From an uncultured bacterium (GTDB taxonomy: Bacteria; Zhuqueibacterota; QNDG01; DTFT01): DNA of 64,000 nt. Positions 1-64,000 of this stretch are shown one piece after another; position 1 is the first letter of the stretch, and the number at the start of each line of letters is the position of its first letter. The notes beneath the pieces were generated by a model. It made no database searches and was not told where the DNA came from. It saw only the letters and a program-made list of their open reading frames with translations. The stretch spans positions 32,001 through 96,000 of the forward strand of contig CAVTNR010000022.1 of NCBI GenBank assembly GCA_963736115.1, in the 5' to 3' direction. The translations under genes and the position numbers were made by a program.

Positions 1-333
1 ATTTTCGCCCTTTCGTCTTTTCCGTCCCTCCATCCGCCTGAAATGCTCGGGTTCAGACCCGGCGACAAGCTTCTGCACGGCCTCGTGTACGCGGTTTTCG
101 GATTTCTGCTCCTTCGAAGCGCCCGGGCCCTGATGAAGGGCGCTTTCCGGACGGCCGCCGCGGCCGCTGCGGCAGGCATTCTCTACGGTCTGACGGATGA
201 AGTCCACCAGGTTTTTGTGCCCGGCCGTCAAGCCGACCCGGCTGACTGGGCGGCGGACGCGGCCGGCGCGGTGCTCGGTGTTCTTCTGGCCGTTTGGCTC
301 CAGCGGCGGAAGGCCGGCGGAAAGGGCGCCTGA
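1..333 (+). CDS. VanZ-family membrane protein (5' partial)
   Basis: Motifs DKLLH..Y and DEVHQVFVPGRQAD..DW.AD are typical of VanZ. The frame is open back to base 1. Confidence 0.85.
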   Translation: MFALSSFPSLHPPEMLGFRPGDKLLHGLVYAVFGFLLLRSARALMKGAFRTAAAAAAAGILYGLTDEVHQVFVPGRQADPADWAADAAGAVLGVLLAVWLQRRKAGGKGA

Positions 334-456
334 GATCGAGCATTTTTCAGTTGACTTTTAGGCTAAAAATGATCAACTTAGCCTTAATCGTCCAGACACA
401 CACCTGCAGTCATCCGTCTGCAGTCATCCAAATGAAAATCAAGGAGGGTCCATCAT

Positions 457-606
457 ATGGCTGAAAAGGGATACTGTGTCAAATGCCGCAAGGAAAGCGA
501 AATGGTCGAGGCCCAGCAAGTCACGATGAAGAACGGCCGGCCTGCGGTGAAGGGGAAATGTGAAAAATGCGGAACCGGGATGTATAAAATCCTTTCCAAG
601 AAGTAG
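457..606 (+). CDS. 49-aa Zn-ribbon protein, DUF5679-like (absent from ORF track)
   Basis: Hand translation gives MAEKGYCVKCRKESEMVEAQQVTMKNGRPAVKGKCEKCGTGMYKILSKK, with two CxxC pairs. SD AAGGAGG at 441-447. Confidence 0.85.
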   Translation: MAEKGYCVKCRKESEMVEAQQVTMKNGRPAVKGKCEKCGTGMYKILSKK

Positions 607-629
607 AACTTTTTCAAGGAGGATCATGA

Positions 630-1865
630 ATGGTTGCGCTGCGGTTTGATGTCCGGGATCTGTTCCGGGCCCCGAGGGTCGCCTTCAGCTTCCAGCGGCT
701 GTGGATTCAGTTTCTCGGCCTGCTGGCCGCGATGGCCGGCTACATTGTCCTGACCTATCTCGCGCTGGTTTCCGCAGGCGCGGATTTCGGACTGGCGTGG
801 TCCCAATTCGGGCTCCTGCCTGTCGCGTCCGGGCAGCCTCTGCCCTGGGTTTCCAGGATTCTGGCCTGCCTCGCCATTCTCTGGCTGGCCGTGGTTCTGT
901 TCTGGACGGCCGTGGCCGTCTGCCGGGCCGTCTATATGCACCTCAAAGGCAACCATTTCTACACCTGGAAGGAAGCCGTCCGCTTCAGCCTGAAGAAGAA
1001 AGCCGGCGCCTCGGTCGCCACACCGGTGGCCATCGCCCTGATCATCCTGTTCACGGTGATCGGTGGCGTGGTGGTCGGTCTGTTCGGCCGTATTCCGTGG
1101 GGCGTGGGGGACGTCCTGGGTGTGGGTATTTCCCTGCTGTCCCCCATCTGGTTCGCCGCTTCGCTGTTCCTCGTTTTTCTCGGCCTGGCCCTCGCCGTGT
1201 CCCTTCTGCTCACGCCCTCCGTTCTGGCCACAACCGATGATGACGCCTTCGAGGGCATTTTTCAGAGTTTTTCAACCCTGGCGGCCCAGCCCTGGCGGAT
1301 CGCTCTCTACGGCCTCCTGCTGGCCGCGCTTTCCCTGATCGGGTTCGGCGTCCTGGCCTGGTTCGTGAAACAGGCCTGGATCGTCATGACGCGGGTGCTC
1401 TCGGCCGGCATGGGAGAAAAATACGCGGACATCTCGTATGCCGCGTCCTACCTGTTCCAGAACTGGATCTACCCGGCCGTTGAGTGGACGCGCCATATTC
1501 CCGCGTCCGTCTCCAGCGCCTGCTTCTTCTCATCTGATTTCGTCGGGGTCGACCTCCCCGCGGTCCAGACCGTGTCCGCTGTCGTGACAGCGGTTTTTCT
1601 CGCCGCGTTCGCGCTTGCGGTGGCGGCCTACCCGCTCGCCATACTCAACAGTGGCCTCTGCATCCTGTTCCTGGTCCTGAAAAAGAAGAAGGATGACGAA
1701 AACCTGCTCGAACGGAAGGACAAGGAAGAGGAGACCGGCGAGGAGGAAAACGAAGAAGCCGCTGAACCCGAGGCCGAACCGAAGAAGGCCGCGTCCAGAA
1801 AAGCGGCGCGCAAACCGGCGCGTTCCCGCGCCAAATCATCCGGACGGACCGCCAGAAAAAAATAA
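630..1865 (+). CDS. Multi-pass membrane protein with an acidic then K/R/A-rich C-terminal tail
   Basis: Several hydrophobic segments, SD AAGGAGG upstream, tail EEETGEEENEE...KKAASRKAARK. Confidence 0.8.
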   Translation: MVALRFDVRDLFRAPRVAFSFQRLWIQFLGLLAAMAGYIVLTYLALVSAGADFGLAWSQFGLLPVASGQPLPWVSRILACLAILWLAVVLFWTAVAVCRAVYMHLKGNHFYTWKEAVRFSLKKKAGASVATPVAIALIILFTVIGGVVVGLFGRIPWGVGDVLGVGISLLSPIWFAASLFLVFLGLALAVSLLLTPSVLATTDDDAFEGIFQSFSTLAAQPWRIALYGLLLAALSLIGFGVLAWFVKQAWIVMTRVLSAGMGEKYADISYAASYLFQNWIYPAVEWTRHIPASVSSACFFSSDFVGVDLPAVQTVSAVVTAVFLAAFALAVAAYPLAILNSGLCILFLVLKKKKDDENLLERKDKEEETGEEENEEAAEPEAEPKKAASRKAARKPARSRAKSSGRTARKK

Positions 1866-1884
1866 CGTGGAACCGTTTTCGATA

Positions 1885-2529
1885 ATGAAAAAGCGTCGGG
1901 TCTTTTCCGCCTGGCGCTTTTTTGTTCCCCCGCGCGCCGCATCCGCCGTTTCCGTCCCGCTCCTCGCGGCCGCGCTGACGGTCGCCGGATGCCGGAATCC
2001 CTTCTCACTGCGCACGCCTGAAGATCCGGAGCGGACCCGTTCGACCTGGATTCAGCCCCTCTATCCGGAGGCCGTGCTGGAGAATCTCCGGAGCGCCGTG
2101 CTGGAGCGGAACGCGGATCATTTTCTGAAATGTCTCGCGGATCCCGCCTATTCGACCCGGATCTACCGTTTCGAACCCGATCCCGAAACGGCCGCCGTTC
2201 ATCCGGAGGTATTCCGGTCCTGGAGCCGCGAGCGGGAGGAGTCGGTGATGCGCCAGTCTTTCTCTCTGGTGCCCGACGATTCCGTCTGCTCATTGACGTG
2301 GCGGGAGACGGTGCGGTCCTTCATCGCGGCCGATTCGGCCGTGTTCGTCTACCGCTACCGGCTGGATCTGCCGCACCGCAGCAGCGCGCCCGGACGCCGT
2401 CATGAAGGGCTGGCCGAGTTCCGGCTCGCGGAAGACGGCCGGGGAGAGTGGTCGGTTTTCCTGTGGATCGACCATGCGGAGTCCGCGGTTCCCCCTTGGA
2501 GCATGTTGAAGGCTTTTTTCGGAGGTTGA
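1885..2529 (+). CDS. Putative lipoprotein
   Basis: ATG at 1885 follows the previous stop. Basic N-terminus, hydrophobic stretch, lipobox VAG-C then RNPF. Confidence 0.65.
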   Translation: MKKRRVFSAWRFFVPPRAASAVSVPLLAAALTVAGCRNPFSLRTPEDPERTRSTWIQPLYPEAVLENLRSAVLERNADHFLKCLADPAYSTRIYRFEPDPETAAVHPEVFRSWSREREESVMRQSFSLVPDDSVCSLTWRETVRSFIAADSAVFVYRYRLDLPHRSSAPGRRHEGLAEFRLAEDGRGEWSVFLWIDHAESAVPPWSMLKAFFGG

Positions 2530-2533
2530 GGCG

Positions 2534-3691
2534 ATGGGTGCGACCCGCGTCTGGAAGCTGAGAATCAGACAATTCGTCCAGAGTTTCTGGTTTCCGCTCC
2601 TTCTGGTTCTGATTCTACTGGCGGCCGCCGTGGCGGTGCAGCGGCATTTTCAGAAAAAGGAGACGGCCGACGCCCTGCGTTCGTCACGAACCGGGATGGC
2701 CCAGCCGCCTCCCGGCCGCGGCGGGCCGAGAGACGGAATGGCGGACAGCCTAAAGAAGGCCGTCGAGGCGGTTCTGACCGCGGAGAATCTGGTCCGTAAA
2801 ACCGGCCCGTCGGACCGTCGGCCCCCGAAATGGACGGTGGAAGTGCCCGCCCGGATCCCCGTGCCGTCCGTGCATCAGCGCCTGCAGGAAGCCCTGCTCG
2901 CGTCCGGCGGGCAGGTGCTCTCCGCCATCAGCGATCCATCCACGGGGAACGTCGAACTGAGGGCCGGCGTGCCCGATTCCTGCCTGCTGGTGATCTCCCT
3001 GATCCGGGCGAAAGCCGCGCCGGCCGAATCGGGCCGCATCGCCGTGGTCATCGACGATTTCGGCGACCGGCGCGATTCGATGGTGGACGCCTTCCTGTCG
3101 ATCGGGACGCCCCTGACCGTTTCGGTGCTGGCCGGCCGGCGTCACAGCGCGGCCGTTTCGCGCGAAGCCGCGGAACGCGGCCACGAGGTCCTGCTCCATC
3201 TGATGATGGAGCCGCTGAGCGGAACCTACAAGGACGACGGATCGATCGTGCTGAAGGGCATGACGCCGTCCCGTATCCGGGAAGTGGTCGAGCGGTCGCT
3301 GGCGGACGTGCCGGGCGCGGTCGGCGTCAACAACCACATGGGGTCCAAGGCCACCCAGGACCGCGCCACGATGGCGCCGGTCCTGCAGGCGCTTCTGGAA
3401 CGCGGCCTTTTCTTCATGGACAGCTACACCATCGCCTCGAGCGTGGCCTATCCGCTCGCGGACGAAATGGGCGTGCGGTCCGCCCGGCGCGACGTTTTTC
3501 TCGATGTCGCGGACGGGGAAGCGGAAATACGAAAGGCCCTGTGGGCACTCGCCCGGCGGGCCGGAAAGAACGGCAGCGCGATCGGCATCGGCCACTGTCA
3601 CCGGGCCATGCTGGAGGCGCTCCGGGCGGAGATCCCGAACATCGAAGCCAGAGGATACCGGTTCGTTTTCCTGTCCGAACTGGTCCAATAA
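2534..3691 (+). CDS. Divergent polysaccharide deacetylase (YibQ family) with N-terminal TM anchor
   Basis: Motifs IAVVIDDFG, HEVLLHLMMEP, GVNNHMGS, FFMDS, RDVFLD, AIGIGH. Confidence 0.9.
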   Translation: MGATRVWKLRIRQFVQSFWFPLLLVLILLAAAVAVQRHFQKKETADALRSSRTGMAQPPPGRGGPRDGMADSLKKAVEAVLTAENLVRKTGPSDRRPPKWTVEVPARIPVPSVHQRLQEALLASGGQVLSAISDPSTGNVELRAGVPDSCLLVISLIRAKAAPAESGRIAVVIDDFGDRRDSMVDAFLSIGTPLTVSVLAGRRHSAAVSREAAERGHEVLLHLMMEPLSGTYKDDGSIVLKGMTPSRIREVVERSLADVPGAVGVNNHMGSKATQDRATMAPVLQALLERGLFFMDSYTIASSVAYPLADEMGVRSARRDVFLDVADGEAEIRKALWALARRAGKNGSAIGIGHCHRAMLEALRAEIPNIEARGYRFVFLSELVQ

Positions 3692-3706
3692 CCGGAGGAC
3701 TGCATC

Positions 3707-4420
3707 ATGGCAAAACTCGGCGTATGCATTGAACCCATTGCGCTGCTGCGGGACAGGGGGCGGATCGCCGACGCGGATCCCGTTCTGGCCTCGGTCTGGG
3801 CCGACCTGGGCGGCGCGGACCTGATCGTCTGCCCGCTCCGGGAGAGCCTGCACCCCCTGACCGACAGGGACGTGAAACTCATCAGAACGATGGTCAAACT
3901 GCCCGTGGAACTCCAGTTCTATCCGTCCGACACACTGGTCGGATTCGCGCCGACCGTTTCGCCCGAATGGATCACACTCGTGCCGGTGCGGCCGTCGGAC
4001 AATCCGGAAACGCCGCGTCCGGAGGGATCCGGACTGGTGGAGGACGTGGGCAAGGCCGTGCGGGAGCTGAAGTCGTCCGACCGGCGCGTGGGCCTGCGCA
4101 TCGAGCCGGAGATCGGCCAGGTGAAGGCCGCGGCTTCCATGGGGGTTGATTACGTGAAGTTCCGGATGGGCCGGCTGTCCGAGGCGCGGAGTCTGTCCGA
4201 GCGCGCGGAGGCGCTTGAATCCGCGGCTTCGCTGATTCTTGCGGCCGGCAAAATGGGATTGTCCGTCGCGCTGGAAGGCGATGTGGATTACCACAACGCG
4301 GCGGAATACTCCGGCCTGGGCAGGATCCATCATATCGCCGTGGGCGGCGCTATCGCCGGCCGCGCCCTGGCCGTGGGCATGGAACAGGCGGTGCGGGATA
4401 TGGCGGGGCTGGTTCACTGA
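3707..4420 (+). CDS. pdxJ: PdxJ-fold protein (PNP synthase homolog, catalytic residues degenerate)
   Basis: Pattern KLGV.I..IA.LR, DPV, GAD.I...LRE, D.DV, TLVP and 237-aa length fit PdxJ, but the key His/Glu residues are missing. Confidence 0.75.
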   Translation: MAKLGVCIEPIALLRDRGRIADADPVLASVWADLGGADLIVCPLRESLHPLTDRDVKLIRTMVKLPVELQFYPSDTLVGFAPTVSPEWITLVPVRPSDNPETPRPEGSGLVEDVGKAVRELKSSDRRVGLRIEPEIGQVKAAASMGVDYVKFRMGRLSEARSLSERAEALESAASLILAAGKMGLSVALEGDVDYHNAAEYSGLGRIHHIAVGGAIAGRALAVGMEQAVRDMAGLVH

Positions 4421-4425
4421 AAACA

Positions 4426-4562
4426 AGTTCATGGTTGATAGTTCATAGTTCATTGTTAAAAAATGTTCGTGGTTTACAGTTCATCATTCATTGTGAATAA
4501 ATAGATTCATGAGCGACAGATTTTTTTCTGAACTATGAACTATGAACCATGAACTATGAACT
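4426..4562. repeat. Inverted heptamer-array hairpin, RGTTCAT type, copy 1
   Basis: Left arm AGTTCATGGTTGATAGTTCATAGTTCATTGTT; right arm TGAACTATGAACTATGAACCATGAACTATGAACT. Confidence 0.9.
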
Positions 4563-4622
4563 GAAAATGTATCCGGAGTACGAAAACTGAAATCACTAAA
4601 AAACATTCCCGTCTGGCTGTCC

Positions 4623-6284
4623 TTGATCGGTCTGTGTTTTGCCTGCGCCAAGCAGGGCTTTCCGCCCGGCGGGCCGGAGGACAAAACGCCTCCCGCTGTG
4701 ACGGGGACGGCCCCCGGACAGGGCATGGTGAGCGTACCCCTGAGCGCAGCGGTTGAAATCCGCTTCAGCGAGCCGGTGAAACCGGGGCCGTCCGGAGAAG
4801 CGGTCTTCATCTCTCCCTTCGAGGGGCCGAACACAGTCGTGAAATGGAAGGGGAGTCGCCTCCGGATCCAATTCCGAAAACCGCTCAAGCCGAACTGCAC
4901 CTATGTGGTGACGTTGGGATCCTCGATCCGCGATTACCGTAACAATAAGATGGACTCCTCGTTCACGCTGGCATTCTCTACGGGCCCGGCGTTGGATCTC
5001 GGTGAAATCGCGGGCCGCGTGTACGCATCCGGGGATGCGGGCACGGATGTGTGGGCATACCGGCTGGACGGGATCGCGGACGGCGGCGCGGATCCGGATC
5101 CCGCGGTCCGGACTCCCGATTACATTGTCCAGGCTGCCGCGGACGGCGCCTTCCGCTTCAGGCATGTGGCGCCGGTCCGATACCGGCTGTTCGCGGTCCG
5201 CGACCGGGCGGGGGACCGGCTGTACCAGCCCGGAGAGGACGAGATCGGCGTACCGAGCCGGGACGTGGAGCCGGACCCCGGCGGCGCGCTCCGTGCGGAC
5301 AGCTGTTTTTTCCGGCCGACCAGGCGGGAGCAGGGCGTTCCCGCGCTTCAGGCGGTCACGGCAACGGACCGGAACCATCTGTCCGTCCGGTTCGACCGCT
5401 GGCTGACGTCCGCCGCCCCGATTCCGGAAAACGGCGTGATCATCGCCGCGGCCGCGGACTCCTCGGACCGTCTTGCGGTGCGGACCGCTTATTTGAACCG
5501 GGAGAATCCCCGCGAGCTTTTTGTCGTGACCGCGGACCAGGAGGAGAAGAAACCATACTGGTTTTTCCTGAGAACCGACTGGACCGCGATTCACCCGGAT
5601 ACGGCCTGGTGGAAGGCGTCGTTCACCGGCTCCGGACGCCCCGATACCACGCGGCCGAAAATCCTGAAATCATCGCCGGCATTCCGGGAACGCGCATTCA
5701 ACCCCCTGGCCCCGGTGCGACTGACCTTCGACGAGGCCATGGACACGGTCCGGTTTTTATCCGGATTTTCACTTTCGGACACATCCGGCCGTCCGGTTGA
5801 CGGCCTTATCCGGTGGGCCGATCCGGCGGAAGCGCACTTTACGCCTGCGGCCGCCTTCACCGGTCCGGCGGACTACGAGCTGAGATTGACGGGCGCGGGA
5901 GCCGCGGACGTCTGCGGCAACGCGCTCGCGGACACGCTCCTCCCTTTCCGCACATCGACCGCGGACACGTTTTCCGAGATCGCGGGAACGGTCCGCCTGT
6001 CCCGCCGGGGCCCGTCCGGGATTTTTATTGTCACCGCGGTTCAGGCCTCCGCGCCGGATGTCCGGTACACCGTCCGTGCGTCGGACAACGGCGGCTACCG
6101 GATACGCGAATGCCTGCCCGGACCGTACCTGCTGGATAGCTTTCTCGACCGCGACGGCAACGGCGCCTGGTCGGCCGGCGCGCCCTTTCCCTTCGAACCT
6201 TCGGAGCGTTTCGTCGTATACCGGGATACGGTGCAGGTGCGATCGCGCTGGCCGAATGAAGGCAATGACCTGACACTTCCGTAA
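4623..6284 (+). CDS. Ig-like (Big_5) domain lipoprotein
   Basis: FAC-AKQGFPPGGPEDKTPP N-terminus and two D.T.P...FSE/FDE Ig-like modules. Start is uncertain. Confidence 0.8.
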   Translation: MIGLCFACAKQGFPPGGPEDKTPPAVTGTAPGQGMVSVPLSAAVEIRFSEPVKPGPSGEAVFISPFEGPNTVVKWKGSRLRIQFRKPLKPNCTYVVTLGSSIRDYRNNKMDSSFTLAFSTGPALDLGEIAGRVYASGDAGTDVWAYRLDGIADGGADPDPAVRTPDYIVQAAADGAFRFRHVAPVRYRLFAVRDRAGDRLYQPGEDEIGVPSRDVEPDPGGALRADSCFFRPTRREQGVPALQAVTATDRNHLSVRFDRWLTSAAPIPENGVIIAAAADSSDRLAVRTAYLNRENPRELFVVTADQEEKKPYWFFLRTDWTAIHPDTAWWKASFTGSGRPDTTRPKILKSSPAFRERAFNPLAPVRLTFDEAMDTVRFLSGFSLSDTSGRPVDGLIRWADPAEAHFTPAAAFTGPADYELRLTGAGAADVCGNALADTLLPFRTSTADTFSEIAGTVRLSRRGPSGIFIVTAVQASAPDVRYTVRASDNGGYRIRECLPGPYLLDSFLDRDGNGAWSAGAPFPFEPSERFVVYRDTVQVRSRWPNEGNDLTLP

Positions 6285-6293
6285 GGAGAAGGA

Positions 6294-8390
6294 ATGACGG
6301 GGAAAGCGGCCGGAGGGAAACGTTTGTTCCGGAACTGGAGAACCGGATTCGCCGCCGGTATCGGCATTCTGGTTCTTGCGGCCCTGCTCCGTTTTCTGCC
6401 GGTCCACATCCCCTTTCTGGCCGAACAGGCCCGAGAGTGGGTGGTTGCCGCGGGACTGGTTTTTCTGCTTCTCAGGATACGGAAGCGGAATCCGTTCGGC
6501 GGTTGGAGCCTGGACCGGAAGATCCGCCTTTTCGGCCTGGGGCTTCTCGGGCTGGGGGCAACGGGCCGCTTGTTCTCCTCGCTGGAAAGCTGGACTTCGG
6601 GCGGATCCGCGGTTTTCCGGATTCTGGGTGCGTCTCTTTTACAGACCGGTTCAGCGATTCTGGTCACGGCCCTCGCCATCAGCCTGTTCGGGCTGTTCCG
6701 GGACCTGGTTTTCGTTCAGCAGGGCCGGCAGACGCAAAAGCTGTTCGCCGCATTCGAAGGGTCCGTGGTGCTCCGCCTGCTGTTCGCGCTGGTTCCTTCG
6801 ACGGACCGTGCCCTGTTTCCGGCTTCGTCTCAATGGACCGATAGCCCGAATCCGCCGCTGATTCTGACCGCCGGCCTGGCCGTGCTTCTCGGATTCCGCT
6901 GCAAATGGATTCCGTTTCTCAACAGGCGTTCGAAGACCGCGCTTTTTTTCCTGGGGCTTCCGGTGGCTGTTCTGTTCATGAGCCAGAGGGAATCCCTGAC
7001 CGAGGCCGTGTTCCCGTTCAGCGCGGCGGCGGTGACCGTGATTTCGTCGCTTCTGACCGCCTTCGGGGTTTACCTGGTCATTTCTCTCGTCAGCCTGCTC
7101 ATCCATCTGCCGACAGCCGGCCTGCTGGACCGGCGGATGCGCGAAGTGCGGTCCTTTCAGGAATTGAGCGCCGCGCTGGGCGCGGATCTCAAGAAAGACG
7201 CCCTGATTGAAAAAATTCCCGTGCTTGCCTGCCGGATGGTGGAGGCGGATACGGTCTGTCTCGAAATTGATGAGGGGGCAGGCTTCAGGCCGGCTTCGAT
7301 TCACAGGAACCGACCGGATTCGCCGGGCATGCCGCCCGAAACTCTGGCCGCCGGGATCCGGAAGCAGGTTCTCGAACGGGCGCGTCCGGTTCTGATGAAC
7401 GACGCGTCCCGGGGTATCCGGGGAAGAAAGGCCGCCGGGCCGTCACCCGGCTCCCTGCTCGCGGCGCCCGTGGCGTTTCAGTCCAGGGTGATCGGCGTCC
7501 TGTACGCGCTTAAGTCCGACTCCTTCGGCTTCGTCGAGGAAAGCCAGGGCCTGTTTCAGGCTTTCGCGCATCAGGCCGCGATTTCACTTCAGAACGCCGG
7601 ACTCGTCGAGCAGTCCATCACGCGGGAGAAGGCCGAGGAGGAACTCCGACTCGCGCATGAAGCGCAGATGCGTCTTCTGCCCCAGTCGATGCCGGCGGTG
7701 CGGGGTTTCGAACTGGATGGCGTCTGCGTCACCGCCAACGAGATCGGGGGCGATTTCTACGATGTCATCGCGGCCGGCCGCGACCGGATCGACATCGTCG
7801 TGGGAGATGTGTCCGGCAAGGGCGCGGCCGCGGCGTTCATCATGGCTGAAACCAAGGGCGCCATCCGGGCCCTGGCCGGCCGGTACCGCTCGCCGAAAGA
7901 CATCCTGTGCGAGCTGAACGGTTTTTTCAGGGATCAGAACGAGCCGGGCCTCTTTCTGACCATGGTGTACGCCATACTGACGCCTTCCCGGCGCCGGATC
8001 CGGATCGCCCGTGCGGGTCACTGCCCCGTCGGCCTGATCCGGAAGGGAGGGGTGAAGTGGCTGGAGCCGCGGGGACTGGGCCTGGGTCTGGCGGACGATC
8101 GGATTTTCCGCCCGGGCCTCCGCGAAAAGGAAATTGCGTTGACGCCGGGTGACCGGCTGTTCTTCTACACGGACGGCCTGGTTGAAGCGCGGAATGCCGC
8201 GGAAGAGGAATTCGGCGAAGACCGGCTGACGGGACTGCTGGCAGCGGCCCCGCCCTCCGATCCGGCGGCGGCGCTGGTCCGCTCGGTCATCGACCGGCTG
8301 GAAAAATTCACCCGCGGCGTCGCCCGGCATGACGACGTCACGGTTCTGGCTTTGCGGTGCGGCGTTCCGCGCCGGGGTTCAAAGGGTTAA
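6294..8390 (+). CDS. Membrane-bound GAF + PP2C (SpoIIE/RsbU-like) phosphatase
   Basis: N-terminal TMs, a GAF domain, and motifs IGGDFYD, GDVSGKG, AGH, YTDGLVEA, DDVT. Confidence 0.9.
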   Translation: MTGKAAGGKRLFRNWRTGFAAGIGILVLAALLRFLPVHIPFLAEQAREWVVAAGLVFLLLRIRKRNPFGGWSLDRKIRLFGLGLLGLGATGRLFSSLESWTSGGSAVFRILGASLLQTGSAILVTALAISLFGLFRDLVFVQQGRQTQKLFAAFEGSVVLRLLFALVPSTDRALFPASSQWTDSPNPPLILTAGLAVLLGFRCKWIPFLNRRSKTALFFLGLPVAVLFMSQRESLTEAVFPFSAAAVTVISSLLTAFGVYLVISLVSLLIHLPTAGLLDRRMREVRSFQELSAALGADLKKDALIEKIPVLACRMVEADTVCLEIDEGAGFRPASIHRNRPDSPGMPPETLAAGIRKQVLERARPVLMNDASRGIRGRKAAGPSPGSLLAAPVAFQSRVIGVLYALKSDSFGFVEESQGLFQAFAHQAAISLQNAGLVEQSITREKAEEELRLAHEAQMRLLPQSMPAVRGFELDGVCVTANEIGGDFYDVIAAGRDRIDIVVGDVSGKGAAAAFIMAETKGAIRALAGRYRSPKDILCELNGFFRDQNEPGLFLTMVYAILTPSRRRIRIARAGHCPVGLIRKGGVKWLEPRGLGLGLADDRIFRPGLREKEIALTPGDRLFFYTDGLVEARNAAEEEFGEDRLTGLLAAAPPSDPAAALVRSVIDRLEKFTRGVARHDDVTVLALRCGVPRRGSKG

Positions 8391-8402
8391 GGAGAGGAGC
8401 AC

Positions 8403-8753
8403 ATGGATCGTTTTGAAATCGCCACGCGTCACGCCGGCGCGGTGTCGGTGGTCAGCCTGAAGGGATACCTCGACGCCCATACGGCCCCGGAGTTCGAGCA
8501 GGTCCTGCAGGCGCTTGTGGACGAGAAGCACGTGCGCATCGTGGTCAACTGCGCGAGCCTGAATTACATCAGCAGCGCCGGGCTGGGCGTGTTCATGGGT
8601 TTCATCGAAAACGTGCGGTCCCAGAACGGTGACATCAAGCTGGCCGAACTGACCGACAAGGTGTTCCGCGTGTTTGACCTGCTGGGTTTTCCGGTTCTTT
8701 TCGAAATCCTCAAACGGGAAGAAGATGCCCTCGCGAAGTTCGAAAAACCGTAA
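8403..8753 (+). CDS. STAS anti-anti-sigma factor (RsbV/SpoIIAA-like)
   Basis: GYLDAHTAP and the phosphoserine motif YISSAGLGVF. Confidence 0.92.
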   Translation: MDRFEIATRHAGAVSVVSLKGYLDAHTAPEFEQVLQALVDEKHVRIVVNCASLNYISSAGLGVFMGFIENVRSQNGDIKLAELTDKVFRVFDLLGFPVLFEILKREEDALAKFEKP

Positions 8754-8781
8754 GACGCCGCCGGGTTCGTCCGGCGGATCG

Positions 8782-9273
8782 TTGAAGCGCGCTAAAAGCG
8801 CGCCCCGCGTCGGGCGTCCGCCGGCCGCCGGCCGCGGCGCGACCCGCCTGCGCGTGCCCGGCCTGACCGGGCGGCTGGAGGAGATCCGGACCTTCGTTTC
8901 GGGAATCGCGCGGAAGTCAGGTTTCGTCGAGGAGGAAGTGAACAAGATCGAACTCGCCGTGGATGAGGCTTGCTCGAACGTCATTGAGCATGCCTACGGG
9001 GAGGAACGGCCGGGGGACATTGACGTGGCCGTCCGGGCCGACCGGAACCGGCTCACGGTGACCGTGTCGGACACCGGGAAGAGTTTCCGGTTCGACGGCG
9101 TGCCCGTTCCCGACATGAAACAGTATCTTTCCGAGCTCCGGGTCGGCGGCCTGGGCATCTACCTGATGCGAATGCTGATGGATGACGTCACCTACCGGAC
9201 CCGGGCGGGCCGGAACGAACTCCGGATGGTGAAATACCGCGGCCGGACCAGTCCGTCCCGGGATAAAGACTGA
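8782..9273 (+). CDS. Anti-sigma factor / Ser kinase (RsbW-like)
   Basis: ELAVDEACSNVIEHAY, SDTG, GGLGIYLMRMLMDDV. TTG start chosen after the STAS stop (uncertain). Confidence 0.88.
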   Translation: MKRAKSAPRVGRPPAAGRGATRLRVPGLTGRLEEIRTFVSGIARKSGFVEEEVNKIELAVDEACSNVIEHAYGEERPGDIDVAVRADRNRLTVTVSDTGKSFRFDGVPVPDMKQYLSELRVGGLGIYLMRMLMDDVTYRTRAGRNELRMVKYRGRTSPSRDKD

Positions 9274-9279
9274 ACGCTG

Positions 9280-11010
9280 ATGGAACCGACGGGACCCGCA
9301 TTCGCGCCGGACGCCAGCCTCTCGCTTGACCAGCGCCTTCTCGAACAGTCGGCCCTGTTCGAGATGTGCCACACCATCACTTCCTCGCTGAGTCTCGGCG
9401 CCATCGTCGAGAACATGCTCCGCATCCCCATGGGCTATTTCCTTATCGCGCGGGGTATCGTCCTGCTGCGGGACCCGAAAGAACCCGAATACCGGGTCGA
9501 GGGGCTGCGGGGCATCCCTCGCGACATTTTCCATAAAACGCTCCGACTGAACGATCCGCCCGGACACTCCGTGCTGATGCGCGACCACACCGGCGAGGAG
9601 GAATGGGCGGCTTTTTTCAGGGGATTCGGAATCGAAATCGTCCTGCCCCTCGCGACCTCGCGGGGCGTGCTCGGCCTGCTCGGATTCGGCGAAAGAATCG
9701 GCGGGCAGACATTCGGCCTGCGGGAAATCGAATTTCTCGATTCCCTTTCCGGAATCGCGGGGACCGCGGTCGCGAACGGCCTTCTCGTCGAGGAGATCCG
9801 AAGCGTCAATCAGCAGCTCGACCGCAAGATCCAGCAGCTGCACACGATCTTCGACATCGGACGGGAGCTGAACGTGACCCTCGACACGGAGAAGATCGGG
9901 CATATCCTGAGCTTCGCCATCATGGGAGAATTGCTGGTGAACCGGTGCATGGTGCTGGCGGAAAAAGGGGAGGGCGCGGGCATCCGGGTTCTGGTTTCAA
10001 AGGGCGCTGTCTCGGCCCCGCCGGCGGATCCCGCCTGGCTCCGGCTGGCGAAACCCGAAACGTCCACGGGGGACGGTTTTTTCCCGGAATGGAAGCAGGC
10101 CGGCATCACCGCGCTGGTGCCGATGCGCATGCACGACGAAACCCGGGGGCTTCTGGCGCTCGGCCCGAAACTGTCAGGCGAGCCGTTTTCCGAATCCGAC
10201 CTGGAGTTTCTCTCCACCCTCGGGCACCAGGCGATGTCCTCCATCGAAAACGTCCGGCTGTTCCGCGAGGCTCTGGACAAAGAGCGGATGGAGGAGGAAC
10301 TGCGCTTCGCCCGCGGCATCCAGCAGGATCTTCTGCCCCGATCCATGCCGCCGATGAAGGGCCTCGACATCGCGGCCGTGAACGTTCCCAGCCGGGAGAT
10401 CGGAGGCGATTCCTACGACGTCCTTCAGCTTGACGCGGCCCGCGTGGGGTTCGCGATCGCCGATGTGTCCGGCAAGGGCGCCGGCGCCGCCCTGCTGATG
10501 GCCAATCTGCAGGCCAGCCTGCGCGCGCTGGCGGGCACCGGACTCCCGATTCGGGAACTGGTGTTCCGGATCAACAACCTGATCCATCGGAACACCGCGC
10601 TCGACAAATTCATCACGTTCTTCTACGGCGTGCTCGACACGGAGGCGCGGACCTTCGTTTTCTGCAATGCCGGCCATAATCCGCCCATCCGCGTGTCGGC
10701 CGGGGGGGACGAGACGCTCCTCGAGAAGGGGGGCGTCATCCTGGGCATGATGGCGAATGTCCCATACGAAACCGGCGAGGTTTCGCTCGTCCCGGGCGAC
10801 CGGCTGTTGTTCTATACGGACGGCGTCTCCGAGGCGGTGAATGAAAAAGGCGAGGAATTCGGCACCGACCGGATCATGGACGTGCTCCGGTCCGGACGGG
10901 AAGAGTCGGCCTCCGGCCTGATCGAGGCCATGATGGATGCGGTAGGGCGGTTCCGCGGCAAGGCGGAGCAGAACGACGATTTGACGCTGATGGCGGTGAA
11001 GATCGAGTGA
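9280..11010 (+). CDS. GAF-GAF-PP2C (RsbU-like) phosphatase
   Basis: Two GAF-like repeats and motifs IGGDSYD, ADVSGKG, CNAGHNPP, YTDGVSEA, DDLT. Confidence 0.9.
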   Translation: MEPTGPAFAPDASLSLDQRLLEQSALFEMCHTITSSLSLGAIVENMLRIPMGYFLIARGIVLLRDPKEPEYRVEGLRGIPRDIFHKTLRLNDPPGHSVLMRDHTGEEEWAAFFRGFGIEIVLPLATSRGVLGLLGFGERIGGQTFGLREIEFLDSLSGIAGTAVANGLLVEEIRSVNQQLDRKIQQLHTIFDIGRELNVTLDTEKIGHILSFAIMGELLVNRCMVLAEKGEGAGIRVLVSKGAVSAPPADPAWLRLAKPETSTGDGFFPEWKQAGITALVPMRMHDETRGLLALGPKLSGEPFSESDLEFLSTLGHQAMSSIENVRLFREALDKERMEEELRFARGIQQDLLPRSMPPMKGLDIAAVNVPSREIGGDSYDVLQLDAARVGFAIADVSGKGAGAALLMANLQASLRALAGTGLPIRELVFRINNLIHRNTALDKFITFFYGVLDTEARTFVFCNAGHNPPIRVSAGGDETLLEKGGVILGMMANVPYETGEVSLVPGDRLLFYTDGVSEAVNEKGEEFGTDRIMDVLRSGREESASGLIEAMMDAVGRFRGKAEQNDDLTLMAVKIE

Positions 11011-11052
11011 CGGTCGGGGGAAGAGCGGAATAGGAGAGGCGGCTTCGGCCGG

Positions 11053-11400
11053 TCAGCGCTGGTGATCAGGTGAAGTGCACCGGACGGCGCCGTTCGGCAT
11101 CAGCTCGTACGCGAATCCGTCCGGGCAGACGGGAAGAACCCCGTCCTGCATGAACGGAGCAAGTTCTTCGATTGCATCAGGGGTGACGGCCTTCCCTGTT
11201 TCCAGCAGCGTTCGGCTGTAGTATAACTTCTGTGCTTCTTCAAGGCTTCGCTGATTGGCGAAGCAGGTTGCGCGCTTGGCGGATTCCTGCAAAGGAATAT
11301 AATTGGTGACAGCGATGGATGCCAGAATGCCGACGATCACAATGACAAGCACGATCTCAACGAGGGTGAAACCTGGATGTTTTTCATTAAGGAGTTTCAT
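11053..11400 (-). CDS. Type IV pilin / pseudopilin-like protein
   Basis: Prepilin cleavage site G|FTLVEIVLVIVIVGILASIA and C-terminal Cys residues. Confidence 0.88.
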   Translation of the reverse strand: MKLLNEKHPGFTLVEIVLVIVIVGILASIAVTNYIPLQESAKRATCFANQRSLEEAQKLYYSRTLLETGKAVTPDAIEELAPFMQDGVLPVCPDGFAYELMPNGAVRCTSPDHQR

Positions 11401-11716
11401 GTTTTCGATCATCTTTTAAAAGTGAAATATGCAAGAAACCGATTTCGAATCGAAATGACAGCCGAGGCTTTCCGGTTCGAAACGACCGGGATAGTTCAGA
11501 GCCGCGAACAGGCCTGATCGTTGTTAAGGCTTTGTAATTATATGTCTTACGCCAACAACCAATAAGGACAATATTCCGGAAAATCAGAATATGGCAGGCT
11601 TTATGCCTGAATGTCATTGTCAAACGGCAAAAATCAAACCAATGCGAATCCGGAGAATGAACTACGTTCTGCGTGGATTGATCAACTGGAGGCAAACGAG
11701 GAAAAGCCGATAAATA

Positions 11717-11749
11717 CAAAAGAGGAAGAAGCACGGGCTTCTTCCTCTT
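11717..11749 (-). terminator. Intrinsic terminator after the small lipoprotein
   Basis: Stem AAGAGGAAGAAGC-acgg-GCTTCTTCCTCTT with a T-run on the minus strand. Confidence 0.7.
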
Positions 11750-11771
11750 CCCAATCCTGGATCTGATTCTG

Positions 11772-11927
11772 TTACTGAGCAACCACGGTCGAATCAACCA
11801 CAGCCGCGACAGAATCAACCGGAGCCGGAGCCGGAGCCGGCTGCTGTTCCTCTGCCTTCTTCGCGCAACCCATGACCGTCAATGCCATAACGGACACGCA
11901 GAACATCATCACGATGAATCTCTTCAC
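11772..11927 (-). CDS. 51-aa lipoprotein (absent from ORF track)
   Basis: GTG start with SD AAGGAGG 8 nt upstream. MKRFIVMMFCVSVMALTVMG-CAKKAEEQQPAPAPAPVDSVAAVVDSTVVAQ. Terminator follows. Confidence 0.8.
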   Translation of the reverse strand: MKRFIVMMFCVSVMALTVMGCAKKAEEQQPAPAPAPVDSVAAVVDSTVVAQ

Positions 11928-12373
11928 CTTCTTCACCTCCTTGTGGTGTTTTGTATCTATGTGATTTTAAAGGATGTTGTTCATTAAAAACTTCATATAA
12001 ATATATAAAAAAAAGCCCGCAAGTCAAGATAATTTTAAAGAATTTTCATGGGAGGACGTAAAATTTCGCTTGATTTTGATTGTCTGTTATTATAAATTTT
12101 TTAATGAGTTAATCTTGAATGGGATGTTTTTTCGGCCCCATCCGGAGGGCTCAGGCGGCAGGAACTACCTGAAAAGTACCGCGTAAAACCCGGCGATGCA
12201 GTCCTTCTGCACGGATCAATTGATACAGAAGACATACGGGTGAAAAGTCAAATTCCTGTTTTTGAGACGATGTGTTTGGGGTTGCACGGTAAATCGGGCG
12301 GCCAGAAGCCTCGTCATTCTGGTTCCAATTTTCCTGGATGATCGGAGATTGGGCTTCTGGCCGCTCCGACGAG

Positions 12374-12451
12374 TCGAATTCCCCGCCGCTGGCGGCTTCC
12401 ATCATCCAAGTTACCTGTGATACCCAGCTGCTTGCGGCGGGGTCCTTCATT
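12374..12451. mobile_element. Degenerate palindromic MITE-like element (CCCCGCCGCTTGCGGCGGGG family)
   Basis: TCGAATTCCCCGCCGCTGGCGGC...GCTGCTTGCGGCGGGGTCCTTCATT shares its core palindrome with the element at 36657-36808. Confidence 0.5.
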
Positions 12452-12504
12452 AGACGGCCATCTGTCCGGATGGGCCGGATCCGGACATGCGAAAGGGAGA
12501 AGCC

Positions 12505-13428
12505 ATGACCGATTCCGTCATTTTCACCGAGGACCTAACCAAGATCTATCAGGGGGAACTCGGACAGAAGCCGACAATCGGAGTCGAGGGTTTGCATCTC
12601 GACGTACGGCCCGGTGAGGTTTTCGCCTTCCTTGGACCGAACGGCGCGGGCAAGACTTCGACCATCAAGCTCCTGACGCGGCTTTTAATGCCCACCCGGG
12701 GACGGGCCCTGATTTTCGGGGAGCCGGTATCGGACAACCGGACCATGCGCCGTGTGGGTTTTGTTCCGGAACAGCCGAATCTGTACGGTTACCTGACGGC
12801 CGCGGAAATGCTCGATTTCGTCGCGAAAATATTCGGTCTGCCCGCGTCCGTCCGGAAGAAGCGGATCAGCGACACCCTCGGCCGAGTGGGCCTTGCGTCG
12901 GCCGGCGGTCGGGCGGTTCGCACTTTCTCGCGCGGCATGATGCAGCGGCTGGGCATGGCCCAGGCCCTGATCAATGATCCTGATCTGCTCATACTCGACG
13001 AGCCCATGTCCGCGCTCGACCCGATCGGCCGGAAGGATTTCCGTGACCTGATACTGGAGCTCAAGAAACGCGGCAAGACGCTCTTTTTCAGCTCGCATAT
13101 ACTGTCGGACGCGGAGCTCGTCGCGGATCGTTGCGGCATCCTGAACCGGGGCCGTCTGGTGCAGACCGGCACTCTGGGAGACCTGCTGGACAGTCAGACG
13201 GGATCCGTTGAAATCGCCTTCATTCCGGCCGGAGGAAGGCCGTCCGCGGAGGACCTGACTCGATTTTCCATTTCGGACCAGGGCGGGAACCGGGTGGTCC
13301 GGGTAACCCGGCCCGAAGACGTGACCACCGTCGTGACCGCGGTCCAGGCGCACGGCGGCCGTCTGGTGTCCGTGTCGCCCGAGAGAAAAAGTCTCGAAGA
13401 CGTTTTCATGGCAGAAATCGGGAGATGA
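12505..13428 (+). CDS. ABC transporter ATP-binding protein (PilH/Xap-like)
   Basis: Walker A GPNGAGKT, signature FSRGMMQR, LILDEP, SSH. Confidence 0.93.
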   Translation: MTDSVIFTEDLTKIYQGELGQKPTIGVEGLHLDVRPGEVFAFLGPNGAGKTSTIKLLTRLLMPTRGRALIFGEPVSDNRTMRRVGFVPEQPNLYGYLTAAEMLDFVAKIFGLPASVRKKRISDTLGRVGLASAGGRAVRTFSRGMMQRLGMAQALINDPDLLILDEPMSALDPIGRKDFRDLILELKKRGKTLFFSSHILSDAELVADRCGILNRGRLVQTGTLGDLLDSQTGSVEIAFIPAGGRPSAEDLTRFSISDQGGNRVVRVTRPEDVTTVVTAVQAHGGRLVSVSPERKSLEDVFMAEIGR

Positions 13429-13431
13429 ACC

Positions 13432-14196
13432 ATGCGCATCCTGGCCGTGGCTTCGAACACATTCAAGGAAACGATCCGGAACCGGATCCTGGTGAACATC
13501 CTGCTGTTCGCCGTTTTCCTCATCCTGCTCTCCCTGGTCGTCGGCGAATGGTCGATGGGCCATCAGGTCAAGGTCATCAAGGATTTCGGGCTTTCCGCTA
13601 TGTCCCTGTTCGGGCTTCTCATCGCCGTTTTCATCGGCATCCGCCTGATGGTGCAGGAGATGGAACAGCGCACCATATATCTGATTCTCTCAAAACCCAT
13701 ACGGCGTTGGGAGTTCGTTCTCGGAAAATACCTGGGGCTCGCGGCCACGCTCGCTGTGAACGTGGCGCTCATGGCCGCGGCGCTCTGGGCCGTGGGGCTC
13801 ATGCAGGAAGGCCGTGTCGACCTGAGTCTGATTCCGGCCATTCTCCTCATCTACCTGGAGATTCTGCTCATCGTGGCCTTCGCCCTGCTCTTCTCGACCA
13901 TCACATCGCCCACTCTGGCCGCGGTTTTCACCCTGTGCGTCTACGTGATCGGCCACACCACCGCGTTCATCCGGGAATTCATCACGGTCCACCCAGACAA
14001 GGGTTTCCACTGGCTTCTGAGGATCATCTATCTGGTGATGCCCAATCTCGAAAACCTGAACCTGAAAGCGGCCGCGGTCGAACATTCGGCCCTGCCGCCC
14101 CATGCCGCGATGTTCGGCGCACTGTACGGCCTGGGCTACATCGCGTTTATCCTGATGCTGACCGTGCTGATCTTCGAAAACAAGGACCTGAAGTAG
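13432..14196 (+). CDS. ABC-2 type permease (PilI-like)
   Basis: About 6 TMs, motif E.EQRTIYLILSKPIRRWEFVLGKYLG. Confidence 0.88.
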   Translation: MRILAVASNTFKETIRNRILVNILLFAVFLILLSLVVGEWSMGHQVKVIKDFGLSAMSLFGLLIAVFIGIRLMVQEMEQRTIYLILSKPIRRWEFVLGKYLGLAATLAVNVALMAAALWAVGLMQEGRVDLSLIPAILLIYLEILLIVAFALLFSTITSPTLAAVFTLCVYVIGHTTAFIREFITVHPDKGFHWLLRIIYLVMPNLENLNLKAAAVEHSALPPHAAMFGALYGLGYIAFILMLTVLIFENKDLK

Positions 14197-14206
14197 GAAA
14201 GCGGCC

Positions 14207-15019
14207 ATGAGACGCGGAATACGTCTTCTCCCTCTCTGGATCCTCCTGGTCCTGTCCGCGGCCTGCGTCACGGCGGTTCAGCGGAAACTGGACCGGGACC
14301 GGTCTGTGCATTTTGTGGACACCCGGCCCGTATTTCTGCCGAACGGCAAACTGCTCCGGTGGATGAGCATGGGTCATACCGCGTCATTTGCGGACGCGCT
14401 CTGGATTCAGAGTGTTCTCTACTTCGGCCGGCGGGTCATGGACCACGATAACCCGTATTACATGTATGCCTTGCGTCAGGGAATGCTGGACCGGGAGATG
14501 GAACGCGTCAAGCGGCCGGAAGTGCATCTTCCGGTCAATCCGGGTTTCGAGGTCCTGCATTCGCACCTCTTCTTCGGATTTAAAGAACGCGGCATGGTCG
14601 GCGATGTCTACCCGCTTCTCGACCGGGTGACCACGCTCGATCCGCATTTTATTGATCCCTATATTTTCGGAGGCGTATACGTCCTGATGAGCACAGGCGA
14701 GCTCGACGCGGCGGAAAGCCTTTTACTCAAGGGACACCGGGAGAACCCCGGCTCCTGGAAACTCGCGTTCTACCTCGGCTGGTATTACTGGATGTACAGG
14801 GGGGATGCCGATCAAAGCCGCGTTTATATGGAGCGCGCCGTGGCCCTGCCCGGATGCAGGGATTATGTGTTCAGCCTCCTGAAAGGCGTCTCGCGACAGG
14901 CCGATAAGTTGGACCTGACGGTTCAGTACCTGAGAGGCGTGCTCGAGAGCACGGACAATCCGGAAATCCGGAAGAAGATACAGAAGGAACTCGAAGCGCT
15001 GGAGGCGGCGCGGAAATAA
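14207..15019 (+). CDS. TPR-like accessory protein (PilG-like)
   Basis: N-terminal TM, AD.LWIQ.V.YFG and TTLDPHF..PY.FG motifs, helical repeats, co-transcribed with the ABC genes. Confidence 0.65.
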   Translation: MRRGIRLLPLWILLVLSAACVTAVQRKLDRDRSVHFVDTRPVFLPNGKLLRWMSMGHTASFADALWIQSVLYFGRRVMDHDNPYYMYALRQGMLDREMERVKRPEVHLPVNPGFEVLHSHLFFGFKERGMVGDVYPLLDRVTTLDPHFIDPYIFGGVYVLMSTGELDAAESLLLKGHRENPGSWKLAFYLGWYYWMYRGDADQSRVYMERAVALPGCRDYVFSLLKGVSRQADKLDLTVQYLRGVLESTDNPEIRKKIQKELEALEAARK

Positions 15020-15140
15020 GTTCATCGTTCATGGTTCCTGGTTCATAGTTCAAAAAAATGTAATTTATCAGTATTGATTTCCTTCTTTCACTATGAACGA
15101 TACACTATCAACAATGAACTGTTTTCACAATGAACCATGA
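15019..15140. repeat. Inverted heptamer-array hairpin, RGTTCAT type, copy 2
   Basis: AGTTCATCGTTCATGGTTCCTGGTTCATAGTTCA overlaps the TAA stop. Right arm CTATGAAC...CAATGAAC...CAATGAACCATGAA. Confidence 0.85.
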
Positions 15141-15162
15141 AATTCTTTTTAAAGGAGACCCC

Positions 15163-15396
15163 ATGCCCGCAAGAAGAACACTCGCTGACGAAAAAAGCAG
15201 GCCATCCTGCCGATGCAGATCCAACGAGACGTTCTGGCCCGTTGCCCTGATCGCCGTGGGACTGGTCTGGCTGGCCCGGAACATGGGATGGCTCGATGGC
15301 GACGTGCCCTGGCTTCCGCTTCTGCTCATCGGACTGGGCGTCTACCTGATCGTCCGGCAAAACAGCCGCCGGAACGACAAACAAGACCCGGCGTAG
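15163..15396 (+). CDS. Small membrane protein, LiaI/LiaF-like TM hairpin
   Basis: SD AGGAG; FWPVALIAVGLVWLARNMGW...WLPLLLIGLGVYLI. Confidence 0.7.
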   Translation: MPARRTLADEKSRPSCRCRSNETFWPVALIAVGLVWLARNMGWLDGDVPWLPLLLIGLGVYLIVRQNSRRNDKQDPA

Positions 15397-15432
15397 TTCT
15401 GCCGCATCGCGATCTCCCGCTCCGGCAGTCTC

Positions 15433-16872
15433 TTGTCCCGGTCCGTTCCGTCGATCCTGCTCGTCAATCCCTGGATCGTCGACTTCGCCGCGTATGATTT
15501 CTGGAACAAGCCGGTCGGACTCCTGTCCGTTGGCGCGGTACTCCGGGACGCGGGATTCGAAGTCCGTTTGCTGGACTGCATGGACCGGTATCATCCGGCC
15601 CTGGCCGGCGATTCCGCGGCCCGGGCCGTCACGGCCGTGCGGACCCGGGACGACGGGTCCGGTCATTTCCTGAAAACCATTCTGGACAAGCCGGAACTCC
15701 TGGCGGCCGTCCCCAGGCGGTGGGGCCGGTACGGACTTCCCCTTGAAACGGTCCGCCGTCTGATCGCCTCACAGCCCGCGCCGGACGTTGTTCTCGTGAC
15801 TTCCGGTATGACGTACTGGTACCCGGGCGTGCAGGCGGTCATCGCAAGCATACGGGAACGCCATCCCGGCGTTCCGGTTCTGCTCGGCGGCATATACGCC
15901 ACGCTCTGCACGGAGCATGCGAGGAAGTGGTCCGGAGCGGACCGCGTGATACCCGGAGAGGGCGAGCGTGCGGGCCTGGAAGCCGTGGCTTCGATCACGG
16001 GACTGCGACTGGATCCGTCCCCCGGCGCTTTTCCGGAATATTTTCCCCGGCCTGCGCAGGATCTCTACCCCGTGCTCCGTTCCGCGTCCCTGATCACTTC
16101 GCGCGGATGCCCGTTCCGGTGCCCGTTCTGCGCCTCGCATCTGCTCAACAGCGGCGGTTTCAGGATGCGCGGCACTGAATCCGTCGTCCGGGAGATCGAG
16201 AGCCTTCACCTGGAGAAGGGCACGGTTGATTTTGCTTTTGTGGACGACGCGCTTCTGTTCCGTAAAGAAGAACATCTTCTGCCGCTCCTCAGGCTCCTTG
16301 CCGGGAAGAATCTGCCTTTGCGCCTGCACGCGCCGAACGGCATGCACCCGTCCTGGATCGACGGGGAGACCGCGGTTCTGATGCGGAAAACCGGGTTCCG
16401 GACCATCCGGCTGAGTGTTGAAACCGTGAATCCGGAACGCCTTCGTGAAATGGGGGGCAAGGTCACGGCGGAGAGCCTGAAGGAAGCGGTGAGACGGTTC
16501 GTCGAAGCGGGTTATAGTCCGGCCGAACTCGGGGCGTACGCGATCATGGGACTGCCGGGCCAGCCGATCGCGGAAACAGCCGAGACCCTGGCCTTCATTT
16601 TTTCCCTGGGCTTGCGCATCAGCCTGGCCGCATTTTCGCCCATTCCCGGAACCGCGAGCTGGGCCGAGGCTGTTCGGGCCGGGCTGATCTCCGAGGACGC
16701 GGATCCGCTCGTGTCGAACCACGCGGCGTTTCTCGCGCTGACCAGGCCGTCCGAATATGGGCGATTCGTGAAACTGGGCACTCTGGCCGCGGACGGAAAC
16801 GGCATGCTGAAAAAAGGCATCCCGCCCATGGAGAGCGCCGGTTTCCGGAGACGGTTGTCTGAATTTTCATAA
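15433..16872 (+). CDS. B12-binding domain radical SAM protein
   Basis: N-terminal P.GLL.VGA.L...G cobalamin-binding-like domain and TSRGCPFRCPFC (CxxxCxxC). Confidence 0.9.
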   Translation: MSRSVPSILLVNPWIVDFAAYDFWNKPVGLLSVGAVLRDAGFEVRLLDCMDRYHPALAGDSAARAVTAVRTRDDGSGHFLKTILDKPELLAAVPRRWGRYGLPLETVRRLIASQPAPDVVLVTSGMTYWYPGVQAVIASIRERHPGVPVLLGGIYATLCTEHARKWSGADRVIPGEGERAGLEAVASITGLRLDPSPGAFPEYFPRPAQDLYPVLRSASLITSRGCPFRCPFCASHLLNSGGFRMRGTESVVREIESLHLEKGTVDFAFVDDALLFRKEEHLLPLLRLLAGKNLPLRLHAPNGMHPSWIDGETAVLMRKTGFRTIRLSVETVNPERLREMGGKVTAESLKEAVRRFVEAGYSPAELGAYAIMGLPGQPIAETAETLAFIFSLGLRISLAAFSPIPGTASWAEAVRAGLISEDADPLVSNHAAFLALTRPSEYGRFVKLGTLAADGNGMLKKGIPPMESAGFRRRLSEFS

Positions 16873-16952
16873 GCTGGATGCGGTTGGATGCGTACGCGAC
16901 AACAGCCGCACCCTGTCACGCCGGCTGAAGGCCGGCACACGGAGATCGTCTT

Positions 16953-17642
16953 ATGAACGAAAAGAATCCTTCCGGAATTCTGCCGTCCCCGGATCCTGTG
17001 CTGATTCCGTTTCCCGATGTGCCGATACCGGTCGGGGATGTGATGCGGCGGCTCGGGTATCCATCCGCCGGGTACGATCTGTCCGGCGGCATGGAAGAAA
17101 TCCTCAACAATGCCATGACCGAGGCGGGACGGCGGATGGACATCCGGACATCGCACCGGATTCTGGCCGTGGCCTCGAACGACGGCGGACGCGTTCTTTT
17201 CAAAGACTCGGACCTGATCATCGAGAGTGGAATGGTGGCGAAGCTTCTGCGCCGCGCGTCCTGCGTCGTGTGCCTCGCGGCCACGGCGGGCATTGCCATG
17301 GATAATGCCGTATCATCCGAAATGGACAGGGGGGAGATGACGGAGGCGTTCATGCTGGACGCCATCGGCTCCGAAACCGTGGAAGCGGCAGTGGATGAAC
17401 TGCACTGGAAAATTCTGAAGGAAATGGCCGAGGAGAACGGACTGAACGTCACGCCCCGTTTCAGCCCGGGTTACGGGGATTGGCGGCTCACGGTTCAGGC
17501 GGATCTGGTGCGCGCAAGCGGCGGGCCGCTCATCGGCATTTCGGTTACGCCTTCGTCTCTGATGATACCGAGAAAATCCGTAACCGCGGTGCTGGGATTC
17601 GAGCCGTGCTGTTTGGATGAGGGGGTATTGAGTGAAAGTTAA
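16953..17642 (+). CDS. Stand-alone methionine synthase activation-domain-like protein
   Basis: LAATAG, DAIGSETVE, TPRFSPGYGDW, LMIPRKSVTAVLG. Confidence 0.85.
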   Translation: MNEKNPSGILPSPDPVLIPFPDVPIPVGDVMRRLGYPSAGYDLSGGMEEILNNAMTEAGRRMDIRTSHRILAVASNDGGRVLFKDSDLIIESGMVAKLLRRASCVVCLAATAGIAMDNAVSSEMDRGEMTEAFMLDAIGSETVEAAVDELHWKILKEMAEENGLNVTPRFSPGYGDWRLTVQADLVRASGGPLIGISVTPSSLMIPRKSVTAVLGFEPCCLDEGVLSES

Positions 17643-17908
17643 GGGTAATTTTGTTTGATTACGACAAACTTCGTCCTGGAAGATGGGTTCTATAAGTGCA
17701 CGATTACTCTGTTCCGGAGTCGGACCGGCTTTCCCTTCGTTAAATTCCGCTTGATTTTATCGTCTTCATTATTTAAGATGGAATATCCGATACTTTGAAC
17801 TCCTGACGCGGAAAATGAATCGTGCCCCGTCCTCCTGATGAAAATCGCCCTCTTGGCGCCGTCCCCGGACACGCGGCTCCGCCTGATCCGCATGGAAAGA
17901 ACGACCCC

Positions 17909-20242
17909 ATGACCGTTCCCGACCACGCACAGCCGCCGTCTCCGCGCTCCATGAACTTCATCCTGGTGAGCGCCTTTTTCAGCCTGTTCTACTGGGTGCT
18001 TGAATCCGTGCGCGACGTCATTGTGTTCGACAAGGGCACGATCTGGAGCCGCCTGTTCAAACCAGACCTGATGAGCTTCTGGATGCGGATGCTCATCGTC
18101 TGCATCCTGTTCCTCTTCGGCATCTACGCGCAGTCCCTGAAACAAAAGCTCGATGTGCCGGACGTGAAGGCGCAGAAGCGGCTTCGGCGTCTTGGCATGG
18201 TCTGGCGGGGACTCGGATTCGGCCTGCTGTACTGGGTGCTGGAGGCGTTCCGCGATGTGATCGTCTTTCACAAGGGCGGCTTGCTCGAGCGGCTGTTTCA
18301 GCCCGATCTGATCAGCGTCTGGATGCGCCTGCTCGCCGTCTGCGTCATGCTGCTGTTCAGCGTCTATGCGGAAAACCTGTTCGAGGAGCGCGAGAGGGCC
18401 AAACAGGCGCTGCAGAAGGCGCATGACGATCTTGAAGATCTCGTCCGGAAGAGGACGTCCGAGCTGGTCCAGTCCTATGAAATGCTCAAGCGGGAGAACG
18501 AGGAACGGAGCCACGTCGAGGACGAACTGCTCCGAGTCAACCGGGCGCTGAAAACCCTGTCGCAATGCAACGAGGTCATGGTCCGGGCAACCGAGGAGAA
18601 AGCGCTCTTCGACAGCGTCTGCCGCATCCTGGTGGACGTGGGCGGCTATCCCTTCACCTGGGTCGGGCTGGCCGAACCGGACGGCCCCGGCCTCCTGCGG
18701 CCCGTCGCGTCCGCCGGCCGCGCGGATTACGGTTTCGCGCCGGAATCCATGGTGTCGGACGGGGCCGGCGGGAATCCGTTTTTCGGGGTGATCCGCGACG
18801 GCCGGCCGAAGCGGATTCCGCTGACCGGCGGGGATTTGCCGGGATCGCAATGGTCGCGTCCGGCCGTGGAACAGGGGTTTACATCCGCGCTGGCCCTTCC
18901 GCTGACCGCGGGGGAAAAAACATACGGCGTCCTATGCATCTTCTCCGTGGCTGCGGAGTCTTTCGACACTTCCGAGATCGACCTGATGCAGGAGCTCGCG
19001 GACGACCTGGCCTTCGGGGTCACCGCGCTCCGCACCCGGCTCGAGCGGAACCGAGCGGAGGAGGAGAACGAGAAAATGCGGGCCCAGCTCCTCCACGCTC
19101 AGAAGCTCGAGGCCGTGGGCATACTGGCCGGGGGCGTGGCGCACGATTTCAACAACCTTCTGACGGCCATCCAGGTCAGCGCCGATCTCGCCATGCTGGA
19201 CATACGGGACGGCGACCCGGTCCGCAACACGCTGCAGGAAATCCACCAGACGGCCGCCCGTGCGGGGGATCTGGCCCGCCAGCTCCTTCTGTTCAGCCGC
19301 AAACATCCGATGGAATACACTCCGCTGAACATCAACCAGACGATCGAGCACCTCAATAAAATGCTGCACCGTCTCATCGGTGAGGATATCGAGATTCAAA
19401 TGGCCCTGTGCCGGAATCCCTGGAGCGTCATGGCCGACCGGGGGACCATCGAGCAGCTGCTGGTGAACATCGCGGTGAATGCGCGAGACGCCATGCCCGA
19501 AGGCGGTCAGCTCCTCATCCGGTCCGCCAACATCGAGATTTCGCCGGAGGAGTCGCGGCGGATACCGGAGTCCCGGCCGGGGCAATTCGTCCGCCTCACC
19601 CTGCAGGACACCGGCATCGGCATGACGCCCGAGACCCTGTCCCGCATCTTCGAGCCGTTTTTCAGCACCAAAGGCCCGGGCCGCGGAACCGGCCTGGGGC
19701 TCTCGGTGGTCTACGGCATCGTCAAACAGCATGAGGGGTGGATCAATGTGACGAGCAGTCCCGGAAACGGGGCGCGCTTCGAGGTCTATCTGCCGGCGGT
19801 GTCGGAATCCGCGGCCGCCGATCTGCCCCAGAGCGTTGCGCCGGGCGACCTGCAGGGCAGGGGAGAGCGGATTCTGCTGGTCGAGGATGAGAACAGCGTG
19901 CGGGAATACACGGAAAAAGCGCTGACCAAGTCCGGCTACCGGGTGGAAACCGCGACCAGCGCCCAGGAGGCCATGGCCGTTTTCGAACGGGAGAAGACTG
20001 CCTTTGACCTGGTCTTCAGCGATGTCGTGCTTCCCGACCGCAGCGGCATCGAACTCGTGGAAAACCTGAAGGCCCGCAACCGGGACCTGGCCGTTTTGCT
20101 GAACAGCGGGTACACGGATCACAAATCCCAGTGGCCGCTGATCGTGCAGAAGGGCTTCCGCTACCTGCAGAAGCCCTACTCCCTCAACGAGCTCCTGAAG
20201 GCGATGCGGGAGGTTCTTCAGAAAGACAAAAGAAGTTCATAG
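17909..20242 (+). CDS. Hybrid sensor histidine kinase (duplicated TM input, GAF, HisKA, HATPase, REC)
   Basis: GGVAHDFNNLL, NARDAMP, DTGIGM, FFSTK, GTGLGL, ILLVEDE, SDVVLP. Start uncertain. Confidence 0.92.
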   Translation: MTVPDHAQPPSPRSMNFILVSAFFSLFYWVLESVRDVIVFDKGTIWSRLFKPDLMSFWMRMLIVCILFLFGIYAQSLKQKLDVPDVKAQKRLRRLGMVWRGLGFGLLYWVLEAFRDVIVFHKGGLLERLFQPDLISVWMRLLAVCVMLLFSVYAENLFEERERAKQALQKAHDDLEDLVRKRTSELVQSYEMLKRENEERSHVEDELLRVNRALKTLSQCNEVMVRATEEKALFDSVCRILVDVGGYPFTWVGLAEPDGPGLLRPVASAGRADYGFAPESMVSDGAGGNPFFGVIRDGRPKRIPLTGGDLPGSQWSRPAVEQGFTSALALPLTAGEKTYGVLCIFSVAAESFDTSEIDLMQELADDLAFGVTALRTRLERNRAEEENEKMRAQLLHAQKLEAVGILAGGVAHDFNNLLTAIQVSADLAMLDIRDGDPVRNTLQEIHQTAARAGDLARQLLLFSRKHPMEYTPLNINQTIEHLNKMLHRLIGEDIEIQMALCRNPWSVMADRGTIEQLLVNIAVNARDAMPEGGQLLIRSANIEISPEESRRIPESRPGQFVRLTLQDTGIGMTPETLSRIFEPFFSTKGPGRGTGLGLSVVYGIVKQHEGWINVTSSPGNGARFEVYLPAVSESAAADLPQSVAPGDLQGRGERILLVEDENSVREYTEKALTKSGYRVETATSAQEAMAVFEREKTAFDLVFSDVVLPDRSGIELVENLKARNRDLAVLLNSGYTDHKSQWPLIVQKGFRYLQKPYSLNELLKAMREVLQKDKRSS

Positions 20243-20333
20243 TTCATAGAAAAAGCCGCAAGCAGAGGTTTGCGGCTTTTTAACTGTATCGGGGGGAGGT
20301 GAACTATGAACCATGAACAATGAACAATGAACT
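20234..20333. repeat. Inverted heptamer-array hairpin, RGTTCAT type, copy 3, enclosing a terminator
   Basis: AGTTCATAGTTCATAG supplies the kinase TAG stop. Right arm TGAACTATGAACCATGAACAATGAACAATGAACT. Confidence 0.85.
20250..20281. terminator. Bidirectional intrinsic terminator
   Basis: AAAAAGCCGCAA...TTGCGGCTTTTT between convergent genes. Confidence 0.75.
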
Positions 20334-20354
20334 CTTAAAGATGAGCTCCTGAAC

Positions 20355-21131
20355 CTAGACTTCTAATTCGAGTGATATCGGCGCATGATCAGATCCCTCG
20401 ACGTCTTTCAGGATGTCCGCGCGCCGTACGCAGTCCCGCAGTGGGGAGCTTACGAAAAAGTAGTCGATTCTCCAGCCCACATTCCGCTTTCGCGCGCCGC
20501 TTTTCATGTCCCACCATGTGTAATGCCCGCCGCCAGGCTCGAACATCCGGAAGGTGTCCAGAAATCCCGCTTCGAGAAAGCGGTCCATCCACTCCCTCTC
20601 CTCGGGCAAAAATCCGGACGTCTTTTCATTCTCCTTCGGCCGGGCGAGATCGATCTCGCGGTGAGCCGTGTTGACGTCCCCGCAGACGACGATCCGTTCG
20701 CCTTTACGGAGGGCCGGCCTGAGCCGCGCCAGGAAGGATTCGTAAAACGCCATCTTGTAGCGCAGGCGTTCCACCGAGGCTTTGCCGTTGGGAAAATAGA
20801 TGTTGTAGAGCTTGAATGCATCCAGTTCCAGCGCCAGAACGCGGCCTTCCCCCGTGAACCCGGAGTCTCCGAAAGTCTCCGAGGTCCGCTTCGGAGCCTG
20901 CCGGCTGTAGACCGCCACGCCGCTGTATCCCTTCTTTTCCGCTGAGGAAAATGCGGCGTGATACCCCGGAACCGACAGCAGTTCCTCCGGAAGCTGGCCC
21001 GGATGCGACTTGGTCTCCTGAAGGCAGACCATGTCCGCGTTTTCGGAACGGAACCATTCCATGAAATTCTTTCGGTACACGGCCCGAAGACCGTTGACAT
21101 TCCAGGAGATGAGGCGGAGGGATTTTTTCAT
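20355..21131 (-). CDS. xth: Exodeoxyribonuclease III (AP endonuclease)
   Basis: SWNVNGLRA, CLQETK, GYSGVA, YFPNG, CGDVNTAH, GWRIDY, SDHAP. Confidence 0.95.
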   Translation of the reverse strand: MKKSLRLISWNVNGLRAVYRKNFMEWFRSENADMVCLQETKSHPGQLPEELLSVPGYHAAFSSAEKKGYSGVAVYSRQAPKRTSETFGDSGFTGEGRVLALELDAFKLYNIYFPNGKASVERLRYKMAFYESFLARLRPALRKGERIVVCGDVNTAHREIDLARPKENEKTSGFLPEEREWMDRFLEAGFLDTFRMFEPGGGHYTWWDMKSGARKRNVGWRIDYFFVSSPLRDCVRRADILKDVEGSDHAPISLELEV

Positions 21132-21165
21132 GCGGCTTTATAATCCGGCGAGGATTGGATAATAA

Positions 21166-21259
21166 AGTTCATAGTTCATGGTTCATAGTTAAGAGAAATT
21201 TTGGAAAAGCGTTTATTTTTCTTTTTCAACAATGAACTATGAACCATGAACCATGAACT
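21166..21259. repeat. Inverted heptamer-array hairpin, RGTTCAT type, copy 4
   Basis: AGTTCATAGTTCATGGTTCATAGTT...AACAATGAACTATGAACCATGAACCATGAACT. Confidence 0.9.
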
Positions 21260-21262
21260 TCT

Positions 21263-21709
21263 CTACCGATGCTGATGGCTGAACTTGCGGTTGATGCTTG
21301 ATTCCACGAGGAAAATGAAGCGGATCCGGTCGGCCTTATCCAGGGGATGCAGGTCGATCCGAACTGATTTCTCTTCTTCGCGGCCCAGAAGTTCGATGTA
21401 GGTTTCAGGCCGGTTGGTATGCGCGCCCTGTATGTGCTCGAGGGAGTAATGGTTCGCTTTGGGAAGAAGGCCGTTGTATACGGTGACCCGGTTATCCGTC
21501 AGATCCAGATAGGGCTTCTTGACAGCGATGAAAAGACGGGCCGCCAGAATGACGGTGATCACGCCGAGAAGAATTCCGGCCGCGGCCCAGGGTCCGGAAT
21601 GGTTCCGGAAGGACAGAATGGAAAGAATCAGCAAGCCAAGCGTGAGAAAACCTGTGACTGCGACGTCCACTGTTTTCCGCTTGAACAGGACAGCCGGCTG
21701 GGAATGCAT
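21263..21709 (-). CDS. Hypothetical protein, two TMs plus a small PH-like domain
   Basis: Two hydrophobic helices followed by a beta-rich soluble region; SD GGAG upstream. Confidence 0.65.
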   Translation of the reverse strand: MHSQPAVLFKRKTVDVAVTGFLTLGLLILSILSFRNHSGPWAAAGILLGVITVILAARLFIAVKKPYLDLTDNRVTVYNGLLPKANHYSLEHIQGAHTNRPETYIELLGREEEKSVRIDLHPLDKADRIRFIFLVESSINRKFSHQHR

Positions 21710-21948
21710 CCGATCCGCTCCCCTATCGAATTAACGTCCGAAATGACTATTCCAAATCGCGGGAATCAAGTTAAAACAGGAACTGAATCCTTTCAAAATT
21801 GAAAGAATCCCCGAGAAAATACCCTGTTTTTAATGGATCAAGCAATTATTACACCAAAGAGAACGATCAGATGGGTTGAAGAAGGGGACAATGGCTGGGA
21901 TCGAAATTTCCCGAGAGGTTTGTTTATCGCATAATATACAAGTATTTA

Positions 21949-22797
21949 TCAAGAATCCGGCGACTTGCTCCCTCCTTCATGTTTTTCAAACGCATGCTCC
22001 TCGAATAATGAGAGGGTTCCGGCTGGCTCGAAAACGCTCACCCACGCAAGAGGCCAGCGCCAGATCATTCCGTCCATGGTGCGGATGACCATTCTTTCTG
22101 CATTGGAACGGACCGGACGCACCAGTTCAGCCGGTTCCCCGGTGTAACGGTTTCGCGGATCCCTGTCAATGCGGACCCGTTCGCCTCTCTTGAGCCGCCT
22201 CAGGGTCCCGTACGGATCCGTTTTTTTCCGCAAGCCCGCAAACAACCCGGAGAGCATTGAGACCGGCCGCCGTCGAGCCGGTTGTCCGGGTTTCCCATGC
22301 ACATCGTATCCGAGTCGGACCGCATGCTCGAGGGCCCAGCGGTTGGCCGCATGTTCCCCCGCGCGGGGGTGCATTCCGAGGTGATGCCGTCTGAAGTGAT
22401 GCAGTTCATGGCCGAACAACGCGGCCAGATGGTCGTGGAATCCGCCGTACCGGAAAAGCCAGCGGTAGCCGTCTCTCTCGTCCCGCGGGTACGTGGCGGG
22501 GTCCGGGTCGAGACGCATGCGGATCAGCTTGAAGCGGTCCGGAAGACCGTCGGCCGCGCCGAAACGGAGCGTGAACTTCCAGTTTCCGCGGCCGGTTGTG
22601 AACGCGTCCGGCGTCATCCAGCGGTGCACATAAGCCGTGCCCCGGCTTGCGTGAATGCCGGGCAGGAGATACAGAGAGACCACCAGGTCCCGGGTGTCCG
22701 TTCCTTCCGCGACATGTTCCAGTACGCGGCTGATCTCATCCTGCGTCAGGGCCGACCGGGACCAGGTGCGGGGGGACGCGAACTGGAAAACCCTCAC
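21949..22797 (-). CDS. Hypothetical protein with HExxH zincin motif
   Basis: FGHELHHF...GEHAANRWA; begins 6 nt after the PAP2 stop. Confidence 0.65.
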   Translation of the reverse strand: MRVFQFASPRTWSRSALTQDEISRVLEHVAEGTDTRDLVVSLYLLPGIHASRGTAYVHRWMTPDAFTTGRGNWKFTLRFGAADGLPDRFKLIRMRLDPDPATYPRDERDGYRWLFRYGGFHDHLAALFGHELHHFRRHHLGMHPRAGEHAANRWALEHAVRLGYDVHGKPGQPARRRPVSMLSGLFAGLRKKTDPYGTLRRLKRGERVRIDRDPRNRYTGEPAELVRPVRSNAERMVIRTMDGMIWRWPLAWVSVFEPAGTLSLFEEHAFEKHEGGSKSPDS

Positions 22798-22803
22798 GCG
22801 GAA

Positions 22804-23730
22804 TCACTCCCGTTCCGGAAGCGGCCGGTCGGCGGAGCGGAGGATGCGGCGTCCGATCCCATACAGCAGAATGCCGCAGAGGATACCGGCGATGGCGTCC
22901 ACGGCGTGGTGGTACCGGCAGTAGACCGTTGCCAGCGCGACACCGACGGCAAGCGGTAGAATGACGAGCCCCACGGGACGGTTATACTGCAAGCCGGCCA
23001 ACGTGATGGTGAACGCGGCGGCGACATGCGAACTGGGAAACGCGCCGCCCCGCATGGTGCCGTTCGACTGAACCCACTGGATGAAATGGAGGAAGAATCC
23101 GCCTTCGGGCTCGACCGTGTGCTTGTCCCTCAGAATGACCCAGGCGCCCTCGGACGGGAAGACGAGGAACAGGAGAAAGGAAACGGCGAAGGTGAAGGTG
23201 ACCAGAAAGAGAAATTCAACCGTTTCCTGCCGCTTCCCGCGGAAATAGAGGGGAAAGGAGATTGCGGCGATGAAGAAATAGTAGATCGTGTAGAAGAAAT
23301 TCATGAGTTCGGTCAGCCAGGGCCGGAACAGCCGCTCGACCCAGACGGTGGGGTGCACCCCGAATATCCAGAGGTCCGCTTTGACGACGAAATCGTTCGC
23401 CCAGTACGGGAAAATCATGGTCACCAGGTTGTCCATCTCGGTCCAGGCGAAGGCTATCCACAGAACGGGATAGAACGTCCGCAGGAAATCGATCGCCGGA
23501 CCGGGGCGTTTGGACTGCCATCGGATCAGGCCGAGCACCGCGGCGCAGAGCCCGGCGTGCACGAAGGGCACGGCAGCCCAGTTCCGGACGTCGCGGTGGA
23601 AGGGCACCACGAGAATACCGAGTAGGGCCAGATAGGCGAGGATGACCGCGTCCATCGGCCGCAGATCCCACTCGGAGTATCGCTTGCGCAGAAAGCCCAT
23701 GATGCCCATTGACGGCCGCTCCGTTTTCAT
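22804..23730 (-). CDS. PAP2-superfamily membrane phosphatase/phosphotransferase (Aur1-like)
   Basis: AFPSSHVA, TVYCRYHHAVD and multiple TMs. Confidence 0.88.
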   Translation of the reverse strand: MKTERPSMGIMGFLRKRYSEWDLRPMDAVILAYLALLGILVVPFHRDVRNWAAVPFVHAGLCAAVLGLIRWQSKRPGPAIDFLRTFYPVLWIAFAWTEMDNLVTMIFPYWANDFVVKADLWIFGVHPTVWVERLFRPWLTELMNFFYTIYYFFIAAISFPLYFRGKRQETVEFLFLVTFTFAVSFLLFLVFPSEGAWVILRDKHTVEPEGGFFLHFIQWVQSNGTMRGGAFPSSHVAAAFTITLAGLQYNRPVGLVILPLAVGVALATVYCRYHHAVDAIAGILCGILLYGIGRRILRSADRPLPERE

Positions 23731-23819
23731 TTGTTGAAATTACAGATTCGATCTGCAAGGGTCAAGTTGTTTTTTATACGGGGAAAGACGGGAAATGTTT
23801 TCAGATGTCCACTGTAAAA

Positions 23820-23887
23820 CGTTCCGAGTTCCGGGTTTCGGGTTCCGGGTTGAAGAACTCGGAACACGGAACTCGAAACCTGGAACG
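23820..23887. repeat. Inverted heptamer-array hairpin, RGTTCCG type
   Basis: CGTTCCGAGTTCCGGGTTTCGGGTTCCGGGTT-gaag-AACTCGGAACACGGAACTCGAAACCTGGAACG. Confidence 0.9.
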
Positions 23888-23898
23888 CTTTTCATGAT

Positions 23899-25289
23899 TC
23901 ACGTTTCTTCTCCCACCAGATCCGGTTCAATCACCCGCATCGTTTTCCATTTCCCCCGGATGAACCGCACGGTGAACACGATTCCGATCACGCAGATGTA
24001 CAGGGTGGCGAACGCCCACAGGGTTTCCAGCGTCGCATCGAACCACAGGACGGCGGCGATCGAAGGCAGGGCCATCAGGCTCCAGGACAGCGCCATGGAC
24101 ACCCACATCACGAATCGGGTGTCCCCGGCGCCTTTCACGGCAGATGCGAACACGATATTTGCGGTGTCGAAGAGGGAGTAGAAGGCGACGAATTTCAGCA
24201 GGCGGACGGCCGTGGCCGCGATCGGGGCGAAACGGACGGGGTCCGCCTGAGCCGCGAATGCGGAGATGAACACGCCAGGGGAGAAAAAGTAAACGGCGGC
24301 CACCGAGGCCATGTAGGCGAAGGTCAGCTCGAAAATGAGGCGCACCGAGCGCGCCGCCTCCTCGGGCCGGTTCTCGCCGAGCCGCTGGCCCACGAGAATC
24401 GACGCCGCCGTGCCGAAACCGAACATGGGCATGAAGGCCAGGTGGTTGATGCTGAAGGCGATGTTGGTCGCGGCCAGCGCGTCCGTACCGAGCCGGCCGA
24501 TGAGAATTAAAAGAGCGTGAAACCCGAGGTTTCCAGCGCGAAATGCAGGCCGTTCGGAAAACCGAACCGGGCCAGCCTGCGAAACAGTCGGACATCCGGC
24601 CGCCAGCCTTTCCTGAAACCGAAACGGTCGCCGTCTCCCCGCCGCAAAGCCAATGCGCCGTATACAGCCATTGACAGAATCTGCGAGAACACCGTGGCCC
24701 AGGCAGCGCCTGCGATTCCCATTTCCGGGAAAGCCCATTTCCCGAAAACGAGCGCATAATCGAAGAATAGGTTGAACAGTGTCGCGGCGAGGGTCACCCA
24801 GAGCACCGTCCAGGTCCTTCCCAGGCCGCTGAAATGATTGGCCAACGCGGATGCGGCGGCCGCGGGGAAAAGGCCGAGCATCATGATGTTGAAATAGGTC
24901 CGCTCGAGGGACTGAAGGCCCGCCGGATGGCCGAGGCTGCTGAACAGCCAACCGGAGAATGGAAGGGTCAGAAGGCCAATGATGCCTGCGGCGAGCGACA
25001 GATAGATCCCCTGCCACACGACCGGCCCGATCCGGTCAAACCTGCCGGCTCCGAAATATTGGGCCGTGAATGTGCCGACATAACCCGCTGCGCCGATAAA
25101 GAGAGAGGCGATTGTAAAATAGATCATGCCTGACGGCATGGCCGCGGCCACGGCCTCAGGCGCGTACCAGGATAGGAATACGCGATCGATGACTGCCTGA
25201 ATGGTCAGCGATCCTTGGCTGAAGATGAGCGGAAGGGAAAGCCTGAGGATATCTTTATATCCCCCGTCCCTGTGCCAGCGTTTTTTCAT
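23899..25289 (-). CDS. MATE family efflux transporter (one frameshift near 24510)
   Basis: ORFs 24507-25301 and 23899-25017 join into a full MATE (LSLPLI...DRVFL; VGQRLGE; GAGDTR) if one T is added to the TTTT run. Confidence 0.85.
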
Positions 25290-25340
25290 TCTGATAATCA
25301 TGGCTAAGTTTTCAATATAGTGAATTTAAATGCGGATGTA

Positions 25341-25384
25341 AAGCGCACCTCCCGAAGGTGGGGGTACCTTCGGGAGGTACGCTT
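25341..25384. repeat. Palindrome between the divergent MATE and hsp20 genes
   Basis: AAGCGCACCTCCCGAAGGT-ggggg-TACCTTCGGGAGGTACGCTT. Confidence 0.6.
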
Positions 25385-25531
25385 AATGCCAAAAATGACT
25401 ATGCGGCATGAAAAATTGGCAGTTTTTCATCGATCAGGTCAAATAGACATGAACCTATTAATATTGTATAATTATTGTATTTGTTATTTAAAATCATAAA
25501 AATCAATTACTAAAAAGCTCATAAAAACTTG

Positions 25532-25547
25532 TGGCATCCCTATTGCA
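25532..25547 (+). promoter_or_regulatory. Sigma54 (-24/-12) promoter of hsp20
   Basis: TGGCAtccctaTTGCA has exact GG-N10-GC spacing, 60 nt before the ATG, with an AT-rich upstream tract. Confidence 0.75.
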
Positions 25548-25607
25548 TTATTATTGTTCAGCTGACGGAAATCAATATGAAAATAGAGAGATGAAAGGAG
25601 AATAACC

Positions 25608-26039
25608 ATGACACTCGTACGCTACAATCCCATGCGACATCTGGCTGAGCTTCCGCTGGATGTTGAGACGTTCTTCGAAAATTACGGTCTGGGTCTGGGC
25701 CGCGACACGGTCTGGAATCCTTCGGTGGACATCCTGGAAACCGAGGACGGCTATGAGCTGAAAGCCGAAGTCCCGGGCCTGAAAAAGGAAGACATTCAGG
25801 TGTCGCTCGAGGACGGCCTGCTGACCATTCGGGGCGAGAAGAAGCAGGAAGCCGAGACCCAGAAGAAAAATTACCACTCCATGGAGCGGGTGTTCGGCAA
25901 GTTCGAACGGTCCTTCCGCCTGCCCGAGAACGTGAAGGGCGAAGCGATTCACGCGAAGTACGACAACGGCGTGCTCAGCATCGAGATCCCGAAGTCCGAG
26001 GCGGCCAAACCGAAGCAGATCGAAGTGAGCGTGGAATAA
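25608..26039 (+). CDS. Hsp20/alpha-crystallin small heat shock protein
   Basis: P.VDILET, AEVPG, LTIRGEK, ER.FGKFERSF.LP, A.YDNGVL, C-terminal IEV. Confidence 0.95.
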   Translation: MTLVRYNPMRHLAELPLDVETFFENYGLGLGRDTVWNPSVDILETEDGYELKAEVPGLKKEDIQVSLEDGLLTIRGEKKQEAETQKKNYHSMERVFGKFERSFRLPENVKGEAIHAKYDNGVLSIEIPKSEAAKPKQIEVSVE

Positions 26040-26066
26040 ACGCAAGCCGCGCATGAGGTGCAAACC

Positions 26067-26099
26067 AGCGGGGTCTCTGTGAGACCCCGCTTCTTTTTT
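26067..26099 (+). terminator. Intrinsic terminator after hsp20
   Basis: AGCGGGGTCTC-tgt-GAGACCCCGCT followed by a T-run. Confidence 0.8.
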
Positions 26100-26114
26100 G
26101 GCCTTTCACTTTTA

Positions 26115-26197
26115 AGTTCATAGTTCATGGTTCCTAGTTCATAGTTGAAAAGGAAAATCTGTCTCAACAATGAACAATGAACTATGAACCATGAACT
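26115..26197. repeat. Inverted heptamer-array hairpin, RGTTCAT type, copy 5
   Basis: AGTTCATAGTTCATGGTTCCTAGTTCATAGTTGA...TCAACAATGAACAATGAACTATGAACCATGAACT. Confidence 0.9.
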
Positions 26198-26242
26198 CTC
26201 TTTTCAGTTGACATTCCCCCCGTCCCTGCCTAACTTGTCGCG

Positions 26243-29200
26243 ATGAAATTCATCGCGGACTTCCACATCCATTCGCATTTCTCGCTCGCCACGAGCGGCC
26301 TGCTCAAGCCGGAGCATCTCGACCGGTGGGGCCGCATCAAGGGCATCCGGGTCATCGGAACCGGCGACTTCACCCACCCGGGCTGGGTGGCGGAATTGAA
26401 GGAAAAGCTGGATCCCGCGGAACCGGGTTTGTACAGACTCAAGCCGGCGCTCCGTCTGCCCGCATTTGGAGGCCCGACGGATGCGGACGACGGCGTCCGC
26501 TTCATGCTCACCGCAGAGATCAGCTGTATCTACAAGCGGTCGGGCCGCGTGCGCAAGGTGCACAATGTTGTCTTTGCGCCGGATTTCGAGAGCGCGGAGC
26601 GCATCCAAAGCCGGCTCAGGTCCATGGACTTCAATATCACCTCGGACGGACGGCCCATTCTCGGTTTCGATTCACGGGACCTGCTTGAACTCTGCCTGAA
26701 CGCCTCTCCGGACATCTTCTTCGTCCCGGCCCACATCTGGACGCCGTGGTTTTCCGCGCTCGGCGACAAGTCCGGATTCGATTCGATCCGCGAATGTTAC
26801 GCGGACCTGTCGGATCACATTCATGCCGTGGAAACCGGGCTCTCGTCCGATCCAGCGATGAACCGGCTGTGCAGTCAACTCGATCCGTACGCCCTCATCT
26901 CTAATTCAGACGCCCATTCGCCCGAGAAACTTGGACGCGAGGCGAACCGGTTCGATGCGGAACTCTCGTACCCCGCCATCATGGAAGCGCTGAAGCATCC
27001 GGACTCGGGCCGGTTTCTCGGAACAGTGGAATTCTTTCCCCAGGAAGGCAAATACCACCACGACGGACACCGCAAATGCGGCATTTCCTGGACGCCGGAT
27101 GAGACGGATCGGCATGCCGGGATCTGTCCCGTGTGCGGGAAACAAGTGACCGTCGGCGTTCTCAATCGTGTGCATCAGCTGGCGGACCGCAGCGGCCAGG
27201 AGGAGAAAATCGGACGGCCGACGTTCCGGTCCATCATTCCGCTCTGCGAAGTGCTGTCCGAGATCCGAGGCACAGGTCCGCACAGCAAGGCGGTGCAGGC
27301 TGATTACGCGGCCGTGGTCCGGAAACTCGGAAGCGAGCTGGACATTCTGCTCGAAGCGGAAGCAGAGGACATCCGGAATGCCGGGGGCGCATTGCTCGTC
27401 GAGGCGGTCAAGCGGATGCGGGATGGACGCGTGTCCGTTGAGGCGGGCTATGACGGGGAATACGGCCGTATTCGCGTATTCGGTCCGGAAGACAGACAGT
27501 CGCTCAGTCAGGAGAGTCTGTTCATCGGTGATTCCGAGCCAGTCGGACAACCGGTCCGGCGGGGGCGCATGAAAAAAAGCGAGGCCGCGGTCGGTGAAAA
27601 AGGATCGAACGGGTCCGGAAGAAAGGAGACGGGGAAGGACGCCGCAGGCGCCGGATTCATCCTTTCGGCACGGCCGAATACCCGTGCCCTTTCAGCGGAG
27701 GAGGGATCCGGCGGGACCGCAGGAGAGGGATCCGGGACGACCGGCCGAGTTCCGCTCAACGCGGAGCAGGAAGCGGCCGCGATTCACGACAGCGGGCCCG
27801 CGCTGGTTCTGGCCGGTCCCGGAACAGGCAAAACAGCCGTGCTGACCGGCCGGATTCTCCGCCTGATACAAGGTCGCGGCGTTCCGCCGGAACGCATTCT
27901 CGCCATCACCTTCACCAACAAGGCTGCTGAAGAGATACGCAGCCGTGTGTCCGCGGCCACCGGGGGGCCGGTAGAAGGGAAGCGGATGCCGTCCGTCCTG
28001 ACTTTCCATTCCTTCGGCCATGCTTTGCTCCGGGAGCGGCCGGACTGTTTCGGCCGGAACCGTGATTTCCGCATCGCGGATGAAGACGACACGCTCGATA
28101 TCCTCAGAACCTTATATCCGGAATCAAAAGACGTTCGTCGTTTCGCGAAAATGCTGAAACAGTCGGTGGGAAAAGCCGGACCGGAGACGGGAGTGACGGA
28201 CGCGGATGCTTCGGACGGGGAACAGCAGGCGCTGAGGGACCGTTACGAAGAAGCGCTCCGGTCCGAAAACCTGTTTGATTTCAGCGATCTGCTGACCCGG
28301 CCGTTGCGGCTGTTCCGGGAGGATGCGGAATGGGCCCGTTCCGTTGCCGGCCGGTACGATCACATCCTGGTGGACGAGTTCCAGGACGCGGACGAAGCGC
28401 AGTACGAGTGGATGAGGCTTCTGGCTGGGCGGGATTCCGGGGCGGGGTCGCCTCATCTCTGGGCGGTGGGAGACCCGGACCAGTCCATATACGGTTTCCG
28501 CGGCGCCAGCCCGGTTTTCATGACCCGGTTCACCGAGGATTTCCCGGGCGTCACGGTGTACCGTCTGACGCGCAGTTACCGGTGTCCGGATACGGTGCTG
28601 CGGGCATCGGGGATGGTTTTACTGAAAGCCGGTTCCGGGTTCCGAGTTCCGGGTTCCGTGTTGGAAGAGAGCGGTTCCGCGTTCCGCGTTCCGGGTTCCG
28701 GGTCGAAAAATGAAAATGATTCGGAAAATGATTCGGGGGGTGTGTCATGCCCGTTAAAACGGACCAAGCAATCCTATTTCTTGAATAGGGAAGGCCCGCA
28801 TTCCTTAAGCGGGCATCCAGGGGCGTGGGTAGAGAGGTCGAATCTCCGCGGAACGGACGAGAAGGTCAAGGTCCGCATTGCGGGAAACGTATCCGAGGCG
28901 TCCGAGGCGGAGTTCATCAGCCGCACCATTGAGGCGATGACGGGCGGCGTTCGGTTCTTTTCCATGGACAGCGGCATCACAACCGGAGCGGAGGAGGAAT
29001 CGCTTGGTTTTTCCGACTTCGCCGTGCTGTGCCGGATCAGCCGTCAGTTTCCGGCATTGGAAAAAGCATTTCGCGATCACGGCATTCCGTACCGCCGCTC
29101 GGACGCGGAGCCGTTCTACAGGCGGGAGCCCGCGAAAACAATCGTTAAGGCGCTTAAAAAATGTTCCGTGTTTCGGGTTCCGGGTTCCGGGTTAAAAGAA

Positions 29201-29962
29201 ACGGGTTCCGAGTTCCGAGTTCAGGGTTCCGGGTTGAAAAACGAAAATGATTCAGGGGGGGATGTCATTCCCGTTGAAACGGACCAAGCAATTCTATTTA
29301 TTGATCGTGGAAGGCCCGCGTTCTTGAAGCGGGAATCCAGGGAGGGGGGAGAGAGTTCAGAGGAAGAGAAGGCTTCCGAGTTCCGGGTCCCGAGTTCGGA
29401 GTTGAACGAAAAGGAATGGTCCGAGCTTGCGGCCGTCACGGGCAGGGTGCCTGTCCGCGACCTGATCCACAGGCTGATCTCCGTCCTCCCTCCGGTTTCG
29501 GATCCCGCGGACAGGCTCGATCTGGAACTGCTGGCGGAGCGGTCCGTCCCGTTCGGAACGGACTTGCCCGCTTTTCTGGCCGCGCTGGCCCTGGGATCAG
29601 GACCCGACTGGGTCCGTACCGGAGGCGATTCCGTATCGCTCTTCACCTTGCACGCGGCCAAGGGGCTGGAATTCCCGTGCGTCTTCATCGCGGGCGTGGA
29701 GGACGGCCTTCTGCCCTACACCCTGTCCGGTCAATCCTCCTGCGACCCGGAAGAGGAACGCCGTCTGCTTTACGTGGGCATGACGCGCGCCAAGAAGCAT
29801 CTGATCCTGTCCCACGCCGACCGGCGGGAGCTGTTCGGCCGCATGCGCAATCCCGCGAGAAGCCCGTTTCTCGATGACATCGAACAGACGCTTCTCAGCA
29901 CTGGAAAAGCGCAGGGAAAGAGGGGCCGAAAGCCCGGCCGGGACCAGTTGAATCTGTTTTAG
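26243..29962 (+). CDS. EndoQ-like PHP nuclease fused to a UvrD/PcrA SF1 helicase
   Basis: PHP part: DFHIHS, GTGDFTHP, PAHIWTPW, NSDAHS, HRKC..CPVC, GYDGEYG. Helicase part: AGPGTGKT, TFTNKAA, VDEFQD, GDPDQSIYGFRGA, TLHAAKGLEF, EERRLLYVGMTRAK. Confidence 0.92.
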   Translation: MKFIADFHIHSHFSLATSGLLKPEHLDRWGRIKGIRVIGTGDFTHPGWVAELKEKLDPAEPGLYRLKPALRLPAFGGPTDADDGVRFMLTAEISCIYKRSGRVRKVHNVVFAPDFESAERIQSRLRSMDFNITSDGRPILGFDSRDLLELCLNASPDIFFVPAHIWTPWFSALGDKSGFDSIRECYADLSDHIHAVETGLSSDPAMNRLCSQLDPYALISNSDAHSPEKLGREANRFDAELSYPAIMEALKHPDSGRFLGTVEFFPQEGKYHHDGHRKCGISWTPDETDRHAGICPVCGKQVTVGVLNRVHQLADRSGQEEKIGRPTFRSIIPLCEVLSEIRGTGPHSKAVQADYAAVVRKLGSELDILLEAEAEDIRNAGGALLVEAVKRMRDGRVSVEAGYDGEYGRIRVFGPEDRQSLSQESLFIGDSEPVGQPVRRGRMKKSEAAVGEKGSNGSGRKETGKDAAGAGFILSARPNTRALSAEEGSGGTAGEGSGTTGRVPLNAEQEAAAIHDSGPALVLAGPGTGKTAVLTGRILRLIQGRGVPPERILAITFTNKAAEEIRSRVSAATGGPVEGKRMPSVLTFHSFGHALLRERPDCFGRNRDFRIADEDDTLDILRTLYPESKDVRRFAKMLKQSVGKAGPETGVTDADASDGEQQALRDRYEEALRSENLFDFSDLLTRPLRLFREDAEWARSVAGRYDHILVDEFQDADEAQYEWMRLLAGRDSGAGSPHLWAVGDPDQSIYGFRGASPVFMTRFTEDFPGVTVYRLTRSYRCPDTVLRASGMVLLKAGSGFRVPGSVLEESGSAFRVPGSGSKNENDSENDSGGVSCPLKRTKQSYFLNREGPHSLSGHPGAWVERSNLRGTDEKVKVRIAGNVSEASEAEFISRTIEAMTGGVRFFSMDSGITTGAEEESLGFSDFAVLCRISRQFPALEKAFRDHGIPYRRSDAEPFYRREPAKTIVKALKKCSVFRVPGSGLKETGSEFRVQGSGLKNENDSGGDVIPVETDQAILFIDRGRPAFLKRESREGGESSEEEKASEFRVPSSELNEKEWSELAAVTGRVPVRDLIHRLISVLPPVSDPADRLDLELLAERSVPFGTDLPAFLAALALGSGPDWVRTGGDSVSLFTLHAAKGLEFPCVFIAGVEDGLLPYTLSGQSSCDPEEERRLLYVGMTRAKKHLILSHADRRELFGRMRNPARSPFLDDIEQTLLSTGKAQGKRGRKPGRDQLNLF
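28631..28837 (+). repeat. In-frame repeat-derived insert 1 in the UvrD domain
   Basis: Two RGTTCCG arrays, then GAAAATGATTC, then TGTCATGCCCG...CGGGCATCCAG. Confidence 0.85.
29162..29403 (+). repeat. In-frame repeat-derived insert 2 in the UvrD domain
   Basis: Homologous to insert 1 (TGTCATTCCCG...CGGGAATCCAG) with a third heptamer array at about 29373-29403. Confidence 0.85.
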
Positions 29963-29977
29963 CGGATCGTCCGTTCC

Positions 29978-30472
29978 ATGGAAATCAATCCATCCGAAAA
30001 GAAACTTTTTCGTGAAATCGTCCGTTTCGAATGCCGGGGCTGCGGCGCCTGCTGCAAGGTCCACGGGAAGTATGCTTACGTCTACCTGACCACGGCGGAC
30101 CGTAGGCGTCTCGCCCGCCATCTGGGCCTGAGCGTGCGCGAACTGATCAGAACCGTCTGTGTCCGGATCGACGGCCACTATTATATAGGCGAATCGAAGC
30201 GGAAATGCCGTTTTCTGGAAGGGAACCGGTGTTCGATCTATCCCGGCCGGCCGCATCAGTGCCGGTCATGGCCTTTCTGGCCGGACAACCTGGATGGGGA
30301 AGCGTGGATGAAAAATGTCCGGTCCGTGTGCCCGGGCGCAGGTCCGGTATTGGCTTCACGCTCCGCGGCTGCGGGACCGGAACAGAATGTCCCGGGAACG
30401 ACCGGATCCATCCGAACAAACGCATGCCGGAATCGCGACTTTTCCCTTGGAAAGAGCCGCGGCGATGCTTAA
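29978..30472 (+). CDS. YkgJ-family CxxCxxCC Fe-S/Zn cluster protein
   Basis: FECRGCGACC...CRFL...CSIYPGRPHQCRSWPFW...CPG. Confidence 0.9.
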   Translation: MEINPSEKKLFREIVRFECRGCGACCKVHGKYAYVYLTTADRRRLARHLGLSVRELIRTVCVRIDGHYYIGESKRKCRFLEGNRCSIYPGRPHQCRSWPFWPDNLDGEAWMKNVRSVCPGAGPVLASRSAAAGPEQNVPGTTGSIRTNACRNRDFSLGKSRGDA

Positions 30473-30511
30473 ATTATTGCTCGAAACGACCACACAGAAG
30501 GGAGTGAACAG

Positions 30512-30886
30512 ATGACAACCATTTGGGATGATCTGAAGAAATCCGTCAAGGACGGATTGTCCGTAGCCGCGGCCAAAACCGAGGAATACACAAAAATCGG
30601 CAAGGCCAAGCTGGACCTGATGAACCTGAACAAGAGCCTGAACGCCGCTTATCACGACCTGGGTGTCACCGTATTTGAGCAGGCGTCCGAATCATCGAAA
30701 AAGACCGCTCCCCAGGATCCCAAAGTCAAGGATCATGTCGGCCGGATTGAAAAGTTCCTGCAGGACATCCAGGACAAGGAGAAGGAGATCGAGGAGATCC
30801 GCAGGGTTTCCGCCGCGTCCGTGAAATCCGGGGGCGAGGCCGGGCATACTGCTGAACCGGGCGCGGATGACAATCCAAAGGTTTGA
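30512..30886 (+). CDS. Hypothetical coiled-coil protein
   Basis: SD AGGGAG; helical charged sequence W.DLKK.VKDG...K.KL...Y..LG. Confidence 0.75.
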   Translation: MTTIWDDLKKSVKDGLSVAAAKTEEYTKIGKAKLDLMNLNKSLNAAYHDLGVTVFEQASESSKKTAPQDPKVKDHVGRIEKFLQDIQDKEKEIEEIRRVSAASVKSGGEAGHTAEPGADDNPKV

Positions 30887-30974
30887 GGATCAGACAGACG
30901 CCGGCCGGCCGCGTTCCGGCGTCCACGGTTTCAGCGATCCGGCTCCGTCCTCTTCCGACGGGTTGGAAATAAAG

Positions 30975-32108
30975 ATGGACTTCACGGGCAGGGCGGACCT
31001 CCGGAAACGGTCGGCCGTTTTCCTCTTTCTCGCGTTTTCCGCCGCATGGGCAGGATCGTGCGGCAGGGAAGACGTTCCGCCCCCGGGTTCCGCCGACTCC
31101 GTCCATACGGCGGCCGCGGTGCCGGCGCGGAAAATGTCCGTGACCGTGGCAGCGGTCGGGGACGTCATGCTGGCCGGATCCGCGATTCCGGTGGTCAGCC
31201 GGTTTGGACCCGATTATCCGTTCGATTCCACGAGGACTTTGCTGCTGTCCGCTGACTTCGCGATCGGCAACCTCGAGGCGCCTTTCGGCACCAGCGGCAA
31301 ACCTTTCCAGAAGACTTACACGTTCCGTGCACCGCCCGGCTTCGCGGGCGGCCTGCGCAACGCCGGATTCAACGTCCTCAACCTGGCCAACAACCATATT
31401 CTCGATTACGGCGTGCAGCCGTTCCGGCAGACGCTTGAGATTCTCGACAGTCTGGGCATTGCGGCCTGCGGCGCGGGCATGAACCGTCATGCGGCGGAGG
31501 CGGGCGCGATCGTCGTCCGGGGCGGGTGGAAGGCTGCGTTTCTCGGATTCTCCCTGACCTATCCGGACGCCTTTTGGGCCACGGCTTCCAGGCCCGGCAC
31601 GGCCTTCGCCGTGAAGGAACGGATCGCGGCACGCATCGACTCCCTGCGGCCGGCCGCCGATCTCGTGATCGTCTCCTTTCACTGGGGCAAGGAACTGCAC
31701 GGCATGCCCCAGCCCTATCAGCGCGAGTTCGCGCGCGCCGCGATCGACGCCGGAGCGGACTTCGTCATCGGGCATCATCCGCATGTGCTTCAGGGTTTCG
31801 AACTCTACAGGGGAAAGCCGATCGCCTACAGTCTCGGTAATTTCGCCTTCGGGTCGAAAAGCGTCTCCTGCCGCGAAGGCGCTCTTTTCATCGCGTCCTT
31901 CGATTCCTCCGGATTCGCGGGCGGACGGGTCATCCCGCTCCGCGTGGACTATCAGAAGGTGCAGTATCAGCCGCGTCCGATGACGGGCGCGCCCGCGGAC
32001 CGGCTGATCGCTGAACTCAACCGGCTCTCCGAAAAACTCAACGGCGGCGCGAAGCCGCTTCTGCCCGGAGGCGAAATGCCGCCGGCGCCGGCCGTCCCGG
32101 TCCGCTGA
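30975..32108 (+). CDS. CapA/PgsA-family metallophosphoesterase (probable lipoprotein)
   Basis: AVGDVML, GNLEAP, LANNHILDYG, FHWG.E, IGHHPHVLQG, YSLGNF. Confidence 0.92.
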   Translation: MDFTGRADLRKRSAVFLFLAFSAAWAGSCGREDVPPPGSADSVHTAAAVPARKMSVTVAAVGDVMLAGSAIPVVSRFGPDYPFDSTRTLLLSADFAIGNLEAPFGTSGKPFQKTYTFRAPPGFAGGLRNAGFNVLNLANNHILDYGVQPFRQTLEILDSLGIAACGAGMNRHAAEAGAIVVRGGWKAAFLGFSLTYPDAFWATASRPGTAFAVKERIAARIDSLRPAADLVIVSFHWGKELHGMPQPYQREFARAAIDAGADFVIGHHPHVLQGFELYRGKPIAYSLGNFAFGSKSVSCREGALFIASFDSSGFAGGRVIPLRVDYQKVQYQPRPMTGAPADRLIAELNRLSEKLNGGAKPLLPGGEMPPAPAVPVR

Positions 32109-32123
32109 GTCCCGCGGCCATTC

Positions 32124-32786
32124 ATGGAATCCCCCGGAGTCACACCGCTTTTCACCCTCTTCGCCGCAAGTTTCGCAATCGCCTTTTCCGGCGCACTCAT
32201 GCCTGGACCGCTTCTGACCGCCACCATCGCGGCAAGCGCGCGCCGCGGCCCGTCGGCCGGCCCTCTGATCATCGCAGGCCATGCGGTTCTCGAGTCCGGC
32301 CTGTTGGTCGCGCTCATGCTGGGGCTTTCTCCGATTCTCGCCAAAGACGGGGTTTTCGTCGGCATCTCCTTTCTGGGAGGCGCTGTTCTGGCCTGGATGG
32401 CAGGCGGTATGTTCCGATCGCTTTCCTCCCTGACCGTGCCTCGAGCCCAGCAGAAAGGCGGCGGCAACCGGCTCGTGTGGACGGGTGTGGCCATGAGCCT
32501 CTCGAATCCCTACTGGATCATCTGGTGGGCGACGATCGGACTGGGCGCCATTCTTCAGGCGCGGCGTTTCGGCGTCCCGGGTGTGGCGGCTTTCTTCTCG
32601 GGCCATATTCTCGCGGATCTCGGATGGTACAGCCTGGTGTCTTTCGCGGTTGGGAAGGGCAAGCGGTTTTTCTCGGACCGGATTTACCGCAGGCTGGTCG
32701 CGGTGCTGGCCGCTCTGATGCTGGTGTTCGCCGCGGCTTTCCTGTTCGCCGGAGCGGGAAGGCTGAGGGAGATGATCCAACACTGA
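32124..32786 (+). CDS. LysE-family translocator
   Basis: SGALMPGPL, GHAVLE, SLSNPYWIIWW, GHILAD. Confidence 0.88.
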   Translation: MESPGVTPLFTLFAASFAIAFSGALMPGPLLTATIAASARRGPSAGPLIIAGHAVLESGLLVALMLGLSPILAKDGVFVGISFLGGAVLAWMAGGMFRSLSSLTVPRAQQKGGGNRLVWTGVAMSLSNPYWIIWWATIGLGAILQARRFGVPGVAAFFSGHILADLGWYSLVSFAVGKGKRFFSDRIYRRLVAVLAALMLVFAAAFLFAGAGRLREMIQH

Positions 32787-32890
32787 CGGAAGAAAAGAAT
32801 AGAACGCGGACGCCTTCGGCGCGCGGATGTGGCGGATGGACGCGGATAAAGTGGGAGGGATGAGGTAATTCGTTGATACCGTTTTGGAAT

Positions 32891-32916
32891 GCGGCCGCAT
32901 GAGGCCGCTTTTTTTT
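32891..32916 (+). terminator. Intrinsic terminator
   Basis: GCGGCC-gcatga-GGCCGC followed by a T-run. Confidence 0.65.
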
Positions 32917-32921
32917 ATCCC

Positions 32922-33023
32922 GGCAGCCGCACACTTCAGGGTGCGTTTGAAACTGAAATAGTGGAACACGTATAACCGCGGATGGAGACAGTAACCCGGT
33001 AGCCGCACCCTTCAGGGCGCGCT
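32922..33023 (+). repeat. Two GTAG-type REP-like palindromes
   Basis: GCAGCCGCACACTTCAGGGTGCG at 32922 and GTAGCCGCACCCTTCAGGGCGCG at 32999. Confidence 0.55.
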
Positions 33024-33249
33024 TGGAAAGATGAGGATTGAACCCAGCTATCCCCGGATGAAACCCAAAAGGGAAGAATCCGGAAAGCGATCTTTTTTTT
33101 CTAAAAACATGAAACCCGCAATCCTTTCACCTTATGCATGACCCCCTCTGGCCTGACCTTTGCCCTCAATTCTTTGCTGACTCCGCACCACACAAATATT
33201 GAATTAAACGCTGCTGAGTATTTCAAAATCAACATCTAAGAGGTGCAGC

Positions 33250-35880
33250 ATGAAAAGGCGGTCCATGCTTTTAGGGGGGATTCTGGTCGCAACCTTAATT
33301 CCGGCAATTCTTTCGGCCGGGCTGTGTGAGAGGCCCAGGTCCAACCTCAGGCATCACCGCAAGGCCGAAAAGCGGGAATCTCGCATGGTCGTTCAGTCGA
33401 GACGCCCGGATGACGTTTTTCCCATAAAATCAAGGCCTTCGGGCCTGCTGAAACCCGGCCGGCCTTCCGACCTCTCCGAAATCTCCAGATTGCCGGTTCT
33501 CGACGATTTCTTCGTGTATTCCTCGGGTTTTCCCGTGATCACGGCATCCGGCGAAATCATGATCGTCTTCACTTCAGACTGGACCTATCAAATCCGGTAT
33601 AGTAAAAGCCCGGACGGCGGCCTGACCTGGGATGATCCGGTGGACATCACGGAATCCGACTCCCCTGAGCAGATCAGCGGTATCCGAACCGTGGAGGGTC
33701 GCATCATCGCGGTGTGGCGGCAGTGGGCGGACGGCACGCAGATCATGCGGATCCACTCGGACGACGAGGGCTTGACCTGGTCCGACCCGGCCATGATCGA
33801 GGATTCGGGCATGCTGTTCCACCCGACGGTCACGCAGTCAGCGGACGGCAGGCTGTGGCTTTTCTTCAGCCGCACCTGGGACTGGGATTCCTTCGAAACC
33901 CTGTACCGGATCAGCGAGGACGGCGGAGACACCTGGGGCCCCGAAGCCGTGCTCCCGACCAGCGGCTGGTGGGCCTCTGAAGTGTCGCTCGCGTCCGAAC
34001 CCGGAATGCCGGTCATCGCCCTGTATGATGAAGCCGACTGGGAGACCAGCGGCATCTGGGGGAGGGCTCTGCTGGCCAGCGGGGAATGGACCGACCCGCC
34101 GGTGCTGATCACGGACCCGTCTGCGTACGCCACGCACCCCCGCACGTTCATGAACGGGGACGGTTCGCAGACTTTAATCTACACGCGGCAGACACGGCAG
34201 CTGTGGCAGTATTCCTTCGACTACGCCCAAAGCACGGTTGAAATCATGCGTTATTCGCCGGAGACGCTGGCGTGGGGCGCCCCGGAGCCGTTCACGGCCT
34301 ACGCGGGACGGGACGAGCTCTCCAACGTGTGCATGAGGGAGGGCGGGCCCTTCATCGTGTTCGCATCGGACCGTTGGGGCGCGTACTCCCAGCTCTATTA
34401 CGGCCAGGCCGGGCAGAGCGAGGACGTGAACCCTCCGCCCGCTTTCGCCGGAGCGACGGTCGCCCCGCCGCGCGCGGGCCGTCCGGTCACGCTCCTGGCC
34501 TGGGTATTCGACGAATCAGCGGTGTCCGAAGTGACCTTCACCGTGGAGCATGAAGACGGATCGGTCGAGGGCCCGTTTTCCATGCACGACGACGGAGCGC
34601 ACGGCGACAGCCTTGCGGGAGACGGTATCTGGGGCGCGGCCGCGGGGCCGTTCGAGCCCGGCCGGCTCGTGGGTTTCAGCTTCTCTGTGCGGGACGACGG
34701 CGGCAACGAGGTCGAGTCGCGAAGCTGGACGTTCAATCCGCCGGCCGTGCACGACGCGGGCAATGTGGTTTTGCGCGTCTCGGAAGACGGGTCGATCGCG
34801 GGCCCGGAGCTGGAAGAACTGGGCGGGTTCTGGCCACAGAAGGGGGGCCAGGGCTACTTGTACTTAGGCGGGTTCTGGGCAGGCGCGGATATCGGCGGCG
34901 AAAAGCGGGTTTCAAGCGTGGACTGGAATTCCGGGGACTGGCGCCGTGTGGAGGGAACGCCGTTCACCCTTGGGCCGGGCGTATCGGATCAGGACGTGAC
35001 CATCACGTACGCGGACTCGTCCGATTGGAATGAGAACCCCATCGGGCTTGCGGTGCGCCAGACGTCGCTTCAATGGTCAGGGCCTTCGAGAGACGATTTC
35101 GTCATTTTCAATTATTCCGTCCGGAACACGGCCGAAAGTGGAGACCTGGACAGCCTGTTCGCGGGCATGTGGCTCGACCCGGACGTGCCGTGGTACGACT
35201 GGGAAAACAACCTTCCCGCGTACGACGCGTCGCGGGGCCTGCTGATTCTGCGCAATGCGACGGAAGGGACCGCGGGCTGGTTCGGATGCCGCCTGCTTGG
35301 GCCGGCGAAGGCCCCGTTTTCGGTGCGCGCCCTGGGGGAATCGGACCCGGGATTCGAAGCGGAAAGCGACGATTCCAGGTACGGTCTGCTGGCCGGCGGC
35401 GCGGTCAGCGTAGCCGGGGACACATCCGATTATCAGCTGCTCTTGTCCGCTCCGCCATTTTCCCTGGCTTCGGGCGATTCGTTCTTCGTGTCGTTCGGAA
35501 TCGTTCTGGGAAGCGGGCTCGATGAGCTGCAGGCAAACGCGGACACCATGCTCGCCGTGTACCAGCGCCTCCGTCAGCCGTCGGCCGTGGATTGTTCTCC
35601 CGGCGGTCTGACGCCTTTCTCTTTCGCATTGGATCAGAACCATCCGAACCCCTTCAACCCCTCGACGTTCGTCGGCTTCCGCCTGCCGGTTTCAGGTCAG
35701 GTGATGGTGAAGGTATACGACATGATGGGACGGGAGGTGGCCGTGCTCGCGGACCGGTCCATGCCGGCCGGCTCGCACCGTCTGGAATGGAACGCTTCCG
35801 GGTTCGGGAGCGGCGTGTACTTCTGCCGCATTCAGGCCGGTGAGTTCACGGCTGTGAGGAAAATGGTGTTGATGAAGTGA
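33250..35880 (+). CDS. Secreted BNR/Asp-box (sialidase-like) propeller protein with C-terminal sorting domain
   Basis: Asp boxes SPDGGLTW, SDDEGLTW, SEDGGDTW; MHDDGAHGD..AGDGIW motif; QNHPNPFNP...RKMVLMK C-terminal domain. Confidence 0.85.
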   Translation: MKRRSMLLGGILVATLIPAILSAGLCERPRSNLRHHRKAEKRESRMVVQSRRPDDVFPIKSRPSGLLKPGRPSDLSEISRLPVLDDFFVYSSGFPVITASGEIMIVFTSDWTYQIRYSKSPDGGLTWDDPVDITESDSPEQISGIRTVEGRIIAVWRQWADGTQIMRIHSDDEGLTWSDPAMIEDSGMLFHPTVTQSADGRLWLFFSRTWDWDSFETLYRISEDGGDTWGPEAVLPTSGWWASEVSLASEPGMPVIALYDEADWETSGIWGRALLASGEWTDPPVLITDPSAYATHPRTFMNGDGSQTLIYTRQTRQLWQYSFDYAQSTVEIMRYSPETLAWGAPEPFTAYAGRDELSNVCMREGGPFIVFASDRWGAYSQLYYGQAGQSEDVNPPPAFAGATVAPPRAGRPVTLLAWVFDESAVSEVTFTVEHEDGSVEGPFSMHDDGAHGDSLAGDGIWGAAAGPFEPGRLVGFSFSVRDDGGNEVESRSWTFNPPAVHDAGNVVLRVSEDGSIAGPELEELGGFWPQKGGQGYLYLGGFWAGADIGGEKRVSSVDWNSGDWRRVEGTPFTLGPGVSDQDVTITYADSSDWNENPIGLAVRQTSLQWSGPSRDDFVIFNYSVRNTAESGDLDSLFAGMWLDPDVPWYDWENNLPAYDASRGLLILRNATEGTAGWFGCRLLGPAKAPFSVRALGESDPGFEAESDDSRYGLLAGGAVSVAGDTSDYQLLLSAPPFSLASGDSFFVSFGIVLGSGLDELQANADTMLAVYQRLRQPSAVDCSPGGLTPFSFALDQNHPNPFNPSTFVGFRLPVSGQVMVKVYDMMGREVAVLADRSMPAGSHRLEWNASGFGSGVYFCRIQAGEFTAVRKMVLMK

Positions 35881-35886
35881 GCTTGC

Positions 35887-35929
35887 ACATGCGACGCGCC
35901 TTCAGAGTGATTGGAAGGTGCGTCGCACG
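35887..35929. repeat. TGCGACGC-type palindrome (related copies at 36866-36908 and, degenerate, 43103-43130)
   Basis: ATGCGACGCGCCTTC...GAAGGTGCGTCGCA. Confidence 0.7.
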
Positions 35930-36208
35930 CGGCAGAACGCGATCCCGGAGTCCCGTCGAGAATGCTGTCGGATGAACGGATTATTCTCGCCTTTGATCCA
36001 GGAGACCCCGGAGTCCGATGATTGACAAGAGCGTAGCATATGAAGTGCCGGAGAGACTGCGACCGTGCCGGTCGGCTTCAAGGCGCTCGGCACGTACGGG
36101 TTCAAGCCGGAGGAGAGAGAACGCGAAATAACCGATATGCCGTCATCTGTCATGACGGGAAAAAGTCTGCGGGCGCTTATGCGTGTTTGAAACGAAAGGA
36201 AAAAGTGA

Positions 36209-36604
36209 ATGGAAGACCTGATCAACCAATATGCCGAGGTGAAAGCCGATCCCAGGGGTAAAACCCTGTCGGTGAAGTTCCTGAAATTCGTCCCATTTCA
36301 GGAATTCGTCAAGATCGTGGAGCACGAGTTCGCACTTGTCAAACACCATCAGTTGAAGAAATGCATCATCGACCTGCGCCAGATCCCCGTGTACGACAAG
36401 GGCATGCCGGAATACGTCAAGGACGTGTGGTTTCCGACCGCCATCTCGCTCGGCATCAAATGCGCCGCGTTCGTTGTCCCTGAGGCCGTTCTGGGGCAGA
36501 TGACCATGTCCAAGGCCCACGAAAAGGCCGAAGAAATACCGGTTCTCGAGGTCAATCATTTCAAGGACGTCGAGCCGGCGATGGAGTGGCTGAACGCCCG
36601 TTAA
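36209..36604 (+). CDS. STAS/SEC14-like (SpoIIAA-like) small protein
   Basis: Pattern IIDLR...WFP.A...GIK..AFVVP...HFKDVEPAMEWL. Confidence 0.7.
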   Translation: MEDLINQYAEVKADPRGKTLSVKFLKFVPFQEFVKIVEHEFALVKHHQLKKCIIDLRQIPVYDKGMPEYVKDVWFPTAISLGIKCAAFVVPEAVLGQMTMSKAHEKAEEIPVLEVNHFKDVEPAMEWLNAR

Positions 36605-36656
36605 GGCGCATGCGGGTTAGTTCATGTTTGAACGCGCTTTGTGCTTCTGCCGCATT

Positions 36657-36808
36657 GAAGCTCCCCGCGGCTCGCTACGAGGGATCTATCTATTTTATTT
36701 ATGAATTATTGAAGATGAGCCGCGGGGAATCTTCTATCTGTAGTGAAGAAGATATTTTTTATTCGCTCGCTTACCCCGCCGCTTGCGGCGGGGTAAGCGA
36801 GCGATCAG
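36657..36808 (+). mobile_element. Non-autonomous palindromic element (MITE), flanked by ATT
   Basis: Starts GAAGCTCCCCGCGG, contains the perfect palindrome CGCTCGCTTACCCCGCCGC-tt-GCGGCGGGGTAAGCGAGCG, and interrupts a sequence that is intact at 35820-35838. Confidence 0.75.
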
Positions 36809-36912
36809 ATTCAGGCCTAGGAGTACACGGCCGTGAGGAAGATGGTGTTGATGGAGTGACGTTTCACATGCGACGCACCTTCAGGCTGATTAATAGGTGC
36901 GTCGCATGCGGC
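36809..36912 (+). pseudogene. Remnant of a sorting-domain gene 3' end plus its hairpin (copy of 35830-35933)
   Basis: ATTCAGGCC...ACGGCCGTGAGGAAGATGGTGTTGATGGAGTGA aligns with the end of gene 33250-35880 at a constant 979-bp offset. Confidence 0.75.
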
Positions 36913-36926
36913 TGTCCTAAAGTGTG

Positions 36927-36966
36927 AACGCTCCGGGAGGATTTAAACCTTCCGGAGCGTTTTTTT
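36927..36966. terminator. Intrinsic terminator
   Basis: AACGCTCCGGGAGG-atttaaa-CCTTCCGGAGCGTT followed by a T-run. Confidence 0.7.
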
Positions 36967-37030
36967 ACCTGTGAAGTACTACGAAGACAGAGGATCGCAC
37001 GTGCCTGGCAAATCCTCATCGAAGAATTTC

Positions 37031-39052
37031 TCAATAATAAAAACTTAGTCCGAACGTCGAGCTCGGCCGTAAAGTATACCCGACCCAGGTCCAGCTCGAG
37101 CTGAGCTCAAAAGTGAGACTCGTAATCGCTCCGGCCACACCTCCCTCGCCGGATGCCTCGTAGCGGAAACCGTTATCCAGGATCAATGGGGCGGAGCTGG
37201 CCGTTCCGGTGATTGTGACATCGGCCCATCCGGGGCTTCCCAGGTTGCCCCTGGTTTTGGCTGAATATGTCACGGAACCCGGGCTGCAGATCACGGTCAC
37301 GCTGCCGTCCGTCGTGCTGTTCACGCCCGAAAGAACATTGCCGTTCCACGTGACATCCGCGCTCCAAGTGAAGGAACAGGGATAGGTTTTCTCCTCATCC
37401 TTGTAATTCAGCCATTGGGTGTCAACGACCATGATGCCGCCAATGACTTTTTTGACCCGCGAGAAATCAATGTCGCTTCTGAGCCTCTTCACGTTCGTCC
37501 ACCTGAAGTCGACGTATTCGAGCGTCTGATTGTCGACGAAGCCCTTGACATAGAACCCGATTTTGTTGTCCCCTATCTTCAGGGGAATGGGCAGAATACC
37601 CTTGTTCGAAGACCCGCCTTTTCCCAGATACGCGCCTGCGCCGTCGTATGCCTCAAACACCTGGTAATGGTCCGTGTCCGCGATCCATATCGGGGTTTCG
37701 ATCGACCTGCAGTGCACCATAAGCGAGTCCGCGTAGGTGCTCAGGGTGTCGATCAACTCCGAGCCAGGCGCATTCCGCGCCCATAGCGTGTATTCGGGGA
37801 ACCGGTCGTTTCCGATGGTTCCGTTCTGAAATTCGGGCCATCGCTCTGAAATTTTCGACCACTCGATGTGCGTTGTTTTCGCCGCGTATCCGATCTGGTC
37901 GAACACCGTGCCCGGGCCGCCCGCGACCAGGGCGGACGAGTAGGGAAGGAGCGCGCCGTTCCGGTATTCGATCACCCGTGTCTTGTTGTTCGGATGGTTG
38001 GGGTCCGCGATATAAAGGGACCCCGTGGAAGGGACGATCTTGTAAACGATCATCGCGTGACCGGCTCCGGTCGCCCTTTCGCGGATCAGGACGTACTGCG
38101 GCTCGCCGGTCAGGAGCATCGCGAAGATGAAGGCGTACCACGAGAGATACGGCTTCTGCGTCTGAAATTCAAGTCGTTCGATCCAGCGGTCGAAGTTCTG
38201 GTCCTTCTGCAGGGTCGAGCTGAACCGGTATCCCCGCGGATTATCGTACCAGTTCCGGTACGCGTCCGCGGGGTTGTTCACCGTGTCGTACCGGTGGTTC
38301 AGGGCCGGTTCCTGTGCCAGACGCTTCTCGTAATAGTACCACATCGCGGCCATGGACTGGCCCGCGCAGTGGCCGCCGGGCGCGATGTATGACCCGTAGT
38401 TGGGGAATTCCCAGTCGTCTCTGCCGGGCTCGAAGCCGCTCGTGAGCGTCACCTGGTCATCCAGAAAGGAAGTCAGAATCGAAGCGATCACCATATTCCC
38501 GACGGCGCTTGCGGAGCCCCTGAAAAGCCCCTTGCGCAGGGATGCGCCCGACGGGGAGAGGTGCCGCGTCGAGAGCGTGACCGAGACGGAATCGATGTCC
38601 TCCACAGGAATCGGCTCCAGCGTTTCGGACACCTCGTCGTAGAAGAATCCCATGGCGAAGTGCCCGTCCGGAACCCGAGCCGGCACTTTCACGGTCATCG
38701 GGGTTTCGCAATACCCGCTTTCGGAGGCGATTTGGATCATGGGCGAGATCGGGTTGAAGCGGCTCCCCAGTTCGTGCGACGTGATCTCGGCGGCCGACAC
38801 CACAAACTGCCGGGACGCGTCGAACCCCCCGGCCGGGACCGTGATTTCGAATCCGTCGAGCGGGTCGCCGGGTTTGTTGATGCGGACCGTGCCGCCGGAC
38901 GCCGCGACCTGCAGCGTGCCGACTTCGGCCATGGAGCCGGTGAGGATGCGCCCCATGGAACCGTTTCCCGGCTTCAACGGGCCGCCGTCGTCCTTGCAGG
39001 AGAAGAAGGTCAGGAGGAGCGGGAGAATGAGGATGCGGCACAGGTTTTTCAT
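37031..39052 (-). CDS. Large lipoprotein with a putative papain-like Cys-His-Asp domain
   Basis: Start MKNLCRILILPLLLTFFS-C (lipobox) with SD GAGGG. Motifs GGHCAGQS, GHAMIVY, YIADPN. Confidence 0.75.
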   Translation of the reverse strand: MKNLCRILILPLLLTFFSCKDDGGPLKPGNGSMGRILTGSMAEVGTLQVAASGGTVRINKPGDPLDGFEITVPAGGFDASRQFVVSAAEITSHELGSRFNPISPMIQIASESGYCETPMTVKVPARVPDGHFAMGFFYDEVSETLEPIPVEDIDSVSVTLSTRHLSPSGASLRKGLFRGSASAVGNMVIASILTSFLDDQVTLTSGFEPGRDDWEFPNYGSYIAPGGHCAGQSMAAMWYYYEKRLAQEPALNHRYDTVNNPADAYRNWYDNPRGYRFSSTLQKDQNFDRWIERLEFQTQKPYLSWYAFIFAMLLTGEPQYVLIRERATGAGHAMIVYKIVPSTGSLYIADPNHPNNKTRVIEYRNGALLPYSSALVAGGPGTVFDQIGYAAKTTHIEWSKISERWPEFQNGTIGNDRFPEYTLWARNAPGSELIDTLSTYADSLMVHCRSIETPIWIADTDHYQVFEAYDGAGAYLGKGGSSNKGILPIPLKIGDNKIGFYVKGFVDNQTLEYVDFRWTNVKRLRSDIDFSRVKKVIGGIMVVDTQWLNYKDEEKTYPCSFTWSADVTWNGNVLSGVNSTTDGSVTVICSPGSVTYSAKTRGNLGSPGWADVTITGTASSAPLILDNGFRYEASGEGGVAGAITSLTFELSSSWTWVGYTLRPSSTFGLSFYY

Positions 39053-39105
39053 GGTTCCCTCGCTTGATTGGATGCGTCCGGAGGGGAAGGCCAGGGCCGC
39101 GGAAT

Positions 39106-39193
39106 CTGTCAGCGAGCGCATTCCCCGCGGCTTGTCTTCAACAATCAGGCATATAATCGATTGGTCCCGCGCAGTGGGTCGGCGGGGAGCTTC
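39106..39193 (-). mobile_element. Second, internally shortened copy of the MITE (inverted), flanked by AAT
   Basis: AAT-CTGTCAGCGAGCGCATTCCCCGCGGC...GGCGGGGAGCTTC-AAT; termini match 36657-36808. Confidence 0.65.
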
Positions 39194-39599
39194 AATCCCG
39201 CAACCCTTTTTACGCGATAGGCGGACCAGGGCGCGGCGGGATGGGAAAAGCCCATGGTCCGATACCATATAAGAAAAGTAATTTTCGGGTGAATTGCAAG
39301 GGGAAATGGTATCGGCGTTGGTGTCATTTGCGACGCTATGGATCCTTCGGGATTTCACAATCCCGGGCGTAAGATGGTGCCGGGCTTCTATGCCCGGCTA
39401 ATCCATCATGGTTATCGGGGCAGAGCCCCGATGGTGACGCGCCCCGGGATGTAACTCCGGGGCGTATCCGGAATCCGGCCAGATGCGCAAAACCGGGTTG
39501 AAAATCCATCCGTAGAGTCATCACGCCAGATAAAAAGCGGACCCCCCGAGGGCCGAAAGCGCCGCACCCGGGAGGTCCGCCTCTGATCCGATCGTTCGG

Positions 39600-41432
39600 T
39601 CACTTTTTGGAGGCTTTGACCGCGATCGCGTTCTTCACCATTCCGACGAAATCCGCGAATTTTTCATCACCGGCCAGTTCCGCCTTCGCCTTCTCGGCGA
39701 CCGCGAGCACTTCCTCGAGCGACCCTTCCTTCGCCCAGTAGCTTCCCCGCAGGATTTCCGCGAATTCCGCGACCGCGGCGGCCGCGCGGAACCGGCCGGA
39801 CGCGGTTTCGAAGGATGCGGTTAAATCGCCCGTTCGGACGGGATGCGCGATCTCCCGCGTGTTTTCGCCGTTCTCGTCCTTGAACCGGAGTCTCACCGTT
39901 CCCAGCGGCTTTCCGCGCCTGTTTTCCGCGAGCTTCAGCTCGTACAGCGCCGTCACGGTGTGTCCGGCGCCGACTTCTCCGGCGTCGACCCTGTCGTTCC
40001 GGAAATCCCGGTCCGCGACGTCCCGGTTCTCGTACCCGAGCAGGCGCCAGCGTTCCACCGCGTCCGGGTCGAACGCCGTCTGGATTTTGACGTCTTTGGC
40101 GATGACCTGCAGCATCCCTGTCAGGCCGCCGGTGAAAATACGGCGCGCCTCGGTGAAGGTGTCGACGTAGTAGTAGTTGCCGTCCCCGTCGTCCGCCAGC
40201 CGCTCCATCAGCACATCGTTGTAATTGCCCATTCCGAATCCGACGGCCGTCAGCGTGATGCCCCTGTCCCTGTGGCTTCGGATGGTCTTCAAAATGCCCT
40301 CCGATCCCGTTTTCCCGACGTTGGCCACGCCGTCCGAACAGAGGATTACCCGGTTGATCGCGTCTTTCCGGAAGCCCTCCTCCGCCATTCCGTAGCCGAT
40401 ACGCAGGCCCTCCTCGGCGTACGTGGATCCGGCCGTCCGCAGCCCGTCGATCGCCTCCTCGATGCGTTCCCGCTCGCGGATGGACGTGTGGTCCAGCACC
40501 TTGCGTCCGGCGGATTCGTACACCGCGATGCCGACCCGGTCGGTTTCCTTCAGGTTGTCGAGGAGCACGCGCAGGCTTTTCTTGACCAGCTCCAGACGGT
40601 CCTCTCTCTGCATGGAACCCGACACGTCGATGACGAAGGTGAGGACCGCGTCCTTCCGGTTCTCGACCGCGACCGGTTTTCCCTGGATGCCGATTTTCAG
40701 GAGCACTTTGTTGCCTTCGCCGAAACGGGAGGGGGCGGCCTCGGTGTAGACGGCGAACGGTTGGTCCCGCGGGGGCGGCGGGTAGTTCCAGTCGAAATAG
40801 TTGACGAACTCCTCCACGCGGACCGCGTCCCTGTCGGGCATGCTGCCCCGGCCGAGATAATTGCGCGCGAGCGTGTACGAGGCGTTGTCCACATCGATGG
40901 AAAAAGTGGACAGCGAATCGTCGTCGGTATCCACGAACGGGTTGACGCCGTAATTCTCGAAGAACATGGAGTCGTATTCCTCGTCATTGGGCAGCGTGTT
41001 GCCGCCGTAAACGGGGACCTTGACAGACGAAAAGGCGGGCGGAGGAAGCGCCCACGACTCACCGGCTTTCGTGGCGAAGACGATAACCGGCTGGAGCCGG
41101 TCGATGGACAGCGCCGTCAGTGTGAAATCGACGCGGACAGTCGAATCGTTCCGGACGGTCACTCCTCTCGCGAAGGCGGATTGATAACCGATGAGGTTGC
41201 ATTGAAGCTCATAGTCGCCGGCTTTGACTGAAACCGAATAATGACCCTGGGGATCGCTGACCGCGCCCTTGTCCGTTCCGACGAGGGAAATGACGGCCCC
41301 GGGCACCGGGTTTCCGGCCGAGTCCGCGACGGTCCCGATGATTCTGCCGAAAGACCCGGCGATGGCGGCCTGCGTCCCGGCAAGCAGGGCCAGCGCAAGA
41401 ATCCAGCCGCGGAAAAAGGTTCTCCCTGTCAT
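39600..41432 (-). CDS. YfbK-like vWA-domain protein with N-terminal carboxypeptidase-regulatory-like domain
   Basis: Signal peptide, STFSIDVDNASY, VRVEEFVNYF, MIDAS DVSGS, SDGVANVG, LLGYENR, DAGEVGAGH.VTALYE. Confidence 0.9.
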   Translation of the reverse strand: MTGRTFFRGWILALALLAGTQAAIAGSFGRIIGTVADSAGNPVPGAVISLVGTDKGAVSDPQGHYSVSVKAGDYELQCNLIGYQSAFARGVTVRNDSTVRVDFTLTALSIDRLQPVIVFATKAGESWALPPPAFSSVKVPVYGGNTLPNDEEYDSMFFENYGVNPFVDTDDDSLSTFSIDVDNASYTLARNYLGRGSMPDRDAVRVEEFVNYFDWNYPPPPRDQPFAVYTEAAPSRFGEGNKVLLKIGIQGKPVAVENRKDAVLTFVIDVSGSMQREDRLELVKKSLRVLLDNLKETDRVGIAVYESAGRKVLDHTSIRERERIEEAIDGLRTAGSTYAEEGLRIGYGMAEEGFRKDAINRVILCSDGVANVGKTGSEGILKTIRSHRDRGITLTAVGFGMGNYNDVLMERLADDGDGNYYYVDTFTEARRIFTGGLTGMLQVIAKDVKIQTAFDPDAVERWRLLGYENRDVADRDFRNDRVDAGEVGAGHTVTALYELKLAENRRGKPLGTVRLRFKDENGENTREIAHPVRTGDLTASFETASGRFRAAAAVAEFAEILRGSYWAKEGSLEEVLAVAEKAKAELAGDEKFADFVGMVKNAIAVKASKK

Positions 41433-41951
41433 GACGAGCCTCCCTTCATGGTTCTTCAGCGGATTGCCGATTGGGGAAATCGGATGTGGAAAGATCCGTG
41501 TCCGGGCGCCGCGTATCGCCAGGCCGCGGAAGCAGGATCGTGTTCCCTCCATGCGGTTTTTCAGGCGCGTTTTATATATCATTATACAAAGACGAAAGTG
41601 ATTGGTTCCCGGCAACCGGTTTTGAACTTTTTTTGCGAAAAACCCCGGTCATCCCGATCCGGTTTTTTGTCCGCTCGCGGGTCCGAATCTTGATTTTGTT
41701 CGTTCTTTTTCGAATCTTCCAATCACACTGTACAATCCGGCAATCGCCCCGGTTTCCGGTTCCGCCGGGAACAGAAGGAGGAAATGGAATCAGCAGGAGG
41801 ATGGGTGACATCGTTTTTGGTCTGGCGGTGTTCGTACTGTCCGTCCGCTTGTCCGGCGGCGAATCCCAGGCCGTCCTGACCGCCGAGCCCCGGAACCGGG
41901 CCCGCCTCGGACATGCTTGCTTTCAACCCGTAAAGTTGATATATTATTGCC

Positions 41952-43091
41952 ATGAAACGCGTCGTCCTGCTCGTCGAAACCTCCCGGGAATTCGGCCGCC
42001 AGCTCATCATTGGCATCGCGCGCTATGCCCGCCTGCACGGGCCGTGGTCCTTCTACAAGGAACCCATCGGCCTGAAGTCGTCCATCCCGCACCTGACGCG
42101 GTGGAAGCCGGATGGCATTATCATGCGCGATTCCATGATCAACAAGGAACTGCTGAAGCTGAACATCCCGTCGGTGCTCGCCATCCACAGCTCGGATTAT
42201 CCGAAAAACCTTCCCGTCATACGCACCGATTCCCGCGCCATCGCGAAAATGGCCAGCGGCCACCTCGTGCAAAAGGGGTTCACGCGTTTCGCGTACTGCG
42301 GCATGGACGGCTACGAGTGGTCGGACGAGAGGAAGAAGTACTTCGCCGGATTCAATTCCGAAGCCGGGTTCCAGACTCACGAATACGCGGGGCCGAAGGG
42401 CCGCAAGGTGAAGGACTGGGAGGAGGAGCAGAAACGCATCGGCGAATGGCTGAAAACCGTTCCCAAGCCGGTCGGTCTGATGACCTGCAATGACGATCAG
42501 GGCCAGCACGTGCTGGAGGTCTGCAAGCGGACCGGGTTCCGGGTGCCCGAGGATGTGGCCGTGCTGGGCGTGGACAATGACCCCATGATCTGCGAAATCG
42601 GCGATCCGCCGCTCTCGAGCATCAACCTGAACGTCGAATCCGCGGGATACGAGGCCGCACGGCTCCTGGATGATCTGTTCCGGGGCAAGAAAATGCGCGG
42701 CCAGCAGATCTTCGTCACCCCGACCCATGTGGTCCAGCGGCAGTCCACGGACATTCTGGCCGTGAGTGACCCGGAGGTGGCGGCGGCCATGCGCTACATC
42801 CGGTCCAACGCGAAGAATAAGATGCTGGTGATGGACGTGGTCCGGCAGACCCGGGTCAGCCGGCGGACGCTCGAACAGCGCTTCAAGAAAACCGTGCACA
42901 AGTCCGTGTACGATGAAATCCGGCAGGTGCGCGTCGAATGGATCAGCCGCCTGCTGATGGAAACCGACCTTCCGATCTCGCAGATCACCGCGCTCTTCAA
43001 TTTTACCGATGTGGAACACATCTCGCGCTATTTCCGCAAGGAAAAGGGCATGGGCCTGCGCGAGTTCCGGAAACTGCATCAGCCGAAGTGA
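41952..43091 (+). CDS. xylR: XylR-type regulator (periplasmic-binding-like domain + AraC HTH)
   Basis: PKPVGLMTCND, VPEDVAVLGVDND, PPLSSI, RQSTD, SRRTLEQRF. Confidence 0.88.
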   Translation: MKRVVLLVETSREFGRQLIIGIARYARLHGPWSFYKEPIGLKSSIPHLTRWKPDGIIMRDSMINKELLKLNIPSVLAIHSSDYPKNLPVIRTDSRAIAKMASGHLVQKGFTRFAYCGMDGYEWSDERKKYFAGFNSEAGFQTHEYAGPKGRKVKDWEEEQKRIGEWLKTVPKPVGLMTCNDDQGQHVLEVCKRTGFRVPEDVAVLGVDNDPMICEIGDPPLSSINLNVESAGYEAARLLDDLFRGKKMRGQQIFVTPTHVVQRQSTDILAVSDPEVAAAMRYIRSNAKNKMLVMDVVRQTRVSRRTLEQRFKKTVHKSVYDEIRQVRVEWISRLLMETDLPISQITALFNFTDVEHISRYFRKEKGMGLREFRKLHQPK

Positions 43092-43159
43092 GTCCGGTTG
43101 GTCTGCGACGCACGTTGAAGGGGCGTTGCAGTTGAGCGCGCCGTACGTCGTCCGGTCCT

Positions 43160-43457
43160 TGCGCAATCCGGTGATAAAAATGTGAATTCTGGCTTCTTTT
43201 TCCCCGCGCGTTTTGCTATACTATCCTTCGGTTCCCGGTCAAGAGCCGGGGCCCTTTCGACAGGGAGGCGCATCCGGCAGGACCCGGTCCGGCGGCTCCC
43301 GTTTTCTCCGGGGCATGACCCTGCTGAAAGGGAAGAATACGGGCCCGAGATTCCCTTCCCGGGCCTGAATAAAGCGGCCGCCTTCCGGATCAAGGCGGCC
43401 GCCTCTTTTTCGTCGGCCATGTGCGCGATCTGGTTGAAAAAAGGTCAAACTTGGCTT
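43160..43457 (+). promoter_or_regulatory. Two copies of a 36-bp motif, candidate XylR operators
   Basis: 43160 TGCGCAATCCGGTGATAAAAATGTGAATTCTGGCTT and 43422 TGCGCGATCTGGTTGAAAAAAGGTCAAACTTGGCTT align without gaps. Confidence 0.5.
43374..43410 (+). terminator. Intrinsic terminator between xylR and the first GH43
   Basis: GCGGCCGCCTT-ccggatc-AAGGCGGCCGC followed by CTCTTTTT. Confidence 0.65.
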
Positions 43458-43543
43458 TGCTTTTCAGCGGCCAATGCATATCGTACGATCCGAAAGCTCC
43501 GGGCCCCGCGTGCCCGAACCATCCCACAGCAAGAGGTCCTGAC

Positions 43544-45802
43544 ATGAAGCAGTTCATCCGTGCACTCGCCTTTGGCTGGCTGGCCGCGTCCGCCATCGCC
43601 GGCTCCGCGTCCTTTTCAACATACATGAACCCGATTTTCCCGGGTGACCATCCGGATCCGACCCTGTCCCGTTTTGGAGATGACTACTACACGACAGGGT
43701 CTTCTTTCGCCACTTCACCCATTATCTGGCATTCCAAGGACCTGGTCCACTGGGAGGCGGTTTCCCAGCCCGTGAGCAACTCATGGTCCATGTTCGGAAC
43801 CGGCGCCTCGGACGGCATCTGGGGCGGCCACCTGGTGTTCCACGGCGAGAAATACTGGCATTTCTTTGGACGCTCCGGCCGGATGTTCTTCGTCACCGCG
43901 GACAGCCCGGCCGGGCCGTGGACCGCGCCCAGGGAAGTGGCCTGCCCCGCGTCCGTGCCCGGGCTCGGCATGGACAATGCCATATTCATTGATGATGACG
44001 GGAGCTGGTACCTGCTGGTCAAGAACGGCCAGTCGAACAACTGGATCGTTCAGCTGGGCGAAAACGGCCAGCCGTCCGGCGCCATACTGGACCTGCGCTG
44101 GATCAATCCCGCGCCCGCATACCCCTACAGCTGGGCCGAGGGCCCGGTGATGTGGAAGTCAGGCGGGTGGTACTATTATTCCTTCGCCATCCATATCTAC
44201 GCCACACAGCGCGTCATGCGCAGCCGTGACCTCACGGCCGACCAGTCCGAATGGGAGTTTCTCGGCAATCTGTTCAATGAGAACGATCCCAAGAAGGGCG
44301 CATCCCTGTATTCCATGCCGAATCACAGCTCGCCCGCGGTCATGGCCGGGGACAGCACCTGGTGGGTGATCTCCCAGTCCTTCGGCACGAGCGAGTGGCA
44401 GGGGCTGGGCCGGCAGGGACTGCTGAGCCAAATCCGGTACGACGCGGACGGAAAACCGGTCGCGGATTTTCCGATTAACGAACCGGCGCAGGCCCCGGCC
44501 CTGACCAGCGGCGGCATTCCCTGGACCGTGCCCAGGTCGGATTTCTTCGATTCGGACAAGCTGAATCCCGAATGGCGGCTCGTGGGCTATTCTCCCACCA
44601 GCCCTTATTCCCTGACCGCCAGGCCGGGCTGGATCAGGCTCACCCAGCAGAACCAGCACGGCACGGTCATCAAGAACGACGCGGAACATAATTACAGCCT
44701 CATCACCAAAGTCGATTTCGAGCCTGAGAATCAGGATCAGGAGGCGGGGCTCCGGATTATGACGGGCAAGCAGACGGTGTCCGCCAGGCTGTTCAGCGCG
44801 AAGGACGGCGGGGGCGCGCCGATCGTGGTCTTCGCCTTCGGCACGACCCGCCACGAGGCGGACAATACGGCCGGACGCACGGTCTGGCTCAAGATCGTGC
44901 GGTCGAACCACTCCCTGACCGGTTATTTCAGCGCGGACGGACGCGAATGGACCAAAGTCGGGGAGCCGGTCAACGTTTCCACCATGGACGTTCAGCAGCC
45001 CGATTACAACGCGTTCACGGGCAATCACCAGGGCCCGTACGTCATCGGCTCGAAGCCCGCGGATTTCGACCTCTACATCTACCGCGACGCCTACACGCCG
45101 ATTCTGGCTGAATGCCCGGCGAACCAGTTCGGCACGACCCGGGGTTATGCCAGCCCGGCCTTCCTGCTGGACAACATCCATGAAGGCGACTGGGCCCTGT
45201 ACGCGGGCGTGGAATTCGGGGGGGCTGATTATCCCATGATCCCGGATTCGGTGAAATTCACGGCGTCCAGCGCCGGTTCCGGCGGCACGGTCGAGGTCTG
45301 GCTCGATTCCCTGGACACCGGAGTGAAGATCACGGAATGCGCCGTCTCCGGGACAGGCGCGTGGAAGACGTTCCAGGTTTTCTCCGCTCCGGTGAGCGCG
45401 GTTTCGGGACGACATGACGTCTACCTGAAATTCAGGGGCGCGGGAACAACCAAACTGTTCCAGGTGCGGGAATTCGTGTTCACACCGAAGCCGGCCAATG
45501 CCGTGCCCGGAACGGACCCGATGGGTTCGCGGCAACCGGAGCAGTTCGGTCTGTCCCAGAATTTTCCCAATCCCTTCAACGCGGCCACGACGATCGCCTA
45601 CCGCCTCCCGTCCAAAGCGGACGTATCTCTGAAAATATTCGATCTGGCGGGCCGGGAAGCCGCGACTCTGGTTGAGGCCGCCCGTCCTGCGGGCGAGCAT
45701 GAAGTGAACTGGGATGCGTCCTCGGTTTCGAGCGGCATTTATTTCTACAGGCTGAAGGCGGATGGTTTCTCGGACATGAAAAAGCTCGTGCTCGTGAAAT
45801 GA
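43544..45802 (+). CDS. GH43 xylosidase/arabinofuranosidase + CBM6 + sorting domain
   Basis: NPIFPGDHPDP, MDNAIFIDDDG, WAEGP, CBM6-like VSGRHDVYLKF, QNFPNPFN. Confidence 0.9.
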   Translation: MKQFIRALAFGWLAASAIAGSASFSTYMNPIFPGDHPDPTLSRFGDDYYTTGSSFATSPIIWHSKDLVHWEAVSQPVSNSWSMFGTGASDGIWGGHLVFHGEKYWHFFGRSGRMFFVTADSPAGPWTAPREVACPASVPGLGMDNAIFIDDDGSWYLLVKNGQSNNWIVQLGENGQPSGAILDLRWINPAPAYPYSWAEGPVMWKSGGWYYYSFAIHIYATQRVMRSRDLTADQSEWEFLGNLFNENDPKKGASLYSMPNHSSPAVMAGDSTWWVISQSFGTSEWQGLGRQGLLSQIRYDADGKPVADFPINEPAQAPALTSGGIPWTVPRSDFFDSDKLNPEWRLVGYSPTSPYSLTARPGWIRLTQQNQHGTVIKNDAEHNYSLITKVDFEPENQDQEAGLRIMTGKQTVSARLFSAKDGGGAPIVVFAFGTTRHEADNTAGRTVWLKIVRSNHSLTGYFSADGREWTKVGEPVNVSTMDVQQPDYNAFTGNHQGPYVIGSKPADFDLYIYRDAYTPILAECPANQFGTTRGYASPAFLLDNIHEGDWALYAGVEFGGADYPMIPDSVKFTASSAGSGGTVEVWLDSLDTGVKITECAVSGTGAWKTFQVFSAPVSAVSGRHDVYLKFRGAGTTKLFQVREFVFTPKPANAVPGTDPMGSRQPEQFGLSQNFPNPFNAATTIAYRLPSKADVSLKIFDLAGREAATLVEAARPAGEHEVNWDASSVSSGIYFYRLKADGFSDMKKLVLVK

Positions 45803-45845
45803 ACCGGGGCCCGACCCGGTCCGCATCAGGAGAAACATCGACCCC

Positions 45846-47705
45846 ATGAAAACGCGGATGCTGATTCCGGCGGCCTGCCTGCTGGCCGCCGCGCTCGCCT
45901 CCCCGCTGGCCGGTCAGCAGATGCAGAGCGACAACGGGGACGGCACCTACACCAATCCGGTGCTCTACTCCGATTTTCCGGATCCGGACGTGATACGCGT
46001 TGATTCCCTCTATTATATGGTTTCGACGACCATGTTCATTTTTCCCGGCGTCACGATTCTAAAATCCATGGACCTCGTCAACTGGGAATACTGCGCCAAC
46101 GCGGTTCAGCGCTTCGATTTCAGCCCCTGCTACAACCTCGACGGCTGCAACCGGTACAGCCACGGCCAGTGGGCCACGAGCCTCAAATATCACGACGGAC
46201 AATTTTATCTGCTTTTCATCACACTGGACGAGGGCGGATTCCTCTGCACCGCGGACAGGGCCGAGGGGCCCTGGTCCATACGGAAACTGCCGCGGGGGTT
46301 TTACGACCCCGGTCTGTTTTTCGACGACGACGGCCGTATATACGTGGCACATGGGTACGGCAACATCAGCATCACCGAATTGAACGCGAATTTTACGGCC
46401 AAGGGGAACGATGTCCTGGTCTTCACCGGAGACATCCGGTCCGGTCTCGAAGGCATGCATGTCTACAAAATCGACGGTTATTACTATCTGTACGGCACCT
46501 ACGGCGGGGGAGACGGGTTCCAGGTAGCCCTGCGATCCGAGAACATCTACGGCCCGTACGAGCAGAAAATCGTCATACGCGACAACGGCAACCTGGGCAC
46601 CGGCATACACCAGGGCGCGCTCGTGCAGACGCAGACCGGGGAATGGTGGTCCGTCATATTCCAGGACGGAGGCGCCTTCGGACGCTTCCCGACCCTCCAG
46701 CCCGTCACCTGGACGGACGGGTGGCCCATGGTCGGCGTGGATGGAAAGGGCGTGATCCGGCATTCCAAGCCGGACGTCGGCGGGCAGCATCCGATTCGCG
46801 CCCTGCCCACGTCGGACGAATTCGACGGAGCGGAATTGGGCATGCAGTGGGGATGGAACCACAATCCGGACCCGGCGAAATGGTCGTTCACGGAGAATCC
46901 CGGTTTCCTCAGGCTCCACACCGCGAAAGTCGTGTCCGGCTTGACCGAGGCCCGGAATACGCTGACGCAGAGGATATTCGCCTATTATTCGAAGACCGTT
47001 CCGACCACGGCCACGGTGAAGATGGAGGTCGGGAACATGCGGGACGGAGACGTCGCAGGGCTCGCCGTTTTCCAGGATCCCTATGCCTTCATCGCCGTGC
47101 GTCAGGCGGGCGGAATCCGGCGCATCGTCATGGTGAACAATGGGAGAGCCGCGGATTCCGCGGAGGTAGCATCCGACACGGTCTACCTGAGGGCGATCGC
47201 GCGTTACGGCACCAGCAGTGCCACGTTCGCGTACAGTACGGACAATGGGACGTTCACGAAGCTCGGCAACACGCTTTACATGCGGTTCAACCTGTCGATT
47301 TTCACCGGGAACAAGTTCTGCCTTTTCAATTACGCGACCACGGAAACGGACGGATTCGTGGATTTCGACTGGTTCAGGACCGAGCCGTCCGCGGTCACCG
47401 GAATCGTTCCGGGGCCGGACGGGACCGCGGGCGAAGCGCCGGCCGGATTCCGGTTGTCTCAGAATTATCCCAATCCATTCAATCCGGTCACGGTGATCCG
47501 GTACCAGCTTCCACGGGCGGGCCGGGTCCGCCTGACGGTTCATGACCTTATCGGGCGGGAAGTCGTCTCGCTGGTCGAGGGCGTACAGCCGGCAGGGTTT
47601 TACGAGGCGGAATTCGACGCCCGCGGACTCGCGAGCGGAATATACGTCTGCCGTCTCCAGTACGGGGGTTCAGTCGCGAGCCGGAAGATGATGCTGATCG
47701 AATAA
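45846..47705 (+). CDS. GH43 beta-xylosidase-like + sorting domain
   Basis: YTNPVLYSDFPDPDVIRV, YDPGLFFDDDG, LEGMH, HQG, QNYPNPFNP. Confidence 0.92.
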   Translation: MKTRMLIPAACLLAAALASPLAGQQMQSDNGDGTYTNPVLYSDFPDPDVIRVDSLYYMVSTTMFIFPGVTILKSMDLVNWEYCANAVQRFDFSPCYNLDGCNRYSHGQWATSLKYHDGQFYLLFITLDEGGFLCTADRAEGPWSIRKLPRGFYDPGLFFDDDGRIYVAHGYGNISITELNANFTAKGNDVLVFTGDIRSGLEGMHVYKIDGYYYLYGTYGGGDGFQVALRSENIYGPYEQKIVIRDNGNLGTGIHQGALVQTQTGEWWSVIFQDGGAFGRFPTLQPVTWTDGWPMVGVDGKGVIRHSKPDVGGQHPIRALPTSDEFDGAELGMQWGWNHNPDPAKWSFTENPGFLRLHTAKVVSGLTEARNTLTQRIFAYYSKTVPTTATVKMEVGNMRDGDVAGLAVFQDPYAFIAVRQAGGIRRIVMVNNGRAADSAEVASDTVYLRAIARYGTSSATFAYSTDNGTFTKLGNTLYMRFNLSIFTGNKFCLFNYATTETDGFVDFDWFRTEPSAVTGIVPGPDGTAGEAPAGFRLSQNYPNPFNPVTVIRYQLPRAGRVRLTVHDLIGREVVSLVEGVQPAGFYEAEFDARGLASGIYVCRLQYGGSVASRKMMLIE

Positions 47706-47957
47706 GGGACGCCTGTTCCCGGGGGACGATCGGTATAAACCTTTTTTTTGTTGTGATTTTACCTGGATTCAAGCATATTACGGACTGGAGAACACTACTT
47801 CCCGGGTTAAGTCCGGTGCGAGAGGGGAAAAACGTCGATTCCTGAAGGGTTCCGGAGCCGGGACTGGAAGGCGGCGTCCGGGACGATTATACGCGATTGA
47901 TCTTCCTCTTTTATTAATATTTTATTATGTGTGTTTGGTTCATTGGAGTTTTGTAAA

Positions 47958-50748
47958 ATGAAACTAAACCGGTTTAGTTGCCGCCCGTTCCTCTTTGTCG
48001 CGATTCTGTCCTGCCTTGCCTTTCTATTCTGCGACGCCGCCTGGGCGCGTGTTCCACAAAAGGAATCGGAGGGTGAAACCCGCGAAACCTTCGGCCTCAA
48101 TCGCGGCTGGCGGTTTTTTAAATACGCTTCAGCGGCAGACGCGGATTCGCTGATCTATGACGTGCGGCCTGATTTCAGCGGCTACAGGGACGGCGGTCCG
48201 GCGGATGCCAGACCGACCGAGGCGGATGGGACCCAGGCTGACCGGCTCGTGCTGAAAGACTGGATACTGCCTGCCGGAAACGCTTTTATCAGGGATCCCG
48301 CGAGCCGGCATTTCCGGCCCGAAGGAGAACCGGGCGCGGATTTTCCGTTCGTCCGGGCCGGCTTTGATGACGCTTCATGGGAGGTCGTGAACCTGCCCCA
48401 TGACTGGGCGATCAAGGGCCCGTTCAGACCCGGCCATGACCCGGAGGTGGGAGGCGGCATGGGCCGTTTGCCGAGCCCCGGTGTCGCCTGGTACAGAAAA
48501 AAGCTCGACATTCCCGCGCCGGACGCTGGCCGTTCCGTGTTTCTGGACGTGGACGGCGCCATGTCCTACGCCATGGTCTGGGTGAACGGTTTTTTGGCGG
48601 GCGGCTGGCCTTACGGTTACTCATCCTGGCGGCTCGATCTCACGCCTTATATCTTCCCCGGCGGCGTGAACCAGATCGCGATCCGGCTGGACAATCCGCC
48701 GGCTTCTTCGCGATGGTATCCGGGAGGCGGCCTGTACAGGAACGTCCGTCTGGTCAAAACGGATCAGGTGCACGTCGGACACTGGGGTGTTGTCGTGACG
48801 ACTCCGGAGGTGTCATCCGAATCCGCGGTCGTCCGTGTGGCCGTGTCCCTGGACAATGATTCGAAAGAGGACGCGGAAGTCGAGGTCCTCACTTTCTTGT
48901 ACCCGATGACCGAGGCCGGACGTCGAACCGGTCCTCCTGTCGTGTCTCTCGATCCCATCAAAACGACGGTTCCCGCCAAAGGCAGCGCCCGCGTGGAAGG
49001 AACCGTATCGCTGGAAAATCCCAGGCTCTGGGGGCCGCCGCCGTCCCAGCGTCCAAACCGGTACGCGGCCGTGACCGTCATTCAGCGTGATGGACGGCCG
49101 GTGGACGAAGTCGAAACGGTTTTTGGCGTCCGATCCGTTCGATTCGACTCGGATTCCGGGCTCATTATCAATGGCGAACGGATTCCCATTCACGGTGTGA
49201 ACGAACACCACGACCTCGGGGCCCTGGGCGCGGCGTTCAACAGGAGGGCCGCGGAGCGCAAGCTGGAAATGCTCCGGGACATGGGCTGCAACGCGATACG
49301 GATGTCCCACAACCCGCCGGCTCCGGAACTGCTCGACCTGACGGACCGGATGGGATTTCTGGTGATGGACGAGTCTTTCGACTGCTGGGAGCGTAAAAAG
49401 ACGCCGCTCGACTTCCACCTCATATTCCCCGAATGGCACGAGCAGGACCTGCGGGCCATGGTCCGAAGAGACCGGAACCATCCCTCCGTGGTCATCTGGA
49501 GCGTTGGCAACGAGGTGGGTGAGCAGTACACGGCAGAGGCGGGCGCTGCGATCGCGAAACGGCTCGTGGAAATCGTGAAAGAGGAGGATCCGACCCGGCC
49601 GGTGACCAGCGCCATGAACTGGGCCAAGCCGGACATGCCCCTGCCCGCGGAACTGGACGTGATCAGCCTGAACTACCAGGGCGAGGGTATACGCCAGACT
49701 CCGGAATTCGAGGGCACGGATCGCATCCGTTGTTCGCCGCAATACCCCGCTTTCCATTCGGCATTTCCGGACAAGGCTGTTCTGAGCTCGGAGACCGCGT
49801 CCTGCTTCAGCAGCCGGGGTGTGTACCTGTTTCCAGTGACGGACAAGATCAGTGACATCGTCCGGGACGGCAGGGGCGGCGACTCGCAGAAACGGCACGT
49901 CAGCGACTACGGGCTCAATGCCGTGGACTTCGGTTCATCGCCGGACAAGGTGTTTGCCTCCCTGGACCGTCACCCGTTTGTGGCAGGCGAATTCGTGTGG
50001 ACCGGATGGGACCATCTCGGCGAGCCGACTCCCTATTACGATTCGAGAAGTTCGTACTGCGGCGTCATCGACCTGGCCGGTTTCGCAAAAAGCCGCTTCT
50101 TTCTGTATCAGTCGCGCTGGCGGCCGGATCTGGCCATGGCGCACATCCTGCCCCACTGGAACTGGCCGGAACGCAAGGGCCTTGTCACGCCCGTGCACGT
50201 GTTCACGTCCGGAGACGAGGGGGAATTGTTCCTCAACGGAAAGTCTCTCGGCCGGAAGAAGAAAGGGCCTCTTGAAACCCGTCTGCGGTGGGACGACGTC
50301 GTCTACAAGTCCGGCAGGCTGGAAGTGAAAGTCTGGAAGGCGGGAAAGAAGTGGGCCGGTGACAAAGTGGAAACAACGGGCAAACCGGCCCGGCTCCGGA
50401 TGTCCGCGGACCATTCCGCGATCGCGGCGGACGGCCAGGACCTGTCATTCCTGACCGCTGGCCGTGACGGACCGGAAGGGCCGCACCGTCCCGACCGCGG
50501 ACAACAGCGTCCGCTTCAGCATCCAGGGACCCGGGGAGATCGTAGCAACGGACAACGGCGATCCGACGGATATGACGGCTTTCCCCTCGCTCGAACGAAA
50601 GGCGTTCAGCGGACTGGCCCTGGCCATCGTCCGATCGAAGGCGGGGGATGCCGGTTCGATCACAGTGACCGCGGAATCCGCCGGACTGGCCAGGGCCGTC
50701 ATCCGCGTTCTCAGCAAATTACCTTCCGAGCCCGGGGGTCGACCCTGA
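47958..50748 (+). CDS. GH2 beta-galactosidase-like (one frameshift near 50460)
   Basis: LPHDWAI, HHDLGALG, NAIRMSHNPP, WSVGNE, LSSET, FVWTGWD. The C-terminus continues in ORF 50464-50748 (ATDNGDP, RKAFSGLALAIV). Confidence 0.88.
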
Positions 50749-50780
50749 GGTTAGCGCATGATCATGCCAAGGAGTGAATT

Positions 50781-52697
50781 ATGAACCGTCACATGTTTCG
50801 ATCGCCGTTCTTCACGGTTTTGTGCATATCCGCCGCGCTCTTCCTGAACAGTGGTAATACGTCCGGTCAGACCGAACCCGGCACGCCGGTCATCGTGGAA
50901 GCCGAATCCGGAGAGCCGGGTGATAATGTCGCGGTCCGCACCGCAGGCGGCGTCACGTATGTGACTGTCAAGACCAACCTGGGAGGAACCAGTCCCGGGG
51001 ACGCGAGCCGCACCGTCGCGTACGAAGTCACATTCGCGGACTCGGGGACTTATGATTTTTACGTCCATCTGCGCGTCGGCGCGGCGGGATTCGATGACGA
51101 CAGCTTTTTCTACGGGAGGGGTTTCGGGGACAAGGACGCGGCCTCAGGCGGGGACTGGGTGATGGTGAACGGGCTGGGCAGCAGCGGATTCTCCGATCCG
51201 GCTTCGCTGATCGAAGGTCCCGGGCCGCTCGGTTCCAATGCCTGGAAATGGGTGAACCTGACGAAGAACGGGTACCAGAGCGCGGCCGGCGACCCCTTCC
51301 GGGTGGAACCGGACGGTCTCGTTCAGACGTTTCAGATCGGCGGTCGCGAAGACGGGCTGGACATAGATAAATTCGCGTTCGGAAAGTCACATCTCTGGTT
51401 CACGGTCGGCATGCTTGAAGACGGACTGCCCGGGTCCCCGACCCGTCCGGCAGGCGACACCACGGGCATTGTCTGGGAAGGCCCGGCGTTTTCATCCGAC
51501 CCGGACAAGTTCCTCGGCAGCGGGTGGGACCGGACGGATCCGGATTTCCCGAAATACTGGAATCAGCTGACGCCGGGCAACGCGGGCAAGTTCGGGTCCG
51601 TGGCCGTCACGGCCAATCCAGGCCAGTGGAACTGGTCGAGCCTCGACGCGTCGTATCAGTTCGCGACGAGCAACGGCCTGCTTTTCAAGCACCACTGCCT
51701 GATCTGGGGCCAGCAGCAGCCGGGCTGGATCACGAATTCCGGTCTTGATTCGGCCCAGCAGGCGGACGCGGTTGAAGACTGGATCCGTCTGACCGGCGAG
51801 CGGTATCCTGAAATGGACATGATCGATGTGGTGAACGAGCCTCTTCCGGGGCATAATCCCGCCGCCTACAGGGACGCGCTGGGCGGCGCGGGCGCCACGG
51901 GCTGGGACTGGGTGATCTGGGCGTTTCAGAAGGCCCGGGACTACATGCCCGGCGTGAAGCTGCTGCTCAACGAATACGGCATCATCAACAACAATTCGGC
52001 AACCACGTCCTACCTTCAGATCATCAACCTGCTGAAGGACAGGGGCCTGATCGACGGCATCGGCGTGCAGGGCCACCGCTTCGAGTTCGAAAGCGCGGAC
52101 ACGAGCGTGATGCGGAAGAACCTGGACCGGCTGGCCGCGACCGGACTGCCGGTGTACATTTCCGAGTTCGACCTGGGCAATCTACGGAACGAGGGAACCC
52201 CGGACGATGACCAGCAGCTGAGGCTGTACCAGAAAATATTCCCGGTGATCTGGAAGCATACGGGCGTCAAGGGCATCACGTTCTGGGGGTACCGAGAGGG
52301 AGAAGTGTGGCAGTCATCCACCTACCTGGTGCGATACAACGGCAGGGCAAGGCCCGCGCTGTTGTGGCTGGATGAGTACATCCGGAACAATCCTCCGGCC
52401 GGTGTGGATGACCGGAAGAACGCGTCCGCGCCCTCCGGATTTGAGCTGGGCCGGAATTTTCCGAATCCCTTCAATCCCGCGACCCGGATCCAATACCGGA
52501 TCGGCCGGCCCTGCCGGGTGACGGTGAAGATTTACGCTTTAACGGGCCGCATGGTTCAGACGCTGGTCGACACGGAGCAGGCGGCCGGACGGTACACCCT
52601 CTCGTTCGACGGCCGGGACCTGCCGAGCGGGAATTATTTCTGCCGCATGACCGCAGGCGGATTCACCGCGGTCCAAAAACTGGTTCTGATCAAATAA
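50781..52697 (+). CDS. GH10 endo-1,4-beta-xylanase with N-terminal accessory domain + sorting domain
   Basis: HCLIWGQQQP, DVVNEP (acid/base), DGIGVQGH, YISEFD (nucleophile), RNFPNPFNP. Confidence 0.92.
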   Translation: MNRHMFRSPFFTVLCISAALFLNSGNTSGQTEPGTPVIVEAESGEPGDNVAVRTAGGVTYVTVKTNLGGTSPGDASRTVAYEVTFADSGTYDFYVHLRVGAAGFDDDSFFYGRGFGDKDAASGGDWVMVNGLGSSGFSDPASLIEGPGPLGSNAWKWVNLTKNGYQSAAGDPFRVEPDGLVQTFQIGGREDGLDIDKFAFGKSHLWFTVGMLEDGLPGSPTRPAGDTTGIVWEGPAFSSDPDKFLGSGWDRTDPDFPKYWNQLTPGNAGKFGSVAVTANPGQWNWSSLDASYQFATSNGLLFKHHCLIWGQQQPGWITNSGLDSAQQADAVEDWIRLTGERYPEMDMIDVVNEPLPGHNPAAYRDALGGAGATGWDWVIWAFQKARDYMPGVKLLLNEYGIINNNSATTSYLQIINLLKDRGLIDGIGVQGHRFEFESADTSVMRKNLDRLAATGLPVYISEFDLGNLRNEGTPDDDQQLRLYQKIFPVIWKHTGVKGITFWGYREGEVWQSSTYLVRYNGRARPALLWLDEYIRNNPPAGVDDRKNASAPSGFELGRNFPNPFNPATRIQYRIGRPCRVTVKIYALTGRMVQTLVDTEQAAGRYTLSFDGRDLPSGNYFCRMTAGGFTAVQKLVLIK

Positions 52698-52773
52698 CAG
52701 GAGCGAGGTTGCGGCGGTTCAATACCGGACCGCCCGCGGATTCATTTCAACTCAACAAGGAGAGGAGGAAGTC

Positions 52774-53859
52774 ATGTTTGAGAAGAGAGCGCTACGGGTG
52801 ATGCTGGCGGCGTTCTGCCTGGCGGCCTTTCTGCCGGCCGCATTGCCGGCGGCGGAAGGCACCATCGTGTTCGTGTCCCTGCAGGACGGCGTCAAGATCG
52901 ACCCCGCGACCGGGGAGTACCCGGATATGCCGCATATCTATCTTCTGCAGGACGAGGGGTATGACGTCATCCCCTTTTACAACGCGTCGGTGTCCACGGC
53001 CAGTCAGGAAACGCTGGACACCCTGTACAACGCCGACCTGATCATTATGGGCCGTTCCACTCCGAGCACCATCTACATGGACAACAACAAATGGATCTGG
53101 AACGACATCACCAAGCCCATTCTGAACCTGGAGATGTGGAACTGCAGGAACACCCGTTTGAACTGGTTCAACACGGCCAACATGGTCAGCAATTCGACGG
53201 AAGGCACGGTGCGGAACGCGGTCATCGACGTTCCGGACGACCCGGTGTTCCAGGGCCTGGACACTTCAGCACCGGTTCCGTGGATCGTCGGCTCGTTCGA
53301 CGCGGTGAGTATGACGGAGGCCGGCAACGGCATCGTTCTGGCCCGGCTTGAAACTGATGGCACCGTCCTGTTCGTCCGTTTCGAGCCGGACATCGAGTTC
53401 TATGAAGGGGCCAGCGACATGCCAGCGGGACACCGCACCATGATCGGCAACGGCCGCGACAACGGCGGAGCCGCGCCCTTCAATTATTTCAACTTCACCG
53501 CGGAATCCGAGCAGGTTTTTCTCGCCGAAGTGGCGCGCCTGGTGGCGATCGGCAAAGGCAGTGCGGTTCAGGACAGGGGCAATGCGTCCGGCCCGGCCGG
53601 TTTCGGTCTGTCCCAGAATTATCCCAATCCGTTCAATCCCACAACGACAATCGAGTTCACACTGCCCACGACGTCCGATGTGCGGCTGACGCTGGTCAAC
53701 GGCCTGGGACGGACGGTTCGTGAACTGGCAGTCGGCCGGTATACTTCGGGCCGGCACAACGTGACCGTGGACGCGTCGGGTCTGGGTTCCGGGATTTATT
53801 TCTGCAGACTGCAGGCGGGTTCGCAGGTCGACGTGAGAAAGCTGATGGTCGCCAAATAG
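52774..53859 (+). CDS. Secreted protein of unknown function + sorting domain
   Basis: Strong SD, signal peptide, about 240-aa unrecognised domain, QNYPNPFNP...RKLMVAK. Confidence 0.85.
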   Translation: MFEKRALRVMLAAFCLAAFLPAALPAAEGTIVFVSLQDGVKIDPATGEYPDMPHIYLLQDEGYDVIPFYNASVSTASQETLDTLYNADLIIMGRSTPSTIYMDNNKWIWNDITKPILNLEMWNCRNTRLNWFNTANMVSNSTEGTVRNAVIDVPDDPVFQGLDTSAPVPWIVGSFDAVSMTEAGNGIVLARLETDGTVLFVRFEPDIEFYEGASDMPAGHRTMIGNGRDNGGAAPFNYFNFTAESEQVFLAEVARLVAIGKGSAVQDRGNASGPAGFGLSQNYPNPFNPTTTIEFTLPTTSDVRLTLVNGLGRTVRELAVGRYTSGRHNVTVDASGLGSGIYFCRLQAGSQVDVRKLMVAK

Positions 53860-53904
53860 AGGGTTGAAATATTCTCCAGGCGCCGGTTTCATGCGGCGCC
53901 TGTC

Positions 53905-53943
53905 AAGGCCGCCCCGGGTCTGGTCCCCGGGGCGGCCTTTTTA
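53905..53943 (+). terminator. Intrinsic terminator ending the glycan operon
   Basis: AAGGCCGCCCCGGG...CCCGGGGCGGCCTT followed by a T-run. Confidence 0.8.
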
Positions 53944-53968
53944 TTTATCGGATGGACTCCGGGATCAG

Positions 53969-55045
53969 CTATTCAAGCTCCCCGTGCAGCGCTTTTTTGA
54001 AGAAGGTTCCTGATCCGGTGAGCGTGTACTGGTCCCACGATTCCAGCATGGAAGGGTGCCACTCGACGTCATACACCCAGCATATCCAGCTGATGCCCCG
54101 CCCCTCCAGGTAACGGACGATACGATTCCCGTAATCCTCCGGACCGGCCGGACTGTCCTTGTCCGCCCTGAACCCGAACTCGGTGGCGACCACGGGCCAG
54201 TGATCGGCCGCGAATCCGAAATTCTCCTCCCACTTGGGCTCCCAGGGCTGGGACCGCTTGTTCGCGTACGGGTGCGTGACATACCCGATGCCCTCGGCCT
54301 CCACGGGCTCGTAGCGCAAGTGGTTCAGGTCATAGGCCCAGTCGAACCCGGCCACGAGCGGTATGGTCTCGGTGTCCACGGAACGGATGAGCCGGATCAG
54401 GTCTTCGTTGATCTTTCTCCATTCGGTCCATGTCATGCTCCCGAGCATGCCCCTGAAATGCGTCGGCTCGTTGAACAGCTCGTAGAACGCGACAGTGTGA
54501 TGCCCACGGAAATGGCCGGCGATGACGCGCCAGAAATCGAAGGTTTCCTTTTTCGACGTCTCGTACATGGGATTCTGGAAGATCTCGGCCTGCAGATTTC
54601 CGATGGAGTGCCAGTCGATGACGATGTACATCCCGAGCTCCGTACACCACGCCGCGGCCTGATCCAGCAGTTCGAGATATTTCTCCGGTGACCGGTCCCG
54701 CCAGGCCACGGGGTGGACCGGGATGCGCACGAGCATGGCGCCCATGTCCCTGACATGTTCGAAATGGGCCTTGTTCCAATGGCCCTGGTTGGCCAGCTTG
54801 TCCGGGTCCGATATGGCCAGACCCCGGAAGAGGATAGTGTCGCCCTTGGAGTTGACGAAACGGTTCCCGGCCACGGATATTCGCGGAAGCTTTTCCGCAT
54901 CCGGATTCTTTTTCGGCCTGGGCCAGCGGCCCTCGTTCCACCACTGCCTGTAGGGCTTGTCCTGGCCGTTTAACGGCCCGATCGGCGCGAAGAGAAGGGA
55001 GAGGAAGGAAACGGCAGCGATCACGGCAAACCGGGTCGGTTTCAT
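53969..55045 (-). CDS. GH5 cellulase-family glycoside hydrolase
   Basis: LVRIPVHP, IDWHSIGN, YELFNEP, THPY, VATEFG; signal peptide. Confidence 0.92.
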   Translation of the reverse strand: MKPTRFAVIAAVSFLSLLFAPIGPLNGQDKPYRQWWNEGRWPRPKKNPDAEKLPRISVAGNRFVNSKGDTILFRGLAISDPDKLANQGHWNKAHFEHVRDMGAMLVRIPVHPVAWRDRSPEKYLELLDQAAAWCTELGMYIVIDWHSIGNLQAEIFQNPMYETSKKETFDFWRVIAGHFRGHHTVAFYELFNEPTHFRGMLGSMTWTEWRKINEDLIRLIRSVDTETIPLVAGFDWAYDLNHLRYEPVEAEGIGYVTHPYANKRSQPWEPKWEENFGFAADHWPVVATEFGFRADKDSPAGPEDYGNRIVRYLEGRGISWICWVYDVEWHPSMLESWDQYTLTGSGTFFKKALHGELE

Positions 55046-55222
55046 GGGAGGCTCCGGGGTTTTGGATTTATACGGACCGGACGGATCAGGCTGAACGCAT
55101 GAAAATATCCAATTTTTCCCGGAGGGGCAAGTAAAAGGTTGTCACGGGGCGGGCCGCTGGTCTCCGGCGCGATCACGGATCATGGGACTCCCCGCGGATG
55201 GCGGCCTTCCGGAAGGTGCGTT

Positions 55223-55606
55223 CTATTTCAGGATTTGCCAGAGTAAGGCTGAAACGACAGTGCCGGCCGCGGAAGCGGCGATGTCGAAGGGATCGACCGG
55301 GAGATTCCACGCCGCGAGCTGGAAATATTCCCATGCCGTGAGTCCCAGGAAGGAAAAGGCCAGTATGAAGCCGAATGCCGGGATGCGCGCCCTTTTCTCC
55401 GCGAAATGACGAGCCCTCGCGTCCGCCAGAACCAGGATCACGAAGGGAACGAAAAGAGCGCCGCCGAAATTCGGGAGCACCCCCATGATAAAAGCAAGCC
55501 GGTGGGGCAGGGCAACCGGCAGGACGCGGACAAGACGGCAGGCGAGTACGAGCCCGGCGCCCGTGAGGCACAGGAAGGCGGACAGGCGGAGTCGGCGCGG
55601 GGACAT
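55223..55606 (-). CDS. Small membrane protein
   Basis: GVLPNF..., WEYFQ......DPFDIAAS, several TMs. Start uncertain. Confidence 0.6.
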   Translation of the reverse strand: MSPRRLRLSAFLCLTGAGLVLACRLVRVLPVALPHRLAFIMGVLPNFGGALFVPFVILVLADARARHFAEKRARIPAFGFILAFSFLGLTAWEYFQLAAWNLPVDPFDIAASAAGTVVSALLWQILK

Positions 55607-55653
55607 GCCGGCGCCCACCAGAAGCTGGGGCCTTCGGCTTCGGGAGGTCCGCA

Positions 55654-56064
55654 TTACATCCCAAGCAATCGGGAGAGAGACGCGACGATCTGGCCGCGGC
55701 CGGAATGCACATAAGCGCCGATCTGGGCGATGATGGACCATCCCAGAGCGAACTGGCCAAGCACCCACCCGCCGATCGCGAACTGGGCGACGGTGACCAC
55801 TCCGATTCCGAACTGGGCCACAGTGACCACGCCGCAAGCGAACTGGCCGATCGCGAGAATCCCCTTTGCCGGGACCGGCATCCGGTTGGGGCGGTATTTG
55901 AAGGAAATATGCACGAGAGGCAGTCCGAAATAGACGGCCTCGGACTTGTACTCGAATCCCCACCCGTCCCACTTGGGTTTTGCCGGATAAGGGGCTCCGC
56001 ATTTGGGACAGGACAGGGATTGTTCGGACACCTCGGTCTTGCACTCGCGGCAGGGTTTCATCAT
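55654..56064 (-). CDS. Zn-ribbon + Gly-rich membrane protein
   Basis: CREC...CPKCG followed by AKGILAIGQFACG and repeated xQF/IG units; SD GGAGG. Confidence 0.75.
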   Translation of the reverse strand: MMKPCRECKTEVSEQSLSCPKCGAPYPAKPKWDGWGFEYKSEAVYFGLPLVHISFKYRPNRMPVPAKGILAIGQFACGVVTVAQFGIGVVTVAQFAIGGWVLGQFALGWSIIAQIGAYVHSGRGQIVASLSRLLGM

Positions 56065-56310
56065 GATTCCTCCGGTCCTTCAATCGGCCTGTGCCGGTTC
56101 GGTAATTTGGTTATAATGCATAATATATGTAGACGTATTATAACTTTAAAACAATGGAAAATCAAGCGGTTTTTCGGCAAACGGACGCGGGTTCCGCCCG
56201 GCGAACGGCCATTTTCCGCTTGCTTGTCACAGTCAAATGTTCTAAATTTCTGACTCCGGTCCGGGAACTCCGGCCCGGTTCGGAATGGTTTCCCAACCCG
56301 CCGGAGTCCG

Positions 56311-56868
56311 ATGGACGGCCTGACCCTTCTGCTCATCTCGTTCGGTCTTTCCATGGACGCGTTCGCGGTGTCCGTGTCCTGCGGCATTTGCGGACGGCCG
56401 AAGAAGTGGAGTCTCATCGCGCGGGTCGGCCTGTACTTCGGCGGGTTTCAGGCGTTGATGCCCGTGCTCGGTTGGCTGGCCGGAACCCGGCTCAAGGGGC
56501 CCATCTCGTCGGTGGACCACTGGGTGGCTTTCGGGCTTCTGGCGCTGATCGGCGTGAAAATGATACACGAGTCCTTCACCATCGGGGCCAGGCGTTTTGA
56601 TCCGCGCAGGCACAAGGTGTTGCTCACCCTGGCCGTGGCCACGAGCATTGACGCGCTGGCCGTCGGTCTGAGCTTTGCTCTGCTCGACGGCGGTATTCTC
56701 ATTCCGGCCTTGACGATCGGCATGGTCACGTTCTGTGTTTCCTGCCTGGGCGTGATGATCGGGGACCGGGTCGGATCGACCTTCGAGAAAGCGGCGGAGA
56801 TTCTCGGCGGCATCATACTGATCGGTATTGGCTTGAAAATCCTTCTGGAGCACACACTGACCCCCTGA
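56311..56868 (+). CDS. mntP: Manganese efflux pump MntP
   Basis: GLSMDAFAVS, FQALMP, DHWVAF.LL, ATSIDALAVG. Confidence 0.92.
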   Translation: MDGLTLLLISFGLSMDAFAVSVSCGICGRPKKWSLIARVGLYFGGFQALMPVLGWLAGTRLKGPISSVDHWVAFGLLALIGVKMIHESFTIGARRFDPRRHKVLLTLAVATSIDALAVGLSFALLDGGILIPALTIGMVTFCVSCLGVMIGDRVGSTFEKAAEILGGIILIGIGLKILLEHTLTP

Positions 56869-56885
56869 TCCTTTTCGGAGGCCGC

Positions 56886-57680
56886 ATGGCGCTCGATTTT
56901 TCCCCCATGAAGAAGTTGGCGGAAGGTAAGACCAAGATCATCTATGAGAATCCGGCGGATCCGAAGACCGTGTACATGGTCTTCAAGGACGACATCACGG
57001 CCGGCGACGGCGTCAAGCACGATGTCATTCGCGGCAAGGCGTCCGTCGATTGGCGGACCAACCGCGACATCTATGAATACCTGAACCGGAAAGGCGTTAA
57101 AACACACTACCTGTCCAGTCCTGAGGAAAAAGTCGCTTTGGTCCGCAGACTCGACTTCAAGATCAACCTAGAGGTGGTGTCGCGCCGCGTGGCCGCGGGT
57201 TCCATCCTGAAATGGGGGAAGGCGTCTGAAGGCGACCGGTTCGACCCGCCGGTCACCCAGTTCCACTACAAGGACGACCCCCTTCACGACCCCATGCTCG
57301 ACGAATCATACGTTGAATTCATCATCCGGAACAAGCAGGGCGGGGAGTGGTACGCTCAAATGCGCGAACGGAACACGCAGGTTCTGCTCGTGCTCGAAAA
57401 GGCTTTCGCCGCATTCGATCTCCAGCTCGTGGACATGAAACTGGAGTACGGACTGATCGGTGGAGAGGTGCTCGTGATCGACGAGATTACGGGCGGCTCG
57501 TTCCGGCTGTGGCCCTATAGTAAGCCGAATCCCGATCTGAGTAAGGGAAACGTCCTGTCGGAGCTGGATCCGTCCGGCCGGCTGGACAAGGACACCTACC
57601 GCATGGGCGGCGCCCTGGACCAAGTGCAGTCGAAGTTCGAGAGGATAGCTGAAATTACGGGGAAATTTAATGAATTGTAG
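56886..57680 (+). CDS. purC: SAICAR synthetase
   Basis: EGKTKIIY, FKDDITAGDG, LEVV.RR.AAGS, YKDD.LHDP, LVDMKLEYG, DEI, LDKD.YR. Confidence 0.93.
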   Translation: MALDFSPMKKLAEGKTKIIYENPADPKTVYMVFKDDITAGDGVKHDVIRGKASVDWRTNRDIYEYLNRKGVKTHYLSSPEEKVALVRRLDFKINLEVVSRRVAAGSILKWGKASEGDRFDPPVTQFHYKDDPLHDPMLDESYVEFIIRNKQGGEWYAQMRERNTQVLLVLEKAFAAFDLQLVDMKLEYGLIGGEVLVIDEITGGSFRLWPYSKPNPDLSKGNVLSELDPSGRLDKDTYRMGGALDQVQSKFERIAEITGKFNEL

Positions 57681-57689
57681 AAAACTCTC

Positions 57690-57750
57690 GTTCCGGGTTT
57701 CGAGTTTCGGGTTCCGAGTTGACAATTATTTCTGACCCGGAACGTGGAAT
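57690..57750. repeat. Inverted heptamer-array hairpin, RGTTCCG type (short right arm)
   Basis: GTTCCGGGTTTCGAGTTTCGGGTTCCGAGTT...ACCCGGAACGTGGAAT. Confidence 0.75.
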
Positions 57751-57793
57751 TCACCCCTCAGGGTTTCATTGATGAAACTTCGGAAATCAACAT

Positions 57794-57896
57794 GTCCGAA
57801 AGCCTCGCCTGCTTCGCAGGCTCGGCATTTCGGACCTACAACTTGAGACTTCTGAAAAATTGACGAATCCCCGGTAGCCGCGAGCTTTAGCTCGCG
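57794..57896. repeat. GTAG-type REP-like palindromes
   Basis: GTCCGAAA...TTTCGGACCTAC (GTAG on the minus strand) and GTAGCCGCGAGCTTTAGCTCGCG. Confidence 0.55.
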
Positions 57897-58008
57897 CCAA
57901 ATCGAATTTTCCCGAGACGGGAGATGCCTGGAATCGCCAATTCCCCTGATTTTTCAGAAGTTTGAACTTGAAATGGAGCGGTCGACAAAACGCAGCTGGA
58001 GGGTTACG

Positions 58009-58972
58009 ATGATAAAGGAACTCAAATCCGCCACACTCGACACCCGGGCGTTCATCAAAACACAGGTGACGCAAATCGCGGAGACCGTGGGCGACGGCAC
58101 GGCCATCAACGCGCTGTCCGGAGGCGTGGACTCCTCCGTGGTCACTCTGCTGGGCCATCGGGCGCTGGGAAAGCGGCTCCGCACCGTATTCGTGGAGAAC
58201 GGCATCATGCGCGAGGGCGAGGCCGGCCGCGTGAAATCGATGTTCGCGAAGCTGGGCGTCAAGGTCGAGGTCGTGGACGCGAAGGACGAGTTCTTCGCCG
58301 CCCTGAAGGGCATCACGGACCCGAGGAGAAGCGCGAGGCCATCACGCAGACGTTCTACAAGCATGTGTTCGGCCGCATCGTCCGGGAGAGCGGCAGCCCG
58401 TTTTCTGCTGCAGGGCACCATTCTGACCGATGTCGACGAGACCGTGGCCGGCATCAAGCGCCAGCACAACGTGTTCGAACAGCTCGGCATCGACCCTCAG
58501 GAGACCTTCGGGTACCGCATTCTGGAGCCGTTGATCCAGTTGCGCAAGGACGGCGTCCGGAAGGTCGGGAAGGCAGCTGGGCCTGCCCGTCGAATCGTTC
58601 AAGCGCATTCCGTTCCCAGGGCCCGCGCTCGCGGCACGCGTGATCGGCGAGGCCACGCCGGAGCGCATCGACACCGTCCGAAAAGCCACGGTGATCGTCG
58701 AAAAGGCGCTGTGCCGGACGAAGGCCTTTCAGTACATGGCCATTCTGCATGCGGACCGCGTGACCGGCATGCGGGACAATAAAAGGGAGTTCGGACAGCA
58801 GATCGAGATCCGGTGCTGGGACAGTCTGGACGCGCGCAAGGCCAAACCGACACGCCTGCCGTTCGCGGTTCTCGAAAAGCTGGCGAACGACATCACCCGC
58901 AAGGTGCCGGGCGTGGTCAGCGTGACTTACAATATCGCCACCAAGCCGCCGTCGACGATGGAAGCGGTTTAA
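58009..58972 (+). CDS. guaAB: GMP synthase ATP-pyrophosphatase subunit B (three apparent single-base indels)
   Basis: PP-loop ALSGGVDSSV, LLQGTI, IKRQHNV, EPL..LRKD.VR, PFPGPALAARV, YNIATKPPSTME. No GATase domain. Frame changes near 58324, 58395 and 58576. Confidence 0.85.
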
Positions 58973-58977
58973 AAAAA

Positions 58978-59077
58978 AGTTCATAGTTCATGGTTCATAG
59001 TTCATTGTTAAAAGAGAAAGCTTGAGGCGCCAAAATCCCGTTTTTAACCATGAACCATGAACTATGAACCATGAACT
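58978..59077. repeat. Inverted heptamer-array hairpin, RGTTCAT type, copy 6
   Basis: AGTTCATAGTTCATGGTTCATAGTTCATTGTT...AACCATGAACCATGAACTATGAACCATGAACT. Confidence 0.92.
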
Positions 59078-59095
59078 TTCAGAAAGGGAGGCATC

Positions 59096-59689
59096 GTGAA
59101 GAGACGTTTTGTGTGTTTGCTGATTCTGTCCGCACTATCCGGATCCGCAGCCGCTCCGAAAGAGACGGTTACGTCCGAAAGAATGCGCCCCGTTCTCCTG
59201 GTCGTCGACGTGCAGAATCAGTATCTCCAATACATGGATCCCGCGGACAAGGGCATTGCAATGTGGGTCATTCCGTCCGTCATTCAGGCCTTCCGCGACG
59301 GCGGATTTCCGATCATCCGGGTGTATCATACGGATCCGCAGGCCGGACCGGCCCAGGGAACCGAGGCGTTCCAGTATCCGGCAGAGATCCCCGTCAGGCC
59401 GGACGATCCGATGGTGATTAAGAACTATCCGAGTGGATTCAAGAAAACAGGCCTGGAGAAGCTGATCCGCGAAAAGGGCTGCAACACGGTGTTTCTGTGC
59501 GGCCTGAGCTCCGTCGGATGCGTGCTCGCCACGTATGAGGCGGCCGTGGACCTCGATTTCACCGCCTTCCTGGTAAAGGACGGCCTCATGTGCCACAACG
59601 CGACCTTCACCAACACCATCGAGGATATATTCGACGCGGTCGGAACCGAGGCAGTGAAGGCGATGCTGGCAAATGCGGAGAAACCCTGA
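59096..59689 (+). CDS. Isochorismatase-family cysteine hydrolase with signal peptide
   Basis: LLVVDVQN, IKNYPSGF and GLSSVGCV give the Asp-Lys-Cys triad. Confidence 0.88.
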   Translation: MKRRFVCLLILSALSGSAAAPKETVTSERMRPVLLVVDVQNQYLQYMDPADKGIAMWVIPSVIQAFRDGGFPIIRVYHTDPQAGPAQGTEAFQYPAEIPVRPDDPMVIKNYPSGFKKTGLEKLIREKGCNTVFLCGLSSVGCVLATYEAAVDLDFTAFLVKDGLMCHNATFTNTIEDIFDAVGTEAVKAMLANAEKP

Positions 59690-59699
59690 GTAGCAAGGC

Positions 59700-59824
59700 A
59701 GTTCATGGTACAGCGAGAAAAAAGTTGATATTTCATTGTTTATAGTTCATAGTAAAAAGAAATATCAGAAAATCAGATTTTTCCATTTTTTTAACTATGA
59801 ACCATGAACTCTGAACTATGAACT
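59700..59824. repeat. Inverted heptamer-array hairpin, RGTTCAT type, copy 7
   Basis: Degenerate left arm AGTTGATATTTCATTGTTTATAGTTCATAGT; right arm AACTATGAACCATGAACTCTGAACTATGAACT. Confidence 0.85.
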
Positions 59825-59867
59825 TGACGACCCGAGACCAATCAGCCAAGAGGGATGGGCACCGGAG

Positions 59868-60713
59868 ATGTGTGAGTTTTGCCATCAGCACGGCGAGGGC
59901 CGGACGTGGTACCTGGAGGCAAAAAATTACTCCGAGGACATGCTTTCGGACCTGAAGCGCAGGCGTTTCATCGAGCGATTCTTCACCCCCAGGCACAGAA
60001 GGGCCCACGACGACCGGGAAGCGGCCAAGCTCAAAAAGCTCCCGCCGTTCATCCGATCCATGGTCACCGCGGGCCTCACCCGGCATCAGAAAAAAGAGCA
60101 TTTCGGACAGGTCGTCGCCATCGAGGAAGTCGAGCGCATTTTCGGGCTCGTCCAGTCCGTGGTTCGCGTGGCCTGCTACTGCCGGCACCTCACGCTGGGC
60201 CGGGAGCACCGGGCGTGCTACGGAGTCAGTCTCGGACCGGACGGCGGGGAAATGGCCGGCATTCTCCGCGGCCTGGACAAGAGCTTTCTGAACGGACCGA
60301 AATCCCCTGGCATCGAGACCGTACCGAAGGAGGAGGCCCTGGCCGCCATGCGCGAGCACGAGCGCGAGGGACTCTGCCACACGGTCTGGACGTTCCGTGC
60401 CCCTTTCATCGGCGGCATCTGCAACTGCGACCGCTCCGACTGCCTGGCCATGCGCTGGTCCGTCACGCACGGACTGCCGGTGATGTTCAGGGCCGAGACG
60501 ATCGCGGAAGTCGATCCGGACCTGTGCTCGGGATGCCGCGCCTGCATGCGGGTGTGCTCTTTCGGCGCCTTGTCGTACAGCGCAGCGGACCGGAAGGTGA
60601 AGGTCGATTTCAGCCGCTGTTACGGCTGCGGCGTGTGCCGTGCGGTTTGCCCCAAGGACGCCATCCGCCTGAAGGACAGGAAATCCGAGCCGGTGGCGGC
60701 AGGTTTATGGTGA
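59868..60713 (+). CDS. 4Fe-4S dicluster ferredoxin-domain protein
   Basis: MCEFC, CYCR, ICNCDRSDC, CSGCRACMRVC, CYGCGVCRAVCP. Confidence 0.9.
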   Translation: MCEFCHQHGEGRTWYLEAKNYSEDMLSDLKRRRFIERFFTPRHRRAHDDREAAKLKKLPPFIRSMVTAGLTRHQKKEHFGQVVAIEEVERIFGLVQSVVRVACYCRHLTLGREHRACYGVSLGPDGGEMAGILRGLDKSFLNGPKSPGIETVPKEEALAAMREHEREGLCHTVWTFRAPFIGGICNCDRSDCLAMRWSVTHGLPVMFRAETIAEVDPDLCSGCRACMRVCSFGALSYSAADRKVKVDFSRCYGCGVCRAVCPKDAIRLKDRKSEPVAAGLW

Positions 60714-60718
60714 AAAAA

Positions 60719-60826
60719 AGTTCATAGTTCATGGTTCATAGTTCATAGTTAAAAGAAGTATCGGAAAGTTTACTTGTTTTCTTTTTCAACTATGAACAAT
60801 GAACTATGAACCATGAACCTTGAACT
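60719..60826. repeat. Inverted heptamer-array hairpin, RGTTCAT type, copy 8
   Basis: AGTTCATAGTTCATGGTTCATAGTTCATAGTT...AACTATGAACAATGAACTATGAACCATGAACCTTGAACT. Confidence 0.92.
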
Positions 60827-60886
60827 GTATTCCAGCGGTTCGCCGCTATTCGTGAAGTTTCAACTAAAAAGAATCGGGACAGAGAA

Positions 60887-61912
60887 ATGACCGACCAACA
60901 ATGGCAGACGCTCCTCTCCGTCATCCGCGGCGAGAAGCCCGCGAAACCCGTGGCAGGGTTCATCATCGACTGCCCGTGGCTGCCGAACTGGTTCGGCATC
61001 GACATTCTCGACTACTTCACCAGCGAGGAGAAGTGGTTCGCGGCCAACCAAAAGGCCATCGAGACCTTCCCGGGCGCGATGTTCCTGCCCGGGTTCTGGT
61101 CCGAGTTCGGGATGTGCACCGAGCCCTCGGCCTTCGGCGCGAAAAGCATCTTTCACCGGAACGAGTTCCCGTTCGCGGAAAAGGCCGTTCTGGGCATGGA
61201 GGACATGGGCCGGATCACGGAGCCGGATCCGAGGACGGACGGCCTGCTCCCGTTCATGCTGAACCGGCTGAGGGGCGCCGAGCTCCGCATCCGGGACATG
61301 GGTCACCGCATCCGCTTCTCCGTGTCCCGGGGCCCGCTGAACATCGCGACCTTTCTGATGGGCACCACGGAGTTCCTCACGGCCATCCGCATGATGCCCG
61401 ACGAGTCGCACAAGATGCTCCGCATCATCAACCGCTTCCTCATCCGGTGGCACGAGGTTCAGCGTGAAGCCTTTCCGGACATAGACGGCATGCTGGTGCT
61501 CGACGACATTGTGGGATTCATGAGCGGGGACGACTTCAAGGAGTTCGGCCTGCCGTATATGAAGGAACTTTTCGCGGCGGATGTTTCGGTGAAAATGTTC
61601 CATAATGACGCGGAATGCGAGGCGAGCGCGTCTTATTATCCGGAGATCGGGATCAATTTCTACAACCCCGGCATACAGACGCCCTACACGAAGCTGAAGG
61701 AACTGACCGGCAACAAGCTGGCGATTCTGGGTAACATTCCGCCCCGCGACGTGCTCGCGGCCGGTACGCCCGCGGACGTGACGGCCGCGGTCAGGAAGCT
61801 GGTCGCCGAGGCCGGGCCGAACCCGGAGAAGCTGGTGTTCTCCTGCGCGGGCGGCATGCCGCCGAATGTGAAGACCGAAAATATCAAAGCCTTCCTGGAG
61901 GCTTTGATATAA
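60887..61912 (+). CDS. Uroporphyrinogen decarboxylase / MtaA-like methyltransferase family protein
   Basis: EPSAFG, GPLNIA.FLMG, F.EF.LPY.K, ILGNIPP..VL..GTP, GG.PP....ENI.A. Confidence 0.85.
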   Translation: MTDQQWQTLLSVIRGEKPAKPVAGFIIDCPWLPNWFGIDILDYFTSEEKWFAANQKAIETFPGAMFLPGFWSEFGMCTEPSAFGAKSIFHRNEFPFAEKAVLGMEDMGRITEPDPRTDGLLPFMLNRLRGAELRIRDMGHRIRFSVSRGPLNIATFLMGTTEFLTAIRMMPDESHKMLRIINRFLIRWHEVQREAFPDIDGMLVLDDIVGFMSGDDFKEFGLPYMKELFAADVSVKMFHNDAECEASASYYPEIGINFYNPGIQTPYTKLKELTGNKLAILGNIPPRDVLAAGTPADVTAAVRKLVAEAGPNPEKLVFSCAGGMPPNVKTENIKAFLEALI

Positions 61913-61937
61913 CACATTCAATTGCGGGAAAAAGAAT

Positions 61938-61974
61938 AAAAAAAGCAACCTTCTTCAAGAGGGTTGCCTTTTTT
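61938..61974. terminator. Bidirectional intrinsic terminator
   Basis: AAAAAAAGCAACCTTC-ttcaa-GAGGGTTGCCTTTTTT between convergent genes. Confidence 0.75.
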
Positions 61975-61995
61975 ATAACGTCTTTTGGATTTACA

Positions 61996-63217
61996 TTATT
62001 TCGTCAGCCTGAGCAGGATTACGTCATGGGGCGCGACCGTCGCCTTGAACGGGACAGCGGTCGTTCCGGCGTCCCGGCCCGCCCACAGGTCGCGGAGCCG
62101 GAACGTTTCGGCCTTCGCGAAGTCCACGAAGGTGTGCGACATTCCGTCATTGACCGCGTCGGCCTTCCAGTCGTATTCCACCTTCCGGGGCGCCCCGCCG
62201 CGGTTGAAGAAGCAGAAGGCCAGGTCGCCCCTCATCAGCGGTTTCACCCACACCTCCAGATCCCCGCTTTTCATGAACCGGAAGCCCTGCACGCCGAGAG
62301 AGTCCTGGTCCACGGCGATCACCTCGCGGTTGGTGAGGATGCGGACCGTTTCAGGGGACATGCGCCGCAGGTCGTTCCCGGCCATCAGGGGCGCGGCCAG
62401 CATGCACCACAGGGTGAAATGGGTCTTGTCCTCGGTCGCGGTCATTCCGCCGTTCCCGACCTCCATCATGTCCGGGTCATTCCAGCGGCCCGGGTCCGGC
62501 GTACTGCCGGATGTCCTTCTGCAGGTCCACGATGCTCAGCATGCCCCATGAGGTCCAGGTGCCGTAATTGATGTCGCAGTCCCAGCAGTCGTGGATGTCC
62601 CCCGTGGTGCGCCAGAGATGCCCGACGTCGGCGCCCCACAGCCAGGGCTTGTTGTTGCCCCATTCGCAGAGGCTGAACACCACGGGCCGGCCCGCCGCGA
62701 ACAGTGCGTCGCGCATGGTCGTGTACGCCTCGGACGCGTCCATCTTTCCGGTGTTGCACCAGTCGTATTTGAGGTAGTCCACGCCCCATTGCGCGTAGGT
62801 GAGCGCGTCCTGATATTCGTGGCCGCGACTGCCCGGCCGTCCGCCGCAGGTTTGGGCGCCTGCGCAGGAATAGATGCCGAATTTCAGGCCGCGTTCGTGG
62901 ATGTAGTCGGACAGGGCTCTCATTCCGGACGGGAATCGGACCGGGTCGGGATGGATGAAGCCCAGGGAGTCGCGAGAGCCGTGCCAGCAGTCGTCGATAA
63001 CCAGGTACCGGTACCCGGCATCTCGCATGCCGCTCGAGACCATGGCATCCGCGGTCTGCCGCATCAGGGACTCATTGATGTCGCAGGCGAAACGGTTCCA
63101 GCTGTTCCATCCCATGGGCGGCGTGAGAGCGAGGTCCTTGAATTTCTGCCCGGAGGCGGGGAATGCGGCGAGCAGAAGGCATGCGGCCCAGAATCCGGTG
63201 AAGGCGTATTTTTTCAT
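61996..63217 (-). CDS. GH27 alpha-galactosidase (one frameshift near 62490)
   Basis: TPPMGWNSWN, IDDCW, DYLKYDWC, WRTTGDI; WNDPDMMEVG and HFTLWCMLAAPL continue in the second frame. Confidence 0.92.
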
Positions 63218-63262
63218 TTCGGGAATCCTCCTCATTCTGAGACGTTTTCATCATCCGCGTTT

Positions 63263-64000
63263 TCAGAGCACTCTCAGCGGGGCTTCAAGGGTCACGGCCG
63301 AACTGCCGCCCAGCCGTATGGTGAAATCGCCCGGCTCCACATGGCGCTTCATGTCCATCCCGATGGCCTCGAGTTTCTCCGGCCCCACCTCGAAGCGGAT
63401 CGTGCGGGTCTCGCCCGGCTCCAGCCGCACCCTCGCTGAAATCCTTCAGCTCCATTACCGGCCGCGTCGGAATGCTGACCCGGTCGGTCACGTAGAGTTG
63501 AACGATTTCGTCTCCGGCGCGGTCTCCCGTGTTCGTCACCTCGACCGACGCCACGGCCCGGCCGTCAGCGGGAATTTCAGAAGGTTCGACCGAAAGGTTC
63601 CGGTACTCGAAAGTCGTGTACGAGAGGCCGTGTCCGAACGGATAGAGGGGGCCGTTGTCCGCGAGTACGTAAGCCCGGTGCATGGACGGCTTGCGGTTGT
63701 AATAGCAGGGCAGCTGGCCGACCGAACGCGGGAAAGTGACGGTGAGCTTGCCGGAAGGGGAGACCCGGCCGAACAGAAGGTCCGCGACCGCGTGGCCCGT
63801 TTCCTGGCCCAGGTACCAGCATTCCAGTATGGCCGGGGCTTTTTCTTGGAGCCGGTTGATCGTCAGAGGCCGTCCGTTGATGAGCACGATCACAGTCGGT
63901 TTTCCGAGCGCAATCACGGCTTCGGCCAGCGCGTTCTGCGATCCGACCAGATTCAGATCGTCCCGGTCGCCGAGATGGTTTTCGGCCCACGCCTCGCGGT
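63263..64000 (-). CDS. GH3 beta-glucosidase/xylosidase, C-terminal part (5' partial; frameshift near 63437)
   Basis: WYLGQETG.AVAD.LFG, PSGKLTVTFP, PLYPFGHGLSYTTF, GDEIVQLY, ELKDF; continues RVRLEPGETR...VEPGDF in another frame. Confidence 0.9.

Follow-up and report, generated by a model that had tools for sequence, protein, structure and literature searches.

Cyanobacterial STRR heptamers are dispersed tandem heptamer repeats and, more than 30 years on, we know of no agreed mechanism or function for any bacterial tandem heptamer. Among other short dispersed repeats, REPs accompany RAYT (IS200/IS605-like) transposase genes, and in the REPIN two inverted units form one hairpin that is mobilised in trans. 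The palindromic elements of Rickettsia are small palindromic repeats that persist in frame inside many genes of a single genome.

In Xanthomonas, GGGAATC heptamers form 70-75 convergent inverted pairs per genome, of unknown function (Rehm et al. 2015, PMC4692102). These repeats have a mode of four units, are 89-93% intergenic and 7-11% intragenic, lie on average 28 nt from the upstream ORF as against 160 nt from the downstream ORF, and are found mostly between co-directional genes, with few in divergent spacers; they are transcribed, and Rehm et al., who saw no regulatory role for them, attribute the four-unit preference to quadruplex formation by the G-rich unit (PMC4692102). Geobacter metallireducens carries paired arrays that fall into classes 1-3 and a family of four GGACCGG units (Aklujkar et al. 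2009, PMC2700814), which those authors interpret as sites for an IHF/HU-type regulator or as regulatory RNAs. The TAACTGA repeats of Beggiatoaceae occur in 169 direct sets and one indirect set, mostly just upstream of starts (MacGregor 2015, PMC4679880), and the same account describes tandem heptamers, dispersed and mostly intergenic, that are shared by Cyanobacteria, Bacteroidetes and Beggiatoaceae and spread by no known mechanism. Among the long simple repeats of bacteria, heptamers show the strongest over-representation, and slippage has been given as the cause (Mrazek 2007, cited in PMC4679880 and PMC4692102).

Two further systems combine hairpins with effects on RNA. The 23S rRNA intervening sequence of Coxiella has a 28-bp terminal stem and tandem GACAGAT heptamers ahead of the S23p start (Warrier et al. 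2016, PMC4990558), and is excised by RNase III at the first repeat; the heptamers of intervening sequences are variable in number and lie on the 5' side, and the elements are regarded as selfish (PMC4990558). REPs are abundant intergenic hairpins, many of them no more than 15 nt from a stop codon, that affect mRNA stability and upstream translation, and at such a distance they stall ribosomes (PMC12306157).

Results

Inventory of elements

The window, that is, the whole 64-kb stretch of DNA that was analysed, contains all ten of the hairpins recorded in an initial annotation, eight of RGTTCAT type and two of RGTTCCG type, and two composite copies within a gene. They are listed below in order, the hairpins without strand and with the z score of their RNA fold against shuffled sequences; the type is RGTTCAT unless given.

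4421..4563 (e4426): forward module 4421-4463, partial second forward module 4459-4494 and reverse module 4524-4563; 5 nt past the pdxJ stop at 4418-4420 (Pfam PdxJ); z -7.5
15019..15142 (e15019): overlaps the TAA stop (15017-19) of ORF 14207-15019; right arm degenerate; downstream gene starts at 15164, preceded by an AAGGAG site; z -2.1
20234..20333 (e20234): between convergent genes; two units in the left arm and five in the right; TAG stop of a histidine kinase gene (20240-20242) inside the first heptamer; spacer with a canonical two-way terminator hairpin at about 20250-20281, with a 14-bp inner stem; z -6.1
21166..21259 (e21166): between two minus-strand genes; end of right arm 3 nt from the stop of the gene at 21263-21709, minus strand; z -8.2
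23820..23886 (e23820): GTTCCG type, 4 + 4 units, 4-nt loop; 12 nt from the MatE gene stop at 23899-23901, minus strand; z -6.5
26115..26197 (e26115): 4 + 4 units; 75 nt past the HSP20 stop, directly behind a canonical terminator at 26067-26091 and 45 nt ahead of the helicase start; z -8.8
28626..28829, plus strand: intragenic composite copy A; two head-to-tail GTTCCG modules (28626-28670, 28670-28711) and a 95-nt repeat (28735-28829)
29157..29410, plus strand: intragenic composite copy B; modules 29157-29201 and 29199-29242, 95-nt repeat 29255-29349 and a fifth module 29374-29410
57690..57750 (e57690): GTTCCG type; 9 nt past the purC stop at 57678-57680; right arm down to one unit (module-profile E = 1); z -2.3
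58978..59077 (e58978): 4 + 4 units; 5 nt past the stop at 58970-58972 and 18 nt ahead of a GTG start at 59096; z -8.7
59700..59824 (e59700): left arm degenerate, right arm of 4 units; 10 nt past the stop at 59687-59689; z -5.1
60719..60826 (e60719): 4 + 5 units; 5 nt past the stop at 60711-60713; the third consecutive element-bearing spacer in one gene string, which ends at a canonical terminator at 61945-61967; z -8.3

Module architecture

The heptamer motif GTTCATRGTTCAT, allowing at most one mismatch, matches 45 times against 0.05 expected from 100 shuffles, and the GTTCCG pattern, allowing at most two, matches 38 times against 8.1 expected. TRF recovered period-7 arrays at all sites, and runs of three or more head-to-tail 7-nt copies are far commoner than composition would give. 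Both subtypes, RGTTCAT and RGTTCCG, are built on one module of about 45 nt, in which an A-rich lead is followed by about four tandem heptamers and a closing GTTRAAAAGA. With an nhmmer model trained on 16 of the modules themselves, 25 modules were found in the 64 kb at E <= 0.05 and none elsewhere in the window; 20 of these make up ten face-to-face palindromes of 70-140 nt in short intergenic spacers, a density of about one element per 5 kb, and five stand head-to-tail and in frame inside the helicase ORF at 26243-29962. All ten pairs are forward-then-reverse, mostly of 4 + 4 units, with loop spacers of 4-80 nt and with unit numbers that are unequal between arms in places, as in the two against five of e20234. 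The arms have no internal dyad, each being a tandem array and not a palindrome.

When the arms are aligned, the unit register is constant between copies, variant units included; the variant unit GGTTCCT at position 3 is common to two copies, and the order of A and G at the seventh base of the heptamer is common among copies. GTTRAAAAGA closes every forward array and is mirrored on the opposite side, in both subtypes, and 73-nt stretches including the spacer align between copies at 62-78%. The arms, for which the initial annotation gave two to five tandem 7-mers, are not of free length, and the spacer that it had called unconserved is in part conserved. A slippage repeat would have a free array length and no fixed flanking motif, whereas here there are about four units in register followed by GTTRAAAAGA; and neither the RGTTCAT nor the RGTTCCG unit contains the run of three G that a quadruplex requires. 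No Rfam 15 family matched at its gathering score anywhere in the window, nor did any match even at E <= 1 within 28500-29500. A near-identical element is present in another uncultured bacterium (L037).

Placement relative to genes

For nine of the ten elements the stop of a gene with Pfam support is 0-12 nt away, the exception being e26115, and two overlap the stop itself (e15019 and e20234), both as the initial annotation had proposed; for e21166 and e23820, where it cited plus-strand stops, the relevant stop belongs to the minus-strand gene beside the right arm. Among co-directional cases eight of nine are closer to the stop than to the next start (binomial p 0.02), and under a null of uniform placement the Fisher-combined p is 0.0025, or 0.022 with 15 nt before each start barred. 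It also proved correct that divergent promoter regions are avoided: none of the ten elements falls in the four divergent spacers of the window, against 3.2 expected by length (P 0.02). The genes flanking the elements have no function in common, and 31 of the 40 co-directional spacers of the window contain no element. In the RGTTCAT elements 46 of 48 reading frames contain a stop, while in GTTCCG arrays none of the six does. Outside the window, GTTCAT arrays occur in many phyla and are mostly unpaired (131 of 150 in other genomes), and crude gene calls place 28 of 69 stop sides within 12 nt as against 17 of 63 start sides, a weak bias.

Placement behind stops describes most of the ten hairpins but not the whole family, since five GTTCCG modules that the initial annotation missed lie in frame in a UvrD-type helicase ORF (26243-29962), at 28626-28711, 29157-29242 and 29374-29410. 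Over about 215 nt, 82% of positions agree between composite copies A and B. In an alignment of eight helicase homologues, the three distant ones (P0009, P0013 and P0093) have no inserts, while the five closer ones have heptamer-encoded inserts, of other types and lengths, at the identical two sites. A search of 1.84 billion representatives recovered the composite insert in no other protein family; its nine matches comprise the orthologue, two weak matches to repeat proteins and, for the rest, pure heptamer translations. In-frame copies were seen in one helicase and its orthologues only.

Folding and terminators

RNA folds of eight of the ten elements have z scores of -5.1 to -8.8 against shuffles, e15019 and e57690 being the weak folders. 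Four-heptad arms pair into stems of about 28-36 bp, in which mismatches recur at the seventh position of the heptamer, and two copies have lost pairing with no compensating changes. The ten stems are not of the intrinsic-terminator type, being A+U-rich and followed by ACUUUC, ACUCUC, ACUUGA and the like with no direct U run. A consensus terminator scan of 14000-30000 and 56000-62000, which accepts loops of 3-8 nt only and takes in nine of the ten hairpins (the e4426 region lies outside these ranges), lists none of them. Canonical terminators were detected at 26067 and 61945, and among the elements only the spacer of e20234 holds one.

Mobility and the PF05635 genes

The initial annotation had placed any trans factor outside the window and, in agreement with this, no transposase, RAYT-like or PF05635 gene is present among the 85 window ORFs scanned (50 + 35). 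The window spacers hold no remnant of a PF05635 gene, and no target-site duplication was seen by eye at the flanks of all ten elements; the abundance of A in the left flanks and of T in the right ones is part of the palindrome. The arms, as inverted copies of each other, are terminal inverted repeats of the sort that define a MITE. No rRNA was found in the window with Rfam, and the elements lie between or within protein genes.

The proposed search for copies with an ORF in the spacer gave candidates elsewhere, namely PF05635 genes between inverted heptamer arrays on plasmids and in other genomes. GTTCAT arrays adjoin PF05635 genes in three genomes (L074/75, L080/81 and L121), which are only three of 127 GTTCAT stretches examined. 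In L080, from another phylum, the gene has a forward (AGTTCAT)x3 array on one side and degenerate reverse units on the other; in L074 and L121, also from other phyla, arrays are adjacent to the gene, which in L074 sits between two whole hairpins and not within one. Of 13 PF05635 genes on plasmids, nine have period-7/8 arrays at their ends, compared with 18 of the 196 ORFs taken as controls (Fisher p 1.4e-6), although some of the 13 loci are interdependent, L139 being syntenic with L140 and L129 similar to L130. The duplex of upstream and downstream flanks has a median energy of -38.1 kcal/mol, as against -23.1 kcal/mol (p 3e-4). The arrays begin 0-3 nt after the upstream stop in seven of the nine plasmid loci printed, and in four of the nine (L129, L130, L139 and L140) the PF05635 stop falls within the reverse array. 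At one locus, L138, the insertion is a genuine one into 23S rRNA, flanked on the 3' side by period-7 units. Array-bracketed PF05635 genes occur in cyanobacterial plasmids, a planctomycete, a Nitrospiria genome and a Chitinophagales genome, in a stop-to-start position. This association of PF05635 genes with arrays is a new lead from the present analysis.

Discussion

The kind of element described here is already known, though unexplained: the Xanthomonas and Geobacter pairs share its placement rules and are closer to it than the STRR and REP analogues named in the initial annotation, apt as those are. Like the Xanthomonas pairs, the window arrays are convergent, close together, mostly of four units, nearer to the upstream ORF and rare or absent between divergent genes; unlike them, they consist of units without G-tracts, yet show the same four-unit preference, and the parts of the Xanthomonas description used here include neither a conserved end motif nor a link to S23p genes (PMC4692102). 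The Geobacter sites resemble ours as opposite-strand pairs, each of 3-5 tandem 7-9-nt units and at variable distance, but their unit sequences differ and some have insertion sequences at a fixed distance (PMC2700814). With the 23S rRNA intervening sequence the window elements share stems of about 28 bp and tandem heptamers on the 5' side; however, intervening sequences lie in helix 45 (or 25) of 23S rRNA, carry an ORF and have a demonstrated excision by RNase III (PMC4990558). Where STRR and TAACTGA repeats are nearly all direct arrays, mostly before starts, the window arrays are inverted pairs behind stops. They are intergenic, form hairpins and consist of two inverted units, as do REPs and REPINs, but a single REP unit, some 20-35 nt long, is already an imperfect palindrome, while a window arm is a tandem heptamer array. 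Unlike the Rickettsia elements, they were found in frame in one helicase and its orthologues only. They differ from the S23p cassette in that their spacers of 4-80 nt hold no PF05635 ORF and in that they do not lie in an rRNA helix. Short intervening sequences without an ORF also occur in other bacteria.

Our preferred reading, in which we place about as much confidence as doubt, is that the window elements belong, as gene-less miniatures, to a wider class of heptamer-stem cassettes whose full-size form carries a PF05635 gene. PF05635 is the S23p family, a four-helix-bundle, Avd-like protein, and the studied case of the class is the 23S rRNA intervening sequence. The modules would spread by copying, with the machinery encoded outside the window and the PF05635 protein (not, to our knowledge, a known transposase) as a candidate for it. 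Selection would then retain copies only at harmless sites, such that the stop-rich type would be tolerated just behind a stop codon and the stop-free type also in frame within a tolerant protein loop. Self-copying is favoured by the shared in-register module, by the 82%-alike composites, by helicase orthologues that carry, lack or vary the inserts, by the near-identical element of L037 and by the PF05635 genes seen between inverted arrays elsewhere. To that extent the self-propagating element entertained in the initial annotation stands, and no trans factor occurs among the 85 window ORFs; propagation itself is suggested by these signs of in-register copying.

Once transcribed, the arms would pair into a stem of about 28-35 bp, which, by analogy with the intervening sequence, would probably be cut by RNase III. 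The stem starts inside the footprint of the terminating ribosome and so may, like REP hairpins, also lower translation of the gene upstream. Such effects on RNA are more likely to be by-products of a selfish element than its purpose.

Several observations weigh against gene-less cassettes. There is no PF05635, transposase or RAYT-like gene in the window, no PF05635 remnant in its spacers and no target-site duplication visible by eye; arrays elsewhere are mostly unpaired, with a weak stop bias, and only three of the 127 GTTCAT stretches are near a PF05635 gene; among 1.84 billion representatives the composite insert turned up in no protein family other than the helicase; pairing has been lost in two window copies without compensation, and RNase III cleavage and ribosome stalling enter by analogy only. 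Causation may also be reversed, with PF05635 genes landing in pre-existing arrays.

Alternatively, the hairpins could form a dedicated system of RNA-level punctuation, as the initial annotation suggested, selected for adjusting how strongly neighbouring cistrons are expressed relative to one another, by protecting 3' ends, by RNase III processing or by damping upstream translation, with copying secondary. Nine of the ten begin no more than 12 nt from a stop, in the 15-nt range over which REPs are active on terminating ribosomes (PMC12306157), and none lies in a divergent spacer; the stems are long and stable, elements occupy three successive spacers of one gene string that ends in a canonical terminator, and the Xanthomonas repeats are known to be transcribed (PMC4692102). 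Against this, two of the ten copies decayed without compensating changes, which argues against a dedicated system, and mismatches are recurrent at the seventh position. Flanking genes share no function, 31 of the 40 co-directional spacers do without an element, and the same modules occur in frame within a coding region, where punctuation is senseless; Rehm et al., moreover, saw no regulatory role for the Xanthomonas repeats (PMC4692102). What stands of the proposal is its analogy with intervening sequences and REPs, and we consider it unlikely.

Another possibility is that the arrays are double-stranded DNA sites for an abundant protein that binds contiguous heptads, whether nucleoid-associated, of IHF/HU type or of ribbon-helix-helix type, and that the inverted pairs act as chromosome clamps or loops. 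Binding of contiguous heptads has a precedent in the proteins of a plasmid partition system. Aklujkar et al. proposed a role of this kind for the paired 7-9-nt arrays of G. metallireducens (PMC2700814), and a fixed number of about four units, found in Xanthomonas and Geobacter also, is what a protein footprint predicts. The placement behind stops and not in promoter regions, and the translated in-frame copies, are nevertheless at odds with such sites, for which no candidate protein emerged, and a reading as single strands agrees better with the inverted form, with a stem of about 28 bp and with cleavage by RNase III in the intervening sequence (PMC4990558); a heptad-binding protein thus seems quite improbable.

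Local microsatellites, arising by in-place polymerase slippage from chance seeds in A-rich DNA with no copying between sites, are already disfavoured and very improbable, for although heptamer over-representation has been ascribed to slippage (Mrazek 2007, via PMC4679880 and PMC4692102), unit number differs between arms (two against five at 20234) and GTTCAT arrays occur mostly unpaired in many phyla, slippage does not account for an identical heptamer at eight sites that is always forward-then-reverse, a common A/G order at the seventh base with a common variant unit, a conserved non-repeat end motif with partly alignable spacers, or composite copies that are 82% identical.

To return to gene-less cassettes, a wider version of that reading would make heptamer-array stems and the PF05635 pentamer one widespread self-propagating cassette system, present in at least eight phyla. 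The PF05635 protein would recognise the four-heptad (28-nt) arms, and the cassette or its miniature would be written precisely between a stop and the next start, with rRNA helices (the sites of the classical intervening sequences) and tolerant loops of proteins as further targets; taken together, these claims are distinctly unlikely to hold. If true, they would account for the excess of heptamers in bacteria (STRR, Xanthomonas, Geobacter and Beggiatoa), for what the stand-alone S23p genes, thousands in number, are there to do, and for the four-unit preference, which would then not be based on quadruplexes. That preference recurs in units unable to form quadruplexes and is therefore probably a property of the element class, perhaps of its 28-bp stem.

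The window is an unusually clean case, with a high density of elements, two subtypes built on one module and strict placement rules, and it presents a natural contrast, in that the stop-filled subtype lies behind genes and the stop-free subtype survives within one. It thereby links two old puzzles, the heptamer repeats and the S23p genes, and opens them to joint experiment.

Results

All ten inverted heptamer-array hairpins described in the initial annotation, eight of RGTTCAT type and two of RGTTCCG type (23820 and 57690), are present where it placed them, and at each of these sites Tandem Repeats Finder detects arrays of period 7. The sequence GTTCATRGTTCAT, allowing at most one mismatch, has 45 matches in the window (60% G+C) against 0.05 expected from 100 dinucleotide-preserving shuffles, and the GTTCCG pattern, allowing at most two mismatches, has 38 against 8.1 expected. 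Once laid in one orientation, all arms have a module in common: an A-rich lead of 5-7 nt, then units of GTTCAT or GTTCCG, each with a purine after it, and then GTTRAAAAGA. There are about four units per arm (range 3-5), and two atypical arms have just one or two. The A/G order at the seventh position is common to the copies, a variant unit, GGTTCCT, occupies position 3 in two of them, and in families D1 and D3 of the repeat finder the two subtypes align in a single register. The spacers had been considered unconserved; they are in fact partly conserved, since 73-nt stretches that include the spacer can be aligned at 62-78% (family D4, repeat finder).

A census of the 64 kb with an nhmmer-type profile, built from 16 modules that match by construction, recovered 25 modules at E <= 0.05 and nothing beyond them. 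Of these, 19 are arms belonging to the ten inverted pairs, five lie head-to-tail inside the ORF 26243-29962, and one is a lone addition:

4459-4494, forward strand, extra forward module (module profile)

The right arm of element 57690, at 57735-57749, reaches E = 1 only. In each of the ten pairs the forward array comes first and the reverse array second; no pair in the window has them the other way round. A module-free 27 kb, 30000-57600, holds a cluster of secreted glycoside hydrolases (GH43, GH2, GH10 and GH5; type IX sorting domains); elsewhere in the window there is one element per roughly 3 kb. The type IX sorting domains of several proteins among the GH43, GH10 and GH5 hydrolases suggest that the window comes from an uncultured member of the Fibrobacteres-Chlorobi-Bacteroidetes group. 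No target-site duplications were seen by eye at the elements, and Rfam matched no family in the window, nor did it match the intragenic composite repeat at a lax threshold. The window also holds a direct repeat of 104 nt (35830-35933 and 36809-36912, 84% identity), unrelated to the heptamers, which flanks a small gene at 36209-36604. A second small repeat, G+C-rich and of about 28 nt, occurs in three copies (32919-32946, 32995-33022 and 57870-57897), the last of them in the long spacer behind element 57690.

Folded as single-stranded RNA, eight of the ten elements reach -35 to -53 kcal/mol (z -5.1 to -8.8), and for these none of 200 shuffles folds as well. The weak folders are 15019 (z -2.1) and 57690 (z -2.3), in both of which the right arm has decayed with no compensating changes in the left. 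Within the well-formed stems, position seven of the unit is frequently a wobble pair or a mismatch of A with C, and the A/G succession in one arm does not keep step with that in the other. No U run follows the stems. A consensus scan for terminators, limited to loops of 3-8 nt and run over 14000-30000 and 56000-62000, took in nine hairpins (all but 4426) and listed none of them; the canonical terminators that it reported lie at 26067-26091 and 61945-61967. A canonical two-way terminator hairpin lies in the spacer of element 20234.

Position of each element relative to the nearest stop codon of a Pfam-supported gene
4426: 5 nt, after pdxJ
15019: 0 nt, overlaps TAA
20234: stop inside element, TAG within first heptamer
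21166: 3 nt, minus-strand gene on right
23820: 12 nt, minus-strand gene on right
26115: 75 nt, behind terminator
57690: 9 nt, after purC
58978: 5 nt
59700: 10 nt
60719: 5 nt

The placement reported from first inspection, with nine of ten elements within about 12 nt of a stop and two overlapping it, is borne out: the distances are 0-12 nt with the single exception of 26115, and the overlaps are those of 15019 and 20234. In Pfam, the PdxJ match and the GMP-synthase C-terminal match each extend to the end of the profile, and so the elements behind at least the PdxJ and GMP-synthase-like genes follow natural, non-truncating stops. In co-directional cases eight of nine elements are closer to the stop than to the next start (p 0.02). 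Under uniform placement within each host spacer the Fisher-combined p is 0.0025, and excluding 10 or 15 nt ahead of the start raises it to 0.009 or 0.022. The 49 spacers (40 co-directional, 5 convergent, 4 divergent) hold 9, 1 and 0 elements respectively; the avoidance of divergent regions, also noticed earlier, compares with 3.2 elements expected by net length, at a P of 0.02, a value that depends heavily on a single region of 1074 nt in which genes may have been missed. A readthrough, frameshift or selenocysteine-type signal was dropped as a candidate; each of the three stop codons occurs, and almost no frame stays open through the elements. Three genes in the window are split over two frames, as pseudogenes or through assembly indel errors:

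23902-25017 and 24510-25301, minus strand, MatE gene in two overlapping frames
57973-58782 and 58640-58972, plus strand, GMP-synthase-like gene in two overlapping frames
61999-62469 and 62480-63235, minus strand, alpha-galactosidase gene in two frames

In RGTTCAT palindromes the forward arm contains TAG, and every unit of the reverse arm contains TGA. The initial annotation had noted that the 7-nt period shifts TAG and ATGA motifs across reading frames; stops close 46 of the 48 frame readings in the eight real RGTTCAT elements. In GGTTCCG arrays all six frames are stop-free. The intragenic modules are exclusively of GTTCCG type and translate as GSGFRVP-like peptides, a distribution that fits the closing of frames by one subtype and the freedom from stops of the other. 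We read this as a sign of selection acting on the places in which copies persist, but frame filtering alone leaves the tight packing against the stop codon unexplained.

The gene that hosts the intragenic modules (ORF 26243-29962) encodes a PHP-like/UvrD-type helicase of 1239 aa, where homologues typically have 1050-1100 aa; its best named relative is that of Caldithrix abyssi (44% identity). A long N-terminal PHP-like domain (26243-27750), of the TIGR00375 family by the name that one source gives its relatives, is fused to the UvrD core, and this fusion is kept across many uncultured lineages. The two composite inserts, copies A and B, each consist of two modules and a 95-nt repeat and are 82% identical over about 215 nt. 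In an alignment of eight of the 120 listed homologues, both are absent from three distant proteins (P0009, P0013 and the Caldithrix protein P0093), and five closer ones (52-76% identity) have inserts at the same two sites with different content, for example SSKFKVQ runs, GSGFRVP runs, a KFIVHGSW stretch and, in P0005, SGIGNRNS. Judged from their residues, these inserts would back-translate to AGTTCAA, GGTTCCG, GTTCATR and GGGAATC-like heptamers. A phmmer search with the 79-aa insert against 1.84 billion representatives gave nine hits, limited to the orthologue P0002, six pure heptamer-array translations and two weak repeat-protein matches, so that spread of the composite into other proteins is unsupported. 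A stretch of about 45 nt in both copies (28752-28796 and 29272-29316), encoding PLKRTKQSYFLNREG in copy A, is absent at the same place in P0002, the closest orthologue, and has the look of another, smaller insertion within the repeat.

A scan for three perfect GTTCAT units in other genomes gave at least 127 stretches, 80 of them with 2-kb flanks; the window's own genome is not among the matches listed. Those listed span Cyanobacteriota, Bacteroidota, Acidobacteriota, Planctomycetota and Chloroflexota, as well as Nitrospirota, Methylomirabilota, Gemmatimonadota, candidate-phyla bacteria and a few Proteobacteria. Among them are 150 distinct arrays, 131 unpaired, 12 reverse-then-forward and 7 forward-then-reverse as in the window, and elements near-identical to the window's occur in L037 (another uncultured bacterium) and L034 (Methylomirabilales). 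Within these matches, and by crude gene calls, the stop bias is weak: arrays lie within 12 nt in 28 of 69 stop sides versus 17 of 63 start sides, co-directional cases split 23 versus 20, and 8 of 75 arrays are intragenic. In that set a bias toward stop codons is not a general trait of GTTCAT arrays. In three forward-then-reverse cases (L037, L074) the upstream ORF, by eye, ends at or inside the first units. Searched against the window with blastn and tblastx, the stretches matched only through the repeats themselves and unrelated helicase/kinase similarity; the window's module model was uninformative across all loci because long arrays match by periodicity. In a Bacteroidales stretch (L023, 1880-2060) a number of distinct tandem arrays of 7 and 8 nt, GTTCATT among them, crowd side by side into the spacer ahead of a UvrD-like gene, and in a Pirellulales stretch (L080, 2780-2830, minus strand) the ATGAAC unit of an array seems to give a prepilin-type gene, so called by eye from its N-terminal methylation motif, its start codon.

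If the repeats are mobile, the initial annotation had suggested, their trans factor is not in this window; Pfam identifies no transposase, integrase, RAYT-like or PF05635 protein among its 50 main and 35 left-over ORFs, and tblastn and HMM searches for PF05635 find nothing there. Integron attC sites were rejected as a candidate, there being no integrase and only ordinary housekeeping genes alongside; the core-like ends of the elements are, we take it, oriented in reverse of attC. Elsewhere a small gene adjoins the GTTCAT arrays in L074 (Nitrospiria), L080 and L121 (Chitinophagales), and in all three it encodes the 23S rRNA-intervening sequence protein PF05635 (Pfam E 1e-21 to 1e-29); searching the 127 stretches listed and the window with a profile turned up no additional gene of this family. 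In gene orientation L080 reads (AGTTCAT)x3, AGAAAGGATACA, ATG, the PF05635 gene and degenerate reverse units, the same layout as in the window but with the spacer occupied by an ORF. L080 is thus a candidate, in another genome, for the kind of copy that had been proposed as worth seeking.

To examine the association in a separate data set, a plasmid collection was searched with the L080 protein, which matched 26 records, mostly cyanobacterial; 13 loci were read. Period-7/8 arrays of at least three units stand at the gene ends of 9 of 13 PF05635 genes versus 18 of 196 control genes (Fisher p 1.4e-6), a comparison that includes related loci (L139/L140, L129/L130), uses ORF calls in the same loci as controls and draws on cyanobacteria, which are heptamer-rich anyway. 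Two of the four misses have inverted arrays by eye (L133, with a two-letter unit dropped by the filter, and L128, with an 8-mer). Pairing between upstream and downstream flanks has a median of -38.1 kcal/mol versus -23.1 in controls (Mann-Whitney p 3e-4), and is at or below -30 kcal/mol in 11 of 13 versus 54 of 196. At seven of nine loci printed the forward array begins 0-3 nt past the upstream gene's stop, as in the Nostoc punctiforme example tag-(AGTCAGR)x5-ACAA-atg. The PF05635 stop lies within the reverse array in L129, L130, L139 and L140, and in the shorter cassettes the next gene starts within about 16-40 nt. Three PF05635 genes lie inside CRISPR-Cas operons of cyanobacterial plasmids (L128 9989-10345, L131 9980-10348 and L132 9995-10354); cas10 and cmr3 flank one of them, and cas6 and cas4 flank two, in different genera. 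In an Azospirillum lipoferum plasmid (L138, 9830-10440) the ORF is inside 23S rRNA, an unannotated true intervening sequence, with period-7 units at its 3' flank just past the PF05635 stop. At about 9945-9980 in L129, L130, L139 and L140 the AGTCAGG forward arrays carry an AGGAG ribosome-binding motif every 7 nt, and the reverse arrays its complement, so that pairing of the arms would hide the ribosome-binding site of PF05635.

Discussion

The repeats of the window are inverted four-heptad repeats behind genes, a kind already known, here in a new variant. The GGGAATC repeats of Xanthomonas include 70-75 convergent inverted pairs in each genome, have four units as their mode, are 89-93% intergenic with few between divergent genes, and lie on average 28 nt from the upstream ORF versus 160 nt to the next; they are transcribed, and a function was not found for them (Rehm et al. 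2015, PMC4692102). Geobacter metallireducens has paired 7-9-nt arrays on opposite strands and a four-heptamer family within and between genes (Aklujkar et al. 2009, PMC2700814). TAACTGA repeats have also been described (MacGregor 2015, PMC4679880), in a paper that, citing Mrazek 2007, gives heptamers as the commonest class of long simple repeat. A core common to the published heptamers (5/7 matches after rotation) was discarded as too weak, given 14 possible registers, and exact-string literature searches for the window's units returned unrelated primer hits and nothing relevant.

The S23p-ORF intervening sequence in the 23S rRNA of Coxiella has a 28-bp terminal stem, carries two or three tandem GACAGAT heptamers before its start codon and is excised by RNase III with a cut at the first repeat; older proposals of intervening-sequence mobility are quoted in the same paper (Warrier et al. 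2016, PMC4990558). PF05635 is similar to Avd, a protein found in diversity-generating retroelements (PMC10053308). In the literature searched, which leaves aside older subscription papers, we did not find a general link between PF05635 genes and heptamer arrays stated, and the Coxiella case was the sole instance.

Three other explanations deserve consideration. A dedicated punctuation system, which the initial annotation had entertained, is unlikely; in its favour is the gene string 57973-61912, where an element occupies each of three successive spacers and a canonical terminator stands at the string's end. That the elements are protein-binding sites on DNA is quite improbable. Slippage in place is very improbable as the origin of the arrays.

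The reading that we favour, and in which we place about half of our confidence, is that the elements are gene-less miniature copies of heptamer-stem cassettes. The sequences themselves show the module anatomy, the placement statistics, the frame logic and, in other genomes, the association with PF05635. Such modules would spread by copying, a process in which PF05635 may have a role, and copies would be retained where they are harmless. Once transcribed, their stems of 28-35 bp would be probable substrates of RNase III. REPs within 15 nt of a stop make ribosomes stall and lower translation (PMC12306157), and stems within 12 nt of a stop would, in the same way, probably act as brakes on the terminating ribosome.

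What the first reader, a model, noticed from the sequence alone, without database searches (positions are those of the whole stretch)
28631..29403. Repeat element inserted twice in-frame inside the helicase, one half read in two different frames
Seen: two homologous 200-240 bp blocks, each with heptamer arrays, GAAAATGATTC and a TGTCATKCCCG...CGGGMATCCAG REP-like unit. The 5' halves are 531 bp apart and in the same frame (FRVPGSG peptides). The 3' halves are 520 bp apart, so near-identical DNA gives SCPLKRTKQSYFLNREG in one copy and VIPVETDQAILFIDRGR in the other. Conservation is therefore at DNA level, yet the 1239-aa frame stays open. Inserts fall after motif IV and in the 2B region. Only the stop-free RGTTCCG heptamer is found in coding DNA; the stop-rich RGTTCAT type stays intergenic. 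Established analogue: Rickettsia palindromic elements in proteins. Inference: a mobile repeat creating new protein loops, or sequence removed at RNA/DNA level.
Basis: partly seen in the sequence, partly recalled or inferred. Interest (0 to 1): 0.8.

Follow-up and report, generated by a model that had tools for sequence, protein, structure and literature searches.

The report
Non-coding repeats translated inside a helicase
Two copies of a composite repeat that normally lies between genes sit in frame in two floppy surface loops of a DNA-repair helicase, a new example of a known way that repeats lengthen proteins.

Summary
The ORF at 26243..29962 encodes an intact Endonuclease Q / UvrD-type helicase fusion. 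It holds two homologous blocks (about 28631-28834 and 29159-29403). Each block is a mosaic of three repeat families that are spread through the genome:

- tandem GTTCCGR heptamer "arms" in 42-nt (14-codon) units;
- a hairpin, GTCATNCCCG...CGGGNATCCAG, which matches the published Neisseria NTS / Ssn-related motif;
- a nested 45-nt piece of a MITE-like palindrome inside that hairpin.

Orthologues from four related MAGs carry differently built inserts at the same two sites. All 10 of 10 inserts are multiples of three in length and free of stops. The other families examined lack them. Across these orthologues the hairpin is read in all three codon phases. AlphaFold2 models both inserts as disordered loops.

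I conclude that the inserts are translated and tolerated, in the manner of Rickettsia palindromic elements. Removal at the RNA, DNA or protein level is unlikely.

Earlier follow-ups of this scan reported in-frame heptamer arrays in other genomes. The new points here are the NTS-type hairpin inside coding DNA, its nesting, and the switching of heptamer spelling at orthologous sites. Expression has not been tested.

The parts
26243..29962 (+). Host gene: 1239-aa fusion of Endonuclease Q and a UvrD/PcrA-type helicase, open throughout.
   Evidence: ORF list and translation. Pfam UvrD-helicase at aa 505-768 and UvrD_C at aa 1108-1192. Residues 5-415 match Endonuclease Q structures 5zb8 and 7k30 at E = 2e-51. 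TIGR00375 and PcrA/UvrD models match. Full-length orthologues occur in many phyla.
28631..28834 (+). Insert block 1 (aa 797-864), in the loop after helicase motif IV.
   Evidence: Missing from orthologues of the other families examined. pLDDT is below 50 for model residues 318-385, which are aa 797-864.
28632..28701 (+). Two tandem heptamer arms, (GTTCCGR)x4 followed by GTTGGAAGAGAGC. Each unit is 42 nt and encodes GSGFRVPGSxLEEx.
   Evidence: sequence.
28712..28743 (+). Spacer with GAAAATGATTC duplicated (a 12-nt in-frame duplication), then a G-run.
   Evidence: family D5; sequence.
28744..28820 (+). NTS/SRM-type hairpin, long form: GTCATGCCCG ... CATTCCTTAAGCGGGCATCCAG. The G of GTCAT is the third base of its codon.
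   Evidence: Its two flanks together are 32/32 identical to the uninterrupted hairpin of G002 (sequences).
28754..28798 (+). Nested 45-nt module (15 codons): one arm of a MITE-like palindrome (GGACCAAGCAAT...GAAGGCCCG), bounded by a CCCG direct repeat.
   Evidence: Comparison of G000 with G002 at site 1. The same arm occurs in dispersed palindromes.
29159..29403 (+). Insert block 2, at the start of the variable 2B-type region. The low-confidence stretch is aa 980-1052 (29180-29398).
   Evidence: pLDDT is below 50 for model residues 501-573.
29163..29239 (+). Two tandem heptamer arms, GTTCCGT/GTTTCGG/GTTCCGG and so on, each followed by GTTAAAAGAAAC or GTTGAAAAAC.
29243..29263 (+). Single GAAAATGATTC spacer, then a G-run one base longer than in copy 1. 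This is where the frame shift between the two copies arises.
   Evidence: family D5; sequence.
29264..29340 (+). NTS/SRM-type hairpin, long form: GTCATTCCCG ... CGTTCTTGAAGCGGGAATCCAG. The G of GTCAT is the first base of its codon. The stem differs from copy 1 by a compensatory pair (ATGCCCG/CGGGCAT against ATTCCCG/CGGGAAT).
29274..29318 (+). The same nested 45-nt module, at the same position in the hairpin as in copy 1.
   Evidence: Comparison of G000 with G001b and G002 at site 2; alignment.
29373..29399 (+). Third, degenerate heptamer array closing block 2 (ASEFRVPSSEL).

Best explanation
The two blocks are copies of a composite repeat that is otherwise non-coding. They lie in two variable surface loops of an intact Endonuclease Q / UvrD helicase and are translated as disordered loop extensions.

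Each block has three parts:
- Tandem "left arms" of the genome's heptamer-array hairpin element: four GTTCCGR units plus about 14 nt, giving 42 nt or 14 codons.
- An A-rich spacer followed by a G-run.
- A hairpin of the NTS / Ssn-related-motif type. In this genome the hairpin carries a nested 45-nt arm of a third, MITE-like repeat.

The frame survives for two reasons. On this strand the GTTCCGR units have no stop in any phase, and the arms change length in steps of 21 or 42 nt. Selection on the helicase then removes any variant that is out of frame or contains a stop.

The hairpin is read in different phases in different copies because the G-runs on either side of it differ by single bases. 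It is therefore conserved as DNA, not as peptide.

Shown here: the anatomy, restriction to one lineage, frame-keeping across variants, and the disorder prediction. Inferred: that the inserts are translated, and that the variation arises by slippage, recombination and gene conversion among dispersed copies rather than by a dedicated transposase.
For: 1. Intact host gene. All helicase motif residues are invariant in a 21-sequence alignment. The block between the two inserts is 86-90% identical in nucleotides to same-genus orthologues, but only 72-76% at third codon positions, which indicates purifying selection.

2. Lineage-specific inserts. Orthologues from other families of the order and phylum have 0-17 residues at site 1 and unrelated sequence at site 2. 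The heptamer pattern occurs in 4 of 4 other genomes of family f1 and in 0 of 36 genomes of other families. The reversed-pattern control gives 0.

3. Frame-keeping. Five helicase versions from four MAGs have site-1 inserts of 258, 297, 111, 321 and 87 nt and site-2 inserts of 303, 258, 252, 237 and 177 nt. All 10 are multiples of three with no stop in frame, although most have stops in the other forward frames.

4. Conservation at DNA level. Seven hairpins in these genes are read in all three codon phases (4, 2 and 1).

5. The building blocks are intergenic repeats.
- 282 period-7 arrays were found.
- By a flank-coding test, 1 of 63 GTTCCGR arrays and 2 of 181 AGTTCAT arrays are intragenic, against 552 of 1000 random sites.
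- Neighbouring arrays form convergent pairs 60 times and divergent pairs once.
- 9 of the 33 strict hairpins outside the helicase have an array within 120 nt.

6. The same thing happens in other genes. A 7-aa array insert lies in an OPT transporter loop. A whole inverted pair lies in the linker of a CoA-activase-like protein, in frame in 5 of 5 family members at 189, 150, 318, 333 and 135 nt.

7. Disorder. AlphaFold2 on aa 480-1239 gives pLDDT of about 30 and no secondary structure at exactly aa 797-864 and 980-1052, between confident core elements.
Against: - There are no RNA or protein data. No RNA run holding this DNA was listed.
- The genome is an 87%-complete MAG, and no run holding this exact strain could be laid.
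- The hairpin stems and flanks are more conserved than neutral sites. At site 1, 32 of 32 positions are identical between G000 and G002, against about 75% identity at third codon positions. Mere tolerance does not explain this. It requires either recent gene conversion or a function at the DNA or RNA level.
- The two G000 hairpins both carry the nested module and are each other's closest relatives. This needs an exchange between the two sites that I did not demonstrate.
- The low pLDDT may partly reflect that only one of the 20 other sequences in the alignment (a same-genus orthologue) carries any sequence at the insert sites.
Confidence: 0.75

Rival explanations
1. The inserts have been domesticated or act at the DNA level. 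On this view they are kept because they do something. The hairpins could serve as target sites for the genome's small GIY-YIG (Ssn-like) single-strand nucleases, or as recombination hot spots. Alternatively the heptamer arrays and the 6-7-nt G-runs (up to 9 nt in G002) could make this repair helicase a length-variable or on/off contingency locus.
For: - Hairpin stems are conserved above the neutral level, and the two copies differ by a compensatory stem change.
- Short-form hairpins in the orthologues fit the published SRM search pattern (pattern taken from PMC11893778, Methods passage).
- 2 of 7 GIY-YIG hits are small single-domain genes flanked on both sides by such hairpins.
- Both arms of the in-frame pair in the CoA-activase-like gene change spelling together between species.
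- G-runs and 7-nt units are classical slippage substrates (established knowledge).
Against: - All 10 of 10 helicase inserts and 5 of 5 CoA-activase inserts are in the "on" frame. No out-of-frame allele was seen.
- G003 and G001a lack the hairpin at both helicase sites, so it is dispensable there.
- The published SRM pattern is only weakly enriched in this genome: 53 matches against 25-37 in five Markov-1 simulations.
- Homology of the GIY-YIG genes to characterised SsnA was not tested.
Confidence: 0.12
2. The inserts are removed before the protein functions, as an intron-like RNA element, by DNA excision, or as an intein.
For: - The inserts are discrete and repeat-bounded, and they contain hairpins.
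Against: - Excised sequence would not need to be a multiple of three and free of stops, yet 10 of 10 variants are.
- No Rfam family matched in 28000-30000 even at E up to 10, apart from four chance-level hits outside the inserts.
- The inserts are about 70 aa of low-complexity sequence. By recalled knowledge inteins are longer and carry conserved nucleophile blocks. I ran no intein-motif search.
- Insert boundaries differ between species.
Confidence: 0.04
3. Artefact or decay: the blocks are repeat-induced assembly chimeras, or the gene is a decaying pseudogene.
For: - This is a MAG assembly, and dispersed short repeats are a known cause of misjoins.
- No run holding the same strain was available to lay reads on it.
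Against: - Four independently assembled MAGs, and contigs of relatives in public runs, carry inserts at the same two sites.
- The 1239-aa frame and all helicase motifs are intact.
- Third-position divergence exceeds overall divergence.
Confidence: 0.03

Closest known systems
Rickettsia palindromic elements (RPEs) in protein-coding genes (Ogata et al. 2000, 2002). I saw these only as summarised in passages of the MITE review PMC10969869.
   Same: - A dispersed family of small repeats inserted in frame in unrelated housekeeping genes.
- The host proteins are presumed to stay functional, with the insert as an extra surface segment.
   Different: - According to the review, each RPE encodes a conserved peptide. 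Here the same DNA is read in three phases.
- The element here is a mosaic of three unrelated repeat types, and one of them is nested inside another.
- There is no sequence relationship, and the lineage is different.
- Coding copies are rare here: three genes found, whereas nearly half of the RPEs are in ORFs.
Heptameric simple-sequence repeats with a four-unit preference and convergent pairs: GGGAATC in Xanthomonas and GGGGAYT in Nostoc (Rehm et al. 2015, PMC4692102; abstract and passages). [quoted passage not shown]
   Same: - 7-nt units, with four units as the mode: 121 of 245 arrays.
- Convergent inverted pairs: 60 against 1 divergent.
- A strong bias towards non-coding DNA.
- Occasional intragenic copies.
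   Different: - The units are GTTCATR, GTTCCGR and GTTCAAR. They have no G3 tracts, so the G-quadruplex explanation for four units cannot apply.
- In the genes the arms are amplified as 42-nt, 14-codon super-units.
- The spelling of the unit switches at orthologous sites between species.
Neisseria Transformation Sequence (NTS) / dRS3 and Ssn-related motifs (SRM), the single-stranded-DNA targets of SsnA GIY-YIG nucleases (PMC11893778; passages including the Methods motif definitions).
   Same: - The hairpin module GTCATTCCCGC-loop-GCGGGAATCCAG has the same oriented core as the published NTS consensus.
- 4 of 5 uninterrupted helicase hairpins fit the published SRM pattern.
- Small single-domain GIY-YIG genes (96 and 121 aa) are flanked by such hairpins.
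   Different: - The loop is mostly 11 nt, longer than in the Neisseria consensus.
- There are only about 35 strict copies, against hundreds in Neisseria.
- The copies here lie inside a coding sequence and are translated.
- The G000 helicase copies are interrupted by a 45-nt module.
- Nuclease specificity and homology to SsnA were not tested.
Neisseria intergenic mosaic elements, REP/BIME-type mosaics, and intragenic ERIC or MITE insertions. ERIC and MITE insertions as described in passages of PMC10969869. For NIMEs I saw only search listings plus recall.
   Same: - Small repeats of several families are stacked into mosaics.
- The mosaics differ between close relatives.
   Different: Here the mosaic sits inside an ORF and every version stays in frame.

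Membership tests
RPE-type in-frame palindromic repeat | Member of a dispersed repeat family in the same genome. | tested here: met
   Arrays: 282 period-7 arrays. Hairpins: 35 strict copies. MITE-like arm motif: 76 matches.
RPE-type in-frame palindromic repeat | Inserted in frame in a conserved gene, with an empty site in relatives. | tested here: met
   Other families lack the inserts, and 10 of 10 variants are in frame.
RPE-type in-frame palindromic repeat | The element encodes one conserved peptide, always in the same frame. | tested here: not met
   The hairpin is read in three codon phases: 4, 2 and 1 of 7 copies.
RPE-type in-frame palindromic repeat | Sequence similarity to a described RPE family. 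| not tested
Heptameric SSR / heptamer-array hairpin elements | Tandem 7-nt units with a preference for four units. | tested here: met
   The mode is four exact GTTC units, in 121 of 245 arrays.
Heptameric SSR / heptamer-array hairpin elements | Convergent inverted pairs and a bias towards non-coding DNA. | tested here: met
   Orientation of neighbouring arrays: +- 60, -+ 1, ++ 12, -- 11. Intragenic: 3 of 252 arrays by the flank test, against 552 of 1000 random sites. The four helicase arrays escaped that filter.
Heptameric SSR / heptamer-array hairpin elements | G-quadruplex-forming G3 tracts (Xanthomonas/Nostoc type). | tested here: not met
   The units GTTCATR, GTTCCGR and GTTCAAR have no GGG on either strand.
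NTS / Ssn-related motif hairpin | Fits the published degenerate SRM search pattern. | tested here: inconclusive
   4 of 5 uninterrupted hairpins in helicase orthologues fit. The two G000 copies do not, because of the 45-nt insert. Genome-wide there are 53 matches against 25-37 in five simulations, so the pattern is loose.
NTS / Ssn-related motif hairpin | Association with a small single-domain GIY-YIG gene flanked by the motif. | tested here: met
   2 of 7 GIY-YIG hits (C8:41063-41287 and C26:17760-17978) have hairpins on both sides within about 150 nt. The genome-wide density is 0.028 per kb. Both are single-domain, 96 and 121 aa.
NTS / Ssn-related motif hairpin | The GIY-YIG protein belongs to cd10448 or is homologous to N. 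meningitidis SsnA, and cuts the motif as single-stranded DNA. | not testable with these tools
   No CDD library or SsnA reference was available. NCBIfam and PDB sequence searches found nothing.
Self-splicing intron or intein | A recognisable ribozyme or intein signature. | tested here: not met
   No Rfam match within either insert at E up to 10. No Pfam intein or Hint domain was reported for the protein at E up to 0.001.
REP with RAYT (Y1 transposase) | A Y1_Tnp gene flanked by the repeat. | tested here: not met
   Three Y1_Tnp hits. None has hairpins or arrays of these families flanking it within 1.5 kb on either side.

The most novel reading that the evidence does not exclude
The heptamer-array and hairpin mosaics may be actively rewritten DNA cassettes, not passive passengers. 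At orthologous sites in three genes the whole array changes spelling between sister species (GTTCCGR, GTTCATR, GTTCAAR). In the CoA-activase-like gene both arms of the in-frame pair change together. NTS-type hairpins are conserved above the neutral level while being read in three frames. This would fit a templated, hairpin-directed copying or repair process, possibly involving the genome's Ssn-like single-strand nucleases. Such a process would install and homogenise these elements, and in doing so would make a repair helicase a length-variable locus.
Probability: 0.12. Interest if true: 0.75.

Novelty: new variant of a known kind. Interest (0 to 1): 0.45.

Why it matters
This locus gives an unusually clean natural experiment on how non-coding repeats become protein sequence. 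The same two loops of one conserved helicase carry five differently assembled mosaics in sister genomes. All are in frame, and one module is read in all three phases. Selection therefore acts on frame and on the DNA, not on the peptide.

It also places an NTS / Ssn-type hairpin inside coding DNA. These hairpins were only recently shown to be targets of single-strand nucleases in Neisseria. In addition, the four-unit preference of heptamer repeats holds here without any G-quadruplex potential, which argues against the G4 explanation offered for Xanthomonas.

For annotation the practical lesson is this: FRVPGSG-, SKFKVQS- and GTRNPEP-type low-complexity segments in this lineage are repeat-derived, not domain features.

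Tried and rejected
- Rfam scan of 28000-30000 at E up to 10. It returned four chance-level hits, none inside the inserts.
- RAYT link. The three Y1_Tnp genes are not flanked by these repeats.
- Sequencing runs. No RNA holder was listed, and only five DNA runs hold small shares (0.05-0.11) of the sampled words.
- Laying four runs gave only contigs of relatives, 85-99% alike. One 502-nt contig in X4 bridges 28719 to 28794 with 17 other letters, so it comes from a relative with an uninterrupted hairpin. One X3 contig joins 28667 to 28844. Neither comes from this strain, so neither tests the assembly.
- My first codon-usage model was contaminated by shadow ORFs, and I retrained it. The resulting flank test misses the helicase arrays and hairpins, because their flanks are themselves repeats. 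Its intragenic counts are therefore lower bounds.
- Stop-removing substitution. Copy 2 reads GGAAGG where the intergenic consensus, in the same phase, would give TGA. Copy 1 shares that G without needing it. I therefore do not count this as independent evidence of selection.
- NCBIfam and PDB sequence searches with the small GIY-YIG proteins found nothing.
- Search of earlier findings by look-alike sequence found nothing for this stretch.
- I did not run the large protein-database searches, fold search or complex prediction, because none of them would have changed the verdict.

Full report
**Observation**

The window is G000:C22:32001-96000. The genome is a 3.34-Mb, 60%-GC, 87%-complete MAG.

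ORF 26243..29962 (+) is open for 1239 aa. Residues 5-415 match Endonuclease Q structures (5zb8, 7k30; E = 2e-51) and TIGR00375. Residues 505-1192 are a UvrD/PcrA-type helicase. The host gene is therefore an EndoQ-UvrD fusion, and full-length orthologues occur in many phyla.

The repeat finder confirms two homologous blocks:
- The 5' halves, 28632-28722 and 29163-29253, are 85% identical and 531 nt apart.
- The 3' halves, 28735-28829 and 29255-29349, are 82% identical and 520 nt apart.

The 3' half is therefore read in two frames. It gives VSCPLKRTKQSYFLNREG in one copy and VIPVETDQAILFIDRGR in the other. The 11-nt offset comes from a 12-nt duplication of the GAAAATGATTC spacer and a one-base difference in the G-run before the hairpin. 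In both blocks only the frame in use is free of stops; the other two forward frames have 4-5 each.

**Anatomy**

Each block is a mosaic of three repeat families found across the genome.

1. Heptamer arrays.
   - The genome has 282 period-7 arrays: 181 of the AGTTCAT type, 63 of the GTTCCGR type and 8 of the GTTCAAA type.
   - The native form is a convergent inverted pair: (GTTCATR)x4-GTTGAAA, a variable spacer of about 30 nt, then TTTCAAC-(YATGAAC)x4. A runs precede it and T runs follow it.
   - Among neighbouring arrays, 60 are convergent (+-) and 1 is divergent (-+).
   - Four exact units is the mode, in 121 of 245 arrays.
   - In the helicase only "left arms" occur. They are repeated as units of 28 + 14 = 42 nt, which encode GSGFRVPGSGLEEx.

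2. A hairpin, GTCATNCCCG-loop-CGGGNATCCAG.
   - There are 35 strict copies. Loop lengths are 6, 11, about 30 or about 56 nt.
   - 11 of the 35 have an array within 120 nt, and 9 of those lie outside the helicase. In the non-helicase cases I inspected, the array lies upstream in the same orientation. "Array, G-run, hairpin" is thus a recurrent intergenic composite.

3. A nested 45-nt piece.
   - In both G000 helicase hairpins it sits between TCCCG and CCCGC and is bounded by a CCCG repeat.
   - It is one arm of a MITE-like palindrome, GGACCAAGCWAT...ATTGAAGGCCCGC. The arm motif has 76 matches in the genome.

**Relatives**

Orthologues from other families of the order and phylum have 0-17 residues at site 1 and unrelated sequence at site 2.

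Four same-genus MAGs give five helicase versions, because G001 has two. All have inserts at both sites, built differently in each:

| Site | Insert lengths (nt) |
|---|---|
| 1 | 258, 297, 111, 321, 87 |
| 2 | 303, 258, 252, 237, 177 |

All 10 of 10 are multiples of three and free of stops in frame.

The content varies as follows:
- G003 has arrays only.
- G002 and G001b have uninterrupted hairpins.
- G001a has the opposite arm of the MITE-like palindrome at site 2.
- The seven hairpins are read in all three codon phases: 4, 2 and 1.

The G000 site-1 hairpin, with the nested piece left out, is 32/32 identical to its G002 counterpart. Third codon positions of the helicase block between the sites are only 75% identical.

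The heptamer pattern is found in 4 of 4 other genomes of the family and in 0 of 36 genomes of other families. The reversed-pattern control gives 0.

**How general it is in this genome**

Arrays are strongly excluded from coding DNA. By a flank-coding test, 1 of 63 GTTCCGR arrays and 2 of 181 AGTTCAT arrays are intragenic, against 552 of 1000 random sites. The filter misses the helicase copies.

Two further genes nevertheless carry in-frame arrays:
- An OPT transporter (Pfam) has a 7-aa insert (SGFRVPG or SKFKVQS) in the three same-genus genomes whose contig covers the site. It is missing in 5 of 6 orthologues from other families.
- A BadF/BcrA-type CoA-activase-like protein has a whole inverted pair in its interdomain linker in 5 of 5 family members. 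The lengths are 189, 150, 318, 333 and 135 nt, all in frame. Other families lack it.

In the second case G000 uses the stop-rich GTTCATR spelling, with TAG avoided. G001, G003 and G004 use GTTCCGR, and G002 uses GTTCAAR. Both arms change together. It also shows that the spellings are variants of one element family.

**Structure**

AlphaFold2 was run on aa 480-1239 with a 21-sequence alignment. Mean pLDDT is 68.9.
- The RecA-like core is confident.
- Two long stretches have pLDDT of about 30 and no secondary structure: model residues 318-385 and 501-573, which are aa 797-864 and 980-1052. These are exactly the inserts.
- Walker A, motif II, motif III and the later motifs are invariant in the alignment.

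**Interpretation**

The inserts are best read as translated, tolerated loop extensions made from repeats that are otherwise non-coding. The frame is preserved by the 21/42-nt quantisation of the arms, by the lack of stops in GTTCCGR on this strand, and by selection on the helicase.

Removal at the RNA, DNA or protein level is unlikely. An excised segment would not need to stay in frame and free of stops in every variant, and no intron signature was found.

Misassembly is unlikely because independent MAGs, and contigs of relatives in public runs, show inserts at the same sites. However, no run holding this strain was available.

Three things remain unexplained:
- the above-neutral conservation of the hairpin;
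- the presence of the same nested piece in both G000 copies, which implies exchange between the two sites;
- the concerted switching of heptamer spelling.

**Comparison with what is known**

- In-frame small palindromic repeats are known from Rickettsia. I saw this only through passages of the review PMC10969869. There each element encodes one conserved peptide, which is not the case here.
- Heptamer repeats with a four-unit preference, convergent pairs and a bias to non-coding DNA are described for Xanthomonas and Nostoc (PMC4692102; abstract and passages). [quoted passage not shown]
- The hairpin has the oriented core of the Neisseria Transformation Sequence / Ssn-related motif (PMC11893778; passages). 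4 of 5 uninterrupted helicase hairpins fit the published search pattern, although that pattern is loose: 53 genome matches against 25-37 in five simulations. 2 of 7 GIY-YIG hits are small single-domain genes flanked by such hairpins. Homology to SsnA itself was not tested.

Earlier follow-ups of this scan reported heptamer-array hairpins, including in-frame copies in housekeeping and repair genes, in other uncultured lineages. One of them pointed me to PMC4692102, which I then read. I did not recheck their own claims.

**Verdict**

This is a real and well-supported example of repeat-derived protein loops. It is a new variant of a known kind. What stands out is the three-layer mosaic, the NTS-type hairpin translated in three phases, and the evidence from variation between species. 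Expression and any function of the inserts remain untested.

Noticed in passing
window 26116-26196; also 21167-21258, 23821-23886, 58979-59076, 60720-60825: Complete heptamer-array hairpin elements: (GTTCATR)x4, a spacer, then (YATGAAC)x4, flanked by A and T runs. One lies only 47 nt upstream of the helicase start codon. Their shape suggests bidirectional terminator-like hairpins, but I did not test this.
   Followed up: partly
G000:C17:1806-1971 (locus L137/L148): An inverted pair of stop-rich GTTCATR arrays lies in frame in the interdomain linker of a BadF/BcrA-type CoA-activase-like protein. Sister genomes have GTTCCGR or GTTCAAR arms at the same site. Both arms covary, and G002 has in addition an NTS-type hairpin in frame there.
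   Followed up: yes
G000:C17:14042-14073 (locus L136): A 21-nt (three-heptamer) in-frame insert in a loop of an OPT oligopeptide transporter. It reads SGFRVPG in G000 and G002 and SKFKVQS in G003, and is missing in 5 of 6 orthologues from other families.
   Followed up: yes
G000:C26:17621-18073 (L162) and G000:C8:40994-41733 (L160): Small single-domain GIY-YIG genes (121 and 96 aa) are bracketed by NTS-like hairpins. Downstream of the C8 gene, the translated ORFs show a short peptide motif (GMTSRLKTE type) repeated about 12 times in tandem (L160 about 1797-2382). This fits a tandem cluster of related hairpin-like repeats, but I did not examine the DNA.
   Followed up: partly
G000, dispersed; for example C8:70530-70730, C14:125860-126060, C2:83900-84100: A MITE-like palindromic family, GGACCAAGCWAT...ATTGAAGG-loop-CCTTCAAT...ATWGCTTGRTCC, flanked by small CCGG/CCCG hairpins. 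The arm motif has 76 matches. One arm of it is the piece nested in the helicase hairpins.
   Followed up: partly
G001:C170 against G001:C246 plus C364 (loci L051, L052, L033): The sister MAG G001 holds two different versions of the helicase. One resembles G000 more closely. This points to strain mixing or contamination in that bin rather than true paralogy.
   Followed up: no
G000:C5:73276-74619 (minus strand): An ORF whose middle part looks like a pseudouridine synthase (my recollection, not scanned) has a C-terminal tail of about 90 aa. The tail is made of heptamer arrays in both orientations (SKFKVQ, SEFRVPSS, GTRNTKPGTRNS), as if the arrays had extended the reading frame.
   Followed up: no
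window 26243-27487: The N-terminal 415 residues are an Endonuclease Q domain fused to the helicase. The same EndoQ module also occurs as a stand-alone protein of about 430 aa in many candidate-phyla genomes.
   Followed up: partly
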